Below are positions 1-64,000 of a DNA stretch of 64,000 bases, in pieces. The stretch is from the NCBI GenBank assembly GCA_964457775.1, contig CAYWEW010000006.1:10805-74804 (forward strand), in the 5' to 3' direction. A program made the position numbers and the translations under genes. The stretch comes from an uncultured Candidatus Saccharibacteria bacterium (GTDB lineage Bacteria; Patescibacteriota; Minisyncoccia; Phycocordibacterales; UBA5272). How positions within the stretch are numbered: the first letter of the stretch is position 1; each line of letters begins with the position of its first letter. The notes under the pieces are model-generated. The model had not been told where the DNA came from. It worked only from the letters and a program-made list of their open reading frames with translations, and ran no database searches.

Positions 1-236
1 TCGAAGGTTATGGAGCAGCTCACATACTCCGTGAAATGTTAACAGTAAAGTCTGACGATATCGTTGGTCGTTCACAGGCATTCGATAGTATTATTAAAGG
101 TGAAGATGTTAAGGAACCTAATACTCCTGCGTCATTTACAGTTATGTTGAATACTCTCCGAGGTCTTGCTCTTGATGTCGAGCCAAGAAAAATTACTAAC
201 AATGAAGCCCCAGTGCTTGGTGAATCATCACTATAA
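1..236 (+). CDS. rpoB: DNA-directed RNA polymerase beta subunit, C-terminal fragment (5' end lies outside the window)
   Basis: The frame reading in from position 3 translates ...EGYGAAHILREMLTVKSDDIVGRSQAFDSIIKGEDVKEPNTPASF..., which matches the conserved RpoB C-terminus (GAA..LQEMLTVKSDD). The stop is at 234-236 and rpoC follows immediately. Confidence 0.85.
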   Translation, partial: EGYGAAHILREMLTVKSDDIVGRSQAFDSIIKGEDVKEPNTPASFTVMLNTLRGLALDVEPRKITNNEAPVLGESSL

Positions 237-257
237 AAATCGTAATCATTAACTTAT

Positions 258-3200
258 ATGAAAACAATCGACACAAATAATTTTGACGGCTTGTCAATCA
301 AGATTGCTTCTCCAGAAGCGATTCGTGCTTGGTCATTTGGTGAGGTTACGAAACCAGAAACGATTAACTATCGTACTGGACGTAGTGAGCGTTATGGACT
401 TTTTGATGAAAGAATATTCGGACCTGAAAAGGATTATGAATGTTATTGTGGGAAGTATCGTCGTATTCGCTTTAAGGATATTGTTTGTGAGAAGTGTGGA
501 GTTGAAGTAACAAAGTCTATTGTTCGTCGTGAAAGAATGGGACACATTGAGCTTGCATCTCCTGTTGCTCATATTTGGTTCCTTCGTACTGTGCCTTCAC
601 GTATCGCTCTTATTCTTGCTCAACCAGTAGGGGATGTAGAGAAAGTCGTGTACTTCGCTGGATATGTTGTAAAATCTGTTAATCAAACAGCAAAGGAAGA
701 AATTCTTTCAAATCTTGATTCAGAATTTAAGGCAAAAATAAAATCAGCAAATGACGAAAAGACACAAGATAAACTTCGTGAACTTCTAACATCAACAAAG
801 AAGGAAATTGATGAAATCAAACCAAATAAAATCTTTGATGAATTAACTTATCATCGTTATTCAATGAAATATGGTACATGTTTTGAAGCAGGTATTGGAG
901 CAGACGCTCTTTACGAAATCTTCAAGAAAATGGATCTCAAAGTAATTGAAGCAGAAATCGTTCAACAATTAGTAAAGTGTGGAGCACTTGAACGTGAGAA
1001 GGCTGAGAAACGTCTTTCACTTATCAGAGCATTCCAAATCGCAGGCATTCGTCCAGAATGGATGTTCTTAACAACAATCCCAGTTATTCCTCCAGGTATT
1101 CGCCCTATGGTTGCGCTTGAAGGTGGTCGTTATGCAGCATCAGATGTGAATGATCTTTATCGTCGTGTAATCAACCGAAATAATCGTTTGAAGAAATTGA
1201 TGGAAATTGGCGCACCAGATGTTATTTTAAGAAACGAAAAGCGTATCTTACAAGAAGCAGTTGATGCTCTCATTGATAACTCTGCTCGTCATGGACAAGA
1301 TGCGGTTATGAGTCAATCACAAAAGAGACAATTAAAGTCACTTTCAGATAACTTAAAAGGAAAGCAAGGCCTTCTCCGTGGAAACCTTCTTGGTAAGCGT
1401 GTAGACTATTCTGCTCGTTCAGTTATTGTGGTTGGTCCATCACTAGCACTTAATGAATGTGGTCTTCCAAAGCACATGGCACTTGAACTATTCAAACCAT
1501 TTATTATTTCAAAGATTCTAGAACGTGAACTCGCATTTAACATTCGTGGTGCGAACAAGTTGATAGAAGATGCTATTCCTGAAGTATGGGCAATACTTGA
1601 AGAATGTATTGAAGGAAAGTATGTACTACTTAACCGTGCTCCTACACTTCACCGTTTAGGTATTCAAGCATTCAACCCTCGTCTTATTGAAGGTAATGCT
1701 ATACAACTTCACCCACTAGTTTGTCAGGCTTTTAACGCTGACTTTGACGGTGACCAGATGGCGGTACACTTACCACTATCAGTTGCAGCACAAGACGAAG
1801 CTCGTACACTGATGGCAGCCAATCGTAACCTGTTACGTCCTGGTTCAGGAGACTCTATTGTTAACCCAAGAATGGATATGGTGCTTGGTGTATATTGGAT
1901 GACAAAGTTAATTGCGGGTGAGAAAGGTGAAGGAAAGTATTTCCCAACACCGAATGAAGCAATCACAGCATACGACTTCGATATCGTTTCTTTCCGTGCG
2001 AAGATTATCGTTATGCCAAGTGATAAGCCAAAATATGCACAGTTTGAAGGTAAGCCATTTGAAACAACAATTGGACGTTTACTGTTCAACTCAGTTTTCC
2101 CATCTGACTTCCCATATATGAACGATGAAGTTGGTATTAAGAAAATGAACTCAATTGTCGATAATGTTATTCTTACTTATGGATTAGACTTAGCACCTAC
2201 AATTATCGACAAGATAAAATCTTTCGGTTACAAGTATGCAACTGTTTCAGGTACTACTTGGAATATTGATGCAGTTAAAGTTCCTAAGGAAAAAGACGGC
2301 CTTGTAGCAGATGGATGGTCACAGGCAGGTCGTGTAGAAGATGACTACAATGAAGGTCTTCTCTCAGCTGAAGAACGTTATGAACGTACCATTGATGTAT
2401 GGCAAGGTGTTAGAAGTAAGATTGAAAAGCTTATTCCAGATTCTTTCGAAAAGCATGGCTCAGTATATGATTTGATTAACTCAGGAGCCAGAGGTTCTGT
2501 TGCACAGATTATTCAAATGTCAGGTATGAAGGGTATTATTGTGAACAACTCAGGACGTAACTTGGACTTCCCAGTTATTTCATCATACAAGGAAGGACTT
2601 ACTCCACTAGAATATTTCATTACAACTTATGGTGCTCGTAAAGGTAACTCAGACACGGCTCTTAAAACAGCTCAAGCTGGATACCTTACACGTCGCCTTG
2701 TTGATGTGGCACAGGATGCTATCATTACCGAAATTGATTGTGGTACAAAAGAAAGTAAAATTGTTCGAAAAGAAAACGCTCTCGGAATTGAAGTACCAAT
2801 TTCAAAAAATATTCGTGGACGTATTATTGCAGAAGACATTGTTGTAGATGGGAAAGTTCTTTTCAAGAAGAATCATCTTATCAACAAGGATGATGCTGTA
2901 ATAGTGGAAAACGCAGGAATCACAGAAGCGAGAGTATTTTCACCACTTATGTGTCAGTCACTTCATGGTATTTGTCAAAAGTGTTATGGACTAGATATGG
3001 GACGTAACAAGAAAGTAGACTTAGGTGAAGCTGTCGGTATTGTGGCTGCTCAAGCTATTGGTGAACCAGGAACACAGCTTACTATGCGTACATTCCACGC
3101 CGGAGGTGTGTCTGGAGTCGACATTACACAAGGTCTTCCTCGTGTTGAAGAAATCTTCGAACGTCGTATGCCAAAGAATCCAGCTATTATTGCTCATGAA

Positions 3201-3854
3201 TCTGGTTCCATTATTGGTATGCGTGATGAAGGAAAAGAAAAGATTATTCTTTTACTTGCAGATGATGATGGAGCAAAGGGAAACAAGAGTGGTAAGCAAA
3301 TTGAGTACACAGTACCATATCGTCGTCAGCCAATAGTAAAAGTTGGAGACTCTGTAAAACAAGGTCAAATGATGACAGACGGTTCATGTGATATTGAAGA
3401 ATTATTTACTCATGCAGGAAAGGAAGTTACTGAAGAATATATTGTTAGTGAAATTAACAAAGTGTATGAATTACAAGGTGCCGCAATTTCACGTAAGCAC
3501 GTTGAAGTTATTATCAAGCAAATGCTTGGACGTGTGAAAATTGTTAATCCTGGAGATACACGATTCACACAATCAGATGTTGTTGAAGTATCTAATTTCC
3601 GTGCAGAAAACCTACGTACAAAGACACGTGGTGGAACAGAAGCAAAGGGTCGTCATTTGATACTTGGTATCACTGATGTTGCCCTCTCAACTGATTCGTG
3701 GCTATCTAGTGCTTCATTCCAAAATACTACTAGAGTGCTCATCACAGCATCTACTCGTGGTCAAATGGATGAACTCCGTGGTCTAAAAGAGAACGTTATC
3801 ATCGGCCGCCTTATCCCGGCTGGAACTGGCCTCCGTGGACAAGAAAATAGTTAA
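258..3854 (+). CDS. rpoC: DNA-directed RNA polymerase beta' subunit (1198 aa)
   Basis: Zn-finger [23 protein letters not shown]. The catalytic NADFDGD motif is present. The trigger-loop and C-terminal conserved blocks are also present. Confidence 0.95.
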
Positions 3855-3871
3855 TTAATTCTGATTAAATA

Positions 3872-3905
3872 AACAAAAAACACCTAATATGAGGGTGTTT
3901 TTTGT
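3872..3905 (+). terminator. intrinsic terminator after rpoC
   Basis: Hairpin AAAAACACC-taatatgag-GGTGTTTTTT followed by a T-run. Confidence 0.7.
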
Positions 3906-3933
3906 TTTATTCCATGATATGATGTAATGAATT

Positions 3934-4770
3934 ATGAAACTAGGAATGATTGGGCAGGGGTTTATAGGTAAGGCATATGCTAATGATTTTGAAACGCGTG
4001 GGTACGAAGTAGTACGTTATTCAAATGAAAAAGCATTCATTGATAATAAAGAAGCAATTTCAACATGTGACATAGTTTTTATTGCTGTGCCTACGCCTAC
4101 AACAGTTAAGGGATTCGATTACTCCATCGTCGAGGAAGTTCTTCATCTTGTAGGGAAGAATAAAATTGCTGTAATTAAGTCAACTCTGATACCTGGAACC
4201 ACAGAACAATTACAAGAAAAATTTCAGTCAATTTATTTATTTCATTCACCTGAATTTCTTGTTGCAAAAAATGCTGAGTATGACGCAAAATACCCCGTCA
4301 GAAATATTGTCGGCCACACTAATTTTTCTAAAGATAAAGCTGAATTAGTGCTTTCTGTTTTACCAAGTGCTAAATTTTCAAAAATAATCCCATCAAAAGA
4401 GGCTGAAATGGTTAAGTACATGGGAAACATTTTTCTTACAAAGAAAGTAATATTTGCTAACTTAATTAATGATTTATGTAAAAAAATTGATGTTGATTAT
4501 GAAACAGTAAAAGAGTGTGTTGGAATGGATAATAGAATTACATTAAGTCATTTAAATATTGATCATGATAAGGGTCGGGGAGCGGGAGGTTATTGTTTTA
4601 TTAAAGACTTAGCAGCATTTTCGCAGTTTTATGAAAAAACATTACCTGAAGATCAAGTTGGTAAAGATATATTCAAATCACTGGAGAGAAAAAACATTAA
4701 CCTACTCAAATTATCTAAGAAAGATTTAGAACTACTTAAAGGTGTTTATGGAGAGGGTATTATGGAATAG
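3934..4770 (+). CDS. short UDP-glucose/GDP-mannose dehydrogenase-family protein (NAD-binding and catalytic-Cys region only, 278 aa)
   Basis: N-terminal Rossmann motif MIGQGFIGKAY and VFIAVPTP. The catalytic-Cys motif GGYCFIKD corresponds to GGSC(L/F)PKD. The C-terminal UDP-binding domain is absent. Confidence 0.6.
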   Translation: MKLGMIGQGFIGKAYANDFETRGYEVVRYSNEKAFIDNKEAISTCDIVFIAVPTPTTVKGFDYSIVEEVLHLVGKNKIAVIKSTLIPGTTEQLQEKFQSIYLFHSPEFLVAKNAEYDAKYPVRNIVGHTNFSKDKAELVLSVLPSAKFSKIIPSKEAEMVKYMGNIFLTKKVIFANLINDLCKKIDVDYETVKECVGMDNRITLSHLNIDHDKGRGAGGYCFIKDLAAFSQFYEKTLPEDQVGKDIFKSLERKNINLLKLSKKDLELLKGVYGEGIME

Positions 4771-4896
4771 AAAAGGTCATAAAGATAGCAAGTATTTACT
4801 TATAATTGTGTATAAAAATAGCATAATTGCTAGTTGTTTTTCTATGTGTGAATATGCCTAAATAAATTATATCTTTAATGATATACTTTATATATT

Positions 4897-6567
4897 ATGA
4901 ATTTATCGAAAAAGGTTTTACAGGCTCTGCTTATTTTGGGTTCTATCTCCCTCACCACCTCTTCTGTTTATGCATCAATAACAATAACGTCGCCAAATGG
5001 AGGTGAAAATTGGTCAGGAACAAAAACAATTACTTGGACCAGTGTCGGAACAAGTGGATTCGTAAATATATATAGATGTCTAACATTAGATTGTTCTTCT
5101 ACATCCACAGTTGCAACCAATGTTACAGATACAGGTTCGTCTACCTTTGATACGTCTGGGTTAAACGCTACTAACAAAATTTACATAGAAGATGCATCAG
5201 ATACTTCAATGTCAGATGTTTCGGATAACACATTCAGGATCGATAATACAATTTCTAGCTGTAATGCTTCGATTGGGTCAAATAATACTGGCTCTGCAAG
5301 AATAGCAAAAGTAGGTGATCTTATTACCGTCAACTTTGATACTTGCGAATCAATAAGTTTAGGGACCGTTACTTTTTTTGGAAAAATAATTAATGCTACG
5401 AACATTGGAGGAAATACTTGGTCTGTTTCTACAACGACAACCATGACTGATGATGAAGGTCTTGTTTCTTTTAATATTAATTATACCGACCTTGCGGGTA
5501 ATTCAATGTCACGATCAAGTACAGTTAATGGATCATATGTGATATATGACAAAACATTTCCAGAATCCTCTATATCTTTTTCAACATCAACATTCACAAT
5601 TGGAAGTATGGCTACCGCAACAATTACCTTTAATGAGAAAGTAAGAAACTTTGCAAATGATGACATTATTAGAATTGATAACGGAACACTTTCTACTGCA
5701 ACATCATCTGATGACGGGATCACATGGACAGCGATTTTTACTCCGACAGATGCTACAAGTTCATTAAGTAACGTAGTTGTTATTGATACATCTCTGCTTA
5801 ATGATATTGCAGGAAATACTGGAACAAGTACAGCAACATCTTCAAGCTATATTATTGATACTGAGAGACCTACAGCGACAACATCACTGTCTTCTAATTC
5901 AGTTGGAATTAGTCAGACAATAACCCTAACAATTACCTTTAATGAGAAAGTAAGAAACTTTGCAAATGATGACATTATTAGAATTGATAACGGAACACTT
6001 TCTACTGCAACATCATCTGACGACGGTATAACGTGGAACACTATCTTCACCCCAACATTAGGAATTAGTAATACTATAAGTACCATTGCTATTGGATCAA
6101 GCTACACTGACATTTATGGAAATACCTCAGCAACAGGTACAGTTACTGCGAATTTTATCGTTAATACTCCTACAGTTAGTCAGAGTGGAGGCGGAGGTTT
6201 TTCTGGAGGCGGAGGTGGAGGTTCAGTTGTAACTGTTGTTCAGCAACCTGTAGCTACCACTACACAAAATCAAAATACAGCGCAATCCGTACCCGTAACA
6301 ACTCAAAGTACTCTAAACTTACCAACTGTTCTAGGAGCTTCGATATTTATCTTCTCGAAAAACTTAAAGTTAGAATCTACAGGAAATGATGTGATGGAAT
6401 TACAAAAGTTCTTAACAAAAGAAGGATTTTTCAGCAATAAGCCAACTAAGTATTTTGGTAGACTTACGAAAATTGCATTGATGAAATGGCAGAAAAAAAA
6501 CAATTTGCCAGCGACAGGATATTTTGGTCCTATGTCTAGAGTAACTATAAACAGCAATTCTAATTAA
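4897..6567 (+). CDS. secreted surface protein with Big_5-like Ig repeats, a Gly linker and a C-terminal peptidoglycan-binding (PG_binding_1-like) domain
   Basis: It has a signal peptide. Domains ending in ...D(L/I)AGN(T/S) are repeated, matching the Big_5 signature. A GGGGFSGGGGGGS linker precedes the C-terminus. The C-terminus LESTGNDVMELQKFLTKEGFF...LTKIALMKWQKKNNLPATGYFGP matches the PG_binding_1 pattern. Confidence 0.7.
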   Translation: MNLSKKVLQALLILGSISLTTSSVYASITITSPNGGENWSGTKTITWTSVGTSGFVNIYRCLTLDCSSTSTVATNVTDTGSSTFDTSGLNATNKIYIEDASDTSMSDVSDNTFRIDNTISSCNASIGSNNTGSARIAKVGDLITVNFDTCESISLGTVTFFGKIINATNIGGNTWSVSTTTTMTDDEGLVSFNINYTDLAGNSMSRSSTVNGSYVIYDKTFPESSISFSTSTFTIGSMATATITFNEKVRNFANDDIIRIDNGTLSTATSSDDGITWTAIFTPTDATSSLSNVVVIDTSLLNDIAGNTGTSTATSSSYIIDTERPTATTSLSSNSVGISQTITLTITFNEKVRNFANDDIIRIDNGTLSTATSSDDGITWNTIFTPTLGISNTISTIAIGSSYTDIYGNTSATGTVTANFIVNTPTVSQSGGGGFSGGGGGGSVVTVVQQPVATTTQNQNTAQSVPVTTQSTLNLPTVLGASIFIFSKNLKLESTGNDVMELQKFLTKEGFFSNKPTKYFGRLTKIALMKWQKKNNLPATGYFGPMSRVTINSNSN

Positions 6568-6593
6568 ATTTAAAGTATAATTACTCTTCTATT

Positions 6594-7655
6594 ATGAAAA
6601 AAATACTTGTAACCTTAAAACATGTTTTTATACCTCATGATGAGAATGACTACAAGCCACATTTTTTTCGAGAAGTAAGTGTTTCAATGTTACTTTTTAT
6701 GAGTGTGTTTCTATTAGGGTCTTCTGCGGGCAGTTCATTTTTCATGAAAAAAACTGTTCTTGGTGCTGAAATTGCTTCGTCAGTGCTCATTGACCTTACC
6801 AATGAAAGTAGACTGGCTCAAAACGAGCCCCCTTTAATACGTAACCCAAAACTTGATAGAGCTGCTGAATTGAAAGGTAATGACATGGCTAGTAAGCAAT
6901 ATTTCTCTCATAATAGTCCTGAAGGTGTGACACCATGGCATTGGTTCAGAGAGGTTGGTTATAACTTTCTATTCGCAGGTGAAAATCTAGCAATAAACTT
7001 CTCTGATTCAAGTGAAGTTCAAAGGGCGTGGCTTGAATCTCCAACACATAGAGCAAATATAATGAACGTTGAGTTTCGAGAAATAGGTATCGCAACTATA
7101 AAAGGGGAGTATAACGACTACCCTACTATTTATATTGTTCAAATGTTCGGTACTCCAGCATATGGAAAAATTAAAGAAGACAAGTCATTTTCTGTACAAG
7201 AATATGGAGCGTCATCAACGGTAACTGTCTCTAAAATTACTACATCAGAAAACGTTAAAGGTGCTTCTACTGGAACTGTTGCTGAAGAAGTAACTGCAAA
7301 AACTACGGTCGCTTCGACGAGTAGTTCAACCATACAAACTCCTTCTAATCTTGAAAAAATTGTATCAACACAAGATATTGCCGTTGTAAAGAATACTTCA
7401 GTTGAGATGTCAAAAATCCCAAAACATGTTGTTGTCCCAATGATTTCATATTCTACATGGTATGAGAAAATTCTTTTCAAGTTTTCTTCGTATATTGAAA
7501 TTCTTTACAAAGGATTATTACTTCTTGTGGCATTTGCCCTTGTTACTATGGTTTTAATTGAGATTCGTAAACAGCATTATGTTCATATAATGTATGGTAT
7601 TTTCTTGCTTCTTCTTCTAACACTATTTATTAATATTAATAAGATATTCTTGTAG
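6594..7655 (+). CDS. CAP/SCP (PR-1-like) domain protein with a C-terminal TM anchor
   Basis: CAP-domain blocks are present: NESRLAQNEPPL, AAELKGNDMASKQYFSHNSPEG, FAGENLA and WLESPTHRANIMN. A hydrophobic C-terminal helix follows. Confidence 0.65.
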   Translation: MKKILVTLKHVFIPHDENDYKPHFFREVSVSMLLFMSVFLLGSSAGSSFFMKKTVLGAEIASSVLIDLTNESRLAQNEPPLIRNPKLDRAAELKGNDMASKQYFSHNSPEGVTPWHWFREVGYNFLFAGENLAINFSDSSEVQRAWLESPTHRANIMNVEFREIGIATIKGEYNDYPTIYIVQMFGTPAYGKIKEDKSFSVQEYGASSTVTVSKITTSENVKGASTGTVAEEVTAKTTVASTSSSTIQTPSNLEKIVSTQDIAVVKNTSVEMSKIPKHVVVPMISYSTWYEKILFKFSSYIEILYKGLLLLVAFALVTMVLIEIRKQHYVHIMYGIFLLLLLTLFININKIFL

Positions 7656-7700
7656 AATAGTAAGAAGAAATCATTTGAGCTTTATGGTAAAATAGAGTTC

Positions 7701-9359
7701 ATGAATCCAAAAGATCAGATTAAAGAAAATCTATCTATTACTGAGGTTGTATCTACCTATATCCGCCTCGAAAAGTCAGGGGCTCAGTTTCGTGCCCGTT
7801 GTCCGTTCCACAATGAGAAAACTCCTTCTTTCTATGTTTCACCTGAGAGAAAATCATTTCACTGCTTCGGATGCCAAGCACATGGAGATATTTTTTCTTT
7901 TGTTGAGAAAATTGAGAATATTCCATTTTTTGAAGCACTCAAAATTTTAGCTGACAGAGCCGGTGTACAGTTATTAGATACACAAAAAAATAAAGAAGAC
8001 ACTCGTCTTATCACTCTTTTAAAAGATGTAACAGGACATCTTGAGAAAAATTTAAAAGGCAGCCCCGAGGCAATGAAGTATCTTATTGACAGAGGTTTAA
8101 CTGATGAAACAATAAAAATATTCCACATAGGATATGCCAAAAACGAGTGGCGTGATTTGTTTATTTATCTCGTGTCACTTGGATATACACCTGAAGAAAT
8201 AGAACAAGCCGGCATGACCATAAAAGCACAAGATGATTTTGGGAATACAAAAGGTTGGTATGATAGATTTAGAGGACGTGTCATGTTTCCAATAAGAAAT
8301 GTGTCTGGTGCAACAGTTGGATATTCTGGTCGTATATTACCGTCACTTGTAGACCCATCAGTTGCTCAAGGAAAGTATGTTAATACTCCAGAGACTGCTC
8401 TATATCATAAGTCTAAAATTTTGTTCGGTTATGATACTGCAAAAAAGAGAATGGCAGAAACAAAATCTGTGGTTGTGGTGGAGGGTCAAATGGATTTATG
8501 TATGAGTTATCAGGCAGGTATTCATAATACGGTTGCAGTATCAGGAACGGCCTTTACTGACGAACATATACACATTATTAAGCGTTTTTGTGAAACAGTT
8601 GTACTTTCTTTTGATACTGACACTGCAGGGCAAAATGCTCTCAAAAAAACAGCATTACTTTGTTTATTAGGTGGTTTAGATGTGTATGTGGTGGGTGATA
8701 TTGGTACTAAAGATCCAGCTGATTTAATAAAAGAAAATCCTACTGCTTGGGTTAATGCGATAGAGAACAAAAAACACGTAATTGAATTAATGCTTTCAAG
8801 GATAATTAATGATGGAGAAGATACTCGCGTACAGGGTCAAAGAATAGTGAGCGAAGTGTTACCATTCATTAGGGCAGTACAATCACCAATTGATAGAGCT
8901 CATTTTATTAGAATAGTCTCACAAAAAACTCATATTCCAGAAGCAACATTATCTGAAGAAATATCAAGAGGAGCATTAGCGCAGCCAGATATTATAAAAG
9001 AAGAAGTAATAACCATGCCAAGCAAAGAAAGACTACTTCGTGAAATAATCGCCTTCACAAAACTCACTGATTTACATAAAGACGAAAGAGTTACAGTACT
9101 TGAGATAGACTTTACACAATTCCCAGACACAATCATAGAAGAGGAAATGTTTAAGTTGGAAGAAAAAGTAATAGGGGATAAAGATAAATATTTCAATGAT
9201 TTAATTAAGAGTTTTAAAAAGGAACAACACAAAGAACAATTAATTATCTTGCAACAAAAAATGAGAGTGGATGGTGCAGACAAAGAAGCTATTCTAAAAG
9301 AAATATATGATCATGTAAAAAAGGGACCTGAAGCAATTTACGGTCTTAAAAGTAATTAA
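7701..9359 (+). CDS. dnaG: DNA primase
   Basis: CHC2 zinc finger CPFHNEKTPSFYVSPERKSFHCFGCQAHGD. TOPRIM region VVVVEGQMD...SFDTDTAGQNA. Confidence 0.9.
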   Translation: MNPKDQIKENLSITEVVSTYIRLEKSGAQFRARCPFHNEKTPSFYVSPERKSFHCFGCQAHGDIFSFVEKIENIPFFEALKILADRAGVQLLDTQKNKEDTRLITLLKDVTGHLEKNLKGSPEAMKYLIDRGLTDETIKIFHIGYAKNEWRDLFIYLVSLGYTPEEIEQAGMTIKAQDDFGNTKGWYDRFRGRVMFPIRNVSGATVGYSGRILPSLVDPSVAQGKYVNTPETALYHKSKILFGYDTAKKRMAETKSVVVVEGQMDLCMSYQAGIHNTVAVSGTAFTDEHIHIIKRFCETVVLSFDTDTAGQNALKKTALLCLLGGLDVYVVGDIGTKDPADLIKENPTAWVNAIENKKHVIELMLSRIINDGEDTRVQGQRIVSEVLPFIRAVQSPIDRAHFIRIVSQKTHIPEATLSEEISRGALAQPDIIKEEVITMPSKERLLREIIAFTKLTDLHKDERVTVLEIDFTQFPDTIIEEEMFKLEEKVIGDKDKYFNDLIKSFKKEQHKEQLIILQQKMRVDGADKEAILKEIYDHVKKGPEAIYGLKSN

Positions 9360-9401
9360 AATTGCCTACAATGTTGTTAATAATTATGTGGATAACTTTA
9401 G

Positions 9402-9430
9402 TGGACATATTGTCTAATTTGTAGTATAAT
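9402..9430 (+). promoter_or_regulatory. sigma70-type promoter upstream of rpoD
   Basis: TGGACA (9402-9407), a 17-nt spacer, then TATAAT (9425-9430). Confidence 0.5.
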
Positions 9431-9446
9431 CCCCGATACACGTCAT

Positions 9447-10871
9447 ATGGCGAAAAAAGTATCTTCACAAAAAAAGAGTGTACAGAAAAAAACTACAACA
9501 AAAAATGTAGTCAAAAAATCAAAAACCAATAAGGTGGTATCTTCAAAGAAGACTACCCCTGCAGTGAAAAAATCTCTTGCAAAGAAATCACAAAAAAAGA
9601 CACCAAAGAAGACAACAAAGAAAGTCATACCTACAAAAAAAGTAACTAAGAAAGTAGTTAAGAAAGTAACAAAAAAAGTTATCAAGAAAGAAAAGAAGAT
9701 TGCTCCAAAAAAGCAAACTCCAAAAATAGAGGAAAAACCAAAGTACAAACCAAAAGCTTTCACAATTAAGACAGGTCCATCAAAACCAAAGATTGTTGAA
9801 AAACCAAAGAAAGTAACTACTCGTGATCAAAACGAAGAGGAGCTTCTAAAAAAAGGAAAGGAACGAGGATTCATTACATATGATGAGATTATTCGTTATT
9901 TCCCTACAATTGAGACGGATATTCTTTATCTAGAGGAATTGTATGAAAAGATGAGCGCTGCAGGAATTGACGTTCTAGAAGGTGGAAATCTTCTTGATAT
10001 GGATGATGATCTTCTTAAATTAGAAGGGCGTGATAGTACTCATGATAGTATACAAATGTATTTACGTGAAATTGGTCAATATCCTCTAATTTCAGGAGAT
10101 AATGAACGTGAACTTGCTATTCGTATTGAAAAGGGTGATATGGAAGCTGGAGCATTACTTGCTAAAGCAAACCTCCGTCTTGTTGTTTCCATTGCGAAGA
10201 AATACGTTGGGCGTTCATCTGATCTTACACTTCTTGATCTTATTCAAGAAGGTAACTTAGGGCTCTTTAAAGCAGTTGAAAAGTTCGACTGGAATAAAGG
10301 CTTTAAGTTCTCAACTTATGCTACTTGGTGGATTAGACAAGCAATCACACGTGCGCTTGCTGATCAATCAAGAACAATTCGTATTCCTGTGCACATGGTA
10401 GAAACAATTGCTAAGTACAAACAAGTAGTTCGTCGTCTATCACAAGATCTAGGTCGTGATCCACTCGCAGAGGAAATAGCGGTAGAAATGAATGTTGATG
10501 TTGAAAAAATTCACATTATCGAAAACATTAATCAAGACACTGTTTCACTCGAAAAGCCAATCGGAGACGATGATGACAAGTCCACACTAGGTGAATTTAT
10601 CGCTGATGATAAAATTCTTTCTCCAGACCAAGAAGCGTCACACAGAATTCTTGCTGACCAAATCAATGAAATATTAGATGATCTTTCTCCAAAGGAAAGA
10701 AAGATTGTAGAAATGCGAAATGGCCTCGGTGAGTTCGATGGCGTTATGCACACTCTTGAAGAAGTAGGGGCAGAGTTCGGAGTTACTCGTGAACGTATTC
10801 GTCAAATTGAAGCAAAGGTACATGAAAAGATTCGTTCTCATGATAAATCAGAACGTTTAAGAAATTATTAA
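9447..10871 (+). CDS. rpoD: RNA polymerase sigma-70 factor with a ~125-aa Lys-rich N-terminal extension
   Basis: Regions 1.2 to 4 are conserved ([69 protein letters not shown]). The N-terminus is a KKxxKK low-complexity tail. Confidence 0.92.
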
Positions 10872-10880
10872 TGCATAAAA

Positions 10881-10903
10881 ATATTCAGATCAAATCTGAA
10901 TAT
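10881..10903 (+). terminator. intrinsic terminator after rpoD
   Basis: Palindrome ATATTCAGAT-caa-ATCTGAATAT followed by TTTT. Confidence 0.6.
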
Positions 10904-10920
10904 TTTTATAAAACCAAAAG

Positions 10921-10949
10921 AAAAAACACTTCTTGAGAAGTGTTTTTTC
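10921..10949. terminator. bidirectional terminator hairpin between the convergent rpoD and RRM gene
   Basis: AAAAAACACTTC-ttga-GAAGTGTTTTTT has A/T runs on both sides. Confidence 0.6.
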
Positions 10950-10972
10950 ATTGTGTGTATTTCTAATTTAAA

Positions 10973-11254
10973 TTAGAAAGCACGACGTGGACGATCCTCG
11001 CGAGGTGCGAGTGGACGAGCTACATTTACAGTAAGACGACGTCCTTGGAATTCCTGATCGTGGAACATGGCGATAGCCTTGTTTGCTTCCTCATCAGATG
11101 ACATTTCAACGAAGCCGAAGCCCTTTGAACGGTTAGTCATCTTGTCGATGATAATTTGAGCTGAAAGTACAGTTCCGGCTGCGCCGAAGTGTGCCTTAAG
11201 ATCGTCGTTAGTAGAAGTGTAAGGTATACCACCTATGTAAAGTTTTGAATTCAT
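10973..11254 (-). CDS. RRM-domain RNA-binding protein
   Basis: RNP2 LYIGGIPY and RNP1 KGFGFVEM motifs are present. The protein has an Arg-rich C-terminal tail. Confidence 0.85.
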   Translation of the reverse strand: MNSKLYIGGIPYTSTNDDLKAHFGAAGTVLSAQIIIDKMTNRSKGFGFVEMSSDEEANKAIAMFHDQEFQGRRLTVNVARPLAPREDRPRRAF

Positions 11255-11508
11255 TTATGTTTAGAAACTAATTGTTAATCTAAGCCCTAGCGCACAGTAA
11301 TACAAGTGTAGAAACAGTGTAAAACGTGGAGTTGCTTATAGACTATATACTACCATATTTTATATACAAAAGTCAATAGCTGTTGGGTAGTTATTAGTAA
11401 TTAGCTTGTAGAATATGGCTAAAATAGATTACAGATTCAAGGATTTTGTATCACATCAGAATGTCAGCACTCTTTTCATTGTATATAAAAATATAGAATC
11501 ATTGTATA

Positions 11509-11739
11509 ATGATATATATGAATAAATTTGAATCAAACCAAGGGAATGTAATAAATTTTGAAGAAAAAAAACTTGAACAACTTAAAGATACTGAAGAAAC
11601 ATTTAGAATTGCTATGGTTCAAGCAATAGAAGATCTTGAGCGAGGGCAAATTACAGAGGTTGTATTTGATGATTTGAGGTCTAGATATTTTATAGCAAAG
11701 CAAGAGCGTGAAGATTTTGAATTAAAGTTTAAAATTTAA
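11509..11739 (+). CDS. hypothetical small protein (76 aa)
   Basis: An ORF with a TGTATAAT-like -10 element upstream. No recognisable domain was found. Confidence 0.35.
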   Translation: MIYMNKFESNQGNVINFEEKKLEQLKDTEETFRIAMVQAIEDLERGQITEVVFDDLRSRYFIAKQEREDFELKFKI

Positions 11740-11774
11740 CTTTTACTCCTCAAAAAAATTCTTTGTAAAAAAAA

Positions 11775-13250
11775 TTAGAGTTTTCCCAAATCAAGCGTTT
11801 GAGTTACTCCAATATCTTTTACGAATTCATGTACGTGAGATACAACAATCATTGGACCTTGATAGTTTTTTAGTGCTTCTGCAATAACAGGGATGTGTCT
11901 AAAGTTAATGTGATTAGTTGGTTCATCAAGAATAAGTAGCCCTGGTTTTAGTAGTCTTAAATATGCGAACATAAGTAAACCTTTTTGTCCTTCAGACAAT
12001 AATCCAATTTTTGAAGCTAATTGTTCAGCGCCGAGCAACATACTCGCAGCGGTTCTTCTTAATAACTGATCGTCCAATCTTGCTAGGACTTTTGCTAATT
12101 CTTGATATGATGACTTTTCAAAATCAAGCGTAGAAAAATCTTGACGATAATATCCAACTCTTATACCATCTTGTATGGTTACACCTTTTTCCGTACGCAT
12201 TGCCATTTTTTCAAGTAATGTAGTTTTACCAATTCCGTTTGGTCCAATAATGTGTAACTTATCTCCCTTACGCAACTCAACACTTACTTTTCTTTTAACC
12301 GGTTTTCCATCATGCAAAACTTCAACTGATTCAAAATTCACAATTACACTACCAATATCTTCCTGACAATCAATAGTAAAAGGTTTTATAGTTCGATCTT
12401 CTTTACGAACATCTACTTTACTGTCTTCAAGTTCCTCGACTTCATCGCGTAACTTAGCAGCCAGCTTACGCATCTTACCTCCTTTAAGTGCAAAGAAGTT
12501 AACTTTGTCTTTGTTATTTTGAATCTCTTTTTCCAGTTGAGCGTTCGCTCGTTCAGCGCGTTCAACTTGACGCTTGATATCTTCAACTACCTTAAAGTAA
12601 TTACCAACATATTGTTCTAGTTGATATGTCTGTGTATTTATATAAACAACACCATGAGTGAAAGAGTTAAGGAAGTCTGCGTCGTGAGAAATAACAATCA
12701 CTGTTTTGTCATATGACTTCATAAAGTCAGTTAGAAGTTGTATACCTGCTTTATCAAGGTTGTTTGTTGGTTCATCCAATAATAATATATCTGGTTCCTG
12801 AATTAATGCCTGAGCAATAAGTAGGCGCCCTTTTTGTCCACCAGAGAGGTCTTTAATAGTTTTATCAAGTGGCACATTTAGTTCTACAGTTGCAAATACA
12901 CTTTGAGCTCTTTTATCAATATCATAAACTTTTTCCTTAAATGCAAGTTCCAAAAATTCTCTAACAGTAAGACTCCATTGTGTATGAGAAATGAATTGTT
13001 TCGCAAGAGCAACAGACAATCCTTGACCGATAATTACTCTTCCTTCTTCACAGTGGCGCTCACCCATAATTAGTGAAAATAGGGTAGACTTACCAGCACC
13101 ATTTGGTCCCATTAGAGTAAGCTTAATTCCTTTACGCACGACAAAATTAGTCTCAAACAGAATTGGTTTGTTTTCACTGTAATTAAAAGTAACGTCTTCG
13201 AAACGAAGAACGACTTCACCTCCAGAAGGGATTTGTTTTTCGACAGCCAT
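11775..13250 (-). CDS. ABC-F family ATPase (tandem ABC domains, no TM domain)
   Basis: Two Walker A motifs (GPNGAGKST and GPNGIGKTT). Signature motifs LSGGQKGRL and LSEGQKGLL. A coiled-coil linker is present. Confidence 0.9.
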   Translation of the reverse strand: MAVEKQIPSGGEVVLRFEDVTFNYSENKPILFETNFVVRKGIKLTLMGPNGAGKSTLFSLIMGERHCEEGRVIIGQGLSVALAKQFISHTQWSLTVREFLELAFKEKVYDIDKRAQSVFATVELNVPLDKTIKDLSGGQKGRLLIAQALIQEPDILLLDEPTNNLDKAGIQLLTDFMKSYDKTVIVISHDADFLNSFTHGVVYINTQTYQLEQYVGNYFKVVEDIKRQVERAERANAQLEKEIQNNKDKVNFFALKGGKMRKLAAKLRDEVEELEDSKVDVRKEDRTIKPFTIDCQEDIGSVIVNFESVEVLHDGKPVKRKVSVELRKGDKLHIIGPNGIGKTTLLEKMAMRTEKGVTIQDGIRVGYYRQDFSTLDFEKSSYQELAKVLARLDDQLLRRTAASMLLGAEQLASKIGLLSEGQKGLLMFAYLRLLKPGLLILDEPTNHINFRHIPVIAEALKNYQGPMIVVSHVHEFVKDIGVTQTLDLGKL

Positions 13251-13405
13251 TTTAGATAGTTATTAGTTGGTAGTTACTGGTTTGTAGTTTAAATACAATT
13301 CGATAACAATAATAAATGGCCTAGTGGCCAGATGGTTATAGGATAACACAAAAAGTTACTTTTGTCAGCTTTTTAAAGGAAATTGTGATATAATTATAAA
13401 ATTAT

Positions 13406-14266
13406 ATGGAACCCACTTTAAATCTAAACGACATTGTCGTTATGTATCATGCTCATTGTCCAGATGGAATGGCTTCAGCTTGGAGTGCTTGGAAAAAACT
13501 TGGTGACTCCGCAAGTTATATCCCAGTTTCTGATAGGAACGTGCCTCCAGAAGGTCTTGTTAATAAAGAGCTATATATATTAGATTTTTGCTATCCTGCA
13601 GAAGTTTTAAAAAAACTTGAAAATGCTAATAAAAAAGTTGTCGTTCTTGATCATCATGTGAGTTCAAAGGATGACGTAATGTCAATTACTGGAGGAGTTT
13701 TTGATAATACTCGTTCAGGAGCAGGGATGGCATGGGATTATTTTTTTGAGGGGATTCCACGGCCTAAACTTATAAACTATATAGAAATTGGCGATCTTAA
13801 TCCTCATAATTTACCTGAAGGAGAACATTTATCACAAAGAATAATATCAACTCCATTTAGTATGAAAGATTATGGTGATCTAATTTCTAGATATGAAATT
13901 GATCCAGATGCTCTTATAAATGAAGGCAAGGCAATTGATTTGTATGTTGCACGTCTATTTGATATGGCACTAGATGACTATGAACTTGTTTCATTTGAAG
14001 GTTACACTATGCCGGCGATTAATATTGCTCTACCTCTAACTACAAAATCTCAACTACTTATGAAGATGTATGAGTTGGTACCTCCAATTGCAATGTCGTA
14101 TCGTCATGAAAATGGACTTTGGAAAGTTTCATTACGCAGTGATGGCTCTGTTGATTGTTCAGCACTTGCATCCAAATATGGAGGGGGTGGGCATAAGGCA
14201 TCAGCTGGATTTGTTTTGAAGTCAGACAGCCCACTTCCTTTTTTAAGGTTTATTGCTAGTGATTAG
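13406..14266 (+). CDS. DHH/DHHA1 phosphoesterase (NrnA-like nanoRNase/pAp phosphatase)
   Basis: Motifs HAHCPDGMAS, VLDHH and GGGGHKASAG (DHHA1 GGGH..AAG). Confidence 0.8.
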   Translation: MEPTLNLNDIVVMYHAHCPDGMASAWSAWKKLGDSASYIPVSDRNVPPEGLVNKELYILDFCYPAEVLKKLENANKKVVVLDHHVSSKDDVMSITGGVFDNTRSGAGMAWDYFFEGIPRPKLINYIEIGDLNPHNLPEGEHLSQRIISTPFSMKDYGDLISRYEIDPDALINEGKAIDLYVARLFDMALDDYELVSFEGYTMPAINIALPLTTKSQLLMKMYELVPPIAMSYRHENGLWKVSLRSDGSVDCSALASKYGGGGHKASAGFVLKSDSPLPFLRFIASD

Positions 14267-14368
14267 TTCACGGTATAATTATTCTCCAAGTTTATCTCCT
14301 ACATATATACCAACCCACAACAACTTAACCAGTTGCCATGAAAAGTGTCATGTTTTATTTTGAACCTA

Positions 14369-15070
14369 TTATTTGGTTATTTCAATTAACGTGTCATTAG
14401 AAACTTTAAAGTATCTTGATGTCAATATTGTCGGTTTAGTTGTCATAGGGGATTCAATCGGTCTGTCGAAGTACTTAACCACAATTTCACCATTTACAAA
14501 TTCAGTTGTTTTGGGAACAACTCTATCACCAATCAATGCTCCGTTAGTTCCTTCATATTCACCATTTTCATTCAGTATAGCAACTACAAGATAATAAAAG
14601 GCCCCAACCCCTGAGTTGTCACTAGTAATAATAAATGCAGAGTCTATTCTATTATCTTCATTAATGTCTACTCTTAACTCATTTCCGAAATACCTAACTG
14701 TCGTTGTTGATAATATATTATTGATTAGATCTACTTTGGTTGCGGTCCCGTTATCAAGATTAAACATTCTTCCTTCTATGTCGTAAGAAGTATTCTTTGG
14801 ATTAGTTTTTTTTGCTATTAATGTTGTTGTCGAGACTATAGTTTCCGATGCAGTTTGAGATGTATTAACAAAAACCTTTCCAGGGATTTTACACTGTTCT
14901 GGATAAGTTGTGAGTATTTGGTATCCAGCAGAAACGCATTCATCAAAATTTGTTATTGATAAATGTTTTTTTTGAGCTTGCTTGAAATATAAGTATGCAA
15001 CAAAAAGAAATATTATGAGTGATAAATACAGAAATATTCTTACACCACGCTTCAAGGTTCTTTTTTTCAT
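14369..15070 (-). CDS. hypothetical membrane-anchored exported protein
   Basis: N-terminal signal-anchor MKKRTLKRGVRIFLYLSLIIFLFVAYLYF. It is the last gene of the histidine-kinase operon. Confidence 0.5.
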   Translation of the reverse strand: MKKRTLKRGVRIFLYLSLIIFLFVAYLYFKQAQKKHLSITNFDECVSAGYQILTTYPEQCKIPGKVFVNTSQTASETIVSTTTLIAKKTNPKNTSYDIEGRMFNLDNGTATKVDLINNILSTTTVRYFGNELRVDINEDNRIDSAFIITSDNSGVGAFYYLVVAILNENGEYEGTNGALIGDRVVPKTTEFVNGEIVVKYFDRPIESPMTTKPTILTSRYFKVSNDTLIEITK

Positions 15071-15092
15071 AATAACTATATAATACTATATT

Positions 15093-16883
15093 TTACTGAA
15101 CACCGTTGTTTATTACAAAGGAAACAGTAAAGCAGGTTCCTTCACCAAGTTTTGAAGAAACAGATAGTGTTCCACCCATTTTTTCTACTAACTCTTTGGT
15201 AATGAATAAACCAAGACCGGTTCCTTCAATAGTAGTATTTTTTACATCACCAGCACGGAAGAATTTTTCAAATAAATGTTTTTGATCCTCTTCTGACATT
15301 CCACGACCATTATCTTTAATTGAGGTATGAACAAAATTATCTATTACTTCATGAGAAATAACAATTGTACCATTATCATTTCCATATTTAATGGCATTAG
15401 AAACAAAATTCATAATAACCTCTTTGAAGCTACCGACGTTTATATTAACCATAGGTAATTCCGGTGGTCGATTATATGTTATGGTTATGTTTCTTTTTAG
15501 TGCAAGAGGGTGAGCTTCATCTATGATTGCAGATATTTCTTTTCTAATATCTGCTGGCGAGATAGAAATCTCTAATTTACCTGCTTCAGAACGAGCCACT
15601 TTCAACAAATCATTAACAAGGTTAACAAGCCTCTCATTTGATTTTTTGACAGGGGAAAGCAAGTGTTCCATTTCTGGTGCAATTATTCCTCCATTGCCAT
15701 CAAAAATTAGTTCCATATATCCTTTAATAGCAGTTACAGGGGCACGTAACTCATGAGCGGCGACGTACACGAATTCATTTTTAAGTTCTTCTAATCTTTT
15801 TAAACCAACTGTCATACCATTAAATGATTCAGCAAGTTCCTCTAATTCATCGTTTGTTGAAATTGTTACTTGTTTATCAAAATTACCATTCTCAATTTCC
15901 TTAGCTTGTTCCTCTAAGGCTTTAATTGGTTTTACTAATCTATTGGCAAATAATAATGCCATAAATAAAACAATAATTATACTAATAATAATTGTCATAA
16001 GAACAGTGTTTCTAAAGTCTTCTATTATTTTATCTGACTCAGAAATTGGCCACTCAACCATAAGTGCCCAATTTAAATTTGGAATAATATTTACCGCACG
16101 ACCAGAGCTTACAACTGGCACAGAATCAATTATACTCACATAGCGGTCAGTGGAAGATAGGCCGTCGAATATTTTTCCGTTTAAAACATCAGTTACTCTG
16201 TTCCAACCGTAATAATCTAGTTTATTGGCTCTATTTGACACCACAGGGGTGCCTTTATTATCAAATAGTAATATATAGCCAGTTTCATAAACATTGACCT
16301 TCTCAAGCATTTTTATGAGTGGTTCAACTGAGACTTCAGCAATGACAACGTTAAATATTTCATTATTCAAAGTTAAAGGCACAGCGATTGAAACTACTTG
16401 TCCTTGCATTGTTGTGTGAACCTCAGTAATAACCGTCTCACCGGACATTGCTCTTTTGAACAACGGTAATTCAGAAAGATAGAGCAAAGAAGTGGAAGTG
16501 CTAACTCTTGAATACTTTGCTTTTTCTTTACCATCTTCTCCAATCAGGCTTGCTTCCATAATTGCGGTGTTGCTTTCAACAAATTTTCTCACATAGTCTT
16601 GCCTCCAAGTGGAACTAACATTTTCTGTTATTGTATTTTTGTCCAATGTATCTAGATTTGTTGACAGTGTGTCAATAATTTTACTAAAAAAATCAGTAGT
16701 TATGTTTGAAGCGTTGTTAAGTGCTTGATGTTCAATAACAGATATGTTTTTTTTGTGAGTATTTGAAATATTTAAAAGAGAAACTACACCAAGACCTAAA
16801 ATAGGAATACAAGAAATAACAATAAACAAAAAAATAAATGTATACCGTAGCTGACCTCTTTTCTTGTGTTCTTGTATAGGCAT
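15093..16883 (-). CDS. sensor histidine kinase (TM, extracytoplasmic sensor, HAMP, HisKA, HATPase_c)
   Basis: H-box AAHELRAPVTAIKGY. N and G boxes NAIKYGNDNG and GTGLGLFITKELVE. Two TM segments flank a ~250-aa extracytoplasmic domain. Confidence 0.85.
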   Translation of the reverse strand: MPIQEHKKRGQLRYTFIFLFIVISCIPILGLGVVSLLNISNTHKKNISVIEHQALNNASNITTDFFSKIIDTLSTNLDTLDKNTITENVSSTWRQDYVRKFVESNTAIMEASLIGEDGKEKAKYSRVSTSTSLLYLSELPLFKRAMSGETVITEVHTTMQGQVVSIAVPLTLNNEIFNVVIAEVSVEPLIKMLEKVNVYETGYILLFDNKGTPVVSNRANKLDYYGWNRVTDVLNGKIFDGLSSTDRYVSIIDSVPVVSSGRAVNIIPNLNWALMVEWPISESDKIIEDFRNTVLMTIIISIIIVLFMALLFANRLVKPIKALEEQAKEIENGNFDKQVTISTNDELEELAESFNGMTVGLKRLEELKNEFVYVAAHELRAPVTAIKGYMELIFDGNGGIIAPEMEHLLSPVKKSNERLVNLVNDLLKVARSEAGKLEISISPADIRKEISAIIDEAHPLALKRNITITYNRPPELPMVNINVGSFKEVIMNFVSNAIKYGNDNGTIVISHEVIDNFVHTSIKDNGRGMSEEDQKHLFEKFFRAGDVKNTTIEGTGLGLFITKELVEKMGGTLSVSSKLGEGTCFTVSFVINNGVQ

Positions 16884-16889
16884 GTATTT

Positions 16890-17660
16890 TTATAACCCCA
16901 TTTTTTTAAGAGTTTCGTTATTAATGTATGTTGCGGATATTGGTATATTTACTTGGCCCATAATATCTTTATTTGTTACAAGACTAACATTGGTTTGCTG
17001 ACCATCTTTATATACGTAAGATGACAATTTGTAATTATCTGGAAGGCCTAGTGTGTGATAAAACTCATGGGCTAAAAATGTAGTCCCGGTATCTTTATAC
17101 ACATCATCAGTAAGATATGGTCTAGAAATTAAAAAGAAATCATCATTTCCCGCAGCTCCTTTACCTTCGAAAATAACTAAGTATACATTTCTGGCTGATT
17201 TATCAATAACTACATCTGACTCCGGGTATAGTTCACCTGTAGGGGTTAACAACCTTCTTGTAATTTCTTCTTTAACTGGGGTAAGAGCTTCATTGTCATC
17301 GTACTCAAATAAATTTTCATACTCCTTCAATTTTTTTTCACCTACTATTATTTTCTCAACGAATTTATAACTAATTTTTGAAGTATTGTAAAATTGAACA
17401 TTATGAAAATCAACTAAACTTTTCAAATGTTCTTCCGCATTTTTCTTCCAGTTAGTATCCTCTTTGACTGTAATGTCTTTAGGAATAAAATATATTATAT
17501 TTATATTTATTTTTTCTATAGACAAATCATCATTTCCATACATATGAGGTTTTGGACTAACTAACAAGGGTTTTTTGTCCACTTTACTAACTCCCACAAA
17601 AGAAGCTAAAGATATTAGAGAGGCGATAAGAAAAGTAGAAATTAATATAATACTTCTCAT
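16890..17660 (-). CDS. secreted zinc metalloprotease (HExxHxxGxxD, snapalysin/M7-like metzincin variant)
   Basis: Signal peptide present. Motif AHEFYHTLGLPD fits HExxHxxGxxD. It lies 3 nt from the upstream gene and 6 nt from the downstream gene. Confidence 0.6.
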   Translation of the reverse strand: MRSIILISTFLIASLISLASFVGVSKVDKKPLLVSPKPHMYGNDDLSIEKININIIYFIPKDITVKEDTNWKKNAEEHLKSLVDFHNVQFYNTSKISYKFVEKIIVGEKKLKEYENLFEYDDNEALTPVKEEITRRLLTPTGELYPESDVVIDKSARNVYLVIFEGKGAAGNDDFFLISRPYLTDDVYKDTGTTFLAHEFYHTLGLPDNYKLSSYVYKDGQQTNVSLVTNKDIMGQVNIPISATYINNETLKKMGL

Positions 17661-17663
17661 GCA

Positions 17664-20600
17664 TTATAAATTACTACTAGCAATTATTTCATTAATTTTC
17701 TTCCTTGTTGCTTCACCTACTATTCCAGTTCCAGTTTTGTAACCATTAGGAATTAGGATTTCCTCCTTGTAATAGTTTTGAAAACGAGTAACAGCATTTC
17801 TTGTTAATTTACCATAGTAACCTGTAATAGGACCGGTTACGTAAAATCCGTCCACTTTAAGAGCCTTTTGAAGGGCTGTTACATCATCTCCCTTACTTCC
17901 GAAAAGTAATTTACGAGTAATTTGACCAGTTGATACTTGTCCAGGTGGCAATGCCAAAGAATTAGATTTATTTTTAGAAGCGAACTTATCACCAAGTACA
18001 GTGGTAGCTATTTGATTTCCATTACTAGACTCATTACCAGCGGTATCAACAGCTCTTACTGTGTAATAGTAGGTTTTTCCAATAATTGAATATGTTTTAT
18101 CTATAAAAGAAGAAGAGAATACTTCCGCGGCAATAAGATCACCATAACTCCCAATTTTTTCAGAGCGATAAACTTTAGCGTGATGAAAATCATTCTGTGG
18201 ATTATTCCAAGTAATTTTTACATCCGTCGGTGTAACAGCATCTGTAACTATATTAGTAGGGGAGGAAGGGGCGGTGGTGTCAGCAGACGCAATAAGTGCA
18301 AACCTTGTTAAGTGTTGAACAAACAATGTAAAAGTTTTTTTACTTTTATCAATTGTAAATTTTGGCACAGAAACCCACGTTCCTATCTTCTCATCAAAGT
18401 AACTAGGGATAAGATTCTCAACACTTATGCCTTGAGCGCGCAACTCGTCCTCATCATAAGGAAGTGTAATTTTTGCCTCTGAGGATAGTGTGGTTACATT
18501 AACCCCTGTACTATTTTTAATGGTGATATCATACACAGTGCTTATAACTTCAGCAGACTTTTGAGAAGGTGCCTCTGTTGTAGGTTTAACTTGAACATCA
18601 ATTGATCCAGATGAGTTTGTTGAATTTGGTGGGAGTGTGATGCTTGCACCATCTGTAGCCTCCACCTTAACTGTCTCTGTTGTTGCAATTTTTGAACTAA
18701 CTGTCTGTGGAAGACTTTCAAAATTATTTTTCATGAAAAATAATGATACAGGGGATGAGTATGTATTTTTTGTAATCAGTATTTCAGTTGTTTCGTATGA
18801 TTTACTATCTTTGTCTTTATTTGCAGAAATATGCCAAGTGTCATTTGATGCAAGTAAAAGTGAAAATTCTCCATCAACAGAAGAATGTGTGGATTTTGAT
18901 CCACCATTATCTGACCATGCAGAAATATGAGCATTAGTTGTTAGACCATCATCAAACTTTGTTGCACCTCTTAGTTCAAAAACATTTAATACGTCTTTCT
19001 TTTTTAAAACAAAAGTAATTATTTTAGTCTCGTTATCATTAATCGAAACAGTTTGTTTTTCAGCTGGAACATAAGGTAAAGTATCAATGAACGCTGTATT
19101 CACAATATAGTTTCCAGCCTTAAGTAAGGCAGAAGTATTTCCAGTCGCATCAGTTGTTAAGGTATTCATTCTTATATTATCGTTACTACTTATTACAACT
19201 CCGATGTTTGGAACAGGGTTACCCAATTCGTCCTTAACAATAGTTCTTAATGTCGATACCAAGGGTCTTGCAGAAAAATTAACAACTTTATCAGTTTCAG
19301 AAACAACTACAATACTATTATCAACAACCCAAGATCCGTTACTTGTGTTCCCGTCTAATACACTTAATGTATATGTCCCCCCCGGAACAGATAATGAATA
19401 TTTTCCAAAAATGTCTGTAATTGCAGTAACTGATTTTGCATCATTGTATGCAGTAACTCTAGCTCCTACAACAAATTTACTATCAGGAAGCGATATCACA
19501 CCTGATATATTTCTTAGGGGTGCTTCTGCAATAACAATTGATGCAGTAGCTGAATCTGAACACCCCAAGTTATTAGTACACGCAGAAATACTATAAGTAT
19601 ATGTCCCAGAAGAAAGTCCTGTATCATCATATGTAGAACTTTGAGAAGTCCTATAGCCTTGCGTTGATCCTTGTGTTAAGGATTGTGCATTTGACCATAA
19701 CGGGGTTCTAGTAATTTTAAAATAATCCTCGTTGTTAGATTCATCTATCCAAGATAATTTTACATTTGATAAATTATTATAAGTTAACAATATATTTGCA
19801 ACAGCCCTAGATGGACTTTTTGGTTTTGAGATTACTGGTTCAGGTATAATTATTTGAACAAAAGGAGCAAAGTCAGAACAAATTGTAGAACTAGAAACAG
19901 AACAAGATTGAACAGAATATTTGTAAGCACCATAAGATAATGTTCCTAAACTATATGGACTAGTTTTATTATTCTCTTGAGCCCCAGTAATAATATTTTT
20001 TACATTATATGTAAAGCCAGTATTTGCTGACCAAGAAAAATTTGCACTACCGTTTGTTGATGTTGCAATAAAAAGCCCTGAAGGGGTGATAGGACGAGGA
20101 ATCGTTGGATTTATTACTGCTGTATTAATTTCCGGAATTACTATATATGTTGTAGATGACGCTGAACAATTGGTTTCACTAATACATGCCAAAACATTGT
20201 ATATGTATGTACCATGAGGAAGATTTACCCCAACAATTTTAGAATTCGAATCAGACGTAAAAGTTGATAAACTGCCTTGCCCTTGTTGTCCACCAACAAT
20301 CTTATATGCATTAGCTCCAGTTACATAATCCCAAGAAATAATAGTAACTATTCCATCTAAGCTAGAAGATGTTGCAATTTTAGTATTGTTAGGTTTATTT
20401 AGTGTCGTAGGTGTTATTGGAATAACTGGTATATTTACTTGTGGACTAAAATAAACTAACCCAGAACAAGTCACTTCATTACAAGCATCTATACTATAAG
20501 TATAATTACCAGGTGATAAATTTGTATCAGCGTAAGTCGTATTTCCAGCACTTCTAGTAGATATGAGTACAGAGGTGCCACTTGCTGGACCTGATCTGTA

Positions 20601-21476
20601 GATTCTGAATATTGTTTCATTACTAGACCTATCTACCCAGTTTAGTGTTACTGAGTTAGTGGAAGTAGAAATACCATTAGTAGTAATTGGTTTCTCGATT
20701 ATAGTTGGAACTACAGTAATTTGAGGAATAGTTACAGATTTGACTGGTGAATAGGAACATAAATCACCGTTACATACTTTGATTTTATAATTATAAATAA
20801 TACCAGGCTCAACACTATAATCAGAATATGATGACATTGTTGTGCTGTTAAGAGTCGTTGGTATTTCGTTTTCAATACCATTGCTGTATTTTATTATTTT
20901 TGTAGAATTTGTAGTACCTACAGTGTTATAATTATTCCATTGTAAAATGACGTAATTTCTTGTTACCCCACCATCTGTCGTTGATGTAGCAATTGTGGCA
21001 CTTAAGGTAGTTGGTGCAATAGGAGCAGTAGGTGTAGTTATCTGTGTTGTTTCTGTTGTAGATGTTAATACTAGTGGATATTCTATGCTTCTTACCTCTT
21101 GACTTTGATTCATTGCACCTGATCCTGAAATATTATTTGTGTTCAAAGTGTTACTAAAAGTAGAAACAACTTGATACGCTAATGATATACCAGTTGGTAA
21201 TTCTGTGACATCAATACAAGAAGATATTGAATCATTGGATAATGTTCCTGAACAGCCTGAGTCAAACTCCTTATAGTATGAGCTGTAATTACTTGTAGAC
21301 TTAATTATAACATAATCACTAAGTGACCTAGCGTCTTTTTGCCAATTAATTTTCGCACTATTTGTTGATGTTTTTTGAGCATTAACATTGCTTATTTGCG
21401 ATGCAAAAGTAATTGAAATTTGACCAAAAGAAACAATTGACGCAGCAAATAATATTACAATAGCTCCTTTTTTCAT
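17664..21476 (-). CDS. large secreted surface protein (1270 aa) with FN3/Ig-like repeats, carboxypeptidase-regulatory-like beta-sandwiches and a C-terminal PG_binding_1-like domain
   Basis: Signal peptide present. The protein has repeated T/S-rich Ig-like modules. The C-terminus GDDVTALQKALKVDGFYVTGPITGYYGKLTRNAVTRFQ matches the peptidoglycan-binding pattern. Confidence 0.75.
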   Translation of the reverse strand: MKKGAIVILFAASIVSFGQISITFASQISNVNAQKTSTNSAKINWQKDARSLSDYVIIKSTSNYSSYYKEFDSGCSGTLSNDSISSCIDVTELPTGISLAYQVVSTFSNTLNTNNISGSGAMNQSQEVRSIEYPLVLTSTTETTQITTPTAPIAPTTLSATIATSTTDGGVTRNYVILQWNNYNTVGTTNSTKIIKYSNGIENEIPTTLNSTTMSSYSDYSVEPGIIYNYKIKVCNGDLCSYSPVKSVTIPQITVVPTIIEKPITTNGISTSTNSVTLNWVDRSSNETIFRIYRSGPASGTSVLISTRSAGNTTYADTNLSPGNYTYSIDACNEVTCSGLVYFSPQVNIPVIPITPTTLNKPNNTKIATSSSLDGIVTIISWDYVTGANAYKIVGGQQGQGSLSTFTSDSNSKIVGVNLPHGTYIYNVLACISETNCSASSTTYIVIPEINTAVINPTIPRPITPSGLFIATSTNGSANFSWSANTGFTYNVKNIITGAQENNKTSPYSLGTLSYGAYKYSVQSCSVSSSTICSDFAPFVQIIIPEPVISKPKSPSRAVANILLTYNNLSNVKLSWIDESNNEDYFKITRTPLWSNAQSLTQGSTQGYRTSQSSTYDDTGLSSGTYTYSISACTNNLGCSDSATASIVIAEAPLRNISGVISLPDSKFVVGARVTAYNDAKSVTAITDIFGKYSLSVPGGTYTLSVLDGNTSNGSWVVDNSIVVVSETDKVVNFSARPLVSTLRTIVKDELGNPVPNIGVVISSNDNIRMNTLTTDATGNTSALLKAGNYIVNTAFIDTLPYVPAEKQTVSINDNETKIITFVLKKKDVLNVFELRGATKFDDGLTTNAHISAWSDNGGSKSTHSSVDGEFSLLLASNDTWHISANKDKDSKSYETTEILITKNTYSSPVSLFFMKNNFESLPQTVSSKIATTETVKVEATDGASITLPPNSTNSSGSIDVQVKPTTEAPSQKSAEVISTVYDITIKNSTGVNVTTLSSEAKITLPYDEDELRAQGISVENLIPSYFDEKIGTWVSVPKFTIDKSKKTFTLFVQHLTRFALIASADTTAPSSPTNIVTDAVTPTDVKITWNNPQNDFHHAKVYRSEKIGSYGDLIAAEVFSSSFIDKTYSIIGKTYYYTVRAVDTAGNESSNGNQIATTVLGDKFASKNKSNSLALPPGQVSTGQITRKLLFGSKGDDVTALQKALKVDGFYVTGPITGYYGKLTRNAVTRFQNYYKEEILIPNGYKTGTGIVGEATRKKINEIIASSNL

Positions 21477-21572
21477 AAGTTTTATAGATGTGGTAATAAT
21501 ATGATTTATATACTGAGTATATATCAGAATACTATATAAAAATTAGACTTTATCTTTTACATGTGTATATCC

Positions 21573-21603
21573 TAAATATAAAAAAGACTCTGTTCGTTTA
21601 TGT
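21573..21603 (-). terminator. intrinsic terminator downstream of the lipoprotein gene
   Basis: On the minus strand, GGGACTCTG-aacataaacgaa-CAGAGTC is followed by a T-run. Confidence 0.6.
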
Positions 21604-21635
21604 TCAGAGTCCCCAATTATTCTATTCATGATGTC

Positions 21636-21881
21636 CTATTTCATTAAAACAAATACATTTTCTTCAACTCCAATTTTGGTTGCTACTCTGTATTCAGAGA
21701 TGTTTATGCCACCCTCATGTATTTCAAGCTTTAACTCAGATGTGTTGACCGAGCTGTTATAAGCTGAACTATAGCTAGGAGAATTTTGATCTTTTAACAC
21801 TGTTACTTTCGTTGAATTATTAGTTATGGTGCAAGCAGATAGGATGAGTACAGTAAAAGAGATCAAGATATATTTTTTCAT
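21636..21881 (-). CDS. small lipoprotein
   Basis: Probable start MKKYILISFTVLILSAC with lipobox L-S-A-C. The longer ORF-track start is unlikely. Confidence 0.5.
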   Translation of the reverse strand: MKKYILISFTVLILSACTITNNSTKVTVLKDQNSPSYSSAYNSSVNTSELKLEIHEGGINISEYRVATKIGVEENVFVLMK

Positions 21882-22008
21882 GAAAATCCCCATAATTATT
21901 ACAAATAAGAACAAATAGATCTCATTAAAAATAACATGTTTATAGGCGGTAGTCAATTCTACACTCTCTGTTTTTTAATGTAGGATTTTTTGTTACAATG
22001 TAATCAAC

Positions 22009-23142
22009 ATGAAACTCAAATTAATTGTATTGTTACTGCTCGTCACTATAGTAGCTATTTTATATTTGAAATACTATAACAAAGATGAAGTCTTTAGTAA
22101 AAGTGATTTTGAAGTTCAGACTGAGCAGGTTCTGGGTGCTTCAACAACATCAAGAACCAGTCAATTAAAATCTGAAAGCAAACTTGTTGGCTCTGCTACC
22201 CCTGAGAAAAAGTATATCGATAACCTTTCTTGGGTTGCCCAAACATTTAACAATTGTTCTTCTGTTGGATTAATGATTACACTTTCACATTGGGGTATTG
22301 TGGATACACAAGAAAAGATAGCTGAAGCAACAAGGCCTTGGAATAACCTTAAAGGGGATAACGATGATAAATCTGTAACATTACATGAATTGGCAAAATA
22401 TGCAGAATCGAAACATGGAATGATTACATATGTGAGACCAAATGGTGATATTGAGACTCTTAAGAAGTTTGTGGCTAATGATATTCCAGTGTTAACAAGA
22501 GCTCTTATGTATCCAAAGGACGACATTGTTCATTATAGAGTAATACGTGGTTATGATGATGTTAAAAAAATAGTTATAAACACGGACGGAGTTGAGGGAA
22601 AGAATAAGCCGTATTCATACGATGACTGGATGTATATGTGGAAAGACTTCAATTATTCTTACCTTATAATTGTTCCAAAGGAAAAGAGGGGGCTTGCCGA
22701 GAAGCTACTGGGTGAAGATCTAGACGAAAAGAAAGCTTGGTCAAAAGCCAAAGATAGAGCTTTGAAAGATCTGTCTTTAAATAGTAGTGATTTAAAAGTT
22801 AATTATAATGTAATAACAGCAATGTATTATCTTGGTGAACATGAAAATGTTGTAAAGGAATTTGAAAAAATAGAGAATAAACTTACAAGAAGAAAACTTT
22901 GGTATCAATCTGAACCAATTGAAGCCTATTTTAAATTAGAAAACTATGATCGTGTAATTGAACTTGTTGATTATATTGCAAATGATAATAACAAATCCAT
23001 ATCTGAGCTGTATGTACTTAAAGGTAAAATTCTAGAAAAAAGAATGGATGTTAAAGGTGCAAAAGCGGAATACGAAAAAGCGATATATTATAATAAGCAC
23101 CTTCAGTCAGCCAAAGATGCATTAGAATTAATGAATATTTGA
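22009..23142 (+). CDS. membrane-anchored C39-like (papain-fold) cysteine peptidase domain protein with C-terminal TPR repeats
   Basis: N-terminal TM helix. Q...NNCSSVG contains the Cys with oxyanion Gln, and H-YRVIRGYDD contains the His, fitting Peptidase_C39_2-like architecture. The C-terminal half is TPR-like. Confidence 0.55.
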   Translation: MKLKLIVLLLLVTIVAILYLKYYNKDEVFSKSDFEVQTEQVLGASTTSRTSQLKSESKLVGSATPEKKYIDNLSWVAQTFNNCSSVGLMITLSHWGIVDTQEKIAEATRPWNNLKGDNDDKSVTLHELAKYAESKHGMITYVRPNGDIETLKKFVANDIPVLTRALMYPKDDIVHYRVIRGYDDVKKIVINTDGVEGKNKPYSYDDWMYMWKDFNYSYLIIVPKEKRGLAEKLLGEDLDEKKAWSKAKDRALKDLSLNSSDLKVNYNVITAMYYLGEHENVVKEFEKIENKLTRRKLWYQSEPIEAYFKLENYDRVIELVDYIANDNNKSISELYVLKGKILEKRMDVKGAKAEYEKAIYYNKHLQSAKDALELMNI

Positions 23143-23186
23143 TTTTAAGTATTCACAATTCTATTTACTAATTAATAAAATAAAAT

Positions 23187-23387
23187 ATGATAAAAAACGT
23201 TGGAAATGTTGATAAAATAATCAGAATTATCCTCGCTGTTGGTGCAGTTTATTTGTACATGAGTAGTACGGTTACAGGTGCTCTTGGAATTGTTATGTTG
23301 GTTGTTTCGGTTACACTTGTTCTAACAAGTATACTGAGCTTTTGTCCACTATATAAAGTATTTGGTGTTTCTACCTGCAAAGCTTAG
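23187..23387 (+). CDS. DUF2892 (YgaP-like) small membrane protein
   Basis: IIRIILAVGAV...CPLYKVFGVSTC matches the DUF2892 consensus (RxxRxxxG...CPxYxxxGxxTC). Confidence 0.6.
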   Translation: MIKNVGNVDKIIRIILAVGAVYLYMSSTVTGALGIVMLVVSVTLVLTSILSFCPLYKVFGVSTCKA

Positions 23388-23404
23388 TAATTTGTTTATT
23401 AAAT

Positions 23405-23440
23405 AAAAATCACATCTTACAAAGATGTGATTTTTATTAT
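23405..23440. terminator. bidirectional terminator hairpin
   Basis: AAAAATCACATCTT-acaa-AGATGTGATTTTT sits between convergent genes. Confidence 0.65.
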
Positions 23441-23446
23441 ATTACT

Positions 23447-24208
23447 TTAGCTAATTTGTTTTTTTGCAAATCCTTCAAAAGCTTTTAGAACTTCAACTGG
23501 CACCATATAAACAACTGTATTTGATTGATCAGAAGACATGTCATTAATTGATTGTAATGTTCGAAGATGAAGTGCTCCTGGTGTTCCAGAAAGCATCAAA
23601 GCAGCTTTTGAAATATTTTCTGACGCGGCCAATTCTCCTTCAGAATTAATAATCACAGCACGCTTTTCTCTTTCAGCTTCTGCTTGCTTACCAATGGTTC
23701 TTTCCATTTCTGGTGGCAAACTAACATCTTTTAACTCCACATTTTGAACTTTAAGTCCCCAAGCATCTGTTTCTTTGTCGACTATTTCTCTAATTCTGTC
23801 AGCAATTTTATCTCTGCTTGAAAGAAGTTCGTCTAACGTAACTTCACCTACAATATTTCTCATTGTGGTTTGAGCGTACTGAGAGATTGCATATCTAAAA
23901 TCTTCAACTTCAATTATTGCTTTTTCTGCATCACTAACTTTATAATAAATAACAGCATTAACTTTTACTGAAACATTATCTCTTGTAATTGCATTTTGAT
24001 CGGGGACATCCACAGCTTTTATTCTGATATCAACTTTTTGATAACCTTGAATAACTGGAATAACTATTCTCCAACCTGGCTCCATTATTGAACTGAACTT
24101 ACCAAATGTGAACTTTACACCTCTTTCATATTGGTTAATTTGGCGAATACTTATCACAATAAGAAACAAAGCCGGAAACAAAATAACGTAGGTCATATAA
24201 TTAATCAA
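23447..24208 (-). CDS. SPFH/band-7 (stomatin/prohibitin-like) protein
   Basis: N-terminal TM helix and an SPFH core (YERGVKFTFGKF...VDIRIKAVDVPDQNAITRDNVSVKVNAVIYYKV), followed by a coiled-coil. Confidence 0.85.
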   Translation of the reverse strand: MINYMTYVILFPALFLIVISIRQINQYERGVKFTFGKFSSIMEPGWRIVIPVIQGYQKVDIRIKAVDVPDQNAITRDNVSVKVNAVIYYKVSDAEKAIIEVEDFRYAISQYAQTTMRNIVGEVTLDELLSSRDKIADRIREIVDKETDAWGLKVQNVELKDVSLPPEMERTIGKQAEAEREKRAVIINSEGELAASENISKAALMLSGTPGALHLRTLQSINDMSSDQSNTVVYMVPVEVLKAFEGFAKKQIS

Positions 24209-24258
24209 TAAAATAATAAAAATCTATAGTTTAAAGTATATTCCTAAAATTAGAAATA

Positions 24259-25929
24259 TCAAATTAATTCTCTATTTTTAACAATAGTTGGAGTTTTTGT
24301 TAACATTAGCCCAATAAGAATGATTGTAAATATAACAAAAGCTAAGAGGTAAACTACATTATTTTCTGATAATGTTTTATAAAGCACAAAAGAACTAATA
24401 GCTCCGTAGATAAGTGATATCGCTGTAAAGAATAGTCCTGGCATACTTGTGCTTGTTGTCTCCGGATCGTCAGTTTCTCTACTTGGGAAAACAGCACCAA
24501 GAGATAGTCCAAAAGTTACAATCAACATAATTGTAGAAACAAAGAGTAGTGTTGAATAAAATGCATGAGTGAATATCACCCCAATAACGGCATTATTAAT
24601 ATAGTTCATTACTATACCAACAAAAACAAAAAACAGAGTATAGAATAAATATTTACCAAAAAATATTTTAGTAAAACTAAGAGGGGCACTTCCCAATATC
24701 CAGGCGGTTTTCTTTTCTGTGCTAAACGAAGGGAAAACAAAACGTAAGGCAAATGAACTTATAAAATAAACAGCAATAAGATACTGCAATAATTGCAATA
24801 CTATAATTCTTTGTGACATGTCAGGTTGATGTCTCTGTATATTTTGATTCATTATTACATTTGTGCCTATCTGTAATAGCCAAATAAATAAAAGAAACAA
24901 AAACCAAAGTACACCTTTAAAATTTCTACTAGAAATCAAAGCTTCCTTTTGGAAAAGTGAAAAAATTTTACCTCCACTGAAACTATAAGTAATTTTATTT
25001 GTAGAGGATAAAACATTATCGGTGTTCGAATTTCCTTCTTGGAATCTTTGCCAAAGCATATAAAACAGGGAAGTGGTCTTTAAAAAAACAAATATAGAAA
25101 TAAGAGAAATCACAAACACAATTACAAGATAAAAAATAGCACCACTGGTTTGATTGATTTGCCAATTTATTATCTCCATTGCAACTGGGTGAGTTGGTAA
25201 ATAAGTGAAGTTGCTTGCCATATTTGAAATACTTACCAGAGAACTTACTTCATCTGCCTTAAAAATCTTATACAAATCAATACTTTTAAATATTTTCCAA
25301 ACAGCAAAAATCGAGGAAGAAAATATTAAGATTAAAAGTAAGATTAAGCCTCTAAAAGAGAATTTAATGTAATTTAATTTTCTGGAAAGAAAGTGATAGA
25401 TGAAACTGACCAAAATTATTACAATTAACGCCAAAGCATTCAGGAATAACAATAATAGAAATATAGTAATTATAATCGAAAAAATACCGATAGTGCTCAA
25501 ATCATAAACCTTATTAAGAGCAAGAATTGCCGGTAAAAACATTATTAATAAAGGTAGCGAAGAACTCATAACACCTTTTATGAAAACAACTTTTGGAAAT
25601 ATGCTAAATTTTGGTGAACTTAATACCCAATTATTGTTTTCACTACGAAATAGATTAAAAATACCCGAAATAGTTGAGCTAAACATAATAATTCCAGCAA
25701 GAACTAACAAAAATAATTCATACAAAAATAGTGATAGAGCTAATCTTATATCTTCTTCGGCACCAGCATTAATATATCTAAATCCTGAGACAAAAAAATG
25801 ATAAATACCTAGACTCACAAAAACAAACACTGAGAAAAACAACAAACTAGTAATTGTTTTTGCTAGCGTTTTAGTTTTAAAATATTTTATTATTTTTTCT
25901 AATTCAAATTTTAAAAAAAGCCTAAGCAT
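24259..25929 (-). CDS. ABC transporter permease (polytopic membrane protein, ABC-2-like)
   Basis: More than 12 predicted TM helices. It lies immediately downstream of the ABC ATPase gene on the same strand. Confidence 0.6.
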   Translation of the reverse strand: MLRLFLKFELEKIIKYFKTKTLAKTITSLLFFSVFVFVSLGIYHFFVSGFRYINAGAEEDIRLALSLFLYELFLLVLAGIIMFSSTISGIFNLFRSENNNWVLSSPKFSIFPKVVFIKGVMSSSLPLLIMFLPAILALNKVYDLSTIGIFSIIITIFLLLLFLNALALIVIILVSFIYHFLSRKLNYIKFSFRGLILLLILIFSSSIFAVWKIFKSIDLYKIFKADEVSSLVSISNMASNFTYLPTHPVAMEIINWQINQTSGAIFYLVIVFVISLISIFVFLKTTSLFYMLWQRFQEGNSNTDNVLSSTNKITYSFSGGKIFSLFQKEALISSRNFKGVLWFLFLLFIWLLQIGTNVIMNQNIQRHQPDMSQRIIVLQLLQYLIAVYFISSFALRFVFPSFSTEKKTAWILGSAPLSFTKIFFGKYLFYTLFFVFVGIVMNYINNAVIGVIFTHAFYSTLLFVSTIMLIVTFGLSLGAVFPSRETDDPETTSTSMPGLFFTAISLIYGAISSFVLYKTLSENNVVYLLAFVIFTIILIGLMLTKTPTIVKNRELI

Positions 25930-25938
25930 ATTTATTAA

Positions 25939-26658
25939 TTAAGCTAGTTTTTTATAAACCTCTTCTAAAGTTGAATTTTCTCCTAACGCTGCTTTTTGTC
26001 TCAGTTCTGTTATTGTTCCTACAGCAGTTAATTTACCATTTTTTAAGATTCCGATGCGATGTGATATTTCTTGTGCGACAGGAAGGGTGTGTGTCACTAA
26101 TAATACAGAACCACCATTGTTCGCATAATCTACAAAAAGTTTTTTTGCAATTTCAGCACCCATTGGATCGAGCCCGACAACAGGTTCGTCAATTAGCAAC
26201 AATTTTGGATGATGAGATAGTGCAGTAATGATGCTGAATTTTTGTTTATTTCCCCTTGAGTGTTCTTCAAAGTACTTTTTTTCCAAACCGTTTAAATTGA
26301 AAATATCTAATAATTTTTTCAAATTATGTGAAGATTTATTTTCTTTTACGTCGAATAGTGATTGAGTAAAATGTAAAAATTCTTCTCCTGTCATATATGG
26401 CCAAACAGATGGTTCATCCGGTATATATCCAATTTGAGCTTTTGCTTTTTCTGGATTCTTTACAATATTGTATTCACCAACAATAATATCTCCACTTGTT
26501 GGTTTAAGTAAGCCAACAATACTTTTAATAATTGTAGTTTTACCTGAGCTGTTAGGTCCAATAAGTGAAAAAATTTCTCCCTCCTTAATATCAAAGCTTA
26601 CACCATCAATGGCTTTATTATTACCAAAATATTTTGTGAGATTATTTATTTTAAGCAT
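25939..26658 (-). CDS. ABC transporter ATP-binding protein
   Basis: Walker A GPNSSGKTT, signature HSRGNKQKFSI and Walker B LLLIDEPVVGLD. Confidence 0.9.
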   Translation of the reverse strand: MLKINNLTKYFGNNKAIDGVSFDIKEGEIFSLIGPNSSGKTTIIKSIVGLLKPTSGDIIVGEYNIVKNPEKAKAQIGYIPDEPSVWPYMTGEEFLHFTQSLFDVKENKSSHNLKKLLDIFNLNGLEKKYFEEHSRGNKQKFSIITALSHHPKLLLIDEPVVGLDPMGAEIAKKLFVDYANNGGSVLLVTHTLPVAQEISHRIGILKNGKLTAVGTITELRQKAALGENSTLEEVYKKLA

Positions 26659-26809
26659 AATTTCAGTATATTAAATATATATAGATTGTGCTAGGCATTC
26701 GCAATTACAATTCAGTAAAAAAATGTTTTTCATATTGTTGTGTAAAAACAAACCCCCCGACAGTGTAGTTGTCAGGGGGCAATGAAGTGTGATGTTCTCG
26801 ATTACTTCA

Positions 26810-27202
26810 TCATTTGATACCGTATACGATGCGGATGAGGGCACGAAGCGCTCTCGGGAGGTTCCGACCATTCTCGTAACGAGAACCACCGGATTGAGTG
26901 ACGCCGACAGCCATCCAGAAATCTTTTTGATTGAGGCCGATTTTTTGACGTACCTCTTTCAGCTTTTTGGGTGACAAAGGTTTGAAGTTCGGCTTCACCT
27001 TGTCGTTGTACACGAAACGAATGAGTGCACGTACGAACTTCGGAATGTTTCTACTGCTTTCATAGCGAGAACCACCGGATTGAGTGACACCCAAAGCCCA
27101 CCAGAATTTACCCTGGTTGAGCTTAAGTTTCCGTCGTCTCTCCTTCAGTTTTCCTGCTATGAATGTTTTGAAACAAGGTTTCTTTTGCCCGATTGGGGAC
27201 AT
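26810..27202 (-). CDS. single-chain tandem XRE-type HTH DNA-binding protein (two HTH repeats)
   Basis: Two repeats of LNQ(G/K)xFWxA(L/V)GVTQSGGSRYExxRN(I/L)PxxxRALIRxVY, matching the XRE-HTH pattern G.SQS.VSR.E.G.R.P. The repeat is also visible at nucleotide level (cgagaaccaccggattgagtgac twice). GC is about 50% against a genome value of about 35%. Confidence 0.6.
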   Translation of the reverse strand: MSPIGQKKPCFKTFIAGKLKERRRKLKLNQGKFWWALGVTQSGGSRYESSRNIPKFVRALIRFVYNDKVKPNFKPLSPKKLKEVRQKIGLNQKDFWMAVGVTQSGGSRYENGRNLPRALRALIRIVYGIK

Positions 27203-27288
27203 ATATACTTCCTTTCGTAAGTTTATGGACAGAACTACATTTTTACACTATAATATATAGTCAACATTGTCAATAATTTCTTATAGTA

Positions 27289-27735
27289 TTATTTCTCAAC
27301 TCTTTTTCTTAATTCATCTATCACAGCCTTCTCCCAGTACTTCATTGAATACCAACCAATGAGAGGTTTTGCAACTATTCTTAGCCACTGTTTATGAATA
27401 GCGACTTGATACAGATAATCAATTTGAGTCCCGTCCCTATGTTCAGACATTATGAATTCTTCATGACCAGAAGTTCCGAACTTAGGGCTTACATTATCAG
27501 AAATGTAACCTTTTCCAGGAAGGATTGTGGTTTTCATTTTTACTGGAAAATTTTGGCCAAATGATTTTGCGGTTGCATTCATTTCTAAATAATTTCCTTC
27601 ACGTTTAGTTACGCGTATAGAGTCTGCAACTTTTGGAAAATATTTAGGGAAATTTTCAAAGTCAGACATGATTTTAAATACATCTGATATTGGTGCTTTT
27701 ATAATCCATTTAGCACGAAGAGTAATATCTTTCAT
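27289..27735 (-). CDS. SRPBCC (polyketide cyclase/START-like) family protein
   Basis: Polyketide_cyc2-like pattern: IKAPISDVFKIMSDFENFPKYFP... Confidence 0.65.
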   Translation of the reverse strand: MKDITLRAKWIIKAPISDVFKIMSDFENFPKYFPKVADSIRVTKREGNYLEMNATAKSFGQNFPVKMKTTILPGKGYISDNVSPKFGTSGHEEFIMSEHRDGTQIDYLYQVAIHKQWLRIVAKPLIGWYSMKYWEKAVIDELRKRVEK

Positions 27736-27785
27736 ATATAAAAAAGTGTAGCAGAAAAATTAAAAATATAAAATGTAAATATATA

Positions 27786-27824
27786 AAAAGCCACCGACAA
27801 GCGATGGCTTTCGGTGGAAAAAAT
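27786..27824 (-). terminator. intrinsic terminator of the island family GCCACCGA..TCGGTGGC
   Basis: Minus-strand RNA CCACCGAAAGCCAUCGCUUGUCGGUGGCUUUUUAUAUA. Confidence 0.65.
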
Positions 27825-27831
27825 TATTTCA

Positions 27832-28041
27832 TTAATCAGGAATTATGACATCCTTCCATGATTGTGGAATGAGTTTGCTATCGATTCCAAAACTTTTTCC
27901 GCACGCTTCACAACTTACTTCGAATGTAGAGGAGTGATGAGAAATTTCATTGTAGTGTATATCTTTTGAAAAGACACCAAGTGAAGATTTGCAACGTGGG
28001 CACTCGACTGTGATGTAATTGTTATTCTTCAAAACTTTCAT
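27832..28041 (-). CDS. small zinc-ribbon protein
   Basis: CPRC...CEAC motifs. The start is taken at MKVLKNNNY, which is preceded by GGAGA. Confidence 0.5.
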   Translation of the reverse strand: MKVLKNNNYITVECPRCKSSLGVFSKDIHYNEISHHSSTFEVSCEACGKSFGIDSKLIPQSWKDVIIPD

Positions 28042-28096
28042 TTGTATCTCCATGTGTGTAAGAGGTCAACAAACATAATGGGTGGGAGGTTTGGGA

Positions 28097-28369
28097 TTAT
28101 CTTTCTAAGGGAATGAGTATTAATCCGGGGTTTTTCCCAGTTGATTCCCAATCAATCCTGTAGCCCATTTTAGCAAAATGTTCCTCTGAATATTTTCTGA
28201 TGTATCCCAACCGCATTTTCCACCAATTATCAAAGGCAGAGAATTGAGCTGAAGCTGACCAGAAATTCATCGTCATCGGATTTTTATTTTCTGCGTCAAA
28301 TTTTGCAAGAGCATCCAGACATTCTTTCTTCCACTCGTCAGCAGTTTTCTCGGTGAGAAGGGTTTGCAT
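28097..28369 (-). CDS. hypothetical small protein (90 aa)
   Basis: TTGACA-N18-TATTAT promoter at about 28400-28430, AGGAGA RBS, and a terminator of the island family downstream. Confidence 0.5.
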   Translation of the reverse strand: MQTLLTEKTADEWKKECLDALAKFDAENKNPMTMNFWSASAQFSAFDNWWKMRLGYIRKYSEEHFAKMGYRIDWESTGKNPGLILIPLER

Positions 28370-28495
28370 TACGGTCTCCTAAAGGAACAATACTCACATA
28401 ATACAATGATTATCTATATGTTGTCAAGTTATTTAAGAGATGGGTAAATTTATTTATATTCAATAAAATAACAGTACAGTGGTTAATATATAAAT

Positions 28496-28530
28496 GAAAG
28501 CCACCGACAAGCGATGGCTTTCGGTGGTGT
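28496..28530 (-). terminator. intrinsic terminator (island family)
   Basis: The same CCACCGA-loop-TCGGTGG hairpin, followed by T-rich sequence on the minus strand. Confidence 0.6.
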
Positions 28531-28545
28531 TTAAGTTTGAGTTAT

Positions 28546-29187
28546 TCAGTAAATAATATTTGCATCATACAATGCAGTAATCAGCTTCCTTCTGTCTGGA
28601 TTATAAACAAACATTTTCTCTTTGATTTCTGAAGGTGCGAGAGCTCGTGCTTCTCCTTCTTTTTCATTCACACGATGGAGCGCGTCATAGACATCAGCAA
28701 TGGCAACAATACGGCCGTACTCACGAATCAAGAGCTTGGTAGTCTGTCTATAATTATGAAGATATTGAGGTAGAACATCAGGGTAACCATCATCTTGGAA
28801 CTTGTGATGCCAGAGCATAGCCTCTGCTGTGAAATCAAAGCGTCCACGCAAGAGTCGATATCCATCCAAAACATGGTTCTCAATTTCTTCCTGGTCTTTT
28901 TCACTCCATGTACCAACTTTACCGAGCACATCAAGACATGTCTGACATTTACCAAGATCATGTAGTGCCCCTGCAAGGAAAAGTGGTTTTGATTCATGAT
29001 GAGTAAAATTACCAATCTTCATTGCGAGCAAACCCACACGAAGTGAATGCTCGTAGTGGAAACGAGTGACTGCGCTTTTGTCTCGCAACGGTGCGAGTAT
29101 AGAGCGTAAATGATTTTGGTTGGTTGTTGTTATCCCGATTGCTTTGGCAGTTTCCCAAAACGTAACTTCCGTCTTCGATGTTTTCAT
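28546..29187 (-). CDS. stand-alone HD-GYP domain protein (213 aa)
   Basis: Motifs HYEHSLRV, ALHDLGK, WHHKFQDDGYP (HHExxDGxGYP) and IADVYDALHRV. Confidence 0.7.
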   Translation of the reverse strand: MKTSKTEVTFWETAKAIGITTTNQNHLRSILAPLRDKSAVTRFHYEHSLRVGLLAMKIGNFTHHESKPLFLAGALHDLGKCQTCLDVLGKVGTWSEKDQEEIENHVLDGYRLLRGRFDFTAEAMLWHHKFQDDGYPDVLPQYLHNYRQTTKLLIREYGRIVAIADVYDALHRVNEKEGEARALAPSEIKEKMFVYNPDRRKLITALYDANIIY

Positions 29188-29371
29188 TAGTTATTATCCT
29201 TTCTGAAATTGAACTATTTCTAATATAAAACTATATAACAGGGGGAGGTTTGTCAAGCTAATAATCTATTATTTGTGGAAAATATAATGTGTGGTCAGTA
29301 CATAAAACAAGAAACCGCCAAAGCAATTTCTTGCTAGCGGTTATGAGAATATTGTAAAACTGATTTCTAAT

Positions 29372-29647
29372 TCAACGCAATATATAACTGTGAAGAAACT
29401 GACCAACGAACCCCAAGTTGTTCACATGGTACCAAGTTGTCCACGCTGAAACAAAAAAGAAAGGAGTGGAGATCAAAATAATCATATGGGGGATTCCGTC
29501 CAGTCCTCGACCTTTAATGTCTATTCCAACATAAACATAAAAACATGTGTTGAGCACTGTCAGTGTGATCAAAACTATAGTGGAAAAAGTCGAGGCAACG
29601 AACCAACCTGCAAAAACGAGAGCAGTAATCACAAAAATTTGTAACAT
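29372..29647 (-). CDS. small integral membrane protein (3 TM)
   Basis: Hydrophobic protein. It lies 11 nt downstream of the preceding gene and is probably bicistronic with it. Confidence 0.45.
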   Translation of the reverse strand: MLQIFVITALVFAGWFVASTFSTIVLITLTVLNTCFYVYVGIDIKGRGLDGIPHMIILISTPFFFVSAWTTWYHVNNLGFVGQFLHSYILR

Positions 29648-29658
29648 CTATACTCCTC

Positions 29659-29892
29659 TTATTTGAAATGAATAGTTAGTTCTGTGGGGTCATAGCATCC
29701 TACCGTTCCATCTTTATGCTTGACTTCATAGCACAGTCCATGAGAATCGTGGTGAGCTATGACTTCACCTTCAACCCCCCACTTACGTCGTTTTTTTCCT
29801 TCTTCAGTCCATGAATCAGCATTTGCTTCATCTTCTTGAGTGGTTCTAACGAGAGTTCCAGGAGAAATGGGTGGGTATTTTCCCGCGTTCAC
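29659..29892 (-). CDS. hypothetical small protein (GTG start)
   Basis: Strong promoter TTGACA-N17/18-TTATAAT at 29941-29970 and an AGGAA RBS. No recognisable domain. Confidence 0.5.
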   Translation of the reverse strand: MNAGKYPPISPGTLVRTTQEDEANADSWTEEGKKRRKWGVEGEVIAHHDSHGLCYEVKHKDGTVGCYDPTELTIHFK

Positions 29893-29940
29893 TGAGATTC
29901 CTTTCTAATCGATTATGTTTAAATGAAAAAGAACAAAAGC

Positions 29941-29970
29941 ATTATAACAATAAATATTAGCTTTTGTCAA
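29941..29970 (-). promoter_or_regulatory. sigma70 promoter for the 29659..29892 unit
   Basis: Minus strand TTGACAaaagctaatatttattgTTATAATgcTTTTGTTCTTT. Confidence 0.6.
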
Positions 29971-30058
29971 TTTTTAAATGATATCACGTGATGGAAATTA
30001 TTATATAAAACAAGAAGTCGCCACTAAGGTGACCCTTGTGGCGACTGTTGCAAAAACT

Positions 30059-30244
30059 TCACGATACAAGTTCTTTAGTGGTAGGAATTGTATTCTTACC
30101 ACAGTCAGGGCATTTTACTCCCTTTAACCCAACACTAATTAGTGTGGTAAACTTTTTCCATCTGGACTGTTTCTCCAAAGATTCAACAATACGACGACCT
30201 TCCCACTGGCAGTGAGGGCATTTTAGTCTTTTTTCAAGAGTCAC
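30059..30244 (-). CDS. small zinc-ribbon protein (probable GTG start)
   Basis: CPHC...CPDC motifs. The ORF-track ATG overlaps the -10 box, so a GTG start after GGAGAAAGAT is used. A terminator lies downstream. Confidence 0.5.
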   Translation of the reverse strand: MTLEKRLKCPHCQWEGRRIVESLEKQSRWKKFTTLISVGLKGVKCPDCGKNTIPTTKELVS

Positions 30245-30374
30245 ATCTTTCTCCAAAACGAACAATAATCTCATAATACAATGATTGTATATTTCTTGTC
30301 AATTATATCAAATAGCAGTAATTATATTCATAATACTTGATTGGAAGTAAACGTGAAAATGTCGGGAGCAAATA

Positions 30375-30410
30375 GAAACCACCGAACGCGCGGTGGCTTT
30401 CGGTGGGGAG
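30375..30410 (-). terminator. intrinsic terminator (island family)
   Basis: Minus strand CCACCGAA-agccaccgcgcg-TTCGGTGG followed by TTTCTATTT. Confidence 0.6.
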
Positions 30411-30418
30411 TTGATTTC

Positions 30419-30634
30419 TTAATCATCGCCAAAAAGTGCATCGCCAATGGCGGCGCCAATGAAGTCTCCTCCGACCAGTCCGCCGATTAACGTGCTATCA
30501 GTTACAGCACCAACAACGAAGCTTGTAAAAAAATCGCCATCATCTTCGTATGACACTTGACGGTATGCAACTGGACACTTGTGACTTTGTCCAGGATGAA
30601 GGATAGTCCCGCACCTGCATTTTTTCTGACTCAT
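30419..30634 (-). CDS. small peptide with an N-terminal Cys/His cluster and a C-terminal glycine-zipper hydrophobic segment (71 aa)
   Basis: MSQKKCRCGTILHPGQSHKCP ... GGLVGGDFIGAAIGDALFG (GxxxG repeats). GAGG RBS. TTGACA-N17-TATACT promoter. Confidence 0.5.
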   Translation of the reverse strand: MSQKKCRCGTILHPGQSHKCPVAYRQVSYEDDGDFFTSFVVGAVTDSTLIGGLVGGDFIGAAIGDALFGDD

Positions 30635-30700
30635 GGTAACCTCATGGATTATTAAAGAACAAAAATAGTATACCATAATATACTGAATCTGTCAACAAAG

Positions 30701-30770
30701 TTCCAATTAGTAAACAAGCTCCAAACCTTTGAAAAGGGGAAGTATGGGAGTGTGATGAGAGCATAAAAAC
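30701..30770. repeat. conserved promoter-upstream element, copy A (degenerate)
   Basis: Aligns to the 68-nt family GCTCCAACTGGTAAACAAGTTCAGAACTTTTGATTGGAGGAAGTATGAGAATGTGGTGAGTATATAAAA. Confidence 0.5.
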
Positions 30771-30822
30771 AAGAAACCGCCAGATCATACTGATCCAGCG
30801 GCAGAATTGCTTTATTCATATA

Positions 30823-31365
30823 TCAAGAATTAAAAGCAAATCTCCATATTCGTTGTAGTACACTAATCCTTTTACCGTAACGTAAACCATTATCGTATTC
30901 GTAACCATGTTTAACTAATGGCAACGTACCCTCTTCAACAAGGGGAATGCACGATTCACCACCAAGTTCAATAACCCCAGGTATATCAATCCAATTACTC
31001 AAAGACTCTGTTTTAACCCAAAATCCGCGACCTGGATTAAAGTATGTATCAACACTTATCTCACTACTGTCATTGATTCTAATTGGCTTTAACAACATTA
31101 TCTCATTAATACACATAACGAATGCACTACTTCGAAGACGGTACACAATGCTGCAGTGTAGAAGTGCTCCAACTGTACAAAACGGTATGATTGCATCATA
31201 TTGTGCCCTATACTTCTGTTCACCACAGCAACCAGCGATAATGAGAGCAATTACAACCTTGTGACCCATGCTATCTTCTAGGTCGCAAGAGAAAACTGTA
31301 TTATTACCTTCACGTATTTCTGCTTTTCGTACAACGAAATCTCGGTAGATATCTTCGTGTACCAT
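30823..31365 (-). CDS. hypothetical protein (180 aa) from MVHEDIYRDF
   Basis: AAGGAGA RBS and TTGACA-N17-TAGAGT promoter. The longer ORF-track start would run through the promoter. Confidence 0.5.
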   Translation of the reverse strand: MVHEDIYRDFVVRKAEIREGNNTVFSCDLEDSMGHKVVIALIIAGCCGEQKYRAQYDAIIPFCTVGALLHCSIVYRLRSSAFVMCINEIMLLKPIRINDSSEISVDTYFNPGRGFWVKTESLSNWIDIPGVIELGGESCIPLVEEGTLPLVKHGYEYDNGLRYGKRISVLQRIWRFAFNS

Positions 31366-31431
31366 GACGAGTCTCCTTAATTTAAAGAACAAAATTACTC
31401 TATAATTTCGGGATTTGATTGTCAAGTAGTC

Positions 31432-31500
31432 GCTCCAACTGGTATGCAAGTTCAGAACGTTTGATTGGAGGAAGTATGAGAATGTGGTGAGTATATAAAA
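31432..31500. repeat. conserved promoter-upstream element, copy B
   Basis: gctccaactggtatgcaagttcagaacgtttgattggaggaagtatgagaatgtggtgagtatataaaa. Confidence 0.7.
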
Positions 31501-31541
31501 GCAAAACCCCACCTAAGCAATGATTGCTTAGGTGGAGTGAA

Positions 31542-31901
31542 TTAAACCTGATATTCTTGTAAATTAAGTAAGTCAAAAATTTTCACTCGTACAAGATTTT
31601 CAATTTGCTCAGGAGATTCGTTACCTTCAAGAACAATGATTTTCTCTTGAGTAACTCCATCTTCCAACAATAGAGCAACGTATCCTTCACGCGTCTGACC
31701 AGAAGTGAATGTCGTATATTCTCCAATGACTACAACAACATTATCTTTGCCAAATCTCTTAACACGCATTAATCCGAGTACATCAGTTGAAGCAAAATGC
31801 AGACGTTCCAAACCCCAACCACCAACTCTTCTGGAAAGAAGGTCAAATTTTTCTCGGTTTTGATCTTGAACACAAATTATCTCAAACATACTGGGTGGCA
31901 T
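31542..31901 (-). CDS. hypothetical protein (119 aa)
   Basis: GGAGG RBS. Promoter TTTACA-N17-TATAGT with an embedded palindrome. Terminator CCACCTAAGCAAT-cat-TGCTTAGGTGG downstream. Confidence 0.5.
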   Translation of the reverse strand: MPPSMFEIICVQDQNREKFDLLSRRVGGWGLERLHFASTDVLGLMRVKRFGKDNVVVVIGEYTTFTSGQTREGYVALLLEDGVTQEKIIVLEGNESPEQIENLVRVKIFDLLNLQEYQV

Positions 31902-31924
31902 ATTGCCTCCGTTATTAAAAGAAC

Positions 31925-31954
31925 AAAAACACTATACCATAGTATAGTGTTTTT
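31925..31954. promoter_or_regulatory. 12-6-12 perfect inverted repeat (candidate operator) overlapping the -10 of the 31542..31901 promoter
   Basis: AAAAACACTATA-CCATAG-TATAGTGTTTTT. The -35 (tgtaaa on the plus strand) is at 31954-31959 and the -10 at 31931-31936. Confidence 0.6.
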
Positions 31955-31965
31955 GTAAATATCAA

Positions 31966-32034
31966 GCTCCAAACAGTACACAGGTTCAGAACATTTGATT
32001 GGAAGAAGTATGAGAATACGGTAGGTATATAAAA
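31966..32034. repeat. conserved promoter-upstream element, copy C
   Basis: gctccaaacagtacacaggttcagaacatttgattggaagaagtatgagaatacggtaggtatataaaac. Confidence 0.65.
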
Positions 32035-32075
32035 CAGGAAACCGCCGAAGCAGTCCTGTTTTGCTTGGCGGTGAA

Positions 32076-32216
32076 TCACCCCATTGCGGCACGTGACTTG
32101 CCGGTGTAATAGCAACCGCTGTTGCCGCCGGTGTAGGTACGTCCATCGTGGTAGTAATCGCAGGCAACTTCGTATTCGTAGTTGCCACATCTTTGCCAAA
32201 AGGTGACGGTGCTCAT
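32076..32216 (-). CDS. 46-aa Cys/Tyr/Gly-rich peptide
   Basis: MSTVTFWQRCGNYEYEVACDYYHDGRTYTGGNSGCYYTGKSRAAMG. GGAGA RBS. Perfect TTGACA-N17-TATAAT promoter at 32248-32276. Confidence 0.45.
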   Translation of the reverse strand: MSTVTFWQRCGNYEYEVACDYYHDGRTYTGGNSGCYYTGKSRAAMG

Positions 32217-32247
32217 CAAAAATCTCCTGGTTAAAATGACAAATACC

Positions 32248-32276
32248 ATTATACATAATATAATAGTATTTGTCAA
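32248..32276 (-). promoter_or_regulatory. consensus sigma70 promoter of the 46-aa peptide unit
   Basis: Minus strand TTGACAaatactattatattatgTATAAT. Confidence 0.65.
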
Positions 32277-32282
32277 TATGGT

Positions 32283-32349
32283 GCTCCAACTGGTAAACAA
32301 GTTCAGAACTTTTGATTGGAGGAAAGTGAATGTAACTGGTATATAAAAT
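32283..32349. repeat. conserved promoter-upstream element, copy D
   Basis: gctccaactggtaaacaagttcagaacttttgattggaggaaagtgaatgtaactggtatataaaat. Confidence 0.7.
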
Positions 32350-32401
32350 AAAAAAAACACCCCGATCTATGTCGGGGTCGCTTTGTGAAGTGGAGCAGGG
32401 C

Positions 32402-32758
32402 TTACGCCGAATCTTCTTCAAACTCGAGTTCGAATTCTCGATCGCCGAGAGGGTTGTTGTAGTCCGGCATGAACCGCATTGATCGCCTAGCGTCGACTGG
32501 CGAGTAATGGATCTCATAGTCGTTATCATCGCCGTTGCGGGTCTCGTCGTAGATCAGTCGTTGGAGTTCTTCGGCTTTTGGCGTGATAATCCGCAAGCTC
32601 TTCTCTTCGCCCATTCGGCCACGCTGAACCTTCGAGATTTCATACGGCTTACCACGTTGCTTGAGGAATTCGATCATCGCCTCGCGCTCACGCTCGTAGT
32701 TGCCCACGAACACATCCAAACAGTGGGATGTCTCAACTTCGGTGCTGGTTTCGCTCAT
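32402..32758 (-). CDS. acidic hypothetical protein (118 aa), GC-enriched
   Basis: Start at MSETSTEV preceded by AAAGGAA. GC is about 50%. Terminator CCCCGA-catagat-TCGGGG followed by T8. Confidence 0.5.
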   Translation of the reverse strand: MSETSTEVETSHCLDVFVGNYEREREAMIEFLKQRGKPYEISKVQRGRMGEEKSLRIITPKAEELQRLIYDETRNGDDNDYEIHYSPVDARRSMRFMPDYNNPLGDREFELEFEEDSA

Positions 32759-32887
32759 GATACTATTCCTTTCGTATTGAACAATGAGTACCAACAACAC
32801 TAATACAGTATTATATTTTTGTCAAACAAGTTCTAAACCCTAATTGGGTAAATGAAAAACACCTTATGTAAAAGGTGCTTTTCAAGT

Positions 32888-32926
32888 GCTCCAACTGGTA
32901 AACAAGTTCAGAACTTTTGATTGGGC
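32888..32926. repeat. conserved promoter-upstream element, copy E (half-copy)
   Basis: gctccaactggtaaacaagttcagaacttttgattggg. A further degenerate fragment lies at 32821-32852. Confidence 0.55.
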
Positions 32927-33032
32927 AAAAATAAAATAACAACATTTAATTATAACCTTTACAAATTAATAAGTAGTGATAGTATAAAGAATAGTAGTTA
33001 TGTTTAATTTCATTTTTATTCGGAGATGAATA

Positions 33033-33221
33033 ATGTTTTACTTGTATAAAACTTTGTTTCGTAATGTGATTACATCTTTCCTACTTATTAATTTGCTTCT
33101 AATTGCAAATTGTAGTGGTGAGAGCGATGGACATGTTTGTGGTTGTGGTTGTGGACGATGGATACCAAAGGAACGTCCCAGTCAGTGTGATGAAAATGGG
33201 AATTATAATGGAAATTATTAA
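33033..33221 (+). CDS. small Cys-rich exported (lipoprotein-like) peptide, 62 aa
   Basis: Signal peptide with LIANC. CGCGCG cluster. GGAGA RBS. TTTACA-N16-TAGTAT promoter. Terminator AAAAAACACC-atta-GGGTGTTTTTT at 33230-33262. Confidence 0.4.
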   Translation: MFYLYKTLFRNVITSFLLINLLLIANCSGESDGHVCGCGCGRWIPKERPSQCDENGNYNGNY

Positions 33222-33419
33222 TTCATTCCAAAAAAACACCATTAGGGTGTTTTTTATTTTATCAGTTCGATGGGTGATCGTTCAGCTAGTTGGTATTTTA
33301 TTTCATAACTTCGTTATTCATAAAACACCCAACTTCTCGACTCCGAGGAAAACCAACAAAATTTTTTCTAAAAATATTTGAGCTCAATTTTTAGAAAGAA
33401 ATTGTGTAGACCGTTTTCC

Positions 33420-33468
33420 GTTCGATCCCTACGTAAAGAAGGTAATCCTTCTTTACTACCCACCGAGC
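33420..33468 (+). repeat. inverted partial copy of the tRNA-Asn 3' end (T-arm plus acceptor) interrupted by a 24-nt palindrome
   Basis: GTTCGATCCCTAC[GTAAAGAAGGTAATCCTTCTTTAC]TACCCACCGAGC against the tRNA sequence GGTTCGATCCCTACCCACCGAGC. TAC is duplicated at the insertion point. Confidence 0.7.
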
Positions 33469-33505
33469 CAAATGAAAAACACCCCGTAAGGGATGCTTTT
33501 CATTT

Positions 33506-33576
33506 GGCTCCAACTGGTAAACAAGTTCAGAACTTTTGATTGGAGGAAATATAAAGAGGTGTTGAGTATATAAAAA
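33506..33576. repeat. conserved promoter-upstream element, copy F
   Basis: gctccaactggtaaacaagttcagaacttttgattggaggaaatataaagaggtgttgagtatataaaaag. Confidence 0.7.
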
Positions 33577-33610
33577 GAAAGCCACCGAATGCGCGATGGC
33601 TTTCGGTGGT
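33577..33610 (-). terminator. intrinsic terminator (island family) downstream of the pilin gene
   Basis: AAAGCCACCGAATGCGCGATGGCTTTCGGTGG. On the minus strand the hairpin is followed by a T-run. Confidence 0.6.
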
Positions 33611-33627
33611 GTTTGTGAATTAACTGA

Positions 33628-33945
33628 TTACTTGTTTGCAGGGCATTCACTGAATTCGTAGTTGAACAGTATAGAAGTATCCAGACAGTACTCTTTTCGG
33701 GAGCCGTCTTTGTTTTCAACCTGCAGGACTGATTTGTCAAAAATATTTCGCTGAGTGGTAAGAATCTTTGAAACACTGGAATGCGAAACTTGAAGCTCGC
33801 GCAGGGCGCTATCGGTCTGAAACCAAAAGTTTCCCTGACATACTGTTTTTATTGCAAACACCCAACCAACAACGACAATGATGAAAATAATTACAAAGAC
33901 AGTCAAAAGTTCAATCAAAGTAAAACCGCGATTATGACTTTTCAT
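33628..33945 (-). CDS. type IV pilin/pseudopilin-like protein (prepilin N-terminal methylation motif)
   Basis: MKSHNRG/FTLIELLTVFVIIFIIVVVG is a class III signal with G-F-T-L-I-E. Two Cys residues lie in the C-terminal part. Confidence 0.7.
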   Translation of the reverse strand: MKSHNRGFTLIELLTVFVIIFIIVVVGWVFAIKTVCQGNFWFQTDSALRELQVSHSSVSKILTTQRNIFDKSVLQVENKDGSRKEYCLDTSILFNYEFSECPANK

Positions 33946-33981
33946 ATCTCACTCCTCAAAATAGTTAATGAACAATAGAAC

Positions 33982-34011
33982 AAAAACACTCTACCATAAT
34001 AGAGTGTTTTT
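33982..34011. promoter_or_regulatory. 12-6-12 perfect inverted repeat (candidate operator) overlapping the pilin promoter
   Basis: AAAAACACTCTA-CCATAA-TAGAGTGTTTTT. The -35 (tgtaaa) is at 34011-34016 and the -10 at 33988-33993. Compensatory changes relative to the 31925 copy preserve the dyad. Confidence 0.6.
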
Positions 34012-34023
34012 GTAAATAGCTGA

Positions 34024-34095
34024 GCTCGGTGGGTAGGGATCGAACCTACGACCAATTCGTTAACAGCGAACTGCTCTACCGCTGAGCTACCACCG
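34024..34095 (-). tRNA. tRNA-Asn (anticodon GTT)
   Basis: Minus strand: acceptor TCGGTGG/CCACCGA, D-arm GCTC-AGCGGTA-GAGC, anticodon stem GTTCG/CGAAT with loop CTGTTAA, T-arm GTAGG-TTCGATC-CCTAC, discriminator G. CCA is not encoded. Confidence 0.85.
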
Positions 34096-34285
34096 AATAT
34101 TTTATTATTTACACAATATTTTACTATAAAAGTATTCCACTCCTATTTCAAATGTATTCATAATAATACACAAAAAAGTGATTTTTTGCAAGAAGAATTT
34201 TTGTGTATAAGTTAAGCAAGATAAAATTATGAAAATAAAAATCCCTGCATTTTGCAGAGATTTTTAGTGATTATTCACACATTAA

Positions 34286-34993
34286 TTAATGTGTATGGTG
34301 CTCAAGTCTTCTAAACAGATGAGCAACGGCCATTACTGAAACAGGAATAGTAAGAATAAGCCCAACACCAAAGGCGAGAAATCCTAGAGTATTAAGAACA
34401 GCAACAATAACAAAAAATCCTAGTAGCTGCCAAAATGCACAACAAGTCAATCTGTATGCGTGTTTAATAATATCAACTATTTTCATATTCTCGTTTTCAA
34501 GTAGAACGTAAGGGTAAAACTTAAAGCGGATTGCAATATAAATAGCAGGTACGAACATTAGAGTTGTTGTAAGTAATACCATCAAAAGTTTTCCATTAAG
34601 TGCTGAAAAACCATTTAAGAACACTGAACCAATTGTTATTGACATTGCTGCAATAAATGGAATTATAAACACAGAAACTGCCGCTACATAAATAACAGTA
34701 AGAACTAAAAATTTAACAACTAGATTTGGTGAACGTAATCTGTTGAACATATCTTCAAATGAAAAGCTACCATCACGAACCATAATAAGTGACATTGATA
34801 GTAGTGATAACGCACATAGTAGTGCAGTTAATTGTTCCAAAAAGGGAACCAATCTAACCGCACTCATAATTACTGCATAAATCACAAACATACAAGCCAA
34901 AAACCACGCATGTTGTTTTGTTTTAGACCATGCGAAACTAAATATTTCTTCGAAATTAATTTGTTGTTTTGTCATATGTTTAAAGTATAACAA
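34286..34993 (-). CDS. polytopic membrane protein (DUF975-like)
   Basis: Six or more TM helices. No catalytic motif recognised. Confidence 0.5.
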   Translation of the reverse strand: MLYFKHMTKQQINFEEIFSFAWSKTKQHAWFLACMFVIYAVIMSAVRLVPFLEQLTALLCALSLLSMSLIMVRDGSFSFEDMFNRLRSPNLVVKFLVLTVIYVAAVSVFIIPFIAAMSITIGSVFLNGFSALNGKLLMVLLTTTLMFVPAIYIAIRFKFYPYVLLENENMKIVDIIKHAYRLTCCAFWQLLGFFVIVAVLNTLGFLAFGVGLILTIPVSVMAVAHLFRRLEHHTH

Positions 34994-35118
34994 AATATAA
35001 TTAAATTCAATGTAATATTTGTGTGGAAACTGTGCATAAACTTTACCTATACGAAGAGTATCTTTTTGTTATATACTATGTAGTGTAAATAACATTATTA
35101 GTATTTTCAAAAAACAAT

Positions 35119-35481
35119 ATGCATATAATAATTACTGGTGTACACATGGAAATGACAGATGCAATACGTGAGTATGCACTTGATAAAATGAGTTCACTCG
35201 ATAAGTTTGTTTCTAAGGATGACACAAGTTCAAAGCTCTCACTTGAACTTTCCAAGACTACTAACCACCATACACATGGCGCTTTCTTTCAGGCAGAAGC
35301 CCAGCTTCATATTAGTGGAAAGACTACAACATTGCGAACAACTCAAGACGATCTATATAAAGCAATTGATATTTTGAAAGACATGTTATCTCGTGAACTT
35401 GTTCAACATAAAGACAAAGAAAGATCAACATTTAGACGTGGGGCTCACAAGGTAAAAGCGTTGTTTAAGAAATTAATTTAA
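35119..35481 (+). CDS. hpf: ribosome hibernation-promoting factor / ribosome-associated inhibitor A family
   Basis: MHIIITGVHMEMTDAIREYALDKMSSLDKF aligns to the HPF N-terminus (MxLNITGhnvEiT.AlR.yv..K...L.ky). Confidence 0.75.
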   Translation: MHIIITGVHMEMTDAIREYALDKMSSLDKFVSKDDTSSKLSLELSKTTNHHTHGAFFQAEAQLHISGKTTTLRTTQDDLYKAIDILKDMLSRELVQHKDKERSTFRRGAHKVKALFKKLI

Positions 35482-35485
35482 AAAT

Positions 35486-36202
35486 ATGGAGGAAGATGTA
35501 AAATTAACATATATAACTGTAACCATACTCATACTTATTTTGGGAGGGGTAGCATATTTTCTACAGAGAAATATTTCATTACCACAGGTTCAAGTTGATT
35601 CTAATTCGACAACTACCGAAATTGTAAAAAGATTAAGTAATAATACTTCGCAAACAAAACCACTAGTTGCCACATCTACATATAATTCTACTACTACAAA
35701 TATGCAAATTCCAGAAAAAATAAATAGTGCGGTTATTACAACAAATAAAGGAGTGATTGAAATTGAATTCACAAAAGATTCACCTGAAACTGTGAAGAAC
35801 TTTGCAAAACTTGCACTTAGTCATTTTTATGATGGGACAAGATTCCATAGAGTAATAAAAGACTTCATGATACAAGGAGGAGACCCACTTTCAAAGGATG
35901 TTGCTAATAAGAATAGTTGGGGTACTGGTGGACCAGGTTATTCATTTAAAGACGAAATACACGAAGGTGATACTTTTCCACAAGGAACACTCGCAATGGC
36001 AAATTCTGGCCCATCAACTAATGGTAGTCAGTTCTTTATAGTAACTGCTATTGCTGGGACACCTTGGCTTATCGGTAAACATACTGTGTTTGGTCATATT
36101 ACAAGTGGTCTAGATGTTGCACTTAGAATTAATAATCTACAAACTGATGGCAGGGACCAACCTACACAAGATGTGATTGTTGAGAAAATTGAAATTAAGT
36201 AA
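35486..36202 (+). CDS. peptidyl-prolyl cis-trans isomerase, cyclophilin type, with an N-terminal membrane anchor
   Basis: FHRVIKDFMIQGGDP, GTLAMANSGPSTNGSQFFI and HTVFGHITSGLDV. Confidence 0.85.
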   Translation: MEEDVKLTYITVTILILILGGVAYFLQRNISLPQVQVDSNSTTTEIVKRLSNNTSQTKPLVATSTYNSTTTNMQIPEKINSAVITTNKGVIEIEFTKDSPETVKNFAKLALSHFYDGTRFHRVIKDFMIQGGDPLSKDVANKNSWGTGGPGYSFKDEIHEGDTFPQGTLAMANSGPSTNGSQFFIVTAIAGTPWLIGKHTVFGHITSGLDVALRINNLQTDGRDQPTQDVIVEKIEIK

Positions 36203-36209
36203 ATAGTTT

Positions 36210-36245
36210 TAAAGTTTAAAAAAGATAAAAGCGCGACAAATAGTC
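36210..36245. terminator. bidirectional terminator
   Basis: AAAAGCGCGAC-aaatag-TCGCGCTTTTTT. Confidence 0.7.
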
Positions 36246-36259
36246 GCGCTTTTTTGAAT

Positions 36260-36586
36260 TCATAATTTTCCAAGCATTCTATCGATAATCATTTCTCGTA
36301 TTATCCCAAACTGATCTTCTTCTGGTAAAGATTTGAATTTTTCATTTGCAAGTTCTCTTTTACTAATTTCAAATAAAAAACCATCCTGATTTACACCTAA
36401 AACATATGTCCATTCTTTTTTGAAGTCTTCAAAATCAAATATCTCTTTTCTTTCATTTGTCGCATGTATTACAATCGATCTTCTTGGTTTTGACACAACA
36501 AAAAAATTAAAGCTGTGTATGTTTTGGCCAATCAATTCTTGAATATCATGTGTATGCGGAAAACCATGAGAATACAACATCTCCAT
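36260..36586 (-). CDS. hypothetical protein (108 aa)
   Basis: An ORF lying between terminators. No recognisable domain. Confidence 0.45.
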   Translation of the reverse strand: MEMLYSHGFPHTHDIQELIGQNIHSFNFFVVSKPRRSIVIHATNERKEIFDFEDFKKEWTYVLGVNQDGFLFEISKRELANEKFKSLPEEDQFGIIREMIIDRMLGKL

Positions 36587-36778
36587 TTCATTTCTCCTTT
36601 AGTGTAACGAACTTATCGAATTACTCTAACAAAATTAGTAATTATTAGCAATTTATTCATTGTATTTGTTGCTAGTAGCTACATGTTAAAAGCTAAAAGC
36701 TGTTTACCCTGTTAAATAAAATTTGAAGACACTACTCACTTCAAATTTTAATTTTAAAACTTAAAGTTTTTAAATTAT

Positions 36779-37666
36779 TTAACAGGGTAAATATCCTCTC
36801 TTAAAACTCTCCCAATTCATTTCTTTTTTTCCTTCTGGGATTACAGAAATAATCACATCTTGTGCAGTGTCAGTTTCTTCAATTGGTGTTGTAAGGTCTA
36901 CACTTGTAATTTTGACTCTAGTTTCTTTATCATTGTGATTGATGAAAAAGTATATTCCTGGCCAAGGGGTAAGTGATCTATATTTTCTCCTTACGGTTAT
37001 TGCATCAGTTTCTAAGGATATTTCACCTAAATCCTTTGTAATTTTTTTACAAATGGTTGCAACACCATGGTTTTGCTCTTTCGGCATTAGTGAACCATTT
37101 AAATATGATGGTAGAATTTGTACAAGAAGTTCCCCACCGATTTGGCCACATTCTACTTCTAACTCTCTCGCCGTTGCCTCTCCGTTAATATCAAATGCAT
37201 TTTGAACAAGTATTGGTCCATGGTCCATTTCATTGTCTAATTTTATTATAGTCACACCTGTGGTCATATAACCATCAAGCAAAACTGATTCAATAGGGGA
37301 CGGACCTCTATACATTGGTAGTAATGATGGGTGGACATTAAGCGCTCCGTGCTTAGGAATACTTAGAATATTTTCTGGAATTATTTTTCCATATGAGGCA
37401 ACAATGAACAATTCACAATTCATAGATTTTAGTTTGAGATTAAAATCCTCATCAGTTAATTTTTCTGGTTGTAATACTTTTATACCTTTCATCTCTGCCC
37501 ATGTCTTAATATGTGGTGCTGTTAATTGCATATGGCGACCTTGCATACTATCAGGTTTTGTAACTATCACTTTTGGAACATATCCAGCACGAACAAGGGA
37601 AGCAAGTACGCTTTCAGCTAGTGGTCCTGTTCCAAAAAATGCAAAATTAATTGATTTGTTATGCAT
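36779..37666 (-). CDS. fmt: methionyl-tRNA formyltransferase
   Basis: FFGTGPLAESVL and HPSLLPMYRGPSPI. A C-terminal domain is present. It lies immediately downstream of def. Confidence 0.85.
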   Translation of the reverse strand: MHNKSINFAFFGTGPLAESVLASLVRAGYVPKVIVTKPDSMQGRHMQLTAPHIKTWAEMKGIKVLQPEKLTDEDFNLKLKSMNCELFIVASYGKIIPENILSIPKHGALNVHPSLLPMYRGPSPIESVLLDGYMTTGVTIIKLDNEMDHGPILVQNAFDINGEATARELEVECGQIGGELLVQILPSYLNGSLMPKEQNHGVATICKKITKDLGEISLETDAITVRRKYRSLTPWPGIYFFINHNDKETRVKITSVDLTTPIEETDTAQDVIISVIPEGKKEMNWESFKRGYLPC

Positions 37667-37673
37667 GTTAAAA

Positions 37674-38231
37674 TTATTTGTTTTGCTTATCTACTTTTCT
37701 TTTTAATTCTCCTGCTTTTATTTCATCTTCAGTGAACTCTTCAAAATCAAATCCATGATCGATAAATAAAACACCATCCAAATGATCTATTTCATGTTGG
37801 AATATATGCGCAATCAGTCCTGTGCCTCCATAACTAAACTTATTTCCTTCTACGTCATATGCTTCAACAGTTGCAGATAATGAGCGTGTTGTTTTGCCGT
37901 ATATCCATCTTACAGAAAGACATCCTTCCTGCATAGTTGCACTTTTTTTGGAAATCTTGGTTATACGAGGATTAATAAAAATCAGAGGTTTCCATTTTGC
38001 ATCTGGAGAATATGCCTCGGGCGAAATAACAAATATTCTAAGAGGTAGAGCAATTTGTGGAGCAGCCAGTGCTACACCGTCTGATTCTTTAGCTAAAGCT
38101 GACTGCATAGCTTCAATTATCTCCTTTAAACTTGACGAACCGAACTCATCCTTCTTCACAAGCCTAGCTTCTTGTCTTAAAGGATTCTTTTTATCGTCAT
38201 CTATTTGAATGATGGTGTTTTTTACTTTCAT
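37674..38231 (-). CDS. def: peptide deformylase
   Basis: Motifs GVALAAPQI, EGCLSV and HEIDHLDG. Confidence 0.88.
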   Translation of the reverse strand: MKVKNTIIQIDDDKKNPLRQEARLVKKDEFGSSSLKEIIEAMQSALAKESDGVALAAPQIALPLRIFVISPEAYSPDAKWKPLIFINPRITKISKKSATMQEGCLSVRWIYGKTTRSLSATVEAYDVEGNKFSYGGTGLIAHIFQHEIDHLDGVLFIDHGFDFEEFTEDEIKAGELKRKVDKQNK

Positions 38232-38271
38232 AAGACTACTTTATCATATTTTTGTAAAGACATGAAATATT

Positions 38272-40137
38272 CTAGATAAAGAAATGTAATGGGTTAACTA
38301 TAGGATTTCCTCCTTGAACAATTTGCTTTACTCTATCTCTTACTTGTTGATTGTTTAACCACTCAGATTCTTTAATATGAATAAAAAGCAATGTAACACC
38401 GCGACCTTGTTCAAACCATTCAACTACATATGGTTCAAGCTCCTGTTCCATGCGTGTACGTAAATCATTTGGCAAATTATCAAATGAAGCTTTTATAACA
38501 GTATAGTATGGTGGAAGAAGGAAATGCTCACGTTCTTTTAATAAATGATCATAGACTTCTCTGAAGCTTGGAGATACTAATTGTTTCATTACTGGGGTGT
38601 TCTTTAAACGTGTCTGCAGTATTAATTTGTTTTCGTGTATTCCATTTATAGCTTTAATTTTTTCGGACATTTCTGTAATCAAATTTAAAACTTTCTCATC
38701 GGTTCTATATTCAGGTAGTGAAAAAAGTGAGTCAAGAGAAAGAATAATAATTGCATCACACTTTTGAATTACATTTTGAGCCATTTCTGTTCCAATCAAA
38801 ACTCCGTATGGAGCATCTAACCATTCTTTGTAAACTTTCTTAACCTTGTTCTTAGTATTCGTATGTTCTCCATCAATTATAAATGTAGGTATTTTTAGTC
38901 TATTTAATTCTTCCTGTACTCCGTCTGTTGAAATGCCCAATAATGCCATTCGCCAACCACCACAATGTCTACAAGCAAGAGTAGTGTCCTCGTCTAGGTG
39001 AACTACATGTTCACAGTTATGACAAATATACGTCCTTACTCCTCCTATTTTGTGCAAAACATATGGTCTATTGCAATTTGCACAAGTGTACAATGTCCCA
39101 CAATCTGAACAAATTGTTGTCGGGTACATACCTTTTCTGTGCGCGTAAAGAAAGTAATGGCCTCGTTCGTGGACTTTTGCTGAATGTAAAATCGATAATG
39201 CGGTGCGAGATAAATATGGGCTAGCACTTTTATTCTCATCAATCATTGGTATAACTAGTACTGATGAATCGTTTCTATACTGCAGCGGGACAATCTCGTG
39301 AGCGTTTTTTTGTTTATATAGCATGTGAGCACGAAGAGATAACATGTGTGATCCCAATATACATGGAATCTGACTTCCGTGAGCTAATGATTCTATAACA
39401 AATCTCATGTCATAACCATTATCGCCATGAGTATAATAATATTGACTATGTTCTCTTTCAATAATTATCAAACCCAAATCATCTCTAACCCAAGGTAATA
39501 ATGAAGGGGTGGACAGTATAAGTAGTGGGTGCTTGTTTTCTATTATTTCTTTGTGAGCGTCTTTGTATTGTTTTTCAGTTAATCCACTATGTAAAGATAT
39601 AACATAATCATCAATTCCACGAGCAAGTTCACCGCGAGCATATTCCAAGTCAGTAATAGTTGGAAAAAACATAACAAGTGATTTCTTTTTGGAAAAAACT
39701 TCTCTAATTGTTGTTTTGTATCTTGTGATACGAGTATCATAACTTTGTTCTAATAACAAAAGTTCGTATCCTTTACCGTCTAGTGGCTGTAAAATTGAGG
39801 TTAAGCTTTCAAAAGATTTTTCTGAAAGTAAGTCGTGCAAAATAGTTCCTATTGGACGAAGTAAACAAGATGAACTGTATGAAATAGCTTTCCATATTTT
39901 TTGATTCAAAAATTCTTTTGTAATAACCTTAGAAACTTTCTTTATATTAAACGAGGCATGTCTTAAGGATTGCCTTTCTTCTTCGGCATCTCTTGCTTCG
40001 AGTACTAGAGCTCTACAGACACGCCGTTTAATAGTAATTTCTACTAAGTCACCTGCGCTCACGTTGTCTTTAGAAAAATAGGAAAGTTCTTCGTAGGGAA
40101 TTCCGTGGGTTAATGGAGCGACAGTAAGTACACGCAT
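38272..40137 (-). CDS. priA: primosomal protein N' (replication restart helicase)
   Basis: Helicase core present. A Cys-rich zinc-binding insert CSDCGTLYTCANCNRPYVLH...CHNCEHV...CRHCGG is characteristic of PriA. Confidence 0.85.
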   Translation of the reverse strand: MRVLTVAPLTHGIPYEELSYFSKDNVSAGDLVEITIKRRVCRALVLEARDAEEERQSLRHASFNIKKVSKVITKEFLNQKIWKAISYSSSCLLRPIGTILHDLLSEKSFESLTSILQPLDGKGYELLLLEQSYDTRITRYKTTIREVFSKKKSLVMFFPTITDLEYARGELARGIDDYVISLHSGLTEKQYKDAHKEIIENKHPLLILSTPSLLPWVRDDLGLIIIEREHSQYYYTHGDNGYDMRFVIESLAHGSQIPCILGSHMLSLRAHMLYKQKNAHEIVPLQYRNDSSVLVIPMIDENKSASPYLSRTALSILHSAKVHERGHYFLYAHRKGMYPTTICSDCGTLYTCANCNRPYVLHKIGGVRTYICHNCEHVVHLDEDTTLACRHCGGWRMALLGISTDGVQEELNRLKIPTFIIDGEHTNTKNKVKKVYKEWLDAPYGVLIGTEMAQNVIQKCDAIIILSLDSLFSLPEYRTDEKVLNLITEMSEKIKAINGIHENKLILQTRLKNTPVMKQLVSPSFREVYDHLLKEREHFLLPPYYTVIKASFDNLPNDLRTRMEQELEPYVVEWFEQGRGVTLLFIHIKESEWLNNQQVRDRVKQIVQGGNPIVNPLHFFI

Positions 40138-40272
40138 AATGTAGTTCAGTATACAGCAAACTAGGGTGTATTGTCAGTAGTTTTTATATGATAAAAGTCA
40201 TTGTTTTTATTGAGTTTTATAGAAAATTAATAGCTATAAAATGCGAAATATTTATGTTATAATGGGAAAATT

Positions 40273-41286
40273 ATGGGATTTTTCTTCAAGAAGCTCGGTA
40301 TCGATTTAGGAACTGCCAACACTCTAGTATATGTACCAGGTAAAGGTGTTGTACTTGTTGAGCCATCTGTTGTTGCTGTTTCTCAATCAGATAATAAAAT
40401 TATGGCTGTTGGAGCTGAGGCAAAAGACATGATTGGAAAGACTCCTGATTCTATAATTGCTTATCGTCCTATGCGTGATGGAGTTATCGCTGATTATCGT
40501 GTTACAGAAGCGATGCTTAGATATTATATTAATAAGGCTCTCGGTGGATTTAATCTTTTTAAGCCTGATGTAATGATATCAGTTCCAGCAGGAGTAACAT
40601 CAACTGAACGTCGTGCTGTTATTGAAGCTGCACTCAAAGCTGGTGCAAGAAATGCATATATTGTTAAAGAGCCGATTCTCGCTGCTATTGGTGCCGGCAT
40701 TCCTATTCATGAGGCACAAGGTAGAATGATTGTAGATATTGGTGGTGGAACAACAGATGTTGCTGTTATTTCTCTTGGAGGAATTGTTTGTAGTACTTCT
40801 GTTAAGTGCGCGGGTAATAAAATTGACCAGGCTATTATTGATTACATTAAGAAGACGTATAATCTTGCAATCGGTGACCAAACTGCTGAAGAAATAAAAA
40901 TAAAAATTGGCTCAGCGTTACCAGTTGAAGATGAACTGTCTATTAAGGTTAAAGGTAGAGATTTTATTGCTGGACTTCCTCGTACTGTTGAAATTAGAAC
41001 AAATGAAATAGTGAAAGCAATTGATAAGGAATTACGTATGATGATAAAAGCAATTAAGGATGTATTACAAGAGACACCTCCGGAACTTGCTTCTGATATT
41101 ATTGATAACGGAATTATTATGAGTGGAGGGTCATCAATATTGCGTCATTTCCCTGATCTTGTTGAACGTAGAACAGGGGTTAAGGCAGTGCTAGCAGAAG
41201 ATGCTTTTTATTGTGTGGTTAAAGGGACAGGTATTGCTCTTGAACATTTAGACACATACAAGAGAAGTATATTTACAAAACGGTAA
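40273..41286 (+). CDS. mreB: rod-shape-determining actin homologue
   Basis: LGIDLGTANTLVY and DIGGGTTDVAVISLGG. Full actin-fold alignment. Confidence 0.92.
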   Translation: MGFFFKKLGIDLGTANTLVYVPGKGVVLVEPSVVAVSQSDNKIMAVGAEAKDMIGKTPDSIIAYRPMRDGVIADYRVTEAMLRYYINKALGGFNLFKPDVMISVPAGVTSTERRAVIEAALKAGARNAYIVKEPILAAIGAGIPIHEAQGRMIVDIGGGTTDVAVISLGGIVCSTSVKCAGNKIDQAIIDYIKKTYNLAIGDQTAEEIKIKIGSALPVEDELSIKVKGRDFIAGLPRTVEIRTNEIVKAIDKELRMMIKAIKDVLQETPPELASDIIDNGIIMSGGSSILRHFPDLVERRTGVKAVLAEDAFYCVVKGTGIALEHLDTYKRSIFTKR

Positions 41287-41289
41287 AAT

Positions 41290-41325
41290 AAAAAACCGCA
41301 TGCGACTGCATACGGTTTGGGGGTT
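41290..41325 (+). terminator. intrinsic terminator after mreB
   Basis: AACCGCATGC-gact-GCATACGGTT followed by TGGGGGTTTTCTTT. Confidence 0.6.
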
Positions 41326-41502
41326 TTCTTTACCGCGATAAGGATCCTGCACGGGATACTTCGAATATTATTTGTATTCGAACAGAAGGTTTTACCCTTG
41401 GCATAGACTACGCCTTTTGAGCGCTTGCACTCATCGCAGCAAAGTTAGTTTAACATACTTTTAAATTAAATTTCTAGTCTCTGTTATACTTAAATTATAA
41501 AT

Positions 41503-42177
41503 ATGAATTTGAAATTAAAAGACTTACCAAATCATCACGCTGTCCTCTTAGTTGATAGTGATAGAGAAACTACCGGAATATCTTTGTTTGAGGAGCTTAA
41601 TAATATTTCTTTAGCTCACAAATTTTTTAATCATAAAGTACTTGATATTGAATCAGCAAGAAGTATTATTACTTGGGCACTTACTCCATATAATGATGAA
41701 AAAATTGCTTTAATTTCTTTTAACACAATAGGAGTAGAAGCTCAAAATGCGCTACTAAAAATTTTGGAGGAGCCGAAGTTTGGAGTGAAATTTATTTTAT
41801 TAACAAGTAATAAAGCAAATATTATAAATACTGTTTTATCGAGAGTTTTGATAATTGAGAACAAGGAAGATACTCAAAATAATAGGTTAATTAAAGAAGT
41901 TAGTAATTTTGTATCAACACAGTCTGAATTGAGAATGAAGCTTCCATTTGTTATTGATATTATTTCACGTGTTGAGAAAACTAATGGCAAAGAAAGAAAG
42001 GATAAAGAGGATTTACGTATTTTTATTCTTACTCTCGCATCAGAACTAGAAAATAAAAATATACCTCCAAAATACACAAATGAAACATTAGAAATCGCTT
42101 CATATGTGTCTGACCCCTCATCTAGCGGTAAAGCACTTTTGGAATACCTCTCATTATTACTTCCAGTTTCAAAATAG
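41503..42177 (+). CDS. holB: DNA polymerase III delta' subunit-like (short clamp-loader AAA+ protein)
   Basis: NALLKILEEP ... FILLTS ... NTVLSRV matches the HolB box (NALLKtLEEPp...FiL.t....l..TI.SRc). There is no intact Walker A. Confidence 0.6.
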   Translation: MNLKLKDLPNHHAVLLVDSDRETTGISLFEELNNISLAHKFFNHKVLDIESARSIITWALTPYNDEKIALISFNTIGVEAQNALLKILEEPKFGVKFILLTSNKANIINTVLSRVLIIENKEDTQNNRLIKEVSNFVSTQSELRMKLPFVIDIISRVEKTNGKERKDKEDLRIFILTLASELENKNIPPKYTNETLEIASYVSDPSSSGKALLEYLSLLLPVSK

Positions 42178-42211
42178 TGATATACTAGATGACATTAACT
42201 AATATAAAATT

Positions 42212-42769
42212 ATGCCTTACGATTTTTCACAGGTTCAGACACAAAAAGGAGCAATACTTGAATGGTTAAAAAGCGAGTACCGTTCAATTTCTACAGGTAG
42301 AGCAACCCCGCAAGTGCTCGATCTTGTTCATATTGATTTATATGGAGCCCGTACACAAATAGCGCATGCTGGAAGTGTAACTATTGAAGACCCTCGTACG
42401 CTCCGTGTTTCACCTTGGGACAAGACAATTGTTGGACAAATGGAGAAAGCCATAAATGATGCGGACTTAGGACTATCTGTTGCATCTGACGCAGAAGGGC
42501 TTCGTGTACATTTCCCAGCACTAACAACAGAAACTCGACAGAAATTAGTAAAGCTTTTAAAGGAGAGACTCGAAGAAGCAAGAGTTCGTGTACGTTCTAT
42601 GAGAGAAGACACAAATAAAGATATAGACAATCGCGCAAAAGACGGGGAGTATGGAGAAGATGAGCAACATAGATATAGAGAAGAAATGCAGAGAATTGTT
42701 GATGGAACAAATGCAGAACTTGAGGAGTTGTTCATGAAAAAAGAGAAAGAGGTGATGGGAGGGGAATAA
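42212..42769 (+). CDS. frr: ribosome recycling factor
   Basis: Full-length RRF pattern (ISTGRATPQVLD...VSPWD...AINDADLGL). Confidence 0.9.
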   Translation: MPYDFSQVQTQKGAILEWLKSEYRSISTGRATPQVLDLVHIDLYGARTQIAHAGSVTIEDPRTLRVSPWDKTIVGQMEKAINDADLGLSVASDAEGLRVHFPALTTETRQKLVKLLKERLEEARVRVRSMREDTNKDIDNRAKDGEYGEDEQHRYREEMQRIVDGTNAELEELFMKKEKEVMGGE

Positions 42770-42786
42770 TTATTGTAGATAAAATA

Positions 42787-42822
42787 AAAAATCTAGCAAC
42801 CGATTCCGGTGCTAGATTTTGA
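42787..42822. terminator. bidirectional terminator
   Basis: AAAATCTAGCA-accgattccggt-GCTAGATTTT. Confidence 0.7.
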
Positions 42823-42840
42823 TAAGAAACAACTAAATTT

Positions 42841-44505
42841 TTATAGCCACTTGAGAATCATATCGAAAAGACTTTCAGTACGGAATGGCTTCATCATGTA
42901 GTCACTCATTCCAGAAGCCATACATTTTTCTCTATCTTCAGAAAAAACATTTGCTGTCACGGCAATAATGGGTGTGTCTTGATAATTGGGTAGTTTTCTT
43001 ATCTCTGATGTCGCATCTAACCCATCAAGTATTGGCATCTGCATATCCATGAGAATTAAATGATACTTTGACATCTTGCACATTTGTACTGCCTCCTTTC
43101 CATTCTGTGCAGTATCAACCCTAAGACCAATCAAGTTAAGCGCTTCAACTACTACGTATCGATTAATTGGTTCATCATCAACAATGAGAATTTTTTTATC
43201 TTTGTGATATTTTTGCAATATTTCTTCAGTGGGGGTGCCTTCATCCTGTCTTAATATGTTTGGCCTGATTTCTACTTTTTTAAGACAAGCAGTAAACCAA
43301 AAAGTGCTACCTACGCCAAGAACACTCTTTACACCAGCATGACCACCCATTAGATTCGAAATTCTCTTTACAATTGACAACCCGAGTCCAGTTCCTCCAT
43401 ACTTGCGAGTGGTTGAACTGTCAGCTTGTTCAAAAATGTTAAATACTCGAGTAGTATCTTCTGATGAAATTCCTATCCCGGTATCTTTAACTTCGAAATA
43501 CACCATTAAATTATCTCTTGTCTCAGACTCTATTCTAGCACTGACTGATATAGAGCCAGTTTCTGTGAACTTTACTGCGTTTCCAATTAAATTAATAAGT
43601 GCTTGTTGTAGATGAGATCTATCACCTGCTAAGTTACCTGGCCAGTTGATAGTCTCACTTATTACTAGTTCCAAACCTTTTGATTTAGCAGTTGTTGATT
43701 GAATAGACACAGCATTAGCTAATGAGACATTTATATCAACTGGTTTTTCTTCTAATAGAATCATTCCGGCTTCAATTTTTGATATGTCGAGAATATTATT
43801 TATAACACCAAGCAGATGCACTCCAGAATCTTTAATTATGTTAACATAACGCATCTGCTCGGGAGTTAAGTTTTTTCTGAGCAGTATGTCCGCCATACCT
43901 AGAACTCCGTTCATTGGAGTACGAATTTCATGACTCATGTTAGCTAGAAAAGTACTTTTAGCTTTATTTGCTACCTCTGCTGCTTCTTTTGCTTCGAGTA
44001 GTTCATTAGTACGAACCTCAACTAGTGATTCAAGATGATTTTTATATTGATTAATTGCCTCGACATTCTTTTTGTTTTCAGTAATGTCAATTTTGACAGC
44101 AATAAAGTGAGTAATTTTGCCATTGCTATCAAATAAACCTGAAATTACACTGTACTCCCAGAAAAGCTCACCATTTTTCTTACGATTACATATCTCTCCT
44201 CGCCACTCTTTTCCTTGTAATATTAATCCCCACATTTCTCTGTATACTTCGTTTGGAGTTGTGTTTGACTTGAAGATTCTAGGGTTTTGACCTATCACTT
44301 CTTCACTGGTGTATCCAGTCAATTCTTCAAAACGAGGATTAACATATTCAATGTCACCATTTCTATCTGTTATAACAATAGAATTTGGGCTTTGTTCAAC
44401 AACACGAGAAAGAATTCGTAATTTTTCTTCGGCCAACTTGCGCCGGCCAGGTAAATGTCTATACTCAGTCATGCTATTTCTCCTTAGAGTTATCGAATAC
44501 ATCAA
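42841..44505 (-). CDS. hybrid sensor histidine kinase (PAS, HisKA, HATPase_c, C-terminal receiver)
   Basis: PAS core. H-box SHEIRTPMNGVLGM. G-box GGTGLGLSI. Receiver domain ILIVDDEPINR...LILMDMQMP...PIIAVTANVF. Confidence 0.85.
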   Translation of the reverse strand: MMYSITLRRNSMTEYRHLPGRRKLAEEKLRILSRVVEQSPNSIVITDRNGDIEYVNPRFEELTGYTSEEVIGQNPRIFKSNTTPNEVYREMWGLILQGKEWRGEICNRKKNGELFWEYSVISGLFDSNGKITHFIAVKIDITENKKNVEAINQYKNHLESLVEVRTNELLEAKEAAEVANKAKSTFLANMSHEIRTPMNGVLGMADILLRKNLTPEQMRYVNIIKDSGVHLLGVINNILDISKIEAGMILLEEKPVDINVSLANAVSIQSTTAKSKGLELVISETINWPGNLAGDRSHLQQALINLIGNAVKFTETGSISVSARIESETRDNLMVYFEVKDTGIGISSEDTTRVFNIFEQADSSTTRKYGGTGLGLSIVKRISNLMGGHAGVKSVLGVGSTFWFTACLKKVEIRPNILRQDEGTPTEEILQKYHKDKKILIVDDEPINRYVVVEALNLIGLRVDTAQNGKEAVQMCKMSKYHLILMDMQMPILDGLDATSEIRKLPNYQDTPIIAVTANVFSEDREKCMASGMSDYMMKPFRTESLFDMILKWL

Positions 44506-44595
44506 ACAACTATTTCTATTTTTAACTCTAACTACTTCTTTGATTTATGTCAACCACAACACAGATTGAGAGTTGTTGTGGTAAACTAAATATCA

Positions 44596-45756
44596 ATGTC
44601 AATTTCAGCGATATTTTTATTCATACTTATACTTCTAGTTCTTGTTATTGTCCATGAGTTTGGACATTTTATTGTTGCAAAATTAACAAACATGAGAGTG
44701 GATGAATTTGCTTTCGGGTTTCCACCACGGATATTTTCAAAAAAAATAGGGGAGACTACCTATTCTATAAATTCACTACCACTAGGTGGTTATGTTTCAA
44801 TTTGGGGGGAAACTGGCGAATCGGCAGACGATTCAGCAGAGTCGCGTCTGGACGCGGGTCCTGGAACAAATAGCCATAGCAAATCTTACGACAGGGCAAA
44901 GAACAACCCACGAGCTTTTTCTAATCGTCCGTGGTGGGCACAGTTGCTGGTGCTTGTTGCTGGCGTAACCATGAACATGTTACTCGCGTGGATAATTTTT
45001 ATAGGTATATCTTACGGTGAAATACAAATGAGTACTGATGATGAAACCTATGGCAAATTAGTAAAAAATCCTTCCTTAATGGTCACTGATGCCGCACTTG
45101 AAAGTCCTGCTTATAAAGCTGGACTTGTCCCTGGATCAATATTGTTAAAAGTAAAAAGTTCAGGTAAAGATGCGAATTTAACAACAGCGTCATCATTGGT
45201 GGCATTTATTGGCTCACATCAAAATGATTCGATTGATATTTCATACAAGACTCCAGATAATATAACTAACGAGACAACTATCGCGGCCGTATATGGCATT
45301 GTTCCAGATAAGAAAGTAATTGGAATATCAGTTGAAAGCGTTGGGACACTTAACACTAACCCAATTCAAGCATTAAAAATTGGAACAGAGAGAACTTATA
45401 ACATTACAGTGATGACACTGGATGGTTTGAAAACTTTAGTTACTTCTATCTTTAATGGAGAAAGTGTAATGAGTTCACTTTCCGGTCCAGTTGGTATTGC
45501 AAAAATTGTAGGTCAAACATCAACATATGGTTATGTTGCAGTATTAACTCTCACCGCAATATTGTCCATCAACTTAGCAATATTTAATATACTTCCATTA
45601 CCAGCTTTAGATGGTGGAAGAATTATTGTAGTTATTGTAGAAACAGTTACTAAAAGAAGGGTTCCTTTTAAATATTATTCTTGGGTGAATATGATAGGTT
45701 TCTCTTTGCTAATGTTGTTACTTATAATTGTTACGATACATGATGTTAGAGGGTAA
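44596..45756 (+). CDS. rseP: site-2 protease (M50, RseP-like) with PDZ domain
   Basis: HEFGHFIVAK (HExxH). LAIFNILPLPALDGG (LDG motif). An internal PDZ domain is present. Confidence 0.8.
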   Translation: MSISAIFLFILILLVLVIVHEFGHFIVAKLTNMRVDEFAFGFPPRIFSKKIGETTYSINSLPLGGYVSIWGETGESADDSAESRLDAGPGTNSHSKSYDRAKNNPRAFSNRPWWAQLLVLVAGVTMNMLLAWIIFIGISYGEIQMSTDDETYGKLVKNPSLMVTDAALESPAYKAGLVPGSILLKVKSSGKDANLTTASSLVAFIGSHQNDSIDISYKTPDNITNETTIAAVYGIVPDKKVIGISVESVGTLNTNPIQALKIGTERTYNITVMTLDGLKTLVTSIFNGESVMSSLSGPVGIAKIVGQTSTYGYVAVLTLTAILSINLAIFNILPLPALDGGRIIVVIVETVTKRRVPFKYYSWVNMIGFSLLMLLLIIVTIHDVRG

Positions 45757-45873
45757 ATAAGTCTTAAAGTTGAAAATCAAAAGTCTATAAAGTATAAATA
45801 CATTAATTTGTATTTACTTTTTACTTTATAGACTTTACAGACTTTTTACTAAAAATTATGCTATAATTTTTCT

Positions 45874-47154
45874 ATGAGACAATCAAAACTATACACAAAA
45901 ACAAGAAAAGATGCACCAAAAGATGAGGTTTCCACAAATGCAATCTTACTTACTCGTGCTGGGTACATACATAAAGAAATGGCCGGTGTATATACAATGT
46001 TACCACTTGGTCTTCGTGTGTTAACAAAAGTTGAAAGTATTATTCGTCGTCATATGGATGAGATTGGAAATGAGCTTTTGATGACAGCTTTATCACCTAA
46101 AGACACGTGGGAAAAGACCGGAAGATTAGAAAGTATTGATGTGTTAATGAAAACAGTTCCAGCTAACAAAATATCAGAAGAAAAATCTTCCTCTTCATAT
46201 ATTCTCGGTTCTACACATGAAGAAATGATTACACCTATAGCTCAAGAGTATTCTCGATCCTACAAAGATTTGCCTTCAGCTTTTTACCAAATACAAACAA
46301 AGTTTCGAAATGAGGCAAGGGCAAAATCAGGACTGCTTCGTGGTCGCGAATTTAGAATGAAGGATTTGTATAGTTTTCATAAAGATGCCGATGATCTTAA
46401 TCGTTATTATGATGAGGCAAAAAAGGTGTATATGAATATTTTTAATGAAATTGGAATAGGTGACGACACCTTCATAACACTTGCTGGGGGTGGTGATTTT
46501 ACAAAGGATTTTTCACATGAGTTCCAGACTCTATGTGATGCAGGAGAGGACACTATTTTTTTGGATAGAAAGAATAAGATTGCTTACAACAAGGAGGTTA
46601 CTGACGAAGCAACAGCAAAAAAACTCGGAGTCGATTTTTCTAAAATGGAACAGGTAAAGGCGTGTGAAATTGGAAACATTTTCCCACTAAATACAAAGTT
46701 TTCAAAAGCATTTGATTATACATACACTGATGACACAGGAACGAAGAGAGATGTATACATGGGATGCTACGGTATTGGACCAACACGACTTATGGGGGTT
46801 GTTGTAGAAAAGTTTGCAGATAGTAAGGGTCTTATTTGGCCAGAAAGTATTGCTCCATTTTCAGTACACTTAATTGTACTTGGTAGAGATAGAGATAGTG
46901 AGGCACATAAGACAGCAGAGAAAATTTATGAAGCATTAAATAAAAGTCATGTTGAGGTTCTGTTTGATGACAGGGAAGCATCAGCCGGGGAGAAGTTCGC
47001 AGACAGCGATTTGATCGGTATACCTATGCGAGTTGTTGTAAGTGACAAGTCTCTAGAAAAAGGAGGGGTTGAATTGAAAGAGAGAAAAGTGGAAGATTCT
47101 GAAATTATTACTGTGGACCAACTCATTAAAATGTATACAAGACCTTGTTGTTAA
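45874..47154 (+). CDS. proS: prolyl-tRNA synthetase (short form without an inserted editing domain)
   Basis: Class II motif 2 FRNEARAKSGLLRGREFRMKDLYSFH. Motif 3 region GCYGIGPTRLMG. The length is 426 aa. Confidence 0.82.
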   Translation: MRQSKLYTKTRKDAPKDEVSTNAILLTRAGYIHKEMAGVYTMLPLGLRVLTKVESIIRRHMDEIGNELLMTALSPKDTWEKTGRLESIDVLMKTVPANKISEEKSSSSYILGSTHEEMITPIAQEYSRSYKDLPSAFYQIQTKFRNEARAKSGLLRGREFRMKDLYSFHKDADDLNRYYDEAKKVYMNIFNEIGIGDDTFITLAGGGDFTKDFSHEFQTLCDAGEDTIFLDRKNKIAYNKEVTDEATAKKLGVDFSKMEQVKACEIGNIFPLNTKFSKAFDYTYTDDTGTKRDVYMGCYGIGPTRLMGVVVEKFADSKGLIWPESIAPFSVHLIVLGRDRDSEAHKTAEKIYEALNKSHVEVLFDDREASAGEKFADSDLIGIPMRVVVSDKSLEKGGVELKERKVEDSEIITVDQLIKMYTRPCC

Positions 47155-48112
47155 ATCTAGTATAAATTGTAGGCAATATAGACTTTCTGCTATTTCTAAT
47201 AGATTAATCTTTTTATTTTACAATGGTATAATTACTTATGTAATATTCAAGGTAAACTATATGTGCATTAATACTATTTATGGTTTTTGTAAATCTGTAA
47301 CAAATATTATTGCTCAATACTTAATCTTAGATCAAACTATTTCTTATTAATATTAAAGAGGTGCTGAGTTGTGCTTAACAAATGTAATTGTCATCCAAGA
47401 TGGAATACATTAAATGATGTTCTAAGTAGTATTGGCAAAGTACCGTAGCTAATTATTACTACTTAGAGACACTAGTAATAACTTGCTATATATAGGGCAT
47501 TTTGGATGACATCTACATCAACTCACTTGTGTACAACATGCTTAAAATCGATTTTTAAGGCACGTAATATATGGAAATGCCTAAAATATACTAGTCTGGA
47601 AAGTATTCAAGTAATAGACAGAAATTTTAGAAAATTTTATAGATGTGGATTGGTAATCAAACTAAGATGAAATAATTTAATGAATGGAAGGGAGTCATAA
47701 AAACTGTAATAGATTAAACATACTTGCTATATAGAGTAGGGAACAATAGCTCCGCATACTTCTATGTAAATCTTGTGTTGATGTATAGTTATATATTATA
47801 TGGTGTTTTATTATATGGCTAATGTCGCACAATATATCTTTTACGACTATGTATTACAAATAACTACTGTATCGCTTGATATTCATACAATTATATAGAA
47901 TGACTAATGAGTCAAACATTGAGCAGAAAACTTCTAAGTCCAAGTTAACTGTGTGTGACAAAATAGTACTAGTTACCGAGAAAATAATAGTAAGATTATT
48001 GGAACAAAATTATTTTACCTGATATTTAAGAAGTACATTCAAATTTAATATTACGAAAATTGCAAACATATTATTAATTGCACTTGTCCCCTATTATAAA
48101 AAATAAAATAAA

Positions 48113-51100
48113 TTATTCTTCGGCTTTAATACACCCTAAATCCTTAATTCTATCTCTTGTTAATTTGTCTGCTTCACCTGTAACTGTAAGACTGTTGTCC
48201 TCCTGGAACTTTTTAACTGCTTTTTTTGTTATATTTAAGAAGTTGCCAGTTACTTTAGTGTTGAAGTATCCTTGCTTTCGGAGATAATACTGTAATTGTG
48301 ACACTTCACCGTTAGTATTATTATCTCTTTTACCATATAACATTTTACTTTTCATGTTAGTACACATTGATTCAGTAAAAGCGCCGAGTACCATGCCATG
48401 ATTTATGTTTCCAGAATTAACAAGCGCGAGAGTATTGTCATTGTAAAGTGTTCCGACATTACCACCTCCACCTCTTCTTCGTGTTGGAGTAGTTGTTGAT
48501 TGTTGTGTTGTGGTAGTAGCAGTAGATTCAGTTATAGTGCTTGTGGACGTAGGACTACCATCTGCTCCACCACCAGTCACTGTCGTAGTTGCTACAACAG
48601 AAGGAAGTTCAAAATTTAGAGTTCTTCCTCCTCCTCCTCCACCTGCATTATATCTAAATATTCTAGACATTGTAGTAATCTGAGGTGTTGCAGAATAAGT
48701 AAAATCAGAAGCGTCCCCATTATTTGACAACCTAAAACAGTAAACCGACCCTGGCAATATATCTCCAGTTGAGCGTATTAAGTACTCAATTTCAGTGTAT
48801 TCACCTTCGTAAAGAACCGTAGGACGAGAAAGACTGTTAAAGGTTTGCATTCTTCCTGTTCTAAACACTTTTCCATTTGGAACACTTATTCCACTTGAAT
48901 GTGTTGTTGACGCGCTATCACTTACATATGAAGATGTGTCTATTTTGAAATGTTCATTAGTATAATCACTTGGTCTTGGCACAGCAGTCCATGAAGTACA
49001 AGAACCATATGAGTACTCCAGCTGATAACGTTTATTAATTAATGATGTTGTGTGGTTGGTAACAACGAAACGCAATCTAATTTTGTCTCCAGTAATAAAA
49101 TCACTAGCCATTGGCGTGTTTTCTGCAATATTATAGGTAGCAGATGATTCATCTCCATTGTCTTGTCTTAGACGATAGGAAGTTACAGTTACATTTGATG
49201 CACCCACATTAGGAGTAGAAGGAGATCCTTCAATTGATGAGACTGCGGTATAGACAGTACCGCTCTTGGTAAATACTTTGAAGTAATATGCGGTACTATT
49301 AGATAATCCAGTAGCTATACATGAGTCATAAGTAGATGTAGCTATTGTAGAATCGACACAGGCAACAGTTGCAGATCCTATAATGTCATTTGTTGAGTAT
49401 GTTGCCCCATTAGATGGACTATCAGTAATTGTCTGGGTTGAACGTAGGACTATTACTTGATTAAATGACGGGTTAGATGGAATAGTATAATCAATAGTTG
49501 CTTGAGAGTTGTTTGGGGTAACAGTCAAGTCTTCGAGATTGGTAGATCCCGATTCCTGGGAGCTTGCTGTAGGAACTGTTGGAATCATGATGGATTCAGC
49601 GAATGCTGCGTAGATGTAAGTTGCTCCTGTTGAATTATACCCACTACCATTGTCTCGCGCTTTAAATCCATTAGCAAGAATATCTATTCGTCCGGTTGTC
49701 GTATCATCCGCATTTGATGAGTTAGCGTACAACAAATAGTTTGCCGAGTTGTAACCTGCACGAGTTGTGTCGAATATATTCCAATGCTCTGTTCCACCAT
49801 CAATACGCTTTGTTAAAATATATCTCGGCTTGAATCCTGTATAAACAAAAGCTCCGTCTGAATTTCCATTACCGGTGTAACTTCCGAATTTAGAGTACCC
49901 AGGCACTTCTGACCAAACATAAGCAACATAGGTGTACCCACTAGCGCTAACACCAGTATTACCTCCAAGGTTCAAAACTGAATCAGTTGATGTTGCGTAA
50001 AATCTTGTAGAATCGTTCGTTAGTGAAGCTGCCTGACTAAGAGCTAACCAATATGTTCCTCCTCCAAAATTACTATTCCATGTGTACCAATTCTCTGCGC
50101 CACCGGACCTCGCTTTTACAATAGCAAAATTTGGTGCAGTGCCCAACCCATGACCGACGGTCTTGTTGTCACCATTACCAGAACTTGACCCTGAATATGA
50201 AACAATAGAGAATCCCGCAGTAGGATTAGCTGATACTGTTGAAGTAATGGTTCCTGATGTGTCTGTGGTCGTAGCCCCACTCGCCTTCCAATTCCACGAG
50301 ACAAAGGTGTCTCCATTGAAATTCACACGACCTGACCCAGCGTTATCAGTACCAACAGTAAATCCGTCGGAATTAAACGATGTTAATCCATACCCTGAAG
50401 CTTCTGCTGTTTCAGTATTTGTTGTATCAGATTCAAGATGTTTTCGTGCTCCACGTACAGAATCAATAATATTACTACTTGCTGATGTGTTTCTATCTTT
50501 TATCCAGACTAAATCTGGTTGAAAATCAAGACCTGTTATTGATTGTGTACTTCCCGTCCCCGTATATGTCGCCACATCAAAATACAGGTTAGGTTTTAAA
50601 ATTACCGGGGTTGATAGATTTGCAGTAGAGAGAGATTTGAATCCTTCGGGTGGAGTATAGGTAAATGATTTTTGACCGAAGTTGGCAGTAAAATAATTTC
50701 CTCCACCATACGAAGCCATTGCTGGAACAAAAACACCAGATAAAGAACTAAAGGCAACCCCCTGTGACACTCCATTTTTATAGAAAGTTAGCGTTCCAGC
50801 ATCCATATCTAAAGCTGTTCCAATAACATCACCATTAGTATAGGTGGAGCCATAAGCAGTACCAGAATTACTGGTATACTTTTGCCCATTTTGATCGTAT
50901 GAATAACTTAACGAATCACTTCCAGGGAAATATCCATTGGCATAGGTACTAAGACTTGCAGGAGAGATGCCAACATCAGTTCCAACTGATACAGCTCCAA
51001 TATTAGTTTCCCAGTACCATTTCCCAGAAGAAACACCAATGGTTCCTAATTTTGTTTGACTATTTGCAGTAAGCGCACTAAAACGTAAATTACCAAGAGA

Positions 51101-54100
51101 AAGTGTTCCTGCGCTCAAAGTTAAAGCGTTAAGTGTAGCAAAATTATTAAGAGGAGTATCCGTCACTTGATTGTTGGTAGATGTTATCCCACCGTTTGAA
51201 GCCCAGTTATTTGAATTACCTGAACTGTCTGCGCCGACTTGATTACTATTACTGAAATTCAGACGGAATCCATTATTTCCATATGAGCCAATGTACTTCT
51301 TTGGAATCCAATTGCCTGTCGAGGAAGAAGTCTCTCCGAATGATGCTGGTGTTAACTGTTGTCCATCAATAAAATTAACATCCGATAAATAGCCGTCATA
51401 ATAATGTGCACCTGTAGCTTTTGCAACTTGATGTGATATTGCAGAATTAAAACCTTGTGAATAATTTAAAGCGGGGTAATTTGCAGAAGAGAAGGAAGTT
51501 ATTTGCGTCCCATTAGAAAAGATTTTGACTCTATCCGATGATACGGCTTGAGTTGTGTCCACTGCAAGCACAATATGATACCAAGCAGATGGGTCACGAA
51601 AAACTTGTGTAGTGTTTAGATTACTACTAACTGCAGCATTGTTATAATATTGAATATGGTCATTTAAATCAAAAATAAGTTCATCCGTTGTACCTGGTGC
51701 AGCAAACAATGCTGGATAACCAGACGTCAATTTACTGCGCTTGACCCAACCTGACCATGTAAATTTTTTATTATCAGTTGGAGTAGAAAATGTTCTGTTA
51801 AGATACTGACTCTGCGCACTATCAAACATAAGTGAATTCGTAAGGCTGTCAGTCGTGAAGGTAGAGTCAGATGAGTAAGCAGTACCATAGGAGTTGGTAG
51901 CATAAGCACTATAGTAATAAGTGGTAGAAGTAGCGAGACCAGTAATAGATACAGTGAACACTCCAGTAGTTGTACCTGTACCTGCTGTACAGTTAGTGAT
52001 AGGTGCAGGAGTAGAACCATAACACACCCCACGTGATGTTATGTTAGAACTTCCTATAGTGTCTACTGTTCCACCTATTACTGCAGTTGTTTCTGTTGTC
52101 GATGTTGCTGTAGGAGATGAGAGTGTGGGGAGAGATGGTACTGTTGGGACCATGACAGATTCAGCAAAGGCGGCGTAGATAAATGTGCCACCATTGGTGT
52201 TTAGATATGATATTGATGACCTAATCTTAAAACCATTAGACAAGATATCTCTATCATACGCATGATCAGGACTCTCCCCTTGTGAGAGGTTTGGAAAAAG
52301 TGGATTATAATTCACATTGTATGAGTCTCTTTTTGTATCAATAATATGCCAATCATTTGTAGAATCTGTTCTTTTAATCATTATCCAACGTGGTTTAAAT
52401 CCTGTGTAGATGAATGGTCCATCCGCAGAGCCATTACCAGTATAACTACCAAATTTTGAGTAGCCTTGAACTTCAGCAAATGAGTAAGCAACTAGATCTG
52501 CACCACTAGCTAAAGGTGTAGAGGTTAGGCCAAATGTTGTCGTTGACCATGCCCCACTCCAATTTGATGAACCATTTGATTGTGCTGCTGTTGTTGATAA
52601 ATCAAGATAATAGTCAGCGCCTGTTAATTTTTGATGCCAAACATTCCAGCCTGTAGTACCAACATTGTCTCTAGACTTGAATATCACCATTGTTGGGGTT
52701 GCGTTCAATCCATGACCAACTGTTCCAGTAGAACCAGATCCTGTAAATGTAGCAACAGAGAAACCTGCGGTTTGATTTGCAGAAACAACACTTGTGACAG
52801 TCCCAGAAGTATTTGTTGTTGTGGAATTGCCTGCTTTCCATAGCCAATCAACATAGGTAGCCCCATTTGCGTTATTATCACTATCATTTGCATTAAGGGT
52901 GTACCCATCTGCTGTCGAAGAGAAAGAGTGAAGCGATGGTGCTCCACCATTATATGCTTCATATCCTGTAGTGTTAGAGCTTAGTGACTTACTCCCACCA
53001 AAACCTCGTACAGCATCCTGAAGATAGTGGTTTGTAGAACCACTACGTCCTTTACTCCATATTAAATCAGGCTGAAACACTAATCCTGATTTTGTATACC
53101 CTATTGCTGTGCCCGTACGAGTTACAACATCAAAATGTTGATTTGGTTTTAAAATGGTCGGAGCCGGGAGGTTTGCAGTAGAGAGAGACTTGAATCCTGT
53201 TGGTGGGGTGTAGGAGAAGGACTTTTGACCGAAGTTAAGTGTAGCTGATTCAGTTTCAGCATCAGGATTTACTCTAAAAATCGGGAAATAACCGGTAACA
53301 CTGGAAGATGCGAAAGTATGACCTCCACTATTTGTTACTGGATTACTTCCATTGTTCCATGTTCCATTTTTACCAAACCAAACTTTTCTAAGTGATGGAC
53401 TTACGGCAACCATTATAGTGTCACTTGTAGTATAACTAACACCATCTGATGTAGAGCTACCAGGAATTTTGATATAATCCCCTCCACCATGAGCAATTAC
53501 TGCAGCTGCATCACTACCAGAACCAGCAGATGTTTGAAATATATTTCTATTGGTTTCTATGTCCCAGTCAACAACACCAACTTGGCTTGATGAAATAGTT
53601 CTAGTAGTATTATTTAGTTTTGCTTCAAAATATGTGTCAAAATCTTTTATTGGCATGCTTGCCATAACACCATAAATATTATAGTAGCCACCACCAAGTG
53701 AGGAAGTTAAATTACCCTTAGTTAATGAGAGCGAGGAAGATCTCTGAAGTGGGTTTAATGTTGCAAAGTTATTAAATGGAGTATCAATAAATTGATTCGT
53801 TGTTGAACTCATACTACCGTTCGTTGTCCATGTATTTGCTGTAGTGTGTGTAGAGTCAATTGGTGCAGTATCAAGACCAAGAGCAGTACTACTACTGAAA
53901 TTAAGATGAAATCCATTTACTCCATAAGTGCCTTGATATGATTTTGGAATCCAGTTGCCAGTGTTACTGTCTGATTTTCCAAAGTAACTTGGAGTAAGAG
54001 CTTGGCCGTCGACGAAGTTAACATCGGCCATGTATACATCGGAGTAATCAGCGGAATCCATTTTAGAAATATAATGGGCGTTCGCAGCATTAATACCACC

Positions 54101-55654
54101 TGATGCATTCTGTGTTGGGTTGTTGGTGGTTTCGAAAGATGTTTCTTCTACACCATTTACATATATTCTGACTCTTGAATTTGCGGTAGAGGTTGCTGAA
54201 TCATAGACAACAATAATATGTTGCCAGGTTGAAGGATCTCTAAACACTTTGTTTGTTTTTCTCCATGTTGTATTGTATCCACTAACAGAAAGATTATCTC
54301 CTGAAACAAAACCAACTCTTGTAAAGGAATCGTTGTTATTTGCGCTATACCCAAGAAATATTGACTCACCTCCTGCTGGAGTAGTTCTGTTTTTCTTTAC
54401 CCATCCACTCCATGTCCATTTTTTATTATCCGTTGGTGTAGAAAATGTCCTATTCAAATACTGACTACTTGCACTATCAAACATAATGGAGTTCGTGAGA
54501 CCTTCTGTTGTAAAAACCCCATCCGCAGAAGTAGATGTACCGTATGAGTTCGTTGCATATGAACGATAAAAATATGTAGTGGATGTTGCAAGGTTAGACA
54601 AAGTCATACTAAAGTCTCCAGTTGCTGTACCACCTTCTGCAACACAGTTAGTTGGGTAACGAGTTGTTCCATAACAAATACCACGAGATGTAATTGATGC
54701 TCCTCCAATTGATATGAGAGAACCACTGAATGTAGCTGATGATTCTGCAACATAAGAAACCGACGTCGATGTCGCAAGTACTGCTAGGTTAGAGTCTGGT
54801 GTAAGGTAACGAATAATTACAATACCAGAACCACCGTCACCACGCGTTGGGAAATATCCTCCTCCTCCACCACCGGTACCACTTGTTCCATTCTGACCTT
54901 CAGCACCTCCCCCTCCTGTACCACCTGAAGAACCTCCTGTGTTTCTTCCACCACCACCACCTGCATACCATGTCGCCGTGCCACTTATTGAAGATGAAAG
55001 TCCATCTCCTCCGTAACCAGAAGAGTCTGTACTTCCTGCCTCACCTGCACCACCACCACCACCTGCTTGTGGACTTCCCGGTGAACCACCGTTATTTCCT
55101 TGCCCAGATGTCCCCGATCCAGCAGAACCACCATAACCTGCACCACCACCCGATCCACCGTTACGACCAACTTCTGCTCCGTCATTTCCACCTCCACCTC
55201 CACCACCAAGTGCAGTAATATTACCAAGAACGGAACTGCTTCCATTAGTACCATACCAGTTAGGTGAATTATCGCCCCCCATACCACCACCACCCACAAC
55301 CACCGTGTATGAGTTTCCTGAATAAAAAGTAGTTGTCCCATTTCCGGTCAACATTCCTCCACCTCCACCACCTCCACCACCACCAGTACCACCACCACCT
55401 CCACCAGCAACAACTAAATAATCGATAGAAGTAACATTAAGAGGAATTGTAAAGGTTGTAGTACCAGTTGATGTAAATGTTTGCACTGTATATCCACCTG
55501 CATATGAAGGAGAAGACCGAGGATTTATTCCACTAGAATCTGTATATGTTACTGTTTGTGCAAAAGTAACAAAGGGAGTAGAAAAAAATAAGAAAAGGAA
55601 AAAAAGGAAAAATTTCCTTACATAACGATTTCGAGAAAATAACCCTGTATCCAT
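48113..55654 (-). CDS. giant secreted surface protein (2513 aa) with poly-Gly tracts, two ~790-aa paralogous modules and a C-terminal PG_binding_1-like domain
   Basis: Signal peptide present. Modules repeat (FDSA.SQYLNRTFSTPTDNKK.TWSGWVK..., FGQKSF.YTPP.GFKSLSTANL, YSKFGSYTGNG..DG.F.YTGFKPR, IYAAFAES.M.PTVP). The C-terminus GEVSQLQYYLRKQGYF...LNITKKAVKKFQEDNSLTVTG matches the peptidoglycan-binding pattern. Confidence 0.8.
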   Translation of the reverse strand: MDTGLFSRNRYVRKFFLFFLFLFFSTPFVTFAQTVTYTDSSGINPRSSPSYAGGYTVQTFTSTGTTTFTIPLNVTSIDYLVVAGGGGGGTGGGGGGGGGGMLTGNGTTTFYSGNSYTVVVGGGGMGGDNSPNWYGTNGSSSVLGNITALGGGGGGGNDGAEVGRNGGSGGGAGYGGSAGSGTSGQGNNGGSPGSPQAGGGGGAGEAGSTDSSGYGGDGLSSSISGTATWYAGGGGGRNTGGSSGGTGGGGAEGQNGTSGTGGGGGGYFPTRGDGGSGIVIIRYLTPDSNLAVLATSTSVSYVAESSATFSGSLISIGGASITSRGICYGTTRYPTNCVAEGGTATGDFSMTLSNLATSTTYFYRSYATNSYGTSTSADGVFTTEGLTNSIMFDSASSQYLNRTFSTPTDNKKWTWSGWVKKNRTTPAGGESIFLGYSANNNDSFTRVGFVSGDNLSVSGYNTTWRKTNKVFRDPSTWQHIIVVYDSATSTANSRVRIYVNGVEETSFETTNNPTQNASGGINAANAHYISKMDSADYSDVYMADVNFVDGQALTPSYFGKSDSNTGNWIPKSYQGTYGVNGFHLNFSSSTALGLDTAPIDSTHTTANTWTTNGSMSSTTNQFIDTPFNNFATLNPLQRSSSLSLTKGNLTSSLGGGYYNIYGVMASMPIKDFDTYFEAKLNNTTRTISSSQVGVVDWDIETNRNIFQTSAGSGSDAAAVIAHGGGDYIKIPGSSTSDGVSYTTSDTIMVAVSPSLRKVWFGKNGTWNNGSNPVTNSGGHTFASSSVTGYFPIFRVNPDAETESATLNFGQKSFSYTPPTGFKSLSTANLPAPTILKPNQHFDVVTRTGTAIGYTKSGLVFQPDLIWSKGRSGSTNHYLQDAVRGFGGSKSLSSNTTGYEAYNGGAPSLHSFSSTADGYTLNANDSDNNANGATYVDWLWKAGNSTTTNTSGTVTSVVSANQTAGFSVATFTGSGSTGTVGHGLNATPTMVIFKSRDNVGTTGWNVWHQKLTGADYYLDLSTTAAQSNGSSNWSGAWSTTTFGLTSTPLASGADLVAYSFAEVQGYSKFGSYTGNGSADGPFIYTGFKPRWIMIKRTDSTNDWHIIDTKRDSYNVNYNPLFPNLSQGESPDHAYDRDILSNGFKIRSSISYLNTNGGTFIYAAFAESVMVPTVPSLPTLSSPTATSTTETTAVIGGTVDTIGSSNITSRGVCYGSTPAPITNCTAGTGTTTGVFTVSITGLATSTTYYYSAYATNSYGTAYSSDSTFTTDSLTNSLMFDSAQSQYLNRTFSTPTDNKKFTWSGWVKRSKLTSGYPALFAAPGTTDELIFDLNDHIQYYNNAAVSSNLNTTQVFRDPSAWYHIVLAVDTTQAVSSDRVKIFSNGTQITSFSSANYPALNYSQGFNSAISHQVAKATGAHYYDGYLSDVNFIDGQQLTPASFGETSSSTGNWIPKKYIGSYGNNGFRLNFSNSNQVGADSSGNSNNWASNGGITSTNNQVTDTPLNNFATLNALTLSAGTLSLGNLRFSALTANSQTKLGTIGVSSGKWYWETNIGAVSVGTDVGISPASLSTYANGYFPGSDSLSYSYDQNGQKYTSNSGTAYGSTYTNGDVIGTALDMDAGTLTFYKNGVSQGVAFSSLSGVFVPAMASYGGGNYFTANFGQKSFTYTPPEGFKSLSTANLSTPVILKPNLYFDVATYTGTGSTQSITGLDFQPDLVWIKDRNTSASSNIIDSVRGARKHLESDTTNTETAEASGYGLTSFNSDGFTVGTDNAGSGRVNFNGDTFVSWNWKASGATTTDTSGTITSTVSANPTAGFSIVSYSGSSSGNGDNKTVGHGLGTAPNFAIVKARSGGAENWYTWNSNFGGGTYWLALSQAASLTNDSTRFYATSTDSVLNLGGNTGVSASGYTYVAYVWSEVPGYSKFGSYTGNGNSDGAFVYTGFKPRYILTKRIDGGTEHWNIFDTTRAGYNSANYLLYANSSNADDTTTGRIDILANGFKARDNGSGYNSTGATYIYAAFAESIMIPTVPTASSQESGSTNLEDLTVTPNNSQATIDYTIPSNPSFNQVIVLRSTQTITDSPSNGATYSTNDIIGSATVACVDSTIATSTYDSCIATGLSNSTAYYFKVFTKSGTVYTAVSSIEGSPSTPNVGASNVTVTSYRLRQDNGDESSATYNIAENTPMASDFITGDKIRLRFVVTNHTTSLINKRYQLEYSYGSCTSWTAVPRPSDYTNEHFKIDTSSYVSDSASTTHSSGISVPNGKVFRTGRMQTFNSLSRPTVLYEGEYTEIEYLIRSTGDILPGSVYCFRLSNNGDASDFTYSATPQITTMSRIFRYNAGGGGGGRTLNFELPSVVATTTVTGGGADGSPTSTSTITESTATTTTQQSTTTPTRRRGGGGNVGTLYNDNTLALVNSGNINHGMVLGAFTESMCTNMKSKMLYGKRDNNTNGEVSQLQYYLRKQGYFNTKVTGNFLNITKKAVKKFQEDNSLTVTGEADKLTRDRIKDLGCIKAEE

Positions 55655-55951
55655 ATGATTAAGTATATACGTAACACCCAGAATATCTGGGAGAAAGCTG
55701 TGGATAAAAACCTTATAAAATAAGGATTATTTTGCACAAAATATTATTTACCGTTGTACATTAACTTTCTGTATTTTGTAATAATTAAAATACATATATA
55801 TAGTTACATTAATTGTGGTCTGTATATCAGTAATTTCATAGGAGCTAATTTCAGTGTATTAAGCAGTGTATAAATTTTGATCAACTGTTGAAGGAATATT
55901 TCTCTAATTAATGTGGTGTGCTGTTAATTTTTACGAGAAAATTTAAAAATC

Positions 55952-58900
55952 TTATGGTGTGGTACTTGTAGATTCTGTAGTAGGGGTAGTTGTTTCGGGA
56001 AGAACTTGCTCTGTCGTGGTCCATGTGTCCGCTCCATCTGTAACTACTTCTGAAGATGAGGAAGTGACGGTTTCTGTTGTTGTACTATTTGCATCTCCTG
56101 CTACCACTGGTTCTTGAATAAGAATATTCGTTGTTGTGCCTGTTCCTTGGTTTACGTTTACGTTGTTATTGAGAAGTGATTTTAATTGTTCTTCTGTAAC
56201 ACAAGTACTTCCTACACAGACTTTTTCTTCCGCATAAACATTTTTCGCAAAGATAGTATCAATATAAGCTACCACCGCAGTAACCTTAACTGCAATGAAG
56301 GAGTTGATGACTTCGATACCGTTAGCTAGAGCTGAGGTGATTGTTGAAGTAATTGATGTAGGAGTGGAGTCTGTTGAGGTAGCATAGGTGATTTCCTCCA
56401 GTCCTGCAAGATTAGATACAGTGACAGTACGATTGGTATTTTCGATAAGGACGAGGACTGTTGAGGTAGACGATGAATCCACTGCGTCAGAGAGTGCTCG
56501 GCCGAGCACTCTACCACTTGTTATTTGTTTGGTAGCATATCCTTCTGTTGTAGTAGAAAGAGTAAGATAGTCCCCTTTCTTGATTATGCCGTTTTCATTA
56601 GTAACTTTTACTGGAACACGACCAGTTAATGCTACGGGGATACTATATCCTTCAGTTGATGATGAGAAGGTTGCACCTAGTATGATACCAGCGTTAGTAG
56701 TAACAATACCTAATATATCATCACCTCCTTCTGCACTCTTGATGCCTGACATATCATAGGATGTACCCGTTGTTACACTTGATCCATGAGGATTCCATGC
56801 ATAAGTTGAGGAGGAGAATGATACGACAGTACCAGCATCGAGTGATTCTGATGACTTGAATACTTCTGCAATGTCAGCAGCACTATCAATATCAAAGCCT
56901 GTTGCTCTAATGCGTCCTGATACACGCATGATTTCGTCCCCTATTTGTGTGCCATCATTTCCTATTCCAACAAGACCAAGTGAGGTAATTGTCATTGCTC
57001 CTGAGGTTGCATTAGATGTATTAATCACACTATTAATTGACGAAATTTGAGATTGTAAATTTGTGGTACTAGCATTAATGACAGAAAGCATAGATGCAAA
57101 AGTAGATGAGGCTTCTGCGTAATTAGAGGTAACTATGTTGGCAAGTGCATATATTGATGATGATGCGACTTCATTATTATTATTAACTGTATTAGTTAAT
57201 ATAAACAACGAAGAAGAAGCTTGTAGAACGTTTAGATTCAATTCTTGAAGAGCTTTGATTGTAGGAACAACTAGAGATGCGTAATCAACACCATAAACAT
57301 CCCCGAGAGTCTCGTCATTATAAACAGTACCAACAGAGTCAGGGAACAATGACTGTACTTCCTGAGCAATGAACCCAGTATGAGTTGATGTTTGGTTGCG
57401 TCCTGACACACCATTCCAATTAAATGTTACAGGTCTTAAATTCATAACATTACTTAATATTGAACTACTAAGGTTAGTTATGTTCTGCTTAAGTCTTTCA
57501 TCTGATGTACAGTTAGTAGCCCCTGTTCCACTACCGATAGTACAAGTAGTACCAGAACCAACAATTGTTACATTACCAGTAGAAGCGATTGAGAACATTG
57601 ATACCCCAGTTGAGGAAGATATATTAAGCGGGGATAAACCTGATGTGGATTGTACATTTAACATGGATGTAGCTGAGGATGTACCTATTGATGTTTTTCC
57701 ATCGTTATTAATAGCAAATTTTGTTATGTCATTCTTTTGGAAATCTGCAAACTTACCACTGAAGCTTCCACCATTTGCTCCAATGTCCATATATAATGCA
57801 GTCCCAGTGTAACTAGAAATTTCTTGATAGATTTGTGCAAGATACGGCGCAGTTGTAACTGTGGAAGAGTACAGTCTCAAAATATCACCATCTGTTGTTC
57901 CAGTATTCTCCCCATAAAGTGCTGCTGGGGCAGATAACTCACCTCCAAGACCAGTTGTGAAGGCTTGGATACCAAATGTGTGACCTGATGTCCTTATACC
58001 AGTATTGATACCATAGCTATTTGTTCCAGCATCAGATACGACTTCGATACCACGAACAGTATTTGATAGAGCTGTGTTATCTATGGTTCTTATAATCTGA
58101 CCTACTGCTGTGTTAGCAACTGATGTAGGAATATTATTTACAACAAATCTATTACCCACCTGCACCCCTCCTGCACTTGGGTTGAAGGTGAAGTTACCAT
58201 GTATGCCTGCGATTGATGTTGTAGCTCCATCTATTGCATTATTTACTGATGTATCGAAGAACATCTTAGCGAGAGAGAACGGGGTTGTGGTTCCGAACAT
58301 GAGTGTTGTTGCAGTAGTTGTAGCAAGAGTTGAAGTACCTGTTACACCGAATGTGCCGGAAACACTCAGAAGGTAATTAGGGGTAGATGAACCAATTCCT
58401 ACATTACCATTAGAAGTAATTGTCATTCTATCTGTAATTGAACCGCCAACACTTCTTGTTTGAAATGTAAGCATGCCACCTATTCCAGTTGCAGAATCAG
58501 ATATTGTACCAGTAGATGAAGAGACGATTCCTGTAGCTTGAACGTATTGATTTGTTGCTCCAACATAGCCGTAACTATTTATATTAAGAAGAGCGTCACC
58601 TGAAGTAATAGCTGTTGGGGAAGTAACAGTACCTCGAGATTTACGAGAGTTTATAGCGTAAGGAACAGCATCATCAACCCCTTTTGAAAATCTAACTTCA
58701 CCAGCCTTCCATCTAGTGTTCTCGATACTTGATACTGTGAGACCAAGTTCATTTGCAGCAGCACGAAATAGACCAAGATTACTATCATTAAAATACAGAG
58801 CCGGGGAACCTGCAGAACCAGGTTGCATAACTCCAACTTGAAGTACAACTCGTAAATATTCAGTGGCACTTTGACTGAGAGAAATTGCACTGTTACTTGA

Positions 58901-61900
58901 TAAGTTCAAAAAAGTTCCATCCCAAGACATTCCATTTGCAGGAGAAGAAGCAAATGAGTATGATGGAAGTGAATTAGATCCATTAGGTACAAGAATTTGA
59001 CCACTTCCAATTGTAAGTGATCCTGCTGGCGTTGATGACCCTATGCCTACATTCCCATTCGCGAGAATAGAGAAAAGTGATGAACCGGATGAAGAAGCTA
59101 CTTCGAATGGATTCGTAGAACCTCTACCACGTAATGTGAGTGTCGCTCCTGGTGTAGTAGTTCCGATACCTACATTCACTGCATCTGTTGAAGTACCTCC
59201 TAATATGATTGCGTTTGACATACCGACACGAGCGTCTTTACCTATTGCCCAGGCGTTAGTAAGAGCAGATGTTGATGCTACTGTTTCTGCACGAGAGGCT
59301 TGATAGCCAATGAAGCCAGAATAAGAATCGATGACAGAGCGTTGGTCTACAGTTATTCCATCTCCTCGACCGGATTGATGACCAAAAGCAATATTATAGC
59401 TTCCTCCACTATTATAATTTAAACTACTATAACCTTGAGCAAGATTGAACGATCCTGATATGTTTCCAGAAAGAGCACCCACCCCTTGTGCGATATTATA
59501 TTGACCGGATACATTTGAATAAAGAGCACTACCACCTAATGCAATGTTATTACTACCAGTCATACGATTGGTACTGTTTCCATACATTGCCTGGTAACCA
59601 ATCGCTGTGTTAAAGGATGCTGTAGAACTGTTTTGAAGTGCTAAATTTCCTATCGCGACGTTCCATGATCCAGTAGTGTTTAAATTAAGAGCGTTCGCAC
59701 CTTGTGCAATATTATTTGAACCTGTTGTATTCGAATAAAGAGCACTATTTCCAACTGCAAAGTTATCACCTCCTGACATAAGATCGGTACTACTACCATA
59801 CATTGCTTGATATCCAATTGCTGTGTTATTTGATGCAGTAGAACTGTAACGAAGTGCTTGATAACCTTGAGCAAGATTATAATTACCTGTTGTATTTGAG
59901 TAAAGAGAGAAAAACCCATGCGCAGTGTTACCTACTCCAGTTATATTAGATGAGAGTGCTGAGTTTCCAGCTGCAAAGTTATTCCCACCTGTCATAAGGT
60001 TTGTTGTACTGCCAAACATTGCTGAAGATCCAATTGCTATATTATTAGACGCTGTAGAACTGTACATAATAGCACTAGCACCTAATGCAACATTACTTGC
60101 GCCTGTAGTATTGGAATAAAGAGCACTATACCCTTGCGCAATGTTATATTGACCAGATGTATTTGAGTAGAGAGCGCTATCACCGACAGCAAAGTTACCA
60201 TTACCTGTCATGAAGGATGTACTAGAGCCATAAAGAGCGTTTCTTCCTAGTGCGATATTAAAAAGAAATACTGATGAAGTGCTTATATTTGTTAATGCCC
60301 CATTACCAACCGCAATAGAATTTGATGGTGCAACAGTAGATGAAGGTCCACCATTAATAAATACATTTGCAGAAGTAGAGGTACCGAGGACAAGACCACC
60401 AAGTGAGTTAACAGTAAGGAGGTTGTGTCCGGTAGATGATGCTACGGTGAATGGATTCACCCCATCTCGACCTTGAACAGAGAGAGTTGCAATTGGGGTG
60501 GACGAACCGACCCCTACATTTCCATTTGCGAGAATAGTGAATAGTGTAGCACCAGATGAGGATGCGACTGTTAGTAAATTCTTAGTAGTAGTACCTTGTA
60601 TAAAGAGTGACGAATCCCCTGTTGATGTTCCGATATTAAGTCTATTGTTTCCCGCGTCTGCAAAGAGTAGTGGGTATGTAGAGGTGCCTACGGTTAAATT
60701 GCCGTAAACTGATGAATTATTATGTGACTGGAAACCATTTGATATGGTTAATCCACCCGCAAGAGAAAGACTTCCTTGTGTTGTTATATCATTACGCACA
60801 TGAAGATTGCCTGTCTCAAGAGAATGTACTAAAGCTGAAGTGGTTTCTAATCCCCCTATATCATAAGTTAACATCGTACTAGTCAAATAATTTACTACAT
60901 ATAAATACTTACCAGAGATAGACACCTTAGTAGGAGAATCACCTGTTTGATGATATGAAATAACCCTAGGCGAAGCAGGGTTAGATATATCAACAACCGA
61001 AACACCTCCTGGATTACTTTCAGTAGTAACATATGCATATCTTCCAGAAACAACAACATGAGCAGCATTATTAATACTTACACTTGAAGTAGCGACTGGC
61101 ACTGATGGATTTGATATGTCAATCACAGACAAAGTGTTACTTCCTTTGTTTGCCACATACGCATACCTTCCAGAGACAGCAACAGAACTTGGATTAGACC
61201 CGACAGGTGTCGTGCTTGCGATTGTAGGTTTTGTCGGATTAGAAATATCAATAATAGATAATGTGCTACTACTATAATTAGTAACATATGCATATTTCCC
61301 TGACACATCAACAGAGTTTGGGTTAGTTCCTGTTGTTATTGTAGACACAACACTCAACGAACTCGGATTAGAAATATCAATAATAGACATTGATCTATTA
61401 TCATAATTAGCAACATACGCATACCCACCAGAAATATCTATTGATGTGGGACCCATTCCTGCTGTAGAAAATATCGAGACAGCTGAAAGTGATTTTGGTT
61501 TAGAAATATCAATAACAGTTATATTGTTACTTGAATACGCTGTCACATATGCATATGAACCTGCGATTGCGATAGAGGCAGGTGTCTGAATATTACCACT
61601 TGCATATGTAGAAAGTAACACCGACAAAGAAGGAACCGAAACATCATACCCAGAAAAACTACAACAATTAGAATAAGTAACATACGCATAATTACCTACA
61701 GTAAATACCGCTCTAGGGTTACTTCCTACTGCAGTCGTTGACACCAGTCTCATTCCGATAGTGCTCGTTGCTATATTCTGAATATTTCCATAAACATCTA
61801 ATGCTATTGGAGAAGATGATGACATTGCTATAAATGTCGACGTACCATGTACTGTGAGTTTTGAATTATTTGCTTGAGTTGAAGTACCAATCAAAGTGCC

Positions 61901-64000
61901 TCCATTCGCAAGCACTTTGAATAATGACGATGTTGCACCACCTGCTGATGTAGTAGATGCAATATCAAAGAGTGAGGAGGTGCCTCCGAACGATGATTGG
62001 ACAGAGAACTTAGCAGATGGTGTGGTTGTACCAATCCCGACATTTCCATTTACAACATCGAGTACCATAGTACCTAGTGTTTGATAATTTGCCCCACCAA
62101 GATAAACCTTGTCATCACTACCCACACGGAGTACTCCAAGATAACTATTATTAGCATTATTTGGTGCTATTATCGCCTTATTATTTGGAATAACGATTTC
62201 ATTTCCTTGGAAAGCACTACCTGAATTGCTGAGAAGGTCTACACCAAGAGAAATTGCTCTACCGCTTGTCAGTGATCCAAGTTGTGTGACGGAGTATGCA
62301 CCAGAACTAGAACCATATCCGAAATAACTTGACTTGATCAAATCAACACCACCAACAGCAGATATCCAAGTACTAGTAGAGATTGTTATCGCACCTGTTT
62401 GGGAAACATTGAATAGTGACACTCCTGTTGACGAAGCCACATTAAATGGATTAACCCCTACTCTTCCTTGTACATTAAATGAGTAAGAAGATGAAGTTGC
62501 ATTAATACCCGCTACTGTACCATTGTCTAAGAGTGATGATGTTCCTAGTGTTGTAGATGTGAGCCAACGAGTAGCGAATCCTAATTCTCCTCCTGTTACA
62601 CCTGCACCAATACCTCCTTGTATACCGAGAGATGACGTAGATACCCAGAGTGTAGATGTACCTGTTGACCAGAGTAGTTGACCGAGTGTGCCAGCAGTAT
62701 TGACAGAATCCATGAAGTTACCAGTGAGACGGAGGCCTCCTTGGACTTGGAGTTTTTGGGATGGGGTCGTCGTTCCAATACCAATATTGCCATTCGGGAA
62801 GTTTACAGAAGTTATTGCAGTAGATCCTGGCGTACGATAAATTTCAACAGCAGAAACTGGATTAGCTTTTGAATCATCAACAGTTTCAAGCGCCCAGAGA
62901 TCATTTGAATTTATTCTTGCACGCCAATACTTAGAGCCGGGAGTAGTATCCGGTCGGTACCAGTAAATTGAGGGTGAATAAGCACCTGGGCCTTCTATTG
63001 TTAGACCAACATTTTGTACATTTACATGAAGTGGAGATAGAGGTGTCGTCACCCCAATCCCCACATACCCACTTGTATTCCAAATACCAGATCCAGGGAA
63101 GTATGTATTACCAGTTACAGTTAATCCACCCGTAGTAGAAGCATTAGTAAGTGTAGTCTTACCAGAGACATCTAAAGTAGCAGAGAAGTTAGCAGAGGTA
63201 CCTGAGAATGTTCCCCCAGTAAAGGATGTTCCTGTAATAGCTCCTAGGTTAGCAAGTGTTGAATAGAGTGTGGTAGCAGTTAAAGCAGTAGATGAAGCAA
63301 GCGTAGATGATGCATATGTTGTAGTGATTCTGTTTGCTGTGATATCTCCTGTGGTAGTAAGGGTTCCTACGGTGAGATTTGATGTGGAAGCTGTAGTAGC
63401 AGAGAGGTTAGAGATCGTAGTAGTAGCAAGTGATACTGTGCCTGTTGCTGTAAGATTCCCTGTTGTAAGAGCGAGGAAGTTAGGAGATGCACTAACTGAA
63501 AGTACATTCCCGGCCCATGAGAGATTAGTGCCGGACGATATACGTGATGATGGTGTTGTGTAGAAGGTAAAGAGGTTAGAAGTAGAAGCAGTGAGAGGGA
63601 TAGAATAATTTAATGATGGTGCAACAGAGAATGTATGAGTACCTCCTCCTACGTTAGTTGATACAAATATATCAAGACCTGTTCCATTTGTTGTTGTAGC
63701 AAATGTTTGAGCGCCAACAGAGCCATTAAGAGAAGCAACAACACCAGAAGCACCAGCGTCAGTTCCACATGAGAATTGTCCTGTGGTAGTACTGTAGAGT
63801 AGTTTTTGTGTAGTAAGGTCACACGCAATGAGACCTGCACCTTTAAGTGTAGAACTGAAGTATCCATTGGTAGTAGTGGAGTTAATAAAGTCTGTTGAGG
63901 TAGCGTAAATACTGTTAGTGGTAATTGTTGTTGCAGTAGCATTAGTAGCTGTGAGATTGGTTGAGTTTAGAGTAGTAACTGTTGATGAAGAAGAGAATAG
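55952..64000 (-). CDS. giant tail-fibre-like surface protein (more than 2680 aa, 5' end outside the window) with Hep_Hag-like repeats and an internal peptidase-S74 intramolecular-chaperone domain
   Basis: The frame upstream of the ORF-track start (63064) stays open to position 64000. NxAxGxxAL..NTTG repeats are present. S74 signature: SDERLKQNI...LRPVTFNW...HTGFIAQEVQ...GVDY..L (SDERLK lies on the minus strand at about 57486-57503). Confidence 0.8.
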   Translation of the reverse strand, partial: LFSSSSTVTTLNSTNLTATNATATTITTNSIYATSTDFINSTTTNGYFSSTLKGAGLIACDLTTQKLLYSTTTGQFSCGTDAGASGVVASLNGSVGAQTFATTTNGTGLDIFVSTNVGGGTHTFSVAPSLNYSIPLTASTSNLFTFYTTPSSRISSGTNLSWAGNVLSVSASPNFLALTTGNLTATGTVSLATTTISNLSATTASTSNLTVGTLTTTGDITANRITTTYASSTLASSTALTATTLYSTLANLGAITGTSFTGGTFSGTSANFSATLDVSGKTTLTNASTTGGLTVTGNTYFPGSGIWNTSGYVGIGVTTPLSPLHVNVQNVGLTIEGPGAYSPSIYWYRPDTTPGSKYWRARINSNDLWALETVDDSKANPVSAVEIYRTPGSTAITSVNFPNGNIGIGTTTPSQKLQVQGGLRLTGNFMDSVNTAGTLGQLLWSTGTSTLWVSTSSLGIQGGIGAGVTGGELGFATRWLTSTTLGTSSLLDNGTVAGINATSSSYSFNVQGRVGVNPFNVASSTGVSLFNVSQTGAITISTSTWISAVGGVDLIKSSYFGYGSSSGAYSVTQLGSLTSGRAISLGVDLLSNSGSAFQGNEIVIPNNKAIIAPNNANNSYLGVLRVGSDDKVYLGGANYQTLGTMVLDVVNGNVGIGTTTPSAKFSVQSSFGGTSSLFDIASTTSAGGATSSLFKVLANGGTLIGTSTQANNSKLTVHGTSTFIAMSSSSPIALDVYGNIQNIATSTIGMRLVSTTAVGSNPRAVFTVGNYAYVTYSNCCSFSGYDVSVPSLSVLLSTYASGNIQTPASIAIAGSYAYVTAYSSNNITVIDISKPKSLSAVSIFSTAGMGPTSIDISGGYAYVANYDNRSMSIIDISNPSSLSVVSTITTGTNPNSVDVSGKYAYVTNYSSSTLSIIDISNPTKPTIASTTPVGSNPSSVAVSGRYAYVANKGSNTLSVIDISNPSVPVATSSVSINNAAHVVVSGRYAYVTTESNPGGVSVVDISNPASPRVISYHQTGDSPTKVSISGKYLYVVNYLTSTMLTYDIGGLETTSALVHSLETGNLHVRNDITTQGSLSLAGGLTISNGFQSHNNSSVYGNLTVGTSTYPLLFADAGNNRLNIGTSTGDSSLFIQGTTTKNLLTVASSSGATLFTILANGNVGVGSSTPIATLSVQGRDGVNPFTVASSTGHNLLTVNSLGGLVLGTSTSANVFINGGPSSTVAPSNSIAVGNGALTNISTSSVFLFNIALGRNALYGSSTSFMTGNGNFAVGDSALYSNTSGQYNIAQGYSALYSNTTGASNVALGASAIMYSSTASNNIAIGSSAMFGSTTNLMTGGNNFAAGNSALSSNITGVGNTAHGFFSLYSNTTGNYNLAQGYQALRYSSTASNNTAIGYQAMYGSSTDLMSGGDNFAVGNSALYSNTTGSNNIAQGANALNLNTTGSWNVAIGNLALQNSSTASFNTAIGYQAMYGNSTNRMTGSNNIALGGSALYSNVSGQYNIAQGVGALSGNISGSFNLAQGYSSLNYNSGGSYNIAFGHQSGRGDGITVDQRSVIDSYSGFIGYQASRAETVASTSALTNAWAIGKDARVGMSNAIILGGTSTDAVNVGIGTTTPGATLTLRGRGSTNPFEVASSSGSSLFSILANGNVGIGSSTPAGSLTIGSGQILVPNGSNSLPSYSFASSPANGMSWDGTFLNLSSNSAISLSQSATEYLRVVLQVGVMQPGSAGSPALYFNDSNLGLFRAAANELGLTVSSIENTRWKAGEVRFSKGVDDAVPYAINSRKSRGTVTSPTAITSGDALLNINSYGYVGATNQYVQATGIVSSSTGTISDSATGIGGMLTFQTRSVGGSITDRMTITSNGNVGIGSSTPNYLLSVSGTFGVTGTSTLATTTATTLMFGTTTPFSLAKMFFDTSVNNAIDGATTSIAGIHGNFTFNPSAGGVQVGNRFVVNNIPTSVANTAVGQIIRTIDNTALSNTVRGIEVVSDAGTNSYGINTGIRTSGHTFGIQAFTTGLGGELSAPAALYGENTGTTDGDILRLYSSTVTTAPYLAQIYQEISSYTGTALYMDIGANGGSFSGKFADFQKNDITKFAINNDGKTSIGTSSATSMLNVQSTSGLSPLNISSSTGVSMFSIASTGNVTIVGSGTTCTIGSGTGATNCTSDERLKQNITNLSSSILSNVMNLRPVTFNWNGVSGRNQTSTHTGFIAQEVQSLFPDSVGTVYNDETLGDVYGVDYASLVVPTIKALQELNLNVLQASSSLFILTNTVNNNNEVASSSIYALANIVTSNYAEASSTFASMLSVINASTTNLQSQISSINSVINTSNATSGAMTITSLGLVGIGNDGTQIGDEIMRVSGRIRATGFDIDSAADIAEVFKSSESLDAGTVVSFSSSTYAWNPHGSSVTTGTSYDMSGIKSAEGGDDILGIVTTNAGIILGATFSSSTEGYSIPVALTGRVPVKVTNENGIIKKGDYLTLSTTTEGYATKQITSGRVLGRALSDAVDSSSTSTVLVLIENTNRTVTVSNLAGLEEITYATSTDSTPTSITSTITSALANGIEVINSFIAVKVTAVVAYIDTIFAKNVYAEEKVCVGSTCVTEEQLKSLLNNNVNVNQGTGTTTNILIQEPVVAGDANSTTTETVTSSSSEVVTDGADTWTTTEQVLPETTTPTTESTSTTP

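Follow-up and report, generated by a model that had tools for sequence, protein, structure and literature searches.

Results

Three predicted secreted proteins end in a PG_binding_1 domain

The window, by which we mean the whole 64-kb stretch of DNA analyzed, belongs to an uncultured, ultra-small bacterium of the Patescibacteria (CPR; Minisyncoccia/Parcubacteria-like) and contains three open reading frames that are each closed by the Pfam domain PF01471 (PG_binding_1), at 4897-6567 (+), 17664-21476 (-) and 48113-55654 (-). Translation and alignment bore out the reading frames proposed in the initial annotation together with their common ending, the C-terminal motif G.DV..LQ..L...G(F/Y)......G.(F/Y)G..T..A(V/L)..(F/W)Q, which is present in all three proteins. 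Their features are as follows.

4897..6567, plus strand: protein 1, 556 aa; predicted signal peptide, four beta-sandwich domains (two of them Big_12), poly-Gly, spacer, PG_binding_1
4897..4974, plus strand: protein 1 predicted Sec signal peptide, aa 1-26 (MNLSKK...SSVYA, followed by S after the putative cleavage site); n-h-c layout judged by eye
6187..6222, plus strand: protein 1 poly-Gly hinge GGGGFSGGGGGG, aa 431-442; pLDDT about 40-50
6223..6327, plus strand: protein 1 disordered Thr/Gln/Ser/Val-rich spacer, aa 443-477; pLDDT about 40
6328..6360, plus strand: protein 1 'VLGA..F.F' extension N-terminal to the domain, aa 478-488; recognized by conservation, partly ordered in the model
6361..6564, plus strand: protein 1 PG_binding_1, aa 489-556; three-helix bundle, pI 10.1, net charge +7
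17664..21476, minus strand: protein 2, 1270 aa; predicted signal peptide, fn3/Ig-like and CarboxypepD_reg beta-sandwich repeats, PG_binding_1
21402..21476, minus strand: protein 2 predicted signal peptide, aa 1-25 (MKKGAIVILF...ITFA, followed by S); sole segment with Kyte-Doolittle hydropathy >=1.6
17667..17909, minus strand: protein 2 PG_binding_1 variant, aa 1190-1270; pI 9.4, net charge +4
48113..55654, minus strand: protein 3, 2513 aa; predicted signal peptide, Gly_rich_2, 2x(SPRY + DUF7483), beta-rich region, poly-Gly/Thr-rich spacer, PG_binding_1
55559..55654, minus strand: protein 3 predicted signal peptide, aa 1-32 (...KFFLFFLFLFFSTPFVTFA, followed by Q); sole strongly hydrophobic segment
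48338..48643, minus strand: protein 3 linker, aa 2338-2439; GGGGGG, Thr/Ser-rich spacer, RRRGGGG, 'MVLGA' extension
48116..48337, minus strand: protein 3 PG_binding_1, aa 2440-2513; pI 9.3, net charge +4

Measured against the Pfam gathering score of 23 bits, the PF01471 match reaches 47.2 bits in protein 1 (aa 495-545, E 2.5e-12), 39.8 bits in protein 2 (aa 1196-1236, E 5.2e-10, profile positions 2-41) and 55.0 bits in protein 3 (aa 2448-2502, E 9e-15, profile positions 2-56 of 57). The match in protein 2 is shortened by an insertion, YYKEEILIPNGYKTGTG, between helix 2 and helix 3; insertions of this type recur in two CPR loci (L023 and L077), and an HMM built from the three C-termini aligns along the full length of the protein 2 domain. 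Run on the six-frame translation of the window, this HMM recovered its three source proteins at E 1e-36 to 1e-37 and no further domain copy, the next best hit having an E of 0.81. Pairwise identity among the three domains is 28-42% at the amino acid level, DNA similarity being absent, and they therefore do not derive from recent shuffling, an origin that the initial annotation had counted against its own proposal.

The tail profile matches solved peptidoglycan-binding domains, namely those of phiKZ gp144, SleB, CtpB, an L,D-transpeptidase and a Zn DD-peptidase. Fold assignment rests on an AlphaFold2 (AF2) model for the protein 1 tail and on sequence alone for proteins 2 and 3. The modeled tail folds into three helices (model residues 68-80, 93-105, and 116-125) that form a bundle at pLDDT >90, and Foldseek superposed it on the PG-binding domains of SleB, CtpB, and phiKZ gp144, matching 6tci (SleB; TMt 0.90, rmsd 1.5 A), 4c2e, and 3bkh at probability 1.00. 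The C-terminal copy in CtpB was the top structural match, and matrix metalloproteinases (MMPs) appeared among the weak ones. The 'PG_binding_1-like' label given earlier can be sharpened accordingly, the motif being a genuine PG_binding_1 domain by sequence and fold. The fold as such need not bind peptidoglycan, as it serves dimerization in CtpB and forms the pro-domain of matrix metalloproteinases.

Export signals, charge, and linkers

All three N-termini resemble signal peptides with an n-h-c layout, ending in VYA, TFA, and TFA, respectively; both the signal peptides and their cleavage sites were judged by eye and by hydropathy. No segment with a Kyte-Doolittle value >=1.6 occurs outside the N-terminus in any of the three proteins, which therefore leaves the C-terminal domain as the only recognizable retention device. 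The module had also been described as one for sorting, a term that does not hold, since the C-terminal hydrophobic helix and basic tail are absent. LPXTG/sortase, PEP-CTERM, GlyGly-CTERM, PGF-CTERM, and T9SS CTD signals likewise terminate a variety of surface proteins, in many cases behind a low-complexity spacer, but they are built from a short motif with a hydrophobic helix and a basic tail (or as a beta-sandwich CTD) and are removed by a dedicated sorting enzyme. A C-terminal sorting signal was ruled out here, the C-terminus being a soluble, basic, folded domain that lacks a hydrophobic segment.

Charge is distributed unevenly along the proteins, with basic domains (pI 9.3-10.1, net +4 to +7) ending acidic passengers (pI 4.1-5.5, net -11 to -31), an asymmetry typical of wall-binding modules. 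The domains of proteins 1 and 3 come after a poly-Gly run and a disordered Thr/Ser/Pro spacer. The Gly-rich linker reported earlier for these two was found in both, with GGGG and GGGGGG runs in the protein 1 hinge (aa 431-442) and GGGGGG (aa 2338-2343) and GGGG (aa 2395-2398) in protein 3; the full sequence of protein 2 contains no Gly run. The full-length model of protein 1 comprises an all-beta passenger (aa 27-423), disorder at aa 427-490, and then three helices. Among protein 1 orthologues the domain is the best conserved part (68-81% identity) and the spacer the worst (17-37%), and the Gly run is kept, G432-434 being invariant. The 'VLGA..F.F' extension is retained in these orthologues and also in unrelated Minisyncoccia proteins.

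Unrelated passengers, one of them tail-fiber-like

The passengers were correctly described as otherwise unrelated. Pfam identified Big_12 Ig domains in protein 1 (143.6 bits), CarboxypepD_reg/ChitinaseA_N-type beta-sandwiches in protein 2, and Gly_rich_2 with lectin-like, tail-fiber-like SPRY + DUF7483 pairs in protein 3. Calling the three a family of secreted proteins goes too far, given that they have one domain in common and nothing else, and that none of the 119 best matches to protein 3 carries a PG_binding_1 tail.

The protein 3 passenger is homologous to phage tail-fiber/lectin-like virion proteins (DUF7483, SPRY/LamG, Gly_rich_2). Against PHROG, the protein scored 1134.6 bits with a virion structural protein and 467.8 bits with a tail fiber protein, hits to phrog_19943 and phrog_24898 being recorded as well, and it is 34-40% identical, over about 60% of its length, to tail-fiber/lectin proteins that come mostly from pelagiphages. 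The phage versions lack both the signal peptide and the PG_binding_1 tail and end in '...PFKYANAR', whereas protein 3 is encoded among housekeeping genes.

A C-terminal placement enriched in CPR

The closest relatives are found in Patescibacteria (Minisyncoccia/Parcubacteria). The arrangement had been presented as a lineage-specific system, which must be relaxed: the domain is ubiquitous, a profile search matching 49,624 representative clusters at E<=1e-3, and proteins with 5-16 tandem copies dominated that search. It is the C-terminal placement that is enriched in CPR, though not exclusive to it, with the domain lying <=20 aa from the C-terminus in 15 of 30 CPR loci vs. 2 of 40 non-CPR loci (Fisher p = 2.7e-5). 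The same tail occurs in Minisyncoccia, Taylorbacteria, Kaiserbacteria, and Adlerbacteria behind TIG, Bact_surface_Ig-like, fn3, beta-helix, LamG, and polysaccharide-deacetylase passengers. Among loci retrieved with the domain alone, 7 of 16 CPR-like C-terminal cases have a run of G>=4 within 150 aa upstream, compared with a background of 0.045 runs per 150 aa in the remainder of those proteins. As protein 2 has no Gly hinge and the domain is C-terminal in only about half of the CPR loci, the cassette marks a tendency, not a rule. Outside CPR, a Big_12 homologue from a Bacillota MAG (P0016) ends in three SLH domains and another, from a JGI metagenome, in RTX repeats; on Big_12 homologues of other phyla, SLH and RTX tails hold the position that PG_binding_1 holds here.

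Discussion

We consider it reasonably probable that the window encodes three independent exported surface proteins, each with a C-terminal PG_binding_1 domain that fastens it non-covalently to the wall for display at the surface. In this scheme the signal peptide would direct Sec export and be cleaved, and the C-terminal domain would then keep each protein on the cell, its small, basic three-helix bundle binding the organism's own peptidoglycan non-covalently. The poly-Gly hinge and the disordered Thr/Ser/Pro/Gln spacer of proteins 1 and 3 would provide a flexible stalk through the wall, and the acidic all-beta passengers (Ig-like, lectin-like, phage-tail-fiber-like) would face outward, presumably for adhesion. 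Peptidoglycan binding by the domains is suggested by their basic charge and their homology to the binding domains of phiKZ gp144 and SleB. CPR cells are monoderm and possess peptidoglycan, and an MreB gene lies within the window, which makes a wall plausible. PG_binding_1 has been counted with the domains by which surface proteins of monoderms bind non-covalently to the cell wall, its anchoring being described there as needing characterization (PMC5817068).

The domain may be a portable anchor cassette, fused many times to unrelated passengers in Patescibacteria, and the PG_binding_1 tail may be a functional counterpart of the SLH, CWB2, and LysM anchors of Gram-positive surface proteins. SLH, CWB2 (C. 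difficile Cwp family), LysM, and GW/SH3b anchors follow the same logic, in which a signal peptide and a variable passenger are combined with a wall-binding module common to many unrelated proteins of one organism, and one module likewise recurs on unrelated passengers here, three in the window and many more in Minisyncoccia, Taylorbacteria, and related taxa. These anchors differ in fold and presumably in ligand, and SLH/CWB2 come as triplicated repeats vs. the usually single PG_binding_1 copy. The same family and three-helix fold are found in cell-wall enzymes such as SleB (N-terminal domain, 6tci), phiKZ gp144/KZ144 (3bkh), the Streptomyces Zn DD-peptidase (1lbu), L,D-transpeptidases, and CtpB, and non-covalent peptidoglycan recognition is presumably common to them and to the window proteins. 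In these enzymes, however, PG_binding_1 targets the enzyme and is often N-terminal, whereas here it ends long non-enzymatic passengers and, unlike there, is preceded by a poly-Gly/low-complexity spacer and the lineage-typical 'VLGA..F.F' extension.

Patescibacteria are typically episymbionts, and the C-terminal domain could instead grip the peptidoglycan of a bacterial host or prey, for episymbiont attachment or host-wall targeting, the protein being secreted or held in another way; we regard this as unlikely. Host attachment was proposed for exoproteins of Ca. Yanofskyibacterium, Microsyncoccus, and Minisyncoccus in which a PG-binding domain is joined to Ig-like or other adhesion-type domains and whose genes rank with the most highly expressed in cultured Paceibacteria (Kuroda et al. 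2024, PMC10936435). These belong to the same phylum/class-level lineage and are likened to our proteins by description, that study describing neither a C-terminal cassette nor a Gly hinge. A similar host-binding role has been suggested for LysM proteins in Saccharibacteria (PMC7739484). Phage tail-fiber homologues also exist for the passenger of protein 3, and in tail fibers the distal receptor-binding tip is usually C-terminal. Against a host grip, a second retention device is not visible in any of the three proteins after signal-peptide cleavage, and a host-binding tip would therefore have no tie to the symbiont. Methanothrix and Methanospirillum, the hosts in the study by Kuroda et al., have no murein, a better fit to binding of the cell's own wall. 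The layout, too, is that of wall-anchored display proteins, with a flexible spacer adjoining the domain and large folded adhesin-like arrays distal to it, and SLH occupies the same position on homologous passengers.

It is improbable that the domain serves another purpose, be it oligomerization as in CtpB, lattice formation, or auto-inhibition as in the pro-domain of matrix metalloproteinases. The CtpB and MMP matches of the protein 1 model and the tandem-copy proteins of the profile search do speak for a fold used in many contexts. Yet the tail sequences fit the canonical PG_binding_1 consensus and match the phiKZ gp144 and SleB domains, for which peptidoglycan binding is experimental, at least as well as CtpB; Pfam and NCBIfam find no protease or other enzyme in the passengers to be inhibited, and the strongly basic charge suits a polyanionic wall ligand.

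We hold it highly improbable that the three are wall-modifying enzymes with an unrecognized catalytic domain that PG_binding_1 targets to its substrate, even though this is the canonical role of the domain, most characterized PF01471 proteins being wall hydrolases or transpeptidases, and some CPR relatives carry enzymes, such as the polysaccharide deacetylase P0035. PHROG endolysin families were matched, but only in the tail regions (protein 2 aa 1138-1265, protein 1 aa 436-553); the passengers contain only Ig-like, lectin-like, and beta-sandwich domains in Pfam and NCBIfam, and the protein 1 model consists of four beta-sandwiches and no enzyme-like fold. A PG_binding_1-targeted hydrolase of the endolysin/SleB type was rejected, as Pfam and NCBIfam searches of the polypeptides returned no hydrolase family.

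Very unlikely is a prophage origin in which proteins 3 and 4 (48113-63064) would be tail-fiber/tail-spike genes and the PG_binding_1 tip of protein 3 a phage receptor-binding module: to the phage homology of protein 3 it adds PHROG matches of protein 4 to virion structural and tail spike proteins and the Peptidase_S74 chaperone domain that Pfam finds in protein 4, but it fails on the predicted classical signal peptide of protein 3, which virion proteins lack, and on its neighbors, which are proS, M50 protease, and histidine kinase genes with no capsid, portal, terminase, or integrase gene near it in the 64-kb window, and it leaves proteins 1 and 2 unexplained. The homology of the passenger to tail fibers is nonetheless real.

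Returning to wall anchoring, we tentatively raise a broader possibility, which we hold with some doubt. Poly-Gly hinge, disordered spacer, 'VLGA' extension, and basic PG_binding_1 might together form a general-purpose wall anchor of Patescibacteria, a counterpart of SLH, CWB2, or LPXTG that was grafted repeatedly onto Ig-like, lectin-like, and phage-tail-fiber-related receptor-binding passengers. Tiny cells could display host-capture devices, possibly an S-layer, by this means, and the Gly run would then be no chance linker but serve a specific purpose, as hinge or processing site.

Using a known domain in this way makes sense but is fairly ordinary. That PG_binding_1 can act as a wall-binding module, and that Paceibacteria have exoproteins with PG-binding domains, has been published before, and since neither the domain nor the idea of anchoring to the wall without a covalent bond is new, the advance would be incremental and not conceptual. 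Most CPR/Patescibacteria are episymbionts that have not been cultured, and the building of their surface and their attachment to hosts are poorly understood. Should the cassette prove to be their standard wall anchor, a simple sequence rule follows, a signal peptide together with PF01471 at the C-terminus, in many cases behind a Gly run. Were this rule true, it would aid the reading of the highly expressed PG-binding-domain proteins of cultured Paceibacteria, and displayed adhesins could be listed from MAGs as candidates for host-recognition studies.

Three predicted exported proteins end in a PG_binding_1 domain

The 64-kb window has a G+C content of ~35% and carries chromosomal genes (rpoC, dnaG, rpoD, an ABC-F ATPase, two histidine kinases, priA, fmt, mreB, an M50 protease and proS) and a single tRNA gene, for tRNA-Asn, with rRNA absent throughout. 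ORF calling recovered three reading frames at exactly the coordinates proposed in the initial annotation, and Pfam assigned different domains to each passenger, i.e., the part N-terminal to the shared C-terminal region (tail) and its linker, in keeping with the proposal that the proteins are otherwise unrelated:

4897-6567, + strand: protein 1, 556 aa, passenger of Big_12 Ig-like domains
17664-21476, - strand: protein 2, 1270 aa, passenger of CarboxypepD_reg and ChitinaseA_N-type beta-sandwiches
48113-55654, - strand: protein 3, 2513 aa, passenger of Gly_rich_2 and two SPRY + DUF7483 units

Each N-terminus combines a basic n-region and a hydrophobic core with an AXA-like site (VYA|S, TFA|S and TFA|Q, respectively) and was heuristically assigned as a signal peptide; no strongly hydrophobic segments were found beyond the N-terminus in any of them. 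Alignment placed the motif at the very end of all three translations, and each tail scores as PG_binding_1 (PF01471) well above the curated Pfam cut-off of 23 bits (47.2, 39.8 and 55.0 bits for proteins 1, 2 and 3; E-values 2.5e-12, 5.2e-10 and 9e-15). The sharing is real and specific, since an HMM built from the three tails recovered these three and no others in a six-frame translation of the window (next match E = 0.81). The Gly-rich linker ascribed to proteins 1 and 3 is likewise present, as GGGGFSGGGGGG at aa 431-442 in the former and as GGGGGG (aa 2338-2343) and GGGG (aa 2395-2398) in the latter; protein 2 contains no Gly run.

AlphaFold2, supplied with the final 127 aa of protein 1 and seven related tails, modeled the tail as a confident three-helix bundle (pLDDT 91-96) and the Gly run and spacer as disordered (pLDDT about 40). 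In the full-length model of protein 1, aa 27-423 form four beta-sandwich domains and aa 427-490 are disordered, with the helices following. A Foldseek search of the PDB with the tail model retrieved the PG_binding_1 domains of CtpB, the top structural match, SleB (6tci; TM 0.90 on target, rmsd 1.5 A), phiKZ gp144, a C. difficile PG-binding protein, L,D-transpeptidases and a Zn DD-peptidase, the same set of domains that is matched by the sequence profile of the tails. The Pfam scores and the three-helix fold thus answer the initial concern that the motif might correspond neither to PG_binding_1 nor to any conserved fold.

Several neighboring loci deserve mention. Upstream of protein 1, a UDP-glucose/GDP-mannose dehydrogenase-like ORF (3934-4770, +) of only 278 aa matches the N-terminal and central domains; because no C-terminal domain is matched, it is predicted to be a short form or truncated. 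Directly downstream of protein 2, separated by gaps of 3-6 nt, lie two same-strand genes (16890-17660, -, and 15093-16883, -). The first encodes a 256-aa protein that has a signal peptide and a weak M6-metalloprotease-like motif, the second a dCache/HAMP histidine kinase; both possibly belong to one operon with protein 2. A small-ORF array with repeated intergenic elements extends over positions 26700-34100 on both strands and adjoins the tRNA-Asn gene (34024-34096, -). It has a G+C content slightly above that of neighboring sequence and contains six copies of a 50-77-nt intergenic element (GCTCCAACTGGTAAACAAGTTCAGAACTTTTGATTGGAGG; at 30698, 31430, 31964, 32281, 32886 and 33505), five of the palindrome ACAAAAACACTATACCATAGTATAGTGTTTTTGT and four of a terminator-like GC hairpin (AAAGCCACCGA..GCGATGGCTTTCGGTGG). 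The region may represent an integrated element, or else a cassette array whose members share a leader.

The tail is a portable module

Amino-acid identity among the three tail domains is only 28-42%, and at the DNA level they have nothing in common but chance matches no longer than 15 nt, values that rule out recent domain shuffling or gene conversion. The protein 3 family (Gly_rich_2/DUF7483/SPRY-LamG) is very large, with 694 matches at E <= 1e-10, and PG_binding_1 occurs in none of the 119 best homologs; the tail is therefore an add-on to protein 3. Rather than a family of secreted proteins, as initially described, we are dealing with unrelated proteins that carry a common portable module. 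Nor does the idea of a C-terminal sorting signal hold, because a hydrophobic tail is absent from all three.

C-terminal PG_binding_1 domains recur in Patescibacteria

The named closest relatives of the protein 1 tail and of protein 3 all belong to Patescibacteria/CPR (Minisyncoccia, “Patescibacteria group” and Ca. Jacksonbacteria), the lineage to which the window itself was assigned on this basis. A scan of GTDB representative genomes with the PG_binding_1 domain alone (4-sequence alignment) yielded best loci in Taylorbacteria, Kaiserbacteria, Adlerbacteria, Giovannonibacteria, Parcubacteria, Minisyncoccia and MAGs labeled Saccharibacteria, with Bacillota and cyanobacteria ranking lower. Reconstruction of the enclosing ORFs for 30 CPR or probable CPR loci and 40 loci from other phyla revealed that no more than 20 aa separate the end of the domain from the C-terminus in 15/30 of the former, compared with 2/40 of the latter (Fisher p = 2.7e-5). 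In the other phyla the domain usually lies near the N-terminus, as it does in hydrolases. CPR proteins with a C-terminal PG_binding_1 are 230-1400 aa long, and their passengers include beta-helix, LamG, fn3, Ig-like, TIG, Bact_surface_Ig-like and polysaccharide deacetylase domains.

Of 16 CPR-like proteins that carry the domain C-terminally behind a passenger of 200 aa or more, seven possess a run of at least four glycines no more than 150 aa upstream of it, against a background of 0.045 such runs per 150 aa elsewhere in the same proteins. This count derives from loci retrieved without Gly-run information, leaving out the homologs found with an 8-sequence composite alignment, a set biased toward Gly runs and, owing to word-density pre-filtering, toward short proteins (136-311 aa). 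We therefore conclude that a composite cassette recurs in the CPR lineage, in the order Gly run, low-complexity spacer, often “G.VLGA..F.F”, and PG_binding_1.

Three loci on separate contigs of Candidatus Taylorbacteria bin-01970 (L005, L007 and L009) encode large proteins whose passengers differ (beta-helix, LamG-like and others) and whose C-terminal cassette of ~120 aa is nearly identical, consisting of “...SSGG(S)TAQSRVNNLLAMGNTTLANQ(I/V)AQQYNI...” and then PG_binding_1, which carries a “TGPGSKGNETTMFG” insertion. In L005 and L007 the fn3-like domain preceding the cassette is shared as well. This arrangement suggests within-genome cassette exchange.

Predicted anchoring to the cell wall

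Basic tails (pI 9.3-10.1, net charge +4 to +7) are paired with acidic passengers (pI 4.1-5.5). Among protein 1 orthologs that are 50-85% identical overall, conservation is highest in PG_binding_1 (68-81%) and lowest in the spacer (17-37%), with the Gly run kept; a conserved domain next to a variable spacer is the pattern expected if a functional binding domain sits on a length-tolerant linker. Among homologous Big_12 proteins, one from a Bacillota MAG terminates in three SLH domains and another, from a JGI metagenome, in RTX repeats; the C-terminus of these passengers is the site at which anchoring or secretion modules suited to the lineage are placed. A cell wall is plausible in this organism because mreB is present in the window. 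Our best reading, which we consider probable, is that the exported adhesin-like proteins 1-3 would be held non-covalently on the cell's own wall, with binding and localization being predicted.

The tail might instead bind the wall of a host, which is attractive for an episymbiont and is the published interpretation for similar Paceibacteria proteins (PMC10936435). Proteins 1-3 would then be left without a tie to the producer cell. The hosts in that Paceibacteria study lack murein, a further point against host-wall binding, which we regard as unlikely. The same fold serves dimerization in CtpB and acts as a pro-domain in MMPs, and CtpB being the top structural match could hint at such a non-peptidoglycan use; the tail sequences, however, are an equally good match to bona fide PG-binding members, and proteins 1-3 contain no enzyme that could be regulated, making this option improbable. 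That proteins 1-3 are wall enzymes with a hidden hydrolase is very improbable and was rejected, given that domain searches of all three and the protein 1 model detected no catalytic domain, and that PHROG “endolysin” matches are limited to the tail region.

Protein 3 is related to phage receptor-binding proteins

For protein 3 only, an origin as a prophage tail fiber had to be weighed. It matches PHROG virion structural and tail-fiber families strongly (phrog_19943, 1134.6 bits; phrog_24898, 467.8 bits) and is 34-40% identical over ~60% of its length to tail-fiber/lectin proteins of phages, mostly pelagiphages, but also Methylophilales, Roseobacter and Synechococcus phages. Phage-type homologs, however, have no signal peptide and terminate in “...AFAExPFKYANAR”, whereas protein 3 has a predicted signal peptide and its gene sits amid housekeeping genes, so that a prophage origin was rejected as the main explanation for the giant genes at 48-63 kb and, for protein 3, appears hardly credible. 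Cellular-looking homologs carry N-terminal hydrophobic segments, and protein 3 differs from its homologs in carrying extra beta-rich sequence, a Gly/Thr linker and PG_binding_1. We read protein 3 as a putative cellular, surface-displayed relative of phage receptor-binding proteins rather than a prophage gene.

At the C-terminus of the cellular-type homologs lies a short, conserved hydrophobic sequence, “...SAQPAASTxVFSNAASFLMGMTF/Y” (its final residues matching “...FLxGMxF”), which could be an uncharacterized C-terminal motif alternative to the PG_binding_1 tail. Adjacent to protein 3, a fourth giant ORF (55952-63064, -; 2370 aa as listed, from a GTG start, although the ORF may begin further upstream) combines LVIVD beta-propeller repeats with a Peptidase_S74 intramolecular-chaperone domain and is matched by PHROG tail-spike and virion-protein families; no PG_binding_1 was found in this ORF, whose C-terminal end is Thr/Ser/Pro-rich.

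A known domain in a plausible, previously conceptualized role

PG_binding_1 is a long-known domain, and the tail profile alone matches 49,624 representative clusters. The best 150 matches (P0049-P0198) are proteins of 385-1369 aa that all have 4-16 tandem copies, an architecture quite unlike the single C-terminal copy of proteins 1-3. A review of monoderm surface display places PG_binding_1 (“PGB1”) among non-covalent wall-binding domains in need of further characterization (PMC5817068), and proteins with PG-binding domains have already been noticed in Paceibacteria (PMC10936435) and in Nealsonbacteria. The tail is therefore a known domain, correctly identified initially, in a plausible and already conceptualized role. 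A systematic description of the C-terminal PG_binding_1 cassette was not found in the literature on PG-binding domains and surface proteins of CPR/Patescibacteria. Two features are modestly new: in CPR, PG_binding_1 is enriched at the C-terminal end of surface proteins that are not enzymes, and a poly-Gly hinge often accompanies it.

Follow-up and report, generated by a model that had tools for sequence, protein, structure and literature searches.

The window, the 64-kb stretch of DNA analyzed here, contains an island of small genes that begins at the 3' end of a tRNA-Asn gene (34096..34024, minus strand) and extends to an SRPBCC gene (27735..27289). It is probably an additive, hypervariable gene-cassette island, in which a repeated unit would serve as the recombination site at the end of each cassette. 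The repeat, originally predicted to be a regulatory element, looks like a recombination scar made of a conserved 19-base arm and an imitation of a tRNA 3' end, and on this basis the region is best read as a cassette island formed by repeated insertion at tRNA-Asn.

Layout of the island

As predicted, an array of small-protein genes lies 3' of the tRNA-Asn on the same strand, with ORFs of 46-213 aa, one of them on the plus strand (Table 1). ARAGORN and Rfam agree in placing the tRNA gene beside the array, and it is presumed to be the anchor and primary insertion site. The GC content of the array is 0.37-0.43, with its peak (0.43) in the 118-aa cassette, vs 0.30-0.35 in the flanks.

The array had been described as 13 independent units, each gene with its own promoter and terminator. 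Thirteen ORFs are present, but they form only ~11 promoter-terminator units, since two pairs, p77+p91 (29892..29372) and p90+p73zn (28369..27832), lack an internal terminator and count as one unit each. Promoter-like sites (44 vs 28.3 +/- 6.0 in shuffled sequence) and terminator-like sites (18 vs 5.4 +/- 2.7) are nevertheless in excess. The two perfect TTGACA-N17/18-TATAAT promoters are where they were expected, at 32276-32248 and 29970-29941; the former, in the 46-aa cassette, is palindromic with an N17 spacer. The predicted terminator family, CCACCGAAAGCCAyCGC, has four copies (27801, 28511, 30390, 33593) vs 0.01 by chance, and none outside the island in the rest of the 64 kb. Cassette 1 begins at the hairpin directly 3' of the tRNA, which also carries TTTACA-N17-TAGAGT, so that the scan lists both a promoter and a terminator there.

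Only two cargo proteins score above the curated Pfam cut-off, one for a pilin N-methyl motif and one for an HD domain. The 62-aa Cys-rich protein of the plus-strand unit, with a lipoprotein-like N-terminus, has no Pfam match, and the 118-aa orphan has none in Pfam, PHROG or PADLOC.

Table 1. Features of the tRNA-Asn island, in order from the tRNA gene, with adjoining genes.
Feature	Coordinates	Strand	Details
mem235, 235-aa membrane protein	34993..34286		beyond tRNA-Asn
tRNA-Asn(GTT)	34024..34096	-	ARAGORN; Rfam tRNA 69.8 bits; own promoter-like site 34151-34123
Palindromic hairpin directly 3' of tRNA	33980..34013	-	terminator-like stem, 15 pairs, then T-rich
Cassette 1 cargo	33577..33945	-	pilin-like 105-aa ORF 33945..33628; Pfam N_methyl E=1.2e-6
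Cassette 1 terminator	33604-33577	-	CCACCGAAAGCC family
Unit 1	33502..33585	-	nhmmer E=2.8e-19
Hairpin and degenerate tRNA-Asn-like fragment	33400..33510	-	arms 33510-33490, 33485-33465
Plus-strand unit	32958..33255	+	promoter-like 32958-32985; ORF 33033..33221; terminator 33231-33255
Unit 2, 5'-truncated	32930-32883	-	nhmmer E=4.2e-13
"Hairpin A" and partial second core	32892-32829	-	behind unit 2; whole block 32829..32930
118-aa cassette	32359..32837	-	promoter-like 32837-32810; ORF 32758..32402; terminator 32378-32359
Unit 3	32279..32354	-	nhmmer E=2.5e-17; core with 0 mismatches
46-aa Cys/Tyr cassette	32039..32276	-	ORF 32216..32076; terminator 32056-32039
Unit 4	31962..32043	-	nhmmer E=2.5e-19
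p119 cassette	31506..31959	-	palindromic promoter/hairpin 31959-31923; ORF 31901..31542 (119 aa); terminator 31538-31506
Unit 5	31430..31510	-	nhmmer E=1.7e-21
180-aa orphan cassette	30776..31425	-	promoter 31425-31397; ORF 31365..30823; terminator 30802-30776
Unit 6, degenerate copy	30698..30776	-	nhmmer E=1.9e-12
71-aa Gly-rich cassette	30376..30695	-	promoter 30695-30667; ORF 30634..30419; terminator 30399-30376
71-aa CxxC cassette	30020..30375	-	promoter 30302-30273; ORF 30274..30059; terminator ~30047-30020
Truncated unit remnant ACTTCCAATCAAG	~30349-30337	-	ahead of 71-aa CxxC ORF
p77/p91 two-gene unit	29311..30015	-	5' unit stub TTTTATATAA...; perfect promoter 29970-29941; p77 29892..29659; p91 membrane protein 29647..29372; terminator at end
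Stand-alone HD (HD-GYP-like) cassette	28496..29310	-	stub, promoter; 213-aa ORF 29187..28546 (Pfam HD E=3.8e-13); terminator 28522-28496
p90/p73 two-gene unit	27786..28495	-	stub; promoter 28427-28398; p90 28369..28097; p73 zinc ribbon 28053..27832; terminator 27812-27786; last cassette before conserved SRPBCC gene
Tandem RsaL-like HTH protein	27202..26810		gene adjoining array

The repeat unit

A shared upstream 68-nt element had been proposed. The repeat is real, but only six copies carry ~68-80 nt; the four units farthest from the tRNA are reduced to a 5' stub (TTTTATATA...) or to a core that is cut short (~30340). The six ~80-nt copies found by profile all lie on the minus strand at 30.7-33.6 kb, with no others in the 64-kb window, and the 37-nt core occurs four times with <=3 mismatches, vs 0 expected. 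Against a steady outward decay of the units, the profile scores (nhmmer) do not fall evenly away from the tRNA: unit 5 has the best one.

The unit consists of TTTTATATAC, ~20 nt, the invariant arm CCAATCAAAAGTTCTGAAC and a target-like 3' part of 3 nt, T, 5 nt, 7 nt ending in GGA, G and C. This 3' part is arranged like the end of a tRNA-Asn, with counterparts of its T-stem 3' strand, acceptor 3' strand and discriminator. Unit 1, for example, reads TTTTATATAC...CCTCCAATCAAAAGTTCTGAAC-TTG-T-TTACC-AGTTGGA-G-C, in which the 19-nt arm precedes what looks like a tRNA-Asn 3' end. The identity between the units of the window and the resident tRNA-Asn is only GAGC (4-5 nt), and the "direct repeat" in the window is a likeness of layout, not of sequence. 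Among Saccharibacteria/Patescibacteria units, 32/37 end in ..GGA-G like tRNA-Asn, and a C follows in 27 of those 32. The unit of L079 (L-numbers denote related loci from other genomes) has a 10-nt identity with the tRNA end plus flank (GGAGCAAATT).

The original prediction saw in this element part of a regulatory chassis. On that reading it would be a cis-regulatory DNA site of the downstream promoter, such as an UP element or activator site at ~-62, and local duplication of a promoter-terminator module with replacement of the cargo would have produced the array. The distance from unit to -35 is nearly fixed, with "type i" units keeping the core 24-28 nt upstream, which would fit a promoter-upstream site too; the core contains a palindrome, AAGTTCTGAACTT, and the RsaL-like tandem HTH gene adjoins the array. 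Such a function is nonetheless very unlikely, since the unit is attached to the preceding gene's terminator rather than to the promoter of the following gene, and its 5' part is always fused to that terminator, even in copies without a core. Some units have no downstream promoter, and many loci have an ordinary terminator hairpin in its place. Unit 1 (33585-33502) precedes a hairpin with a tRNA-like fragment, and the gene after that reads from the opposite strand. This fragment opens with TCGGTGG(G)TAG, a match to the 5' end of the resident tRNA; its region is 84% identical to L023 2621-2773, and a related structured element shows compensatory pairs.

The core sequence in Chlamydiae

The 19-mer pattern matched 97 genome loci in 596 Gb, where ~17 would be expected by chance (simple arithmetic for 18 specified bases). 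About 12 matches in unrelated taxa look like chance, and the remaining loci belong to Saccharibacteria/Patescibacteria and environmental Chlamydiae (~70-72 loci). Individual genomes have one or a few copies of the core, clustered together, and none occurs in IMG/VR phage contigs, plasmids or phage records.

Of the ~72 Chlamydiae loci, each <=8 kb long, ten contain the single-copy tmRNA gene, and in all ten it is upstream of the motif on the same strand, 0.8-5.9 kb away. Three further loci have tRNA-Thr/Tyr arranged likewise. The 3' half of the motif repeats the 3' end of the upstream tmRNA or tRNA-Tyr gene, and its two sequence classes match these two targets. The tmRNA repeat, TCTCTCCACCTCCA plus up to four flank bases, is exact over 14-18 nt in L030, L043 and L058. 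In L077, L087 and L021 it has 1-3 mismatches over 15-17 nt, and L029, L039 and L091 show a weaker repeat or none. The tRNA-Tyr repeat is GTCCAACTGC(C/T)CCCATTTAG in L084 (19/20 nt) and CCAACCGCCCCCA in L086 (13/13 nt). Since the 19-mer is thus joined to a copy of the target gene's 3' end, these are att-type junctions, and the Saccharibacteria/Patescibacteria units have the same spacing. The original prediction noted no attC-like structure, but that the region lacks att-like features is wrong: the repeat itself is one. A regulatory site would have no cause to copy tmRNA or tRNA-Tyr ends, and in Chlamydiae the orientation of the neighboring genes is random and a terminator stands behind the motif.

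The units might also be genes for small or tRNA-like RNAs (a ~40-nt core with a terminator hairpin), acting in trans or as processing signals. Core conservation is extreme, a hairpin and T-run stand behind every unit in both Saccharibacteria and Chlamydiae, and a -10-like element lies ~7 nt upstream of CCAATC, with an A at position -8 in 85% of the Chlamydiae copies. This seems quite unlikely, because no Rfam family matches the units, a convincing -35 element was not found, and the proposed closing stem CUCCAA/UUGGAG is conserved without compensatory change and missing in Chlamydiae and L079; the trailing hairpins are explained as former terminators of the tRNA or tmRNA. An RNA function and an att origin are compatible.

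A weak promoter, TTTTAT..N16..CATACT, would go with such an RNA, and trans action could involve, for example, a CCUCC anti-Shine-Dalgarno-like stretch. Peptide coding by the core was ruled out by its third-codon invariance.

Turnover between genomes

Same-strand arrays of units also occur in other Saccharibacteria/Patescibacteria, so the unit is not specific to this island. Five arrays begin at tRNA-Asn (the window, L023, L102, L079 and L106). L102, L023 and L106 share, in synteny, the slot from mem235/tRNA-Asn to an ABC transporter. It is flanked on one side by mem235, ribosome hibernation factor (HPF) and peptidyl-prolyl isomerase (PPIase) and on the other by the ABC transporter or by SRPBCC, which has 71-74% identity in L053 and L073. 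The slot of L102 holds ~1.3 kb; that of the window holds ~6.2 kb and, in addition, the SRPBCC and HTH genes.

Three different modules are found 3' of tRNA-Asn in one genome and 3' of a unit in another (alignments A1-A3), so that "tRNA end + flank" equals "unit + flank". "Hairpin A", behind unit 2 in the window, sits directly 3' of tRNA-Asn in L102. The p119 cassette, fifth in the window, has 82% nucleotide identity to L106/L107, where it is directly 3' of tRNA-Asn. The hairpin at 33980..34013 is 85% like 31923-31956, which sits behind a unit (A3). As seen from the downstream modules, the unit thus stands where the tRNA 3' end would be.

The 32829..32930 block is 94.8% identical to L003, 93.8% to L102/L047 and 89% to L023. 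Overall, identity between genomes is 75-95% for the non-coding modules and 66-71% for housekeeping genes; because they are shared at this higher identity, the units are not local duplicates. This, the spread of the element across two phyla and its tRNA-3'-end position contradict the local duplication of a chassis.

The cargo is far less constant, with only 3/13 proteins common to any other locus. The p119 protein has only four homologues among 5.8 billion proteins; it is 75% identical to its homologue in L003 and 94% to that in L108. The proteins p91 and p73 have ORFs of 64% and 65% identity in L023 and L053, respectively, each directly behind a unit. L108 is a close relative of the window, with 91% nucleotide identity over the 574 nt of unit4-p119-unit5, yet the genes flanking the p119 cassette differ on both sides, and the homology breaks fall inside the units. 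The variable slot size, the few shared cargo genes and the changed neighbors bear out the prediction of a cassette-type accessory island with turnover beside a tRNA gene.

A proposed model for cassette insertion

Outward from the tRNA, a cassette comprises a hairpin that ends the tRNA or preceding transcript and contains a sigma70-type -35/-10, one or two small cargo genes, an intrinsic terminator and the ~80-nt unit, the last of which would be an attP-derived, attR-like recombination site at the far end. Insertion would occur by recombination of the unit with the 3' end of the tRNA gene or with an older unit. The new cassette would land beside the tRNA, and the DNA that formerly followed the tRNA would be pushed outward, to lie behind the unit. 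The array would grow by repeated insertion while the outer units decay, and recombination between units or within tRNA-Asn could also exchange cassettes across lineages.

As stated in the original prediction, no integrase or transposase was found in the region, by regular expression or by Pfam on selected ORFs. Neither the 64-kb window nor ~100 related loci yielded a tyrosine or serine recombinase to a crude regular expression, Pfam on selected ORFs and clustering of neighboring proteins; nothing but IS-type DDE transposases was seen, in L073. With none encoded nearby, the recombinase would act in trans. Because none was found, we can only infer the enzyme and the mobility of single cassettes, and likewise the sequence of events and an intermediate in the form of a free cassette.

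Larger imported segments, exchanged by ordinary homologous recombination, have a share in shaping these loci as well, as L106 shows. Its imported segment includes part of a foreign mem235 gene together with a second, chimeric tRNA-Asn (5' acceptor TCCGCAG, 3' acceptor CCACGGA, 2 mismatches), which indicates recombination within the tRNA gene. Conceivably, there is no site-specific system at all, and the locus is a homologous-recombination hotspot after DNA uptake, with the tRNA gene, units and flanking genes as portable homology. The L106 segment, the L108 breaks inside units and the missing recombinase all fit, and Saccharibacteria are naturally competent. As the whole explanation this is rather unlikely, since it would leave unexplained both the invariance of the 19-mer across two phyla and its junction, at identical spacing, with copies of the 3' ends of tmRNA, tRNA-Tyr and tRNA-Asn. 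Such a hotspot would resemble the "minimal mobile elements" of Neisseria.

Genes and promoters of the array

The array is best supported as an additive cassette island at tRNA-Asn. Its recombination sites would be the units, ~80-nt non-coding repeats at the far end of the cassettes, each made of an invariant 19-nt arm and an imitation of the tRNA-Asn 3' end. Between the tRNA-Asn gene and the SRPBCC gene, 12 minus-strand ORFs and one plus-strand ORF encode proteins of 46-213 aa, in DNA with a GC content of 0.37-0.43, against 0.30-0.35 in the flanks. Promoter-like sites number 44, compared with 28.3 +/- 6.0 in shuffles, and terminator-like sites 18, compared with 5.4 +/- 2.7. A promoter scan places near-consensus -35/-10 boxes before most cargo genes, and two array sites have a perfect TTGACA-N17/18-TATAAT. 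The original prediction proposed at least 13 independent units; the count came to ~11 promoter-terminator units, including two with two genes each (cargo ORFs p77+p91 and p90+p73zn). The repeated non-coding sequence that it described is real and is of three kinds: the unit, a terminator family with four copies in the array, and palindromic promoters.

Only two cargo proteins match Pfam above the cut-off, through a pilin N-methyl motif and an HD domain, and the remaining cargo are orphans. Searches of the cargo against PHROGs gave nothing useful. Cargo belonging to a defence system was considered and rejected, as PADLOC matched only the HD protein, weakly and to Cas3-HD-like models, and these matches are due to the HD fold. 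The array and the SRPBCC gene adjoin a gene for a tandem RsaL-like HTH protein, which may be able to bind to repeated sites in DNA. Further along the window are two giant ORFs, of 2513 and 2370 aa, side by side. The coordinates of these and other features are collected in the table.

Several of the array promoters are palindromes that the scans also call as terminators. In many cassettes, a near-perfect promoter palindrome extends from the ACA of the -35 box to just beyond the -10 box, and it is kept although its sequence varies among copies. Being palindromic, the promoter also reads as an opposite-strand promoter (32236-32264, plus strand, 11/12) and as a hairpin with a T-run. The best-supported model is that the leading hairpin combines a terminator and a sigma70 promoter in one. 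Such a dual hairpin at each cassette start would be a compact design by which the inserted gene is expressed and the tRNA terminator is retained.

Coordinates and placement of features in the window and in numbered loci of other genomes
Feature	Locus	Coordinates	Strand	Remarks
tRNA-Asn(GTT)	window	34096..34024	minus	
Unit, six copies (high-coordinate ends)	window	33585, 32930, 32354, 32043, 31510, 30776	minus	
SRPBCC gene	window	27735..27289		conserved; far border of array
RsaL-like tandem HTH protein	window	26810-27202	minus	130 aa; Pfam HTH_92, E=2.2e-42, two stretches
Giant ORFs	window	48113-55654 and 55952-63064	minus	
Palindromic promoters	window	29941-29970, 32237-32276, 31923-31956, 33980-34013		last two also called as terminators (31956-31923, 34013-33980)
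Palindromic promoters	L063, L053, L074, L022			
Palindromic promoter-hairpin				after tRNA-Asn: window, L106 (second tRNA-Asn); after unit: window 31956-31923, L063, L104
Hairpin A				after tRNA-Asn: L102; after unit: window 32930-32829, L003, L023, L047
Hairpin B + ~125-nt tRNA-Asn-like structured element				after tRNA-Asn: L023, L106; after unit: L003, L047, L102
Structured element	L003	7150-7292	minus	
Structured element	L047	5742-5868		
Structured element	L102	3368-3494	minus	
Structured element	L023	1040-1172		
Structured element	L080	3945-4075		
Structured element	L106	~6205-6400		
Structured element, degenerate copy	window	33400-33470	minus	
Candidate non-coding RNA region	L102	~3860-3600	minus	hairpin A to first unit
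tRNA-Asn genes	L106	6094-6168 and 9770-9842		3.6 kb apart
Partial second mem235 gene	L106	8678-8935		foreign
DDE (rve) transposase genes	L073	5109-5984 and 6362-7237	plus	second IS30-like, first of unassigned family
Fic/DOC and other recurrent cargo	L016, L021, L029, L033, L034, L038, L039, L045, L057, L062, L075, L076, L086, L088, L091, L099 and others			beside Chlamydiae motif

The repeat unit

All six copies of the unit in the window lie within 3 kb on the minus strand, and there are none elsewhere in the 64 kb. Read on that strand, the full repeat runs from a terminator through TTTTATATAC, ~20 nt and CCTCCAATCAAAAGTTCTGAAC to TTGTTTACCAGTTGGAGC. The unit is always fused to the terminator on its upstream side, and TTGTTTACCAGTTGGAGC is followed either by a palindromic promoter or by a plain hairpin and then other non-coding sequence. 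That the unit is a promoter-upstream regulatory site is a weaker explanation. Closest to the tRNA are three copies whose 37-nt cores are identical, while the four cassettes most distant from it have only a junction stub or a truncated core. A smooth decay with distance from the tRNA is thus only partly seen, and the profile scores show no steady fall.

Past GAAC, the Saccharibacteria unit continues with 3 nt, a T, 5 nt, 7 nt ending in GGA, a G and a C, which is the spacing of the T-stem 3' strand, the acceptor 3' strand and the discriminator (G) of tRNA-Asn. The GGA-G end found in tRNA-Asn genes is present in 32/37 units, 27 of these having C next. Actual identity with the resident tRNA-Asn is limited in the window to GAGC, the rest having the same layout and another sequence; it reaches GGAGCAC (7 nt) in L102 and GGAGCAAATT (10 nt) in L079. 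A small RNA gene or tRNA-like RNA gene is again a weaker reading of the unit, which is unmatched in Rfam 15, where only tRNA and tmRNA matches were obtained (the window at the gathering threshold and at E<=5, nine related loci at the gathering threshold). Both of these explanations are partly compatible with an att origin of the unit, as is the shuffling of cassettes discussed below.

Distribution of the motif

The unit is not local to the window. Scanning one genome per species for the pattern CCAATCAAANGTTCTGAAC yielded 97 loci, where ~17 would be expected by chance according to our own arithmetic. About 12 matches look like chance, being inside coding sequence in unrelated taxa, and the non-chance loci form two groups that have the 19-nt arm in common: Saccharibacteria/Patescibacteria, with the same layout as in the window, and environmental Chlamydiae. 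Profile searches found same-strand unit arrays in L003 (six copies), L074 (five), L023 (four) and L102, L079 and L106 (two to three). With a stricter pattern, scanning metagenomes yielded just four loci. No paper describing the motif or the arrays was found in the literature.

Other identities for the motif were tried and rejected. An origin from phages or plasmids was rejected on the IMG/VR scan, with two matches, of which the one inspected (L100) is in coding sequence and chance-like and the other is L101, and on BLAST searches, in which neither the unit against plasmids and phages nor the Chlamydiae motif against plasmids found a match. A dispersed repeat of the REP/MITE type does not agree with six window copies within 3 kb or with few, clustered copies in Chlamydiae, where exact copies number only one or two per megabase-size contig. 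The reverse strand could hide a micro-ORF ending in VQN and F, V, I or L before the stop (in Chlamydiae, the 10-codon MEVERRVQNF); this was dismissed on two grounds: across 72 copies, variation falls on first and second codon positions and never on third ones, and several Saccharibacteria copies lack a start codon. A CUCCAA/UUGGAG RNA stem closing the core is without compensatory changes and is missing in Chlamydiae and L079. By inspection against consensus sequences, the motif does not fit a true tRNA T-arm, a dif/Xer site, integron R-boxes, an NrdR box, boxA, or sigma28, sigma54 or ECF promoters.

Junctions in Chlamydiae

In Chlamydiae, the same 19-nt arm is joined to a copy of a tmRNA or tRNA-Tyr 3' end. 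There are ~72 copies, with the sequence CCAATCAAAAGTTCTGAAC-gcGTC(TCT/CAA)CC(A/g)CC(T/c)CCA and an intrinsic terminator after it. A single-copy tmRNA gene is present in 10 of the loci (each <=8 kb), and in 10/10 it lies upstream of the motif on the same strand, 0.8-5.9 kb away; three more loci have a tRNA-Thr/Tyr pair arranged likewise. The gene upstream of tmRNA in Chlamydiae is that of IleRS.

The 3' half of the motif is a copy of the 3' end of the upstream tmRNA or tRNA gene. The tmRNA ends in GTTCGATTCTCTCCACCTCCA and the motif contains GAAC-GCG-TCTCTCCACCTCCA; beyond this, as many as 4 flank bases also agree. L030, L043 and L058 have an exact match of 14-18 nt, and L077, L087 and L021 a near-exact one, while L029, L039 and L091 have a weaker match or none. 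The tRNA-Tyr repeat is GTCCAACTGC(C/T)CCCATTTAG in L084 (19/20 nt) and CCAACCGCCCCCA in L086 (13/13). Overall, the direct repeats reach up to 20 nt with flank bases included, the exact ones ranging from 13/13 to 18/18. The two sequence classes of the motif thus correspond to a tmRNA type and a tRNA-Tyr type. The same terminator module is found behind tmRNA or tRNA-Tyr in some loci and behind the motif in others. The Chlamydiae copies thus show an att junction signature, consisting of an element-side arm, the target repeat and the old flank. The Saccharibacteria unit is of the same design. Together, CCAATCAAAAGTTCTGAAC and the 3' end of a tRNA/tmRNA gene provide a simple sequence tag for such variable loci in metagenome-assembled genomes, which can be used for listing their cargo and for seeking the responsible recombinase by co-occurrence.

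One or two accessory genes lie between the tRNA/tmRNA gene and the motif, and no integrase is among them. Fic is found in 18 loci, and RhuM and AbiEii/AbiEi also occur; L058 has ORFs of 86 and 109 aa that we take, by eye, to be DUF4160- and DUF2442-like. Fic/DOC-family genes, in three architectures, are the commonest cargo beside the motif, and RhuM, AbiEii/AbiEi and small HTH genes recur.

The tRNA-Asn slot

The array lies directly 3' of tRNA-Asn, on the same strand, in the window, L023, L102, L079 and L106. The slot is conserved, with PriA, Def, Fmt, peptidyl-prolyl isomerase (PPIase), ribosome hibernation factor (HPF), the 235-aa membrane protein mem235 and tRNA-Asn on one side and SRPBCC and/or an ABC transporter on the other, and ranges in size from ~1.3 kb (L102) to 6.2 kb (window). 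Three distinct non-coding modules lie behind tRNA-Asn in one genome and behind a unit in another (alignments A1-A3; table), so that the tRNA-Asn end and the unit are clearly equivalent in position.

Searching for the element in related genomes, as had been suggested earlier, showed that the content varies while the flanks are kept. Between units 4 and 5, L108 is 91% identical to the window, the similarity beginning exactly at TTTTATATA, the start of the unit, and the ORFs on both sides are unrelated. The cassette of cargo ORF p119 is directly behind tRNA-Asn in L106/L107 (82% nucleotide identity) and fifth, behind a unit, in the window. Relatives at other loci exist for p119, p91 and p73zn alone, and there the neighbours differ; p119 has just four homologues among 5.8 billion proteins. 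Between genomes, the non-coding modules are 75-95% identical, compared with 66-71% for housekeeping genes. Shuffling of cassettes through homologous recombination alone is a weaker account of this turnover than an additive island. L106 has two tRNA-Asn genes, the second of which is chimeric, with a host-type 5' acceptor (TCCGCAG), a foreign-type 3' side (CCACGGA) and two acceptor mismatches. On its upstream side lie a tRNA-Asn 5'-end fragment, TCCGTGGTAGTGGAGCGG, and part of a mem235 gene of foreign origin. It follows that these loci also recombine within the tRNA gene and take in larger segments from elsewhere.

A conserved structured element of ~125 nt resembles a rearranged tRNA-Asn. It is closed by a stem like that of an acceptor (TCCGCGR.../...YCGCGGA-G), contains a hairpin in which compensatory changes occur, conserves GGGATCGAATACGGGGTCG and GTGACCGATCCCTAC, and has the 3' end GATCCCTAC-TCGCGGA-G. 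Changes on both sides are seen in 11/39 predicted pairs among only five sequences, and the element has no Rfam match. In L102, just downstream of tRNA-Asn, a TTGACA-N17-TATACT promoter is followed by ~250 nt without an ORF and a strong terminator, making this stretch a candidate for a new non-coding RNA.

Recombinases and a possible capture system

The earlier statement that the region has no integrase is borne out. No tyrosine or serine recombinase is present in the ORF list of the window, and none was found in any of the loci by regular expression, by Pfam searches of cargo and neighbours or among recurrent clusters of neighbour proteins. In L073, two DDE transposase genes lie inside an oppositely stranded Saccharibacteria unit array, indicating that insertion sequences also land in these islands. 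In Saccharibacteria, the cargo so far consists of small proteins that are orphans, secreted or located in the membrane; in Chlamydiae, it consists of toxin-antitoxin genes (Fic, RhuM and AbiE).

For the additive island, we infer all three of a recombinase, a free cassette form and an exact crossover point. A bolder and rather doubtful proposal is a genuine system for capturing cassettes that, while akin to integrons, would target tRNA/tmRNA genes, with the recombinase acting in trans. Very small, self-expressing cassettes would be inserted one by one by a recombinase encoded elsewhere in the genome, by way of a cassette site formed by the invariant 19-nt arm and the imitated tRNA 3' end. In Patescibacteria, the target would be the 3' end of tRNA-Asn; in Chlamydiae, it would be that of tmRNA or tRNA-Tyr. 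Saccharibacteria and environmental Chlamydiae are host-dependent and have reduced genomes, and little is understood of the ways in which they acquire and exchange accessory genes. If true, such a system would be common to two phyla of host-dependent bacteria for which few mobile elements are otherwise known.

Comparison with known systems

Integrons consist of attI, attC and IntI, with a common Pc promoter and promoterless cassettes. The array resembles them in its same-orientation series of very small, mostly orphan genes, with one site-like element at the far end of each cassette and a recombinase outside the cassettes, and the newest cassette would adjoin the primary site. However, the primary site here is the 3' end of a tRNA/tmRNA gene; no intI gene or attI/Pc was found beside it, the genes upstream of the tRNA being mem235, HPF and PPIase. 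The unit has no long inverted repeat and none of the attC type (R''-L''/L'-R'), and most cassettes have their own promoter. The array is integron-like in form but lacks the intI, attC and promoterless cassettes that define integrons. If single cassettes are mobile through a trans-acting recombinase, they would represent a second, independent solution to the integron problem.

Small accessory-gene modules are also swapped between conserved flanks or short conserved sites in the minimal mobile elements of Neisseria and the Xer-dependent dif modules of Acinetobacter plasmids. By inspection, the unit lacks the 11-6-11 dif-like site of the latter, and neither system is known to be linked to tRNA genes.

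Cis-mobilizable elements (CIMEs, a term used in PMC5704250 and PMC6323972) are another comparison. They have att flanks but no integrase, and they build up next to integrative elements. CIMEs share with the array att-bounded segments that lack an integrase, lie in tandem at a site-specific locus and are presumably mobilised in trans. They arise, however, through the decay of larger elements and are not known to form regular one-gene units or arrays of at least six.

The logic of the system matches that of additive islands adjacent to tRNA and tmRNA genes. Prochlorococcus islands derived from tycheposons arise by additive, repeated integration beside tRNA genes, contain scattered partial tRNAs, and have older elements displaced by newer ones (bioRxiv 10.1101/2020.12.28.424599); a study of Dehalococcoides reports on islands of this kind beside the tmRNA gene, ssrA (PMC3146451). 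Here, too, the elements lie directly 3' of the tRNA/tmRNA gene, partial tRNA-like copies are scattered, older elements would be pushed outward by new ones, and content varies among relatives while position is fixed. However, tycheposon and ssrA-type elements are kilobases long and encode their own tyrosine recombinase, whereas the modules here are 0.3-0.8 kb, lack a recombinase and usually carry one gene, each module having a promoter and a terminator of its own. The repeat that resembles a tRNA imitates the tRNA end in the window and is no exact copy of it, and the same 19-nt arm occurs in Patescibacteria and Chlamydiae. What is new relative to additive islands is therefore the one-gene, self-expressing, integrase-free cassette of 0.3-0.8 kb, with its imitation of a tRNA end and a 19-nt arm found in two phyla.

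Follow-up and report, generated by a model that had tools for sequence, protein, structure and literature searches.

A run of small genes, all encoded on the minus strand, is located at positions 27,780-34,024 of the window, which is the whole stretch of 64,000 nucleotides that was analysed. The resulting island begins 8 nt past the 3' end of a tRNA-Asn gene, and the flanks in the window carry genes for an ABC transporter, an SRPBCC-fold protein, a DUF975 membrane protein, a ribosome hibernation factor, a PPIase, fmt, and def. The housekeeping genes by which the locus is flanked in the window and in its relatives (fmt, def, HPF, MreB, and RRF) are cellular, and their order is common to Patescibacteria assemblies labelled Paceibacteria, Saccharibacteria, or 'Gracilibacteria'. 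Several relatives carry the island at the equivalent chromosomal locus (tRNA-Asn), with the content of the locus varying among them. Short-read contigs of the same species from other samples stop at both edges of the island, which is consistent with a repetitive or heterogeneous region.

In every unit of the island an ORF is preceded by a promoter close to the consensus and by a GGAG-type ribosome-binding site, and it is followed by a GC-rich hairpin that carries a T-run (Table 1; all motif and promoter coordinates refer to the minus strand). A pilin-like N-terminus, an HD domain, and zinc ribbons were assigned among the cargo proteins, and no family, phage, or defence assignment was found for the remaining ones. 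A tandem RsaL-like HTH protein is encoded adjacent to the island. No known RNA family other than tRNA-Asn passed in the Rfam search. A phage origin of the island was considered and rejected: the flanks are cellular, blastn returned no matches in 50,697 phage records, and three promoter/module patterns had no match in viral contigs; one viral-contig match to the core of the 40-mer described below looks like chance. A metagenome scan for further modules gave just three loci.

Table 1. Features of the island in window coordinates. Promoter elements are listed in the order -35, spacer, -10, distance, motif.
Feature	Position	Strand	Elements or assignment	Palindrome and other observations
tRNA-Asn (GTT)	34024..34096	-	ARAGORN; Rfam 69.8 bits	
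P1, pilin-like gene 33628-33945	33978..34016	-	TTTACA, 17 nt, TAGAGT, 4 nt, TTGTTC	Perfect palindrome with 15-bp arms (34013-33980), fold -18.3 kcal/mol, z -7.1; extra ATTGTTC copy at 33976-33970
GC-rich intrinsic terminator, first cassette	33577..33604	-	Predicted	
TATATAC, spacer, 40-mer CCTCCAATCAAAAGTTCTGAACTTGTTTACCAGTTGGAGC	33505..33583	-	Repeat copy	
40-mer copy, followed by a hairpin rather than a promoter	32886..32935	-	95% identity to L001:3223-3318	
P2, gene 32402-32758	32779..32825	-	TTGACA, 17 nt, TAGTGT (weak), 12 nt, TTGTTC	Palindrome absent; GTTTAGAAC located 4 nt ahead of the -35
Terminator, gene 32402-32758	32359..32378	-	Predicted	
40-mer and TATATAC block, upstream of P3	32281..32359	-		
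P3, gene 32076-32216	32237..32276	-	TTGACA, 17 nt, TATAAT, TTGTCA replacing TTGTTC	Near-perfect palindrome with 18-bp arms, fold -19.8 kcal/mol, z -7.4
Terminator, gene 32076-32216	32030..32071	-	Predicted	
40-mer and TATATAC block, upstream of P4	31964..32042	-		
P4, gene 31542-31901	31921..31959	-	TTTACA, 17 nt, TATAGT, 4 nt, TTGTTC	Palindrome with 15-bp arms (31956-31923), z -6.2; ~99% identity in L051
Terminator, gene 31542-31901 (15 pairs)	31506..31538	-	Predicted	
40-mer and TATATAC block, upstream of P5	31430..31508	-		
P5, gene 30823-31365	31387..31425	-	TTGACA, 17 nt, TAGAGT, 4 nt, TTGTTC	Decayed palindrome, z -0.5
Terminator, gene 30823-31365	30776..30802	-	Predicted	
Degenerate 40-mer block, upstream of P6	30698..30776	-	62-70% identity to other copies	
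P6, gene 30419-30637	30657..30695	-	TTGACA, 17 nt, TATACT, 4 nt, TTGTTC	Partial palindrome, z -1.9
Terminator, gene 30419-30637	30376..30399	-	Predicted	
P7, zinc-ribbon gene ending 30059	30260..30302	-	TTGACA, 18 nt, TATTAT, 7 nt, TTGTTC	Decayed palindrome
P8, bicistronic unit 29659-29892 and 29372-29647	29931..29970	-	TTGACA, 18 nt, TATAAT, 4 nt, TTGTTC	8-bp arms ACAAAAGC / GCTTTTGT, z -3.7
P9, HD-domain gene 28546-29187	29230..29256	-	TTGACA, weak -10	Neither TTGTTC nor palindrome
Terminator, HD-domain gene	28496..28522	-	Predicted	
P10, unit 28097-28369 and 27832-28053	28385..28427	-	TTGACA (28427-28422), 18 nt, TATTAT (28403-28398), 7 nt, TTGTTC (28390-28385)	Palindrome decayed; intact in the homologous promoters L023:7301 and L001:2473
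Terminator, last cassette, distal island edge	27786..27812	-	Predicted	Contigs from other samples end here

The original prediction, made for the region 28370-28430 (P10), was that a motif is shared just downstream of the -10 by about nine of ten island units. In P10 the TTGTTC is followed by AGGAG and then by the ATG at 28369. Nine of the island promoters match TTGACA/TATAAT at 9-12 of the 12 positions, and a TG extension is present in four. TTGTTC was located 4 nt past the -10 in five of the ten units (33628, 31542, 30823, 30419, and 29659; the 4-nt class), 7 nt past it in two (30059 and 28097; the 7-nt class), and 12 nt past a weak -10 in unit 32402; unit 32076 carries TTGTCA at +5 and no TTGTTC, and the motif is absent from unit 28546. 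The predicted count was thereby confirmed, with TTGTTC in eight of the ten units and the variant TTGTCA in one more, and both pairs of promoters that had been described as near-identical were recovered (28375-28427 and 30250-30302, the pair 28097/30059, with 85% identity over 53 nt; 31917-31961 and 33974-34018 with 91% identity over 45 nt).

The motif had also been put forward on condition that it be more frequent than chance would allow, and the exact word is indeed above expectation: TTTTGTTCTTT was observed 4 times (0.25 expected under a first-order Markov model), with all four copies inside island promoters, and TANNNTNNNNTTGTTC was observed 10 times, compared with 1.5 +/- 1.3 in shuffles, of which 0 of 100 reached 10. 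When one mismatch was permitted, the 11-mer was not enriched over the whole window (10 vs 6.75). The positional binomial for the motif (~1e-21) is overstated, because the promoters are paralogues. The signal is an exact word at a fixed place in the island promoters, not T-rich words generally.

The TTGT of the motif is the reverse complement of the ACAA that closes TTGACAA, and many of the promoters are palindromes of 37-41 bp in which the complementarity runs inwards for 8-18 bp. In the window, hairpins were obtained at four promoters with folding energies of -10 to -20 kcal/mol (z -3.7 to -7.4); one further promoter is marginal and five are decayed. Related loci were gathered by a scan of a genome collection with the upstream repeat as query, and about 25 of their promoters have arms of 8-17 bp with differing arm sequences (for example, ACAATAAACAT/ATGTTTATTGT, ACAATAGTAAC/GTTACTATTGT, and ACAAAAGCAGTATA/TATACTGCTTTTGT). 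When 16 promoters of the 4-nt class were aligned, 88.8% of the cells were found to be paired, compared with 82.8 +/- 1.2 in shuffles (0/500); pairing fell to 31-58% when the partners were slid, and changes on both sides were seen at four pairs. In the 7-nt class 82% were paired, compared with 25-52% after sliding. The motif stands in two registers simply because the symmetry axis lies at either of two positions.

The mismatches within the palindromes comprise 13 G.T and 13 A.C, that is, they show no strand bias, so that the palindrome, if it acts at all, would do so at the DNA level or on both strands; folding of the palindrome in the sense-strand RNA, considered as a candidate, receives no positive support from these mismatches. 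Five promoters of the window that are without a palindrome keep TTGTTC, so the promoter does not depend on the palindrome, and the motif may serve a separate function. An inverse relation between the strength of the upstream terminator and the quality of the palindrome was also considered; some units suggested it, but it was dropped, being contradicted by P3 and P4.

A perfect palindrome would end in TTGTCAA and give a second TTGACA on the opposite strand; the final TC of TTGTTC breaks the symmetry exactly at the position of this mirrored -35 (TGTCAA). In 15 promoters of the 4-nt class, the -10 of the mirror promoter scores 4.6 of 6 (4.8 in the forward direction) and its -35 scores 3.07 of 6 (5.8 forward), and the TG extension is present in none of the 15 mirror promoters, compared with 11 of the 15 forward ones. 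We infer that the TC, together with an asymmetric loop supplying the TG of the extended -10, would keep the promoter one-way. The mirror promoter of P3 on the plus strand matches at 11 of 12 positions; P3, the one promoter of the window with a TTGTCA end, is also the sole one that the promoter scan lists on both strands (at 32276), and transcription from it is predicted in both directions. For the 4-nt class, the likely transcription start is the G of TTGTTC, since it is the sole purine 7 nt after the -10, and it is in this class only that the G coincides with the predicted +1.

The promoters form part of an intergenic module of about 130-150 nt that contains, in this order, a GC-rich terminator, TATATAC, a 40-mer with a GTTCWGAAC core, the promoter, and a Shine-Dalgarno sequence. 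Upstream of most promoters the terminator is followed by TTTTATATAC, about 20 nt, and the 40-mer CCTCCAATCAAA-N-GTTCTGAAC-YTGTRTACCRKTTGGAGC, which has partial dyad symmetry about GTTC-W-GAAC and within the window is confined to the island. When the island was compared by blastn with all fetched related loci, the intergenic modules were found to be 75-95% conserved and the intervening ORFs almost never to match. The proposal that the units derive from a copied promoter/5'UTR module is thus upheld, inasmuch as the promoters belong to a conserved intergenic module that is common to cassettes and genomes, with the ORFs differing. The palindrome, the upstream 40-mer, and the conservation across genomes had been missed in the original prediction.

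Several identities were considered for the 40-mer. RNAalifold gave no consensus RNA structure on either strand (35/36 collected copies), and no Rfam family matched it. A reading as the remnant of a protein C-terminus on the plus strand (ending in LQLVNKFRTFDWRKYENVVSI and a stop) was not supported, with stops 7-40 codons upstream and no start codon; one variable base occupies the third position of a codon and one copy shows a 3-nt difference, and the remaining variable sites are non-synonymous. Comparisons made by eye with the 3' half of a tRNA, a sigma-54 or ECF promoter, an IHF site, dif, and attC were unconvincing.

Recombination junctions were mapped in three comparisons (window/L051, L012/L035, and L001/L040). 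The 119-aa protein encoded at 31542-31901 is identical in L051, where its neighbours are different; promoter, 5'UTR, and ORF agree at ~99% between the two loci, the terminators on both sides and the 40-mer at ~80%, and the high identity starts at the GGAGC end of the 40-mer. L012 and L035 have 99% identity over 2.3 kb from inside the 40-mer and are unrelated upstream of it, and L001 and L040 share a ~95% identical cassette bounded by the edge of the 40-mer and the tail of the terminator. The L001 homologue of the 119-aa gene has a promoter of the other class.

We consider it probable that TTGTTC is the edge of a palindromic promoter within a recombining terminator-plus-promoter module of the tRNA-Asn island. 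TTTTGTTC / ATTGTTC would be the right-hand edge, invariant among the promoters, of a palindrome of 37-41 bp that forms a sigma-70-type promoter. The left arm of this palindrome would begin within the -35 (TTG-ACAA...), and its right arm would contain or follow the -10 and end in ...TTGT. The module would separate the single-gene ORFan cassettes of a hyperplastic island at the Patescibacteria tRNA-Asn locus. The modules would provide homology, and recombination would swap cassettes within and between genomes, so that the same promoter and motif would precede unrelated genes. The conservation of the 40-mer and the match of its core in Chlamydiae exceed what a passive patch of homology would need, and in this respect they stand against the main view.

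As to the role of the palindrome, that of a terminator-like insulator is favoured for the 4-nt class, both because of its shape (A-tract, stem, T-tract) and because P1 adjoins tRNA-Asn; the P1 hairpin is the sole terminator-like hairpin found by the scan between tRNA-Asn and the first cassette gene. Like a bidirectional intrinsic (Rho-independent) terminator, the 4-nt class has an A-tract, then an 8-bp core stem closed by a short loop, and a T-tract after the returning stem (ACAAAAA...TTTTTGTTCTTTT), and it is flagged by the scan; its folds of -17.8 to -18.3 kcal/mol are followed by UUGUUCUUUU. It differs from such a terminator in its AT-rich stems, which also count against the insulator role, and in its overlap with a consensus promoter. 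The 7-nt class has no T-tract and would therefore be a poor terminator, and half of the copies in the window are unfolded; moreover, a strong GC-rich terminator is already present about 100 nt upstream of most cassettes. Other candidate roles are those of an operator or of a hot spot for recombination, and the palindrome may also be a mere by-product of quasi-palindrome correction.

A different reading, which we consider unlikely, is that TTGTTC is a signal of the start region, its GTTC near +1 being read by RNA polymerase or by an island-wide regulator; the same protein might bind the GTTCWGAAC dyad in the 40-mer and so switch the whole island. The original prediction had offered a common regulatory signal in the initially transcribed region as one possibility, and this was not established, given two registers and a TTGT that is explained by palindrome pairing. 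TTGTT is as invariant as the -35 and the -10 in alignments in which the spacers have diverged, the conserved TC is left unexplained by pairing, TTGTTC survives the decay of the palindrome, and the 4-nt class has its G at the predicted +1. In addition, GTTCNGAAC was observed 7 times (0.8 expected), with five of the seven copies upstream of island promoters, and the HTH gene adjoins the island. However, the motif stands in two registers (4 and 7 nt from the -10), so that RNA polymerase cannot read it at a single set position, the spacing between the dyad and the -35 ranges from 20 to 24 nt, the HTH gene is missing at the same locus in the relatives L040 and L042, and a half-site of 4 nt is weak evidence. 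The persistence of TTGTTC in promoters without a palindrome, together with the GTTC half-site shared with the dyad of the 40-mer, keeps the reading as a regulator site alive.

It is likewise doubtful that the palindrome is without function, the promoters being paralogous copies whose symmetry arises and is maintained as quasi-palindromes undergo templated correction in replication. Such correction is well established as a mutational process, and it would also yield apparent compensatory changes. Half of the promoters in the window have lost the symmetry and retained the promoter consensus, the types of mismatch are without strand asymmetry, and near-identical promoter sub-families recur (for example, AAAGCAGTATA in L005, L018, L023, L024, and L025), all of which such copying and correction would accommodate. 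Against it stand the perfect arms of 14-17 bp, for which six or more unrelated sequences were found across many divergent genomes, and the exact coincidence of the symmetry break with the mirrored -35 and the TG extension, which looks selected.

That the palindromes and/or the 40-mer are substrates of a site-specific recombinase acting in trans, with the island as an integron-like array of cassettes carrying their own promoters, is rather improbable. The single-gene cassettes are co-oriented, the palindromes are conserved in structure and variable in sequence as attC sites are, and the partial dyad symmetry of the 40-mer would suit such a site; all three mapped junctions lie in the 40-mer or at its edge, and in L040 and L042 the block of tRNA-Asn and island has the opposite orientation to that in the window. 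Identity over 22-25 nt was also found between the core of the 40-mer and repeats in Chlamydiae assemblies, elements that have no consistent neighbouring gene or tRNA. However, no recombinase or integrase was found in the island of the window or in the loci with 40-mers, with the exception of ordinary IS transposases in L023, and the locus with a serine recombinase (L038) is without 40-mers. The junctions also differ in position (inside the core in one of the three, at the GGAGC edge in two), the opposite end of the exchanged segments is a stop codon or a terminator, not the next 40-mer, and the palindromes are without attC R/L boxes. It is quite improbable, and offered as speculation, that candidate-phyla-radiation bacteria possess a promoter-carrying integron-like system in which hairpin-promoter cassettes are taken up and shuffled at a 40-bp GTTCWGAAC dyad site by a recombinase encoded elsewhere, with a related system in environmental Chlamydiae using the same core site.

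An operator of a symmetric repressor that shuts the island promoters is very improbable: the inverted repeat does cover the classic position for repression, from the -35 to +1, and its outer ACAAA / TTTGT and inner TATA are nearly invariant, but the -35 and the -10 already account for the invariant positions, the arm interiors vary freely and yet remain complementary, which a sequence-reading protein would not require, and 34-38 bp is very long for a single operator.

The palindromic promoter within a recombining module, as the preferred reading, has partial counterparts among known systems. In the pseudo-symmetrical bidirectional promoters described by Warman, Grainger and colleagues, the divergent starts are usually separated by 18, 10, or 23 bp and the -10 elements overlap (PMC12825309). 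As in those promoters, the symmetry found here yields a -10-like element on both strands; unlike in them, the -10 elements are 6 nt apart, the implied starts are ~31 bp apart, and the mirrored -35 is systematically degenerate. Putative mobile promoters, or promoter reuse, have been reported for prokaryotes (PMC3575422), and here, too, highly similar promoters precede unrelated genes within and across genomes; the reuse is, however, confined to one syntenic island, and the promoters have a palindromic architecture and a fixed companion block (terminator, TATATAC, and 40-mer).

Integrons resemble the island in their co-oriented arrays of single-gene cassettes and in recombination-associated palindromes of conserved structure and variable sequence. 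They differ from it in that no IntI gene and no tyrosine recombinase was found in the island, its flanks, or the 40-mer loci, and in that each cassette has its own consensus promoter and terminator here, whereas integron cassettes are mostly promoterless and are expressed from Pc. In comparison with attC, the palindrome ends in TTGACAA / TTGTTC and is without R''/L''-L'/R' boxes (RYYYAAC ... GTTRRRY), it shows no strand asymmetry, whereas attC folds as a single strand (bottom strand), and the mapped junctions lie outside it. As self-contained units of promoter, gene, and terminator, the cassettes may also be likened to phage 'morons'.

Patescibacteria are ultra-small bacteria with tiny genomes and are host-dependent, and their acquisition and testing of new genes are poorly understood. 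A fixed chromosomal site would provide them with a cheap gene-sampling platform, into which orphan genes would plug between ready-made, insulated, strong one-way promoters and terminators. The palindromic promoters are further a natural setting in which to study how a promoter can tolerate symmetry and then break it to enforce direction, and modules built to the consensus could be used as portable parts for expression in organisms with almost no genetic tools.

The closest analogue is the PeSL (promoter-early stem-loop) of T4-type phages, a small module of a strong promoter and a stem-loop; PeSLs flank the ORFans of hyperplastic regions, and recombination between them mediates modular shuffling (PMC2839356, PMC4122927). 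Both modules are composites of a strong sigma-70-like promoter, a stem-loop terminator (predicted in the present case), and a Shine-Dalgarno sequence, both flank non-essential ORFans in hyperplastic regions, and in both the modules are conserved and the genes between them differ. In both, insertions, deletions, and replacements between relatives are attributed to recombination between modules, and here the breakpoints were at or in the module in the three comparisons. The present module differs in being located on a cellular Patescibacteria chromosome at a tRNA-Asn locus rather than in a T4-type phage genome, in having a promoter that is itself palindromic, in the additional conserved 40-mer with the GTTCWGAAC core that marks the junctions, and in not using the PeSL stem motif GGGG...CCCC. 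Because the flanks are cellular and no phage matches were obtained, the island module is an analogue of the PeSL and not a member of that group, and a strategy proposed for T4-like phages would here be found in cells. A palindromic, symmetry-broken promoter inside what appears to be a PeSL-like cassette of a Patescibacteria hyperplastic island is a more interesting result than the motif.

The island, a run of minus-strand small genes beside tRNA-Asn, was compared with loci fetched from other assemblies (L-numbers), among them related Patescibacteria. Independent short-read assemblies of the same species from other samples (L043-L046 and L048-L050) stop no more than a few hundred bases from either edge of the island, suggesting that natural populations carry a repetitive or heterogeneous island. 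Features located in the window are collated in the table.

Coordinates of island, flanking and further features in the window
Feature	Position	Strand	Remarks
40-mer copies	31432-31471, 31966-32005, 32283-32322, 32888-32925, 33507-33546	+ (strand view)	
Recurring terminator family	28496-28530, 27786-27820, 33577-33612, 30376-30408		CACCGAAAGCCATCGC...CGGTGGCTTTC
Lipoprotein-like ORF	33033-33221	+	62 aa; in inverted cassette; own promoter
Terminator of lipoprotein-like ORF	33231-33255		inside inverted cassette
Protein with two RsaL-like HTH domains	26810-27202	-	~600 nt past the island's distal edge
SRPBCC gene	27289-27735		between the island's distal edge and the HTH gene
Giant ORFs, adjacent pair	48113-55654 and 55952-63064	-	2513 and 2370 aa

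The 3' end of tRNA-Asn is occupied in the relative L038 (11036-12553) by a large serine recombinase element in place of the array of cassettes (gene units with their own promoter and terminator), and in L023, another relative, two DDE (rve) transposases (5109-5984 and 6362-7237) sit within the array. In the window, the 3' half of tRNA-Asn is duplicated at 33420-33468 (+), in the orientation opposite to that of the real gene; the copy is split between T-arm and acceptor strand by a perfect 24-nt hairpin (33433-33456). Comparable split tRNA-like pieces adjoin the 40-mer, a conserved element upstream of most island promoters, in L001, L012 and L025. One cassette (32930-33510) lies in inverted orientation, flanked by hairpins (32860-32895 and 33465-33510), each adjoined by a 40-mer.

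The cargo gene at 32402-32758 (-) was judged, by reading of the sequence, to be markedly GC-richer than the remainder of the island, which suggests a recent foreign origin. Its unit has the poorest promoter fit to the intergenic module among the island units. On the module strand opposite the cassette genes, GGAGG-N4-ATG precedes a mini-ORF of 3-8 codons (31472-31500 and equivalents, + strand; for example MRMW*) that is kept in L001, L012 and L018; one frame of this strand reads ...FRTFDWRKYENVVSI*, without a start codon. Members of the recurring terminator family can form two alternative, overlapping hairpins, and their non-Watson-Crick pair reads U.G on the gene strand, a strand bias that is absent from the promoter palindromes.

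The tandem RsaL-like HTH protein is a candidate regulator. Its gene was found in the same species from other samples, and was not present at the corresponding locus in L040 and L042.

The 40-mer core, CCAATCAAAAGTTCTGAAC(T/C)TG, is common over 22-25 nt to a repeated intergenic element of environmental Chlamydiae assemblies (Waddliaceae, Parachlamydiales; loci listed for core and element: L003, L009, L011, L013, L014, L016, L017, L019, L021, L022 and L026-L032). A neighbouring gene or tRNA in common was looked for among the Chlamydiae elements and none was found. Downstream of the core, these elements carry TCTCTCCACCTCCA and then a terminator hairpin.

Follow-up and report, generated by a model that had tools for sequence, protein, structure and literature searches.

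Palindromic promoters at the edges of apparent gene cassettes beside a tRNA-Asn gene in a Candidatus Saccharibacteria genome: possible fusions of a terminator with a promoter

Closest described systems

Dyad-symmetric operators that overlap core promoters are well known from the Cro and CI sites of phages, the LexA boxes, and the KorA and KorB sites of IncP plasmids. Further systems with which the present locus bears comparison are intrinsic terminators (including bidirectional ones), the attC sites and cassette arrays of integrons, and an engineered E. coli promoter that is reportedly under supercoil-driven cruciform control. Cruciforms in the promoter regions of bacteria are documented, for example by the HlyU-attenuated cruciform reported in Vibrio parahaemolyticus (PMC10325908). 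The tycheposons of Prochlorococcus, finally, are tRNA-adjacent islands built by repeated integration (bioRxiv 10.1101/2020.12.28.424599). Here, we describe palindromes that span the promoters of small genes arrayed beside a tRNA-Asn gene in a 64,000-nucleotide stretch of DNA (the window, meaning the whole stretch analysed), and compare them with those of related metagenomic loci, which are given L numbers where they must be told apart. The window is bacterial chromosome of approximately 35% G+C, with rpoC, dnaG, rpoD, priA, def, fmt, mreB, and proS; judged by its gene content and by the environments from which related contigs came, it probably derives from an uncultivated, Patescibacteria-like lineage.

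The palindromes share with intrinsic terminators an A-rich 5' flank, a 9-15 bp stem-loop, and a U-rich 3' tract, as well as a location directly after a tRNA gene, a folding energy within the range of the organism's terminators, and a stem kept by compensatory change. Unlike such terminators, their stem is unusually A+T-rich and holds a near-consensus -35, TRTG, and -10 in a fixed register, and most copies in the island have another (predicted) terminator approximately 80 nt upstream. With the operators of Cro/CI, LexA, and KorA/KorB, they have in common an inverted repeat over the spacer and the -10 that recurs at several promoters of one mobile region; they differ in that arms and register vary between orthologous promoters, in their continuous pairing over 14-17 bp, and in that no co-occurring binder was found in the palindrome-bearing loci that were fetched. 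Promoters under cruciform control likewise have an inverted repeat in or near the promoter whose extrusion would block transcription, whereas the arms of the present palindromes are short, and a T-tail bias on the sense strand would favor RNA over DNA.

The array as a whole is comparable to an integron in that small cassettes stand in one orientation at a fixed site, in that junction-proximal elements have a conserved folding and a variable sequence, and in that one cassette can stand at different points of the array across genomes. In contrast to integrons, no IntI was found here and the R'/R'' cores are absent, the palindromes are perfect and free of bulges, each cassette brings its own predicted promoter and terminator, and the module repeated between cassettes is conserved in sequence and unstructured. 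As in tycheposons, the island appears to grow beside a tRNA gene, with newer elements pushing older ones away and repeats marking old junctions; unlike tycheposons, its units are single genes of 0.4-1 kb with no integrase, and its repeat is not demonstrably a partial tRNA.

The cassette array and its palindromes

From the tRNA-Asn gene to approximately 27.8 kb, the window carries an array of small minus-strand genes, each with a promoter and a G+C-rich terminator, as predicted (Table 1). Over the tRNA-proximal part of this array (30.7-33.6 kb), the genes are followed by a module of 60-77 nt, present in six copies, that ends GTTCTGAACTTG..TAC.AG..GGAGC. The GGAGC end is like that of tRNA-Asn, and a local alignment of the module with tRNA-Asn scored no better than shuffles. 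No consensus RNA structure was found for the module, and Rfam matched just tRNAs at the relevant loci, leaving the module unmatched.

The same unit stands in different places in different genomes. The 119-aa gene and its palindrome (class A) lie behind a module in the window, L001, and L009, and directly behind tRNA-Asn in L012-L014, where the junction of the tRNA gene and the cassette reads ..CCCACGGAGC|TTGATATTTACAAAAACAC... Conversely, the pilin cassette lies behind the tRNA in the window and behind a module in L027, the palindrome being identical in both. L012 and L033 represent the same chromosomal locus (priA-def-fmt-PPIase-S30AE-membrane protein-tRNA-Asn) with different cassettes; ABC transporter genes stand at the far end of the L033 locus, L012 ends earlier, and L012 holds two full copies of tRNA-Asn. 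All cassettes have one orientation. Judged by such junctions, the units appear to be mobile cassettes whose left edge lies precisely in front of the hairpin. No recombinase domain, including that of an integron integrase, was found in the scanned ORFs of the window (which exclude two giant ones); the palindrome and the module gave no match in IMG/VR, and BLAST against a phage collection returned the tRNA as its sole match. Related genomes have different cassettes at the same locus, joined precisely and with no recombinase in sight.

An earlier note on this DNA had reported perfect 12-6-12 palindromes in the promoters of the 119-aa gene and the pilin-like gene. Read directly, the sequences bear this out: positions 31925-31954 are AAAAACACTATA-CCATAG-TATAGTGTTTTT and positions 33982-34011 are AAAAACACTCTA-CCATAA-TAGAGTGTTTTT, and flanking AC/GT (giving ACA...TGT ends) extends both cores to 14-6-14 (classes A and A', respectively). 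The genes behind both palindromes are on the minus strand, where class A reads ACAAAAACACTATA-CTATGG-TATAGTGTTTTTGT and class A' reads ACAAAAACACTCTA-TTATGG-TAGAGTGTTTTTGT, so that the two sites can be written together as TTTACA-AAAACACT[A/C]TA[C/T]TATGG-TA[T/G]AGT-GTTTTTGTTCT. The arms differ at 31934 A and 31945 T versus 33991 C and 34002 G; the compensatory change said to keep the dyad symmetry is therefore real. The centers also differ (31942 G versus 33999 A), which on the gene strand turns a loop-closing C-G into T.G. A promoter consensus scan likewise agreed that the sites overlap the spacer and the -10 (TTTACA-N17-TATAGT and TTTACA-N17-TAGAGT). The class A' copy begins 12 nt past the 3' end of tRNA-Asn, a fact that had not been used before.

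The observed palindrome score was reached by 0 of 2000 shuffles in which both hexamers were kept, and the folding z-scores of the two palindromes are -6 as RNA (0/200 shuffles) and -8 to -9 as DNA; chance is thus no explanation for them. Accordingly, the claim that selection and not chance lies behind the symmetry holds as far as chance is concerned, whereas the symmetry cannot be read as the signature of a protein-binding operator, as arms and register vary (see below). The pattern ACACTnTA-N6-TAnAGTGT, proposed for finding further sites, matched just the two reported sites in the window, even with 2 mismatches, and yielded no extra copy. A "degenerate relative" named at the same time, AGTATA-TTATGG-TATACT, is present, although on its own it is not significant (272/2000 shuffles); the palindromic promoter family nevertheless includes it as a decayed member, with 10 Watson-Crick pairs and 1 G.T of 14.

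Table 1. Coordinates of the array features, palindromes, promoters, and terminator-like elements in the window
Feature	Position	Strand	Remarks
Tandem RsaL-like HTH protein (PF22495, two stretches; HTH_92)	26810..27202	-	Link to palindrome not supported
Decayed family member ("degenerate relative")	30667..30695	-	TTGACA-N17-TATACT with AGTATA-TTATGG-TATACT
119-aa cassette gene behind class A palindrome	31542..31901	-	
Class A palindrome, perfect 14-6-14	31923..31956	-	RNA hairpin -18.1 kcal/mol, z -6.3; DNA hairpin -13.8 kcal/mol; terminator-like in scan (15 pairs + T-run)
Sigma-70-type promoter TTTACA-N17-TATAGT, TATGG (TRTGn) abutting -10	31931..31959	-	Scan 10/12, TG yes; serves 31542-31901
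Conserved repeat (module)	31966..32042	-	Ends ..TTTGGAGC just before class A cassette
Other module copies	30700-30776, 31432-31508, 32283-32359, 32886-32935, 33507-33583		
G+C-rich terminator (predicted), 3' end of preceding cassette	32039..32056	-	Terminator scan
Analogous G+C-rich terminators (predicted)	31506-31538, 33577-33604, 30776-30802, 32359-32378		Terminator scan
Third palindromic promoter, 17-5-17 with one T.G	32236..32276	-	TGACAAATACTATTATA-TTATG-TATAATGGTATTTGTCA; TTGACA-N17-TATAAT 12/12
Ordinary A-tract/stem/T-tract hairpin directly after module	32853..32884	-	Slot of palindromic promoter elsewhere
Gene of 105-aa protein with prepilin N-terminal methylation motif, behind class A'	33628..33945	-	
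Class A' palindrome, perfect 14-6-14	33980..34013	-	RNA hairpin -18.8 kcal/mol; terminator-like in scan
Sigma-70-type promoter TTTACA-N17-TAGAGT, TATGG before -10	33988..34016	-	Consensus scan; serves pilin-like gene
tRNA-Asn (GTT)	34024..34096	-	3' end ..CCCACCGAGC, apparent insertion point of first cassette; syntenic in L012, L033

Conserved pairing and a possible terminator-promoter fusion

The hexamers at the palindromes fit the sigma-70 spacing of 17 +/- 1 bp with its optional TG or TRTG extension, and the window also encodes an RpoD homolog. The 119-aa gene has an RBS (GGAGG) 5 nt before its ATG, and the promoter of the pilin-like gene is the sole promoter-like site within the 78 nt that separate this gene from tRNA-Asn. 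The third palindromic promoter serves a 46-aa peptide gene (32076-32216), folds as an RNA hairpin of -19.8 kcal/mol, and was matched by 0/2000 shuffles. Across the window and the related loci, 13 of 29 strong promoter-like sites lie in long palindromes (each matched by 0-1 of 2000 shuffles), and a further one from L028 brings the family to 14 promoter-spanning palindromes. Their architecture is common to all: one arm runs from the (G)ACA of the -35, a center of 4-8 nt contains TG or TRTG, and the -10 lies in the right arm, which ends TGT(C) around +1 to +5. Every member has TTGACA or TTTACA as its -35, 17-18 nt from a TAnnnT hexamer, with an RBS and a start codon 20-40 nt downstream, and the asymmetric loop places TG or TRTG just 5' of the -10 on the gene strand only. 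This loop asymmetry, together with the TTGACA/TAnnnT spacing, argues that the predicted promoter is also real. Of the strong cassette promoters, approximately half either lack a palindrome or combine a decayed left arm with a conserved right arm, and so the hairpin appears dispensable for the promoter.

At least 9 different arm sequences share this architecture, their mid-arms varying between promoters yet remaining complementary (GACAATAAACATATTAT/ATAATATGTTTATTGTC, ACAATAGTAACATAAT/ATTATGTTACTATTGT, ACAATACTCACATAAT/ATTATGTGAGTATTGT, GACAAATACCAGTATA/TATACTGGTATTTGTC, and ACAAACACTAGTATA/TATACTAGTGTTTGT); the conserved thing is thus the pairing and not a recognition sequence. The left and right arms of one promoter are complementary at 13-17 of 17 positions, as opposed to approximately 8 for arms taken from different promoters. 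Covariation was quantified on the 12 of the 14 palindromes that could be aligned in register: 96.6% of cells pair versus 78.5% in shuffles (0/500), slid registers pair at most 57%, and changes on both sides are found in 8/16 pairs. The compensatory pair of the two reported sites is accordingly one case of a strong and general selection (or generating mechanism) for pairing itself. Mismatches on the sense strand of the family comprise 4-5 T.G, 2 C.A, and 2 A.A; this asymmetry between G.U and C.A tends in the direction of an RNA hairpin, although the mismatches are too few for significance.

The element is also more conserved than its surroundings, and hence under constraint, when genomes are compared. 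The window and L012 share 39 identical nt over the palindrome, as opposed to 76% identity in the gene. With L027, the window shares 44 identical nt, whereas the 5' UTR diverges and gene identity is 85.6%. Single-arm variants occur in L001 (G>A) and L009 (T>C), and L012 has TTTTT>TTTAT.

We tentatively favor, at somewhat less than an even chance, the reading that the palindrome is a terminator hairpin fused with the cassette's own promoter at the 5' boundary of a mobile cassette. Transcription arriving from the tRNA-Asn gene or the previous cassette would produce a sense RNA that folds into a hairpin of 14-15 bp, A/U-flanked and followed by UUUUUGUUCU, which may be an intrinsic terminator or insulator. 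The sigma-70 promoter would reside in the same stretch of duplex: the left arm has the -35 at its foot, the loop contains TRTG, and the right arm contains the -10. Transcription of the cassette gene would restart approximately 7 nt past the -10, and compensatory changes would keep the RNA stem. Both termination and initiation at the palindromes are what we infer from their sequences. A cassette landing behind a tRNA gene would cut the tRNA from its terminator, and supplying a replacement is a plausible selective reason for such a fusion.

Four observations, namely a slot shared with plain terminators, the anatomy, the energy, and the T-tail bias, point to an RNA hairpin that acts on upstream transcription. 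Family elements begin 0-12 nt past the ..GAGC of tRNA-Asn (the window and copy 2 of L012) or past the ..GAGC of a module (window 31966, L001, L009, L027, and L028). The same slot is held by plain A-tract/stem/T-tract hairpins after tRNA-Asn in L033, after copy 1 of tRNA-Asn in L012, and after tRNA-Tyr in L029, starting 2-12 nt after these three tRNA genes, and after approximately 10 modules; two of them in the window, the one listed in Table 1 and a second at 33465-33510, have energies of -21.3 and -25.3 kcal/mol, respectively. Over 30 such tRNA/module junctions, the 55 nt that follow have a median folding energy of -17.0 kcal/mol, versus -6.5 kcal/mol for random windows of the same loci (Mann-Whitney p = 5e-11). 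The anatomy is that of an intrinsic terminator, with continuous pairing over 14-17 bp between a 5' flank rich in A and a 3' flank rich in T; class A (AAAAACACT..AGTGTTTTT) resembles core-genome terminators such as that at 10917-10952 (AAAAAACACTTC-TTGA-GAAGTGTTTTTT). RNA hairpins of the palindromic promoters range from -18 to -23 kcal/mol, and local terminators from -15.7 to -27 kcal/mol. Finally, both reported copies have a T-rich tract, TTTTTGTTCT, 3' of the stem on the transcribed strand and pass the terminator scan, and in the family a hairpin with a T-tail is found on the sense strand of 9/11 elements and the antisense strand of 3/11, the T-rich tail being absent in 2/11. The T-rich tail, unlike the palindrome itself, lacks symmetry; its strand bias points to RNA. 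An arm-agnostic skeleton, ACAAAAA-N9-ATGG-N7-TTTTTGTTCT, was also scanned in 185,579 genomes, one per GTDB species; none of its 7 matches in these genomes is homologous, and 5 of them are plain G+C-rich hairpins of terminator type flanked by A- and T-runs.

Not every copy supports termination equally. The palindrome at 33980-34013 adjoins the end of tRNA-Asn (12 nt), whereas that at 31923-31956 is preceded by the G+C-rich terminator at 32039-32056, and most modules of the window lineage have such a strong G+C-rich terminator approximately 80 nt upstream. With one terminator already there, a second looks redundant for 31923-31956, and the argument for a terminator is strongest for the copy behind tRNA-Asn. 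The T-rich tract TTTTGTTCTTT, moreover, also lies 3' of non-palindromic cassette promoters and may thus have another role.

If the fusion is real, cassettes bring their own insulation, such that a gene can insert next to a highly transcribed tRNA gene, be shielded from excessive read-through, and still leave the tRNA with a terminator. This would be a compact plug-and-play solution on which synthetic insulated promoters could naturally be modeled; compensation within a promoter palindrome would then be a clear case of RNA or DNA folding rather than of a repressor, a caution for operator predictions made from symmetry only. The literature searched contained no descriptions of fused terminator-promoter elements at cassette edges, and a terminator and a promoter fused in a fixed register and repeated as a cassette-edge family would be a variant that we could not find described.

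Alternative readings of the symmetry

The earlier note had taken the palindromes as operators at which a sequence-specific dimeric or pseudo-dimeric repressor blocks RNA polymerase, possibly the tandem HTH protein encoded at 26810-27202. We consider this improbable. The symmetry does seem to be selected, it covers both the spacer and the -10 as an inverted repeat, and the site is strongly conserved between genomes; however, a specific operator is probably not what the alignments describe. With at least 9 arm sequences, an apparently small genome would have to encode just as many cognate repressors, and the 14-17 bp of continuous complementarity exceed what an HTH half-site needs. Half-site sequence and register, instead of being conserved, change among the promoters of orthologous pilin genes, which have ACAAAAACACTCTA-TTATGG in the window and L027, ACAAACACTAGTATA-TTATG in L028, a decayed form in L033, and essentially none in L029, where the pilin gene has a core-genome context; the register shifts by several bp, and one dimeric repressor could not follow it. 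The 119-aa gene likewise stands behind class A in some genomes and, in L015, behind a 16-6-16 palindrome of unrelated sequence, the breakpoint coinciding with the palindrome end. Template-switch correction of quasi-palindromes can also yield in-step changes without selection for protein binding, and such changes alone are therefore no signature of it.

The candidate binder fares similarly. The protein is indeed a tandem HTH (PF22495 is found twice), RsaL-like, and encoded at the far end of the island, and the promoter of its own gene has ACTATA-TAT-TATAGTGT, which is like the inner arms; this motif, however, has a 3-nt and not a 6-nt center and is not significant (290/2000 shuffles). Its tie to the palindrome was not upheld, since no ortholog is recorded in the related loci and assemblies that have the palindrome. 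Among 5.8 billion proteins its nearest non-self relative is 52% identical, although this collection includes genomes whose cassette genes are 90-99% identical and whose palindrome is the same, and no homolog was found in the palindrome-bearing loci fetched, these loci and MAGs being incomplete. The incompleteness of the MAGs weakens the argument from a missing binder and does not reverse it. A DNA-binding domain is absent from all cassette proteins. Taken together, the varying arms and spacing and the lack of an ortholog of the binder make a specific repressor operator less likely.

It is unlikely that the palindrome is a structure-specific recombination signal, whereby the hairpin and the GGAGC module would be read as folded DNA by a cassette-moving enzyme and the promoter would merely reside there. 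Such a reading would accommodate the apparent mobility of cassettes whose left edge is sharply defined in front of the hairpin, their single orientation, a structure that is kept while its sequence varies, and a promoter that is exchangeable before the same gene (class A in the window and 16-6-16 in L015). Against it, the tested ORFs of the window revealed no recombinase, the GTTRRRY/RYYYAAC cores and extrahelical bases are absent, the palindrome is missing or decayed in many cassettes, and the arms are locked to the positions of the -35 and -10, which a recombination site does not need. Equally unlikely is the combined version, an integrase-unlinked system in which single-gene cassettes would insert precisely past the 3' end of tRNA-Asn or of a GGAGC-ending repeat, and in which the hairpin at the cassette start, conserved in its structure and not in its sequence, would be both a folded-DNA recombination signal and a promoter, a promoter-bearing analogue of attC.

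Slightly less probable still is a DNA cruciform switch, in which negative supercoiling would extrude the palindrome, split the -35 and -10 onto different arms, and silence the promoter in a supercoiling-responsive manner. The perfect, A+T-rich arms of 14-17 bp with centers of 4-6 nt suit extrusion, as does the folding of either single DNA strand at -12 to -14 kcal/mol; the covariation is independent of sequence, and the geometry always parts the -35 from the -10. Arms this short, however, extrude poorly in vivo, the four long-standing mismatches, being T.G when read in sense, would weaken a DNA hairpin too, and a cruciform leaves unexplained the sense-specific T-tail bias and the slot shared with ordinary terminators.

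Template switching at quasi-palindromes is a mutational hotspot, and the symmetry might have no function of its own, being kept by arm-to-arm copying in a free spacer such that the "compensation" is mutational. Several promoters with a decayed left and a conserved right arm look as if only the -10 and downstream sequence were selected. We nevertheless regard this as very unlikely: it explains neither the repeated origin of long palindromes at the same register nor their siting at tRNA/module junctions where other copies have terminators, and both arms are identical where the 5' UTR and the gene have diverged. A symmetric bidirectional promoter, whose mirror -35 and -10 would drive a divergent transcript into the module, is scarcely credible, since in spite of mirror promoters of 11/12 at 32236-32264 (plus strand) and 9/12 at L010 4365-4337, and a GGAGG followed by a mini-ORF of 3-4 codons on the plus strand of several module copies, the mirror -35 of the two reported palindromes is AGAACA (3/6) with no TG, the module has no RNA structure, and only the hexamers, not the complementary variable mid-arms, would be accounted for.

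Several further candidates were tried and rejected. Kinship with the phiX174 origin was suggested by CTTGATATT and AACACTATA, which are common to it and the copy at 31965-31930; the pilin copy has neither motif, the spacing is off by 3 nt, and so the likeness is attributed to chance. A Frpo-type single-stranded DNA promoter does not fit, as the folded stem puts the -35 approximately 7 bp from a -10-like hexamer and the promoter is not rebuilt. The two copies are not attL and attR of a 2-kb insertion either, since each is internally symmetric and travels with its own gene elsewhere. The geometry fits a dif/lox core site of a tyrosine recombinase, but the centers differ (CTATGG versus TTATGG), and each copy is internally symmetric rather than a hybrid of two parents.

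A hypervariable cassette array beside tRNA-Asn

A hypervariable array of single-gene cassettes occupies one chromosomal locus adjoining tRNA-Asn, and comparable arrays are found in three related metagenomic loci (Table). Each unit opens with a predicted hairpin or promoter, continues with a small gene, and closes with a predicted G+C-rich terminator; after most units comes a repeat whose end reads GTTCTGAACTTG..TAC.AG..GGAGC. The place of one and the same cassette differs between genomes: it lies after the tRNA in one, and in another it comes behind a copy of the repeat. The ORFs scanned in the window, two giant ones apart, yielded no recombinase.

In a related genome (L012), the syntenic locus contains two complete tRNA-Asn genes (6094–6168 and 9770–9842) separated by 3.6 kb. 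An ordinary predicted terminator follows the first, and the class A promoter-spanning palindrome follows the second; this arrangement suggests insertion of a segment that brought an entire tRNA copy with it. A further element recurs after a tRNA or module and the terminator that goes with it. In this element the 3' end of the tRNA is repeated in inverted orientation (GCTCCGYGGGTA..GTAGGGATCGAA) and split by an inserted hairpin, and the element runs on for 150–250 nt. Neither ARAGORN nor Rfam made a call on this element.

Coordinates of array features in the window and in related loci
Feature	Location	Strand	Remark
Cassette array	window 27800-34100	-	adjoins tRNA-Asn
Cassette array	L012 6000-10584; L033 2040-9000; L010 1-9000
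Module with GGAGG and mini-ORF	window 30700-30776, 31432-31508, 31966-32042, 32283-32359	+ (mini-ORF)	module also in L016-L028
Other module copies	window 32886-32935, 33507-33583
Mini-ORF MKIW*	L001 3990-4030
Inverted tRNA 3'-end element	window about 33395-33467		minus-strand reading
Inverted tRNA 3'-end element	L012 6212-6400; L033 2158-2290; L001 2960-3270
Inverted tRNA 3'-end element	L010 about 690; L025 about 650; L027 about 1600		approximate sites
46-aa peptide gene	window 32076-32216	-	behind 17-5-17 palindromic promoter
62-aa ORF	window 33033-33221	+	inside cassette array
Tandem HTH gene	window 26810-27202	-	two PF22495 domains

The junction module

The sequence of the module, the repeat at cassette junctions, is kept across distant metagenomes, with an invariant TCCAAT and an internal perfect palindrome (AAGTTC-T-GAACTT). 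A search for a consensus RNA structure found none, Rfam and IMG/VR each returned zero matches, and similarity to tRNA-Asn was not significant; the module may be an att-like site recognised by a protein. On the strand opposite the cassette genes, several copies have GGAGG followed 4–5 nt on by a mini-ORF of 1–4 codons, which in the window would read MRMW*, MRIR*, MGV*, and M*. These mini-ORFs lie downstream of the predicted mirror-image promoter of the palindrome, and the pattern could be due to chance.

Small genes, the HTH protein, and other observations

The 46-aa peptide is rich in Cys, Tyr, and Gly, and the 62-aa ORF has a lipobox-like signal (LIANCSG) and a predicted promoter and terminator of its own; neither has a Pfam match. 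Proteins of the RsaL-like HTH family (PF22495) have a single domain and 95–101 aa in most cases. The protein encoded at 26810–27202 joins two such domains in a single chain, and its nearest relative is just 52% identical. The promoter of its own gene contains ACTATA-TAT-TATAGTGT.

The class A copy and its left flank (31930–31965) have CTTGATATT and AACACTATA in common with the viral-strand origin of phiX174, the nick site of gene A (NC_001422, 4299–4328). This likeness was judged coincidental, because there is a 3-nt difference in spacing and neither motif is present in the second palindrome.

In a distant module-bearing contig (L026), positions 1 to 447 of the 16S rRNA model are spread over 1235 nt (13766–15000), which implies a large insertion, and the same contig contains a LOOT RNA (RF03000) at 5658–5778.
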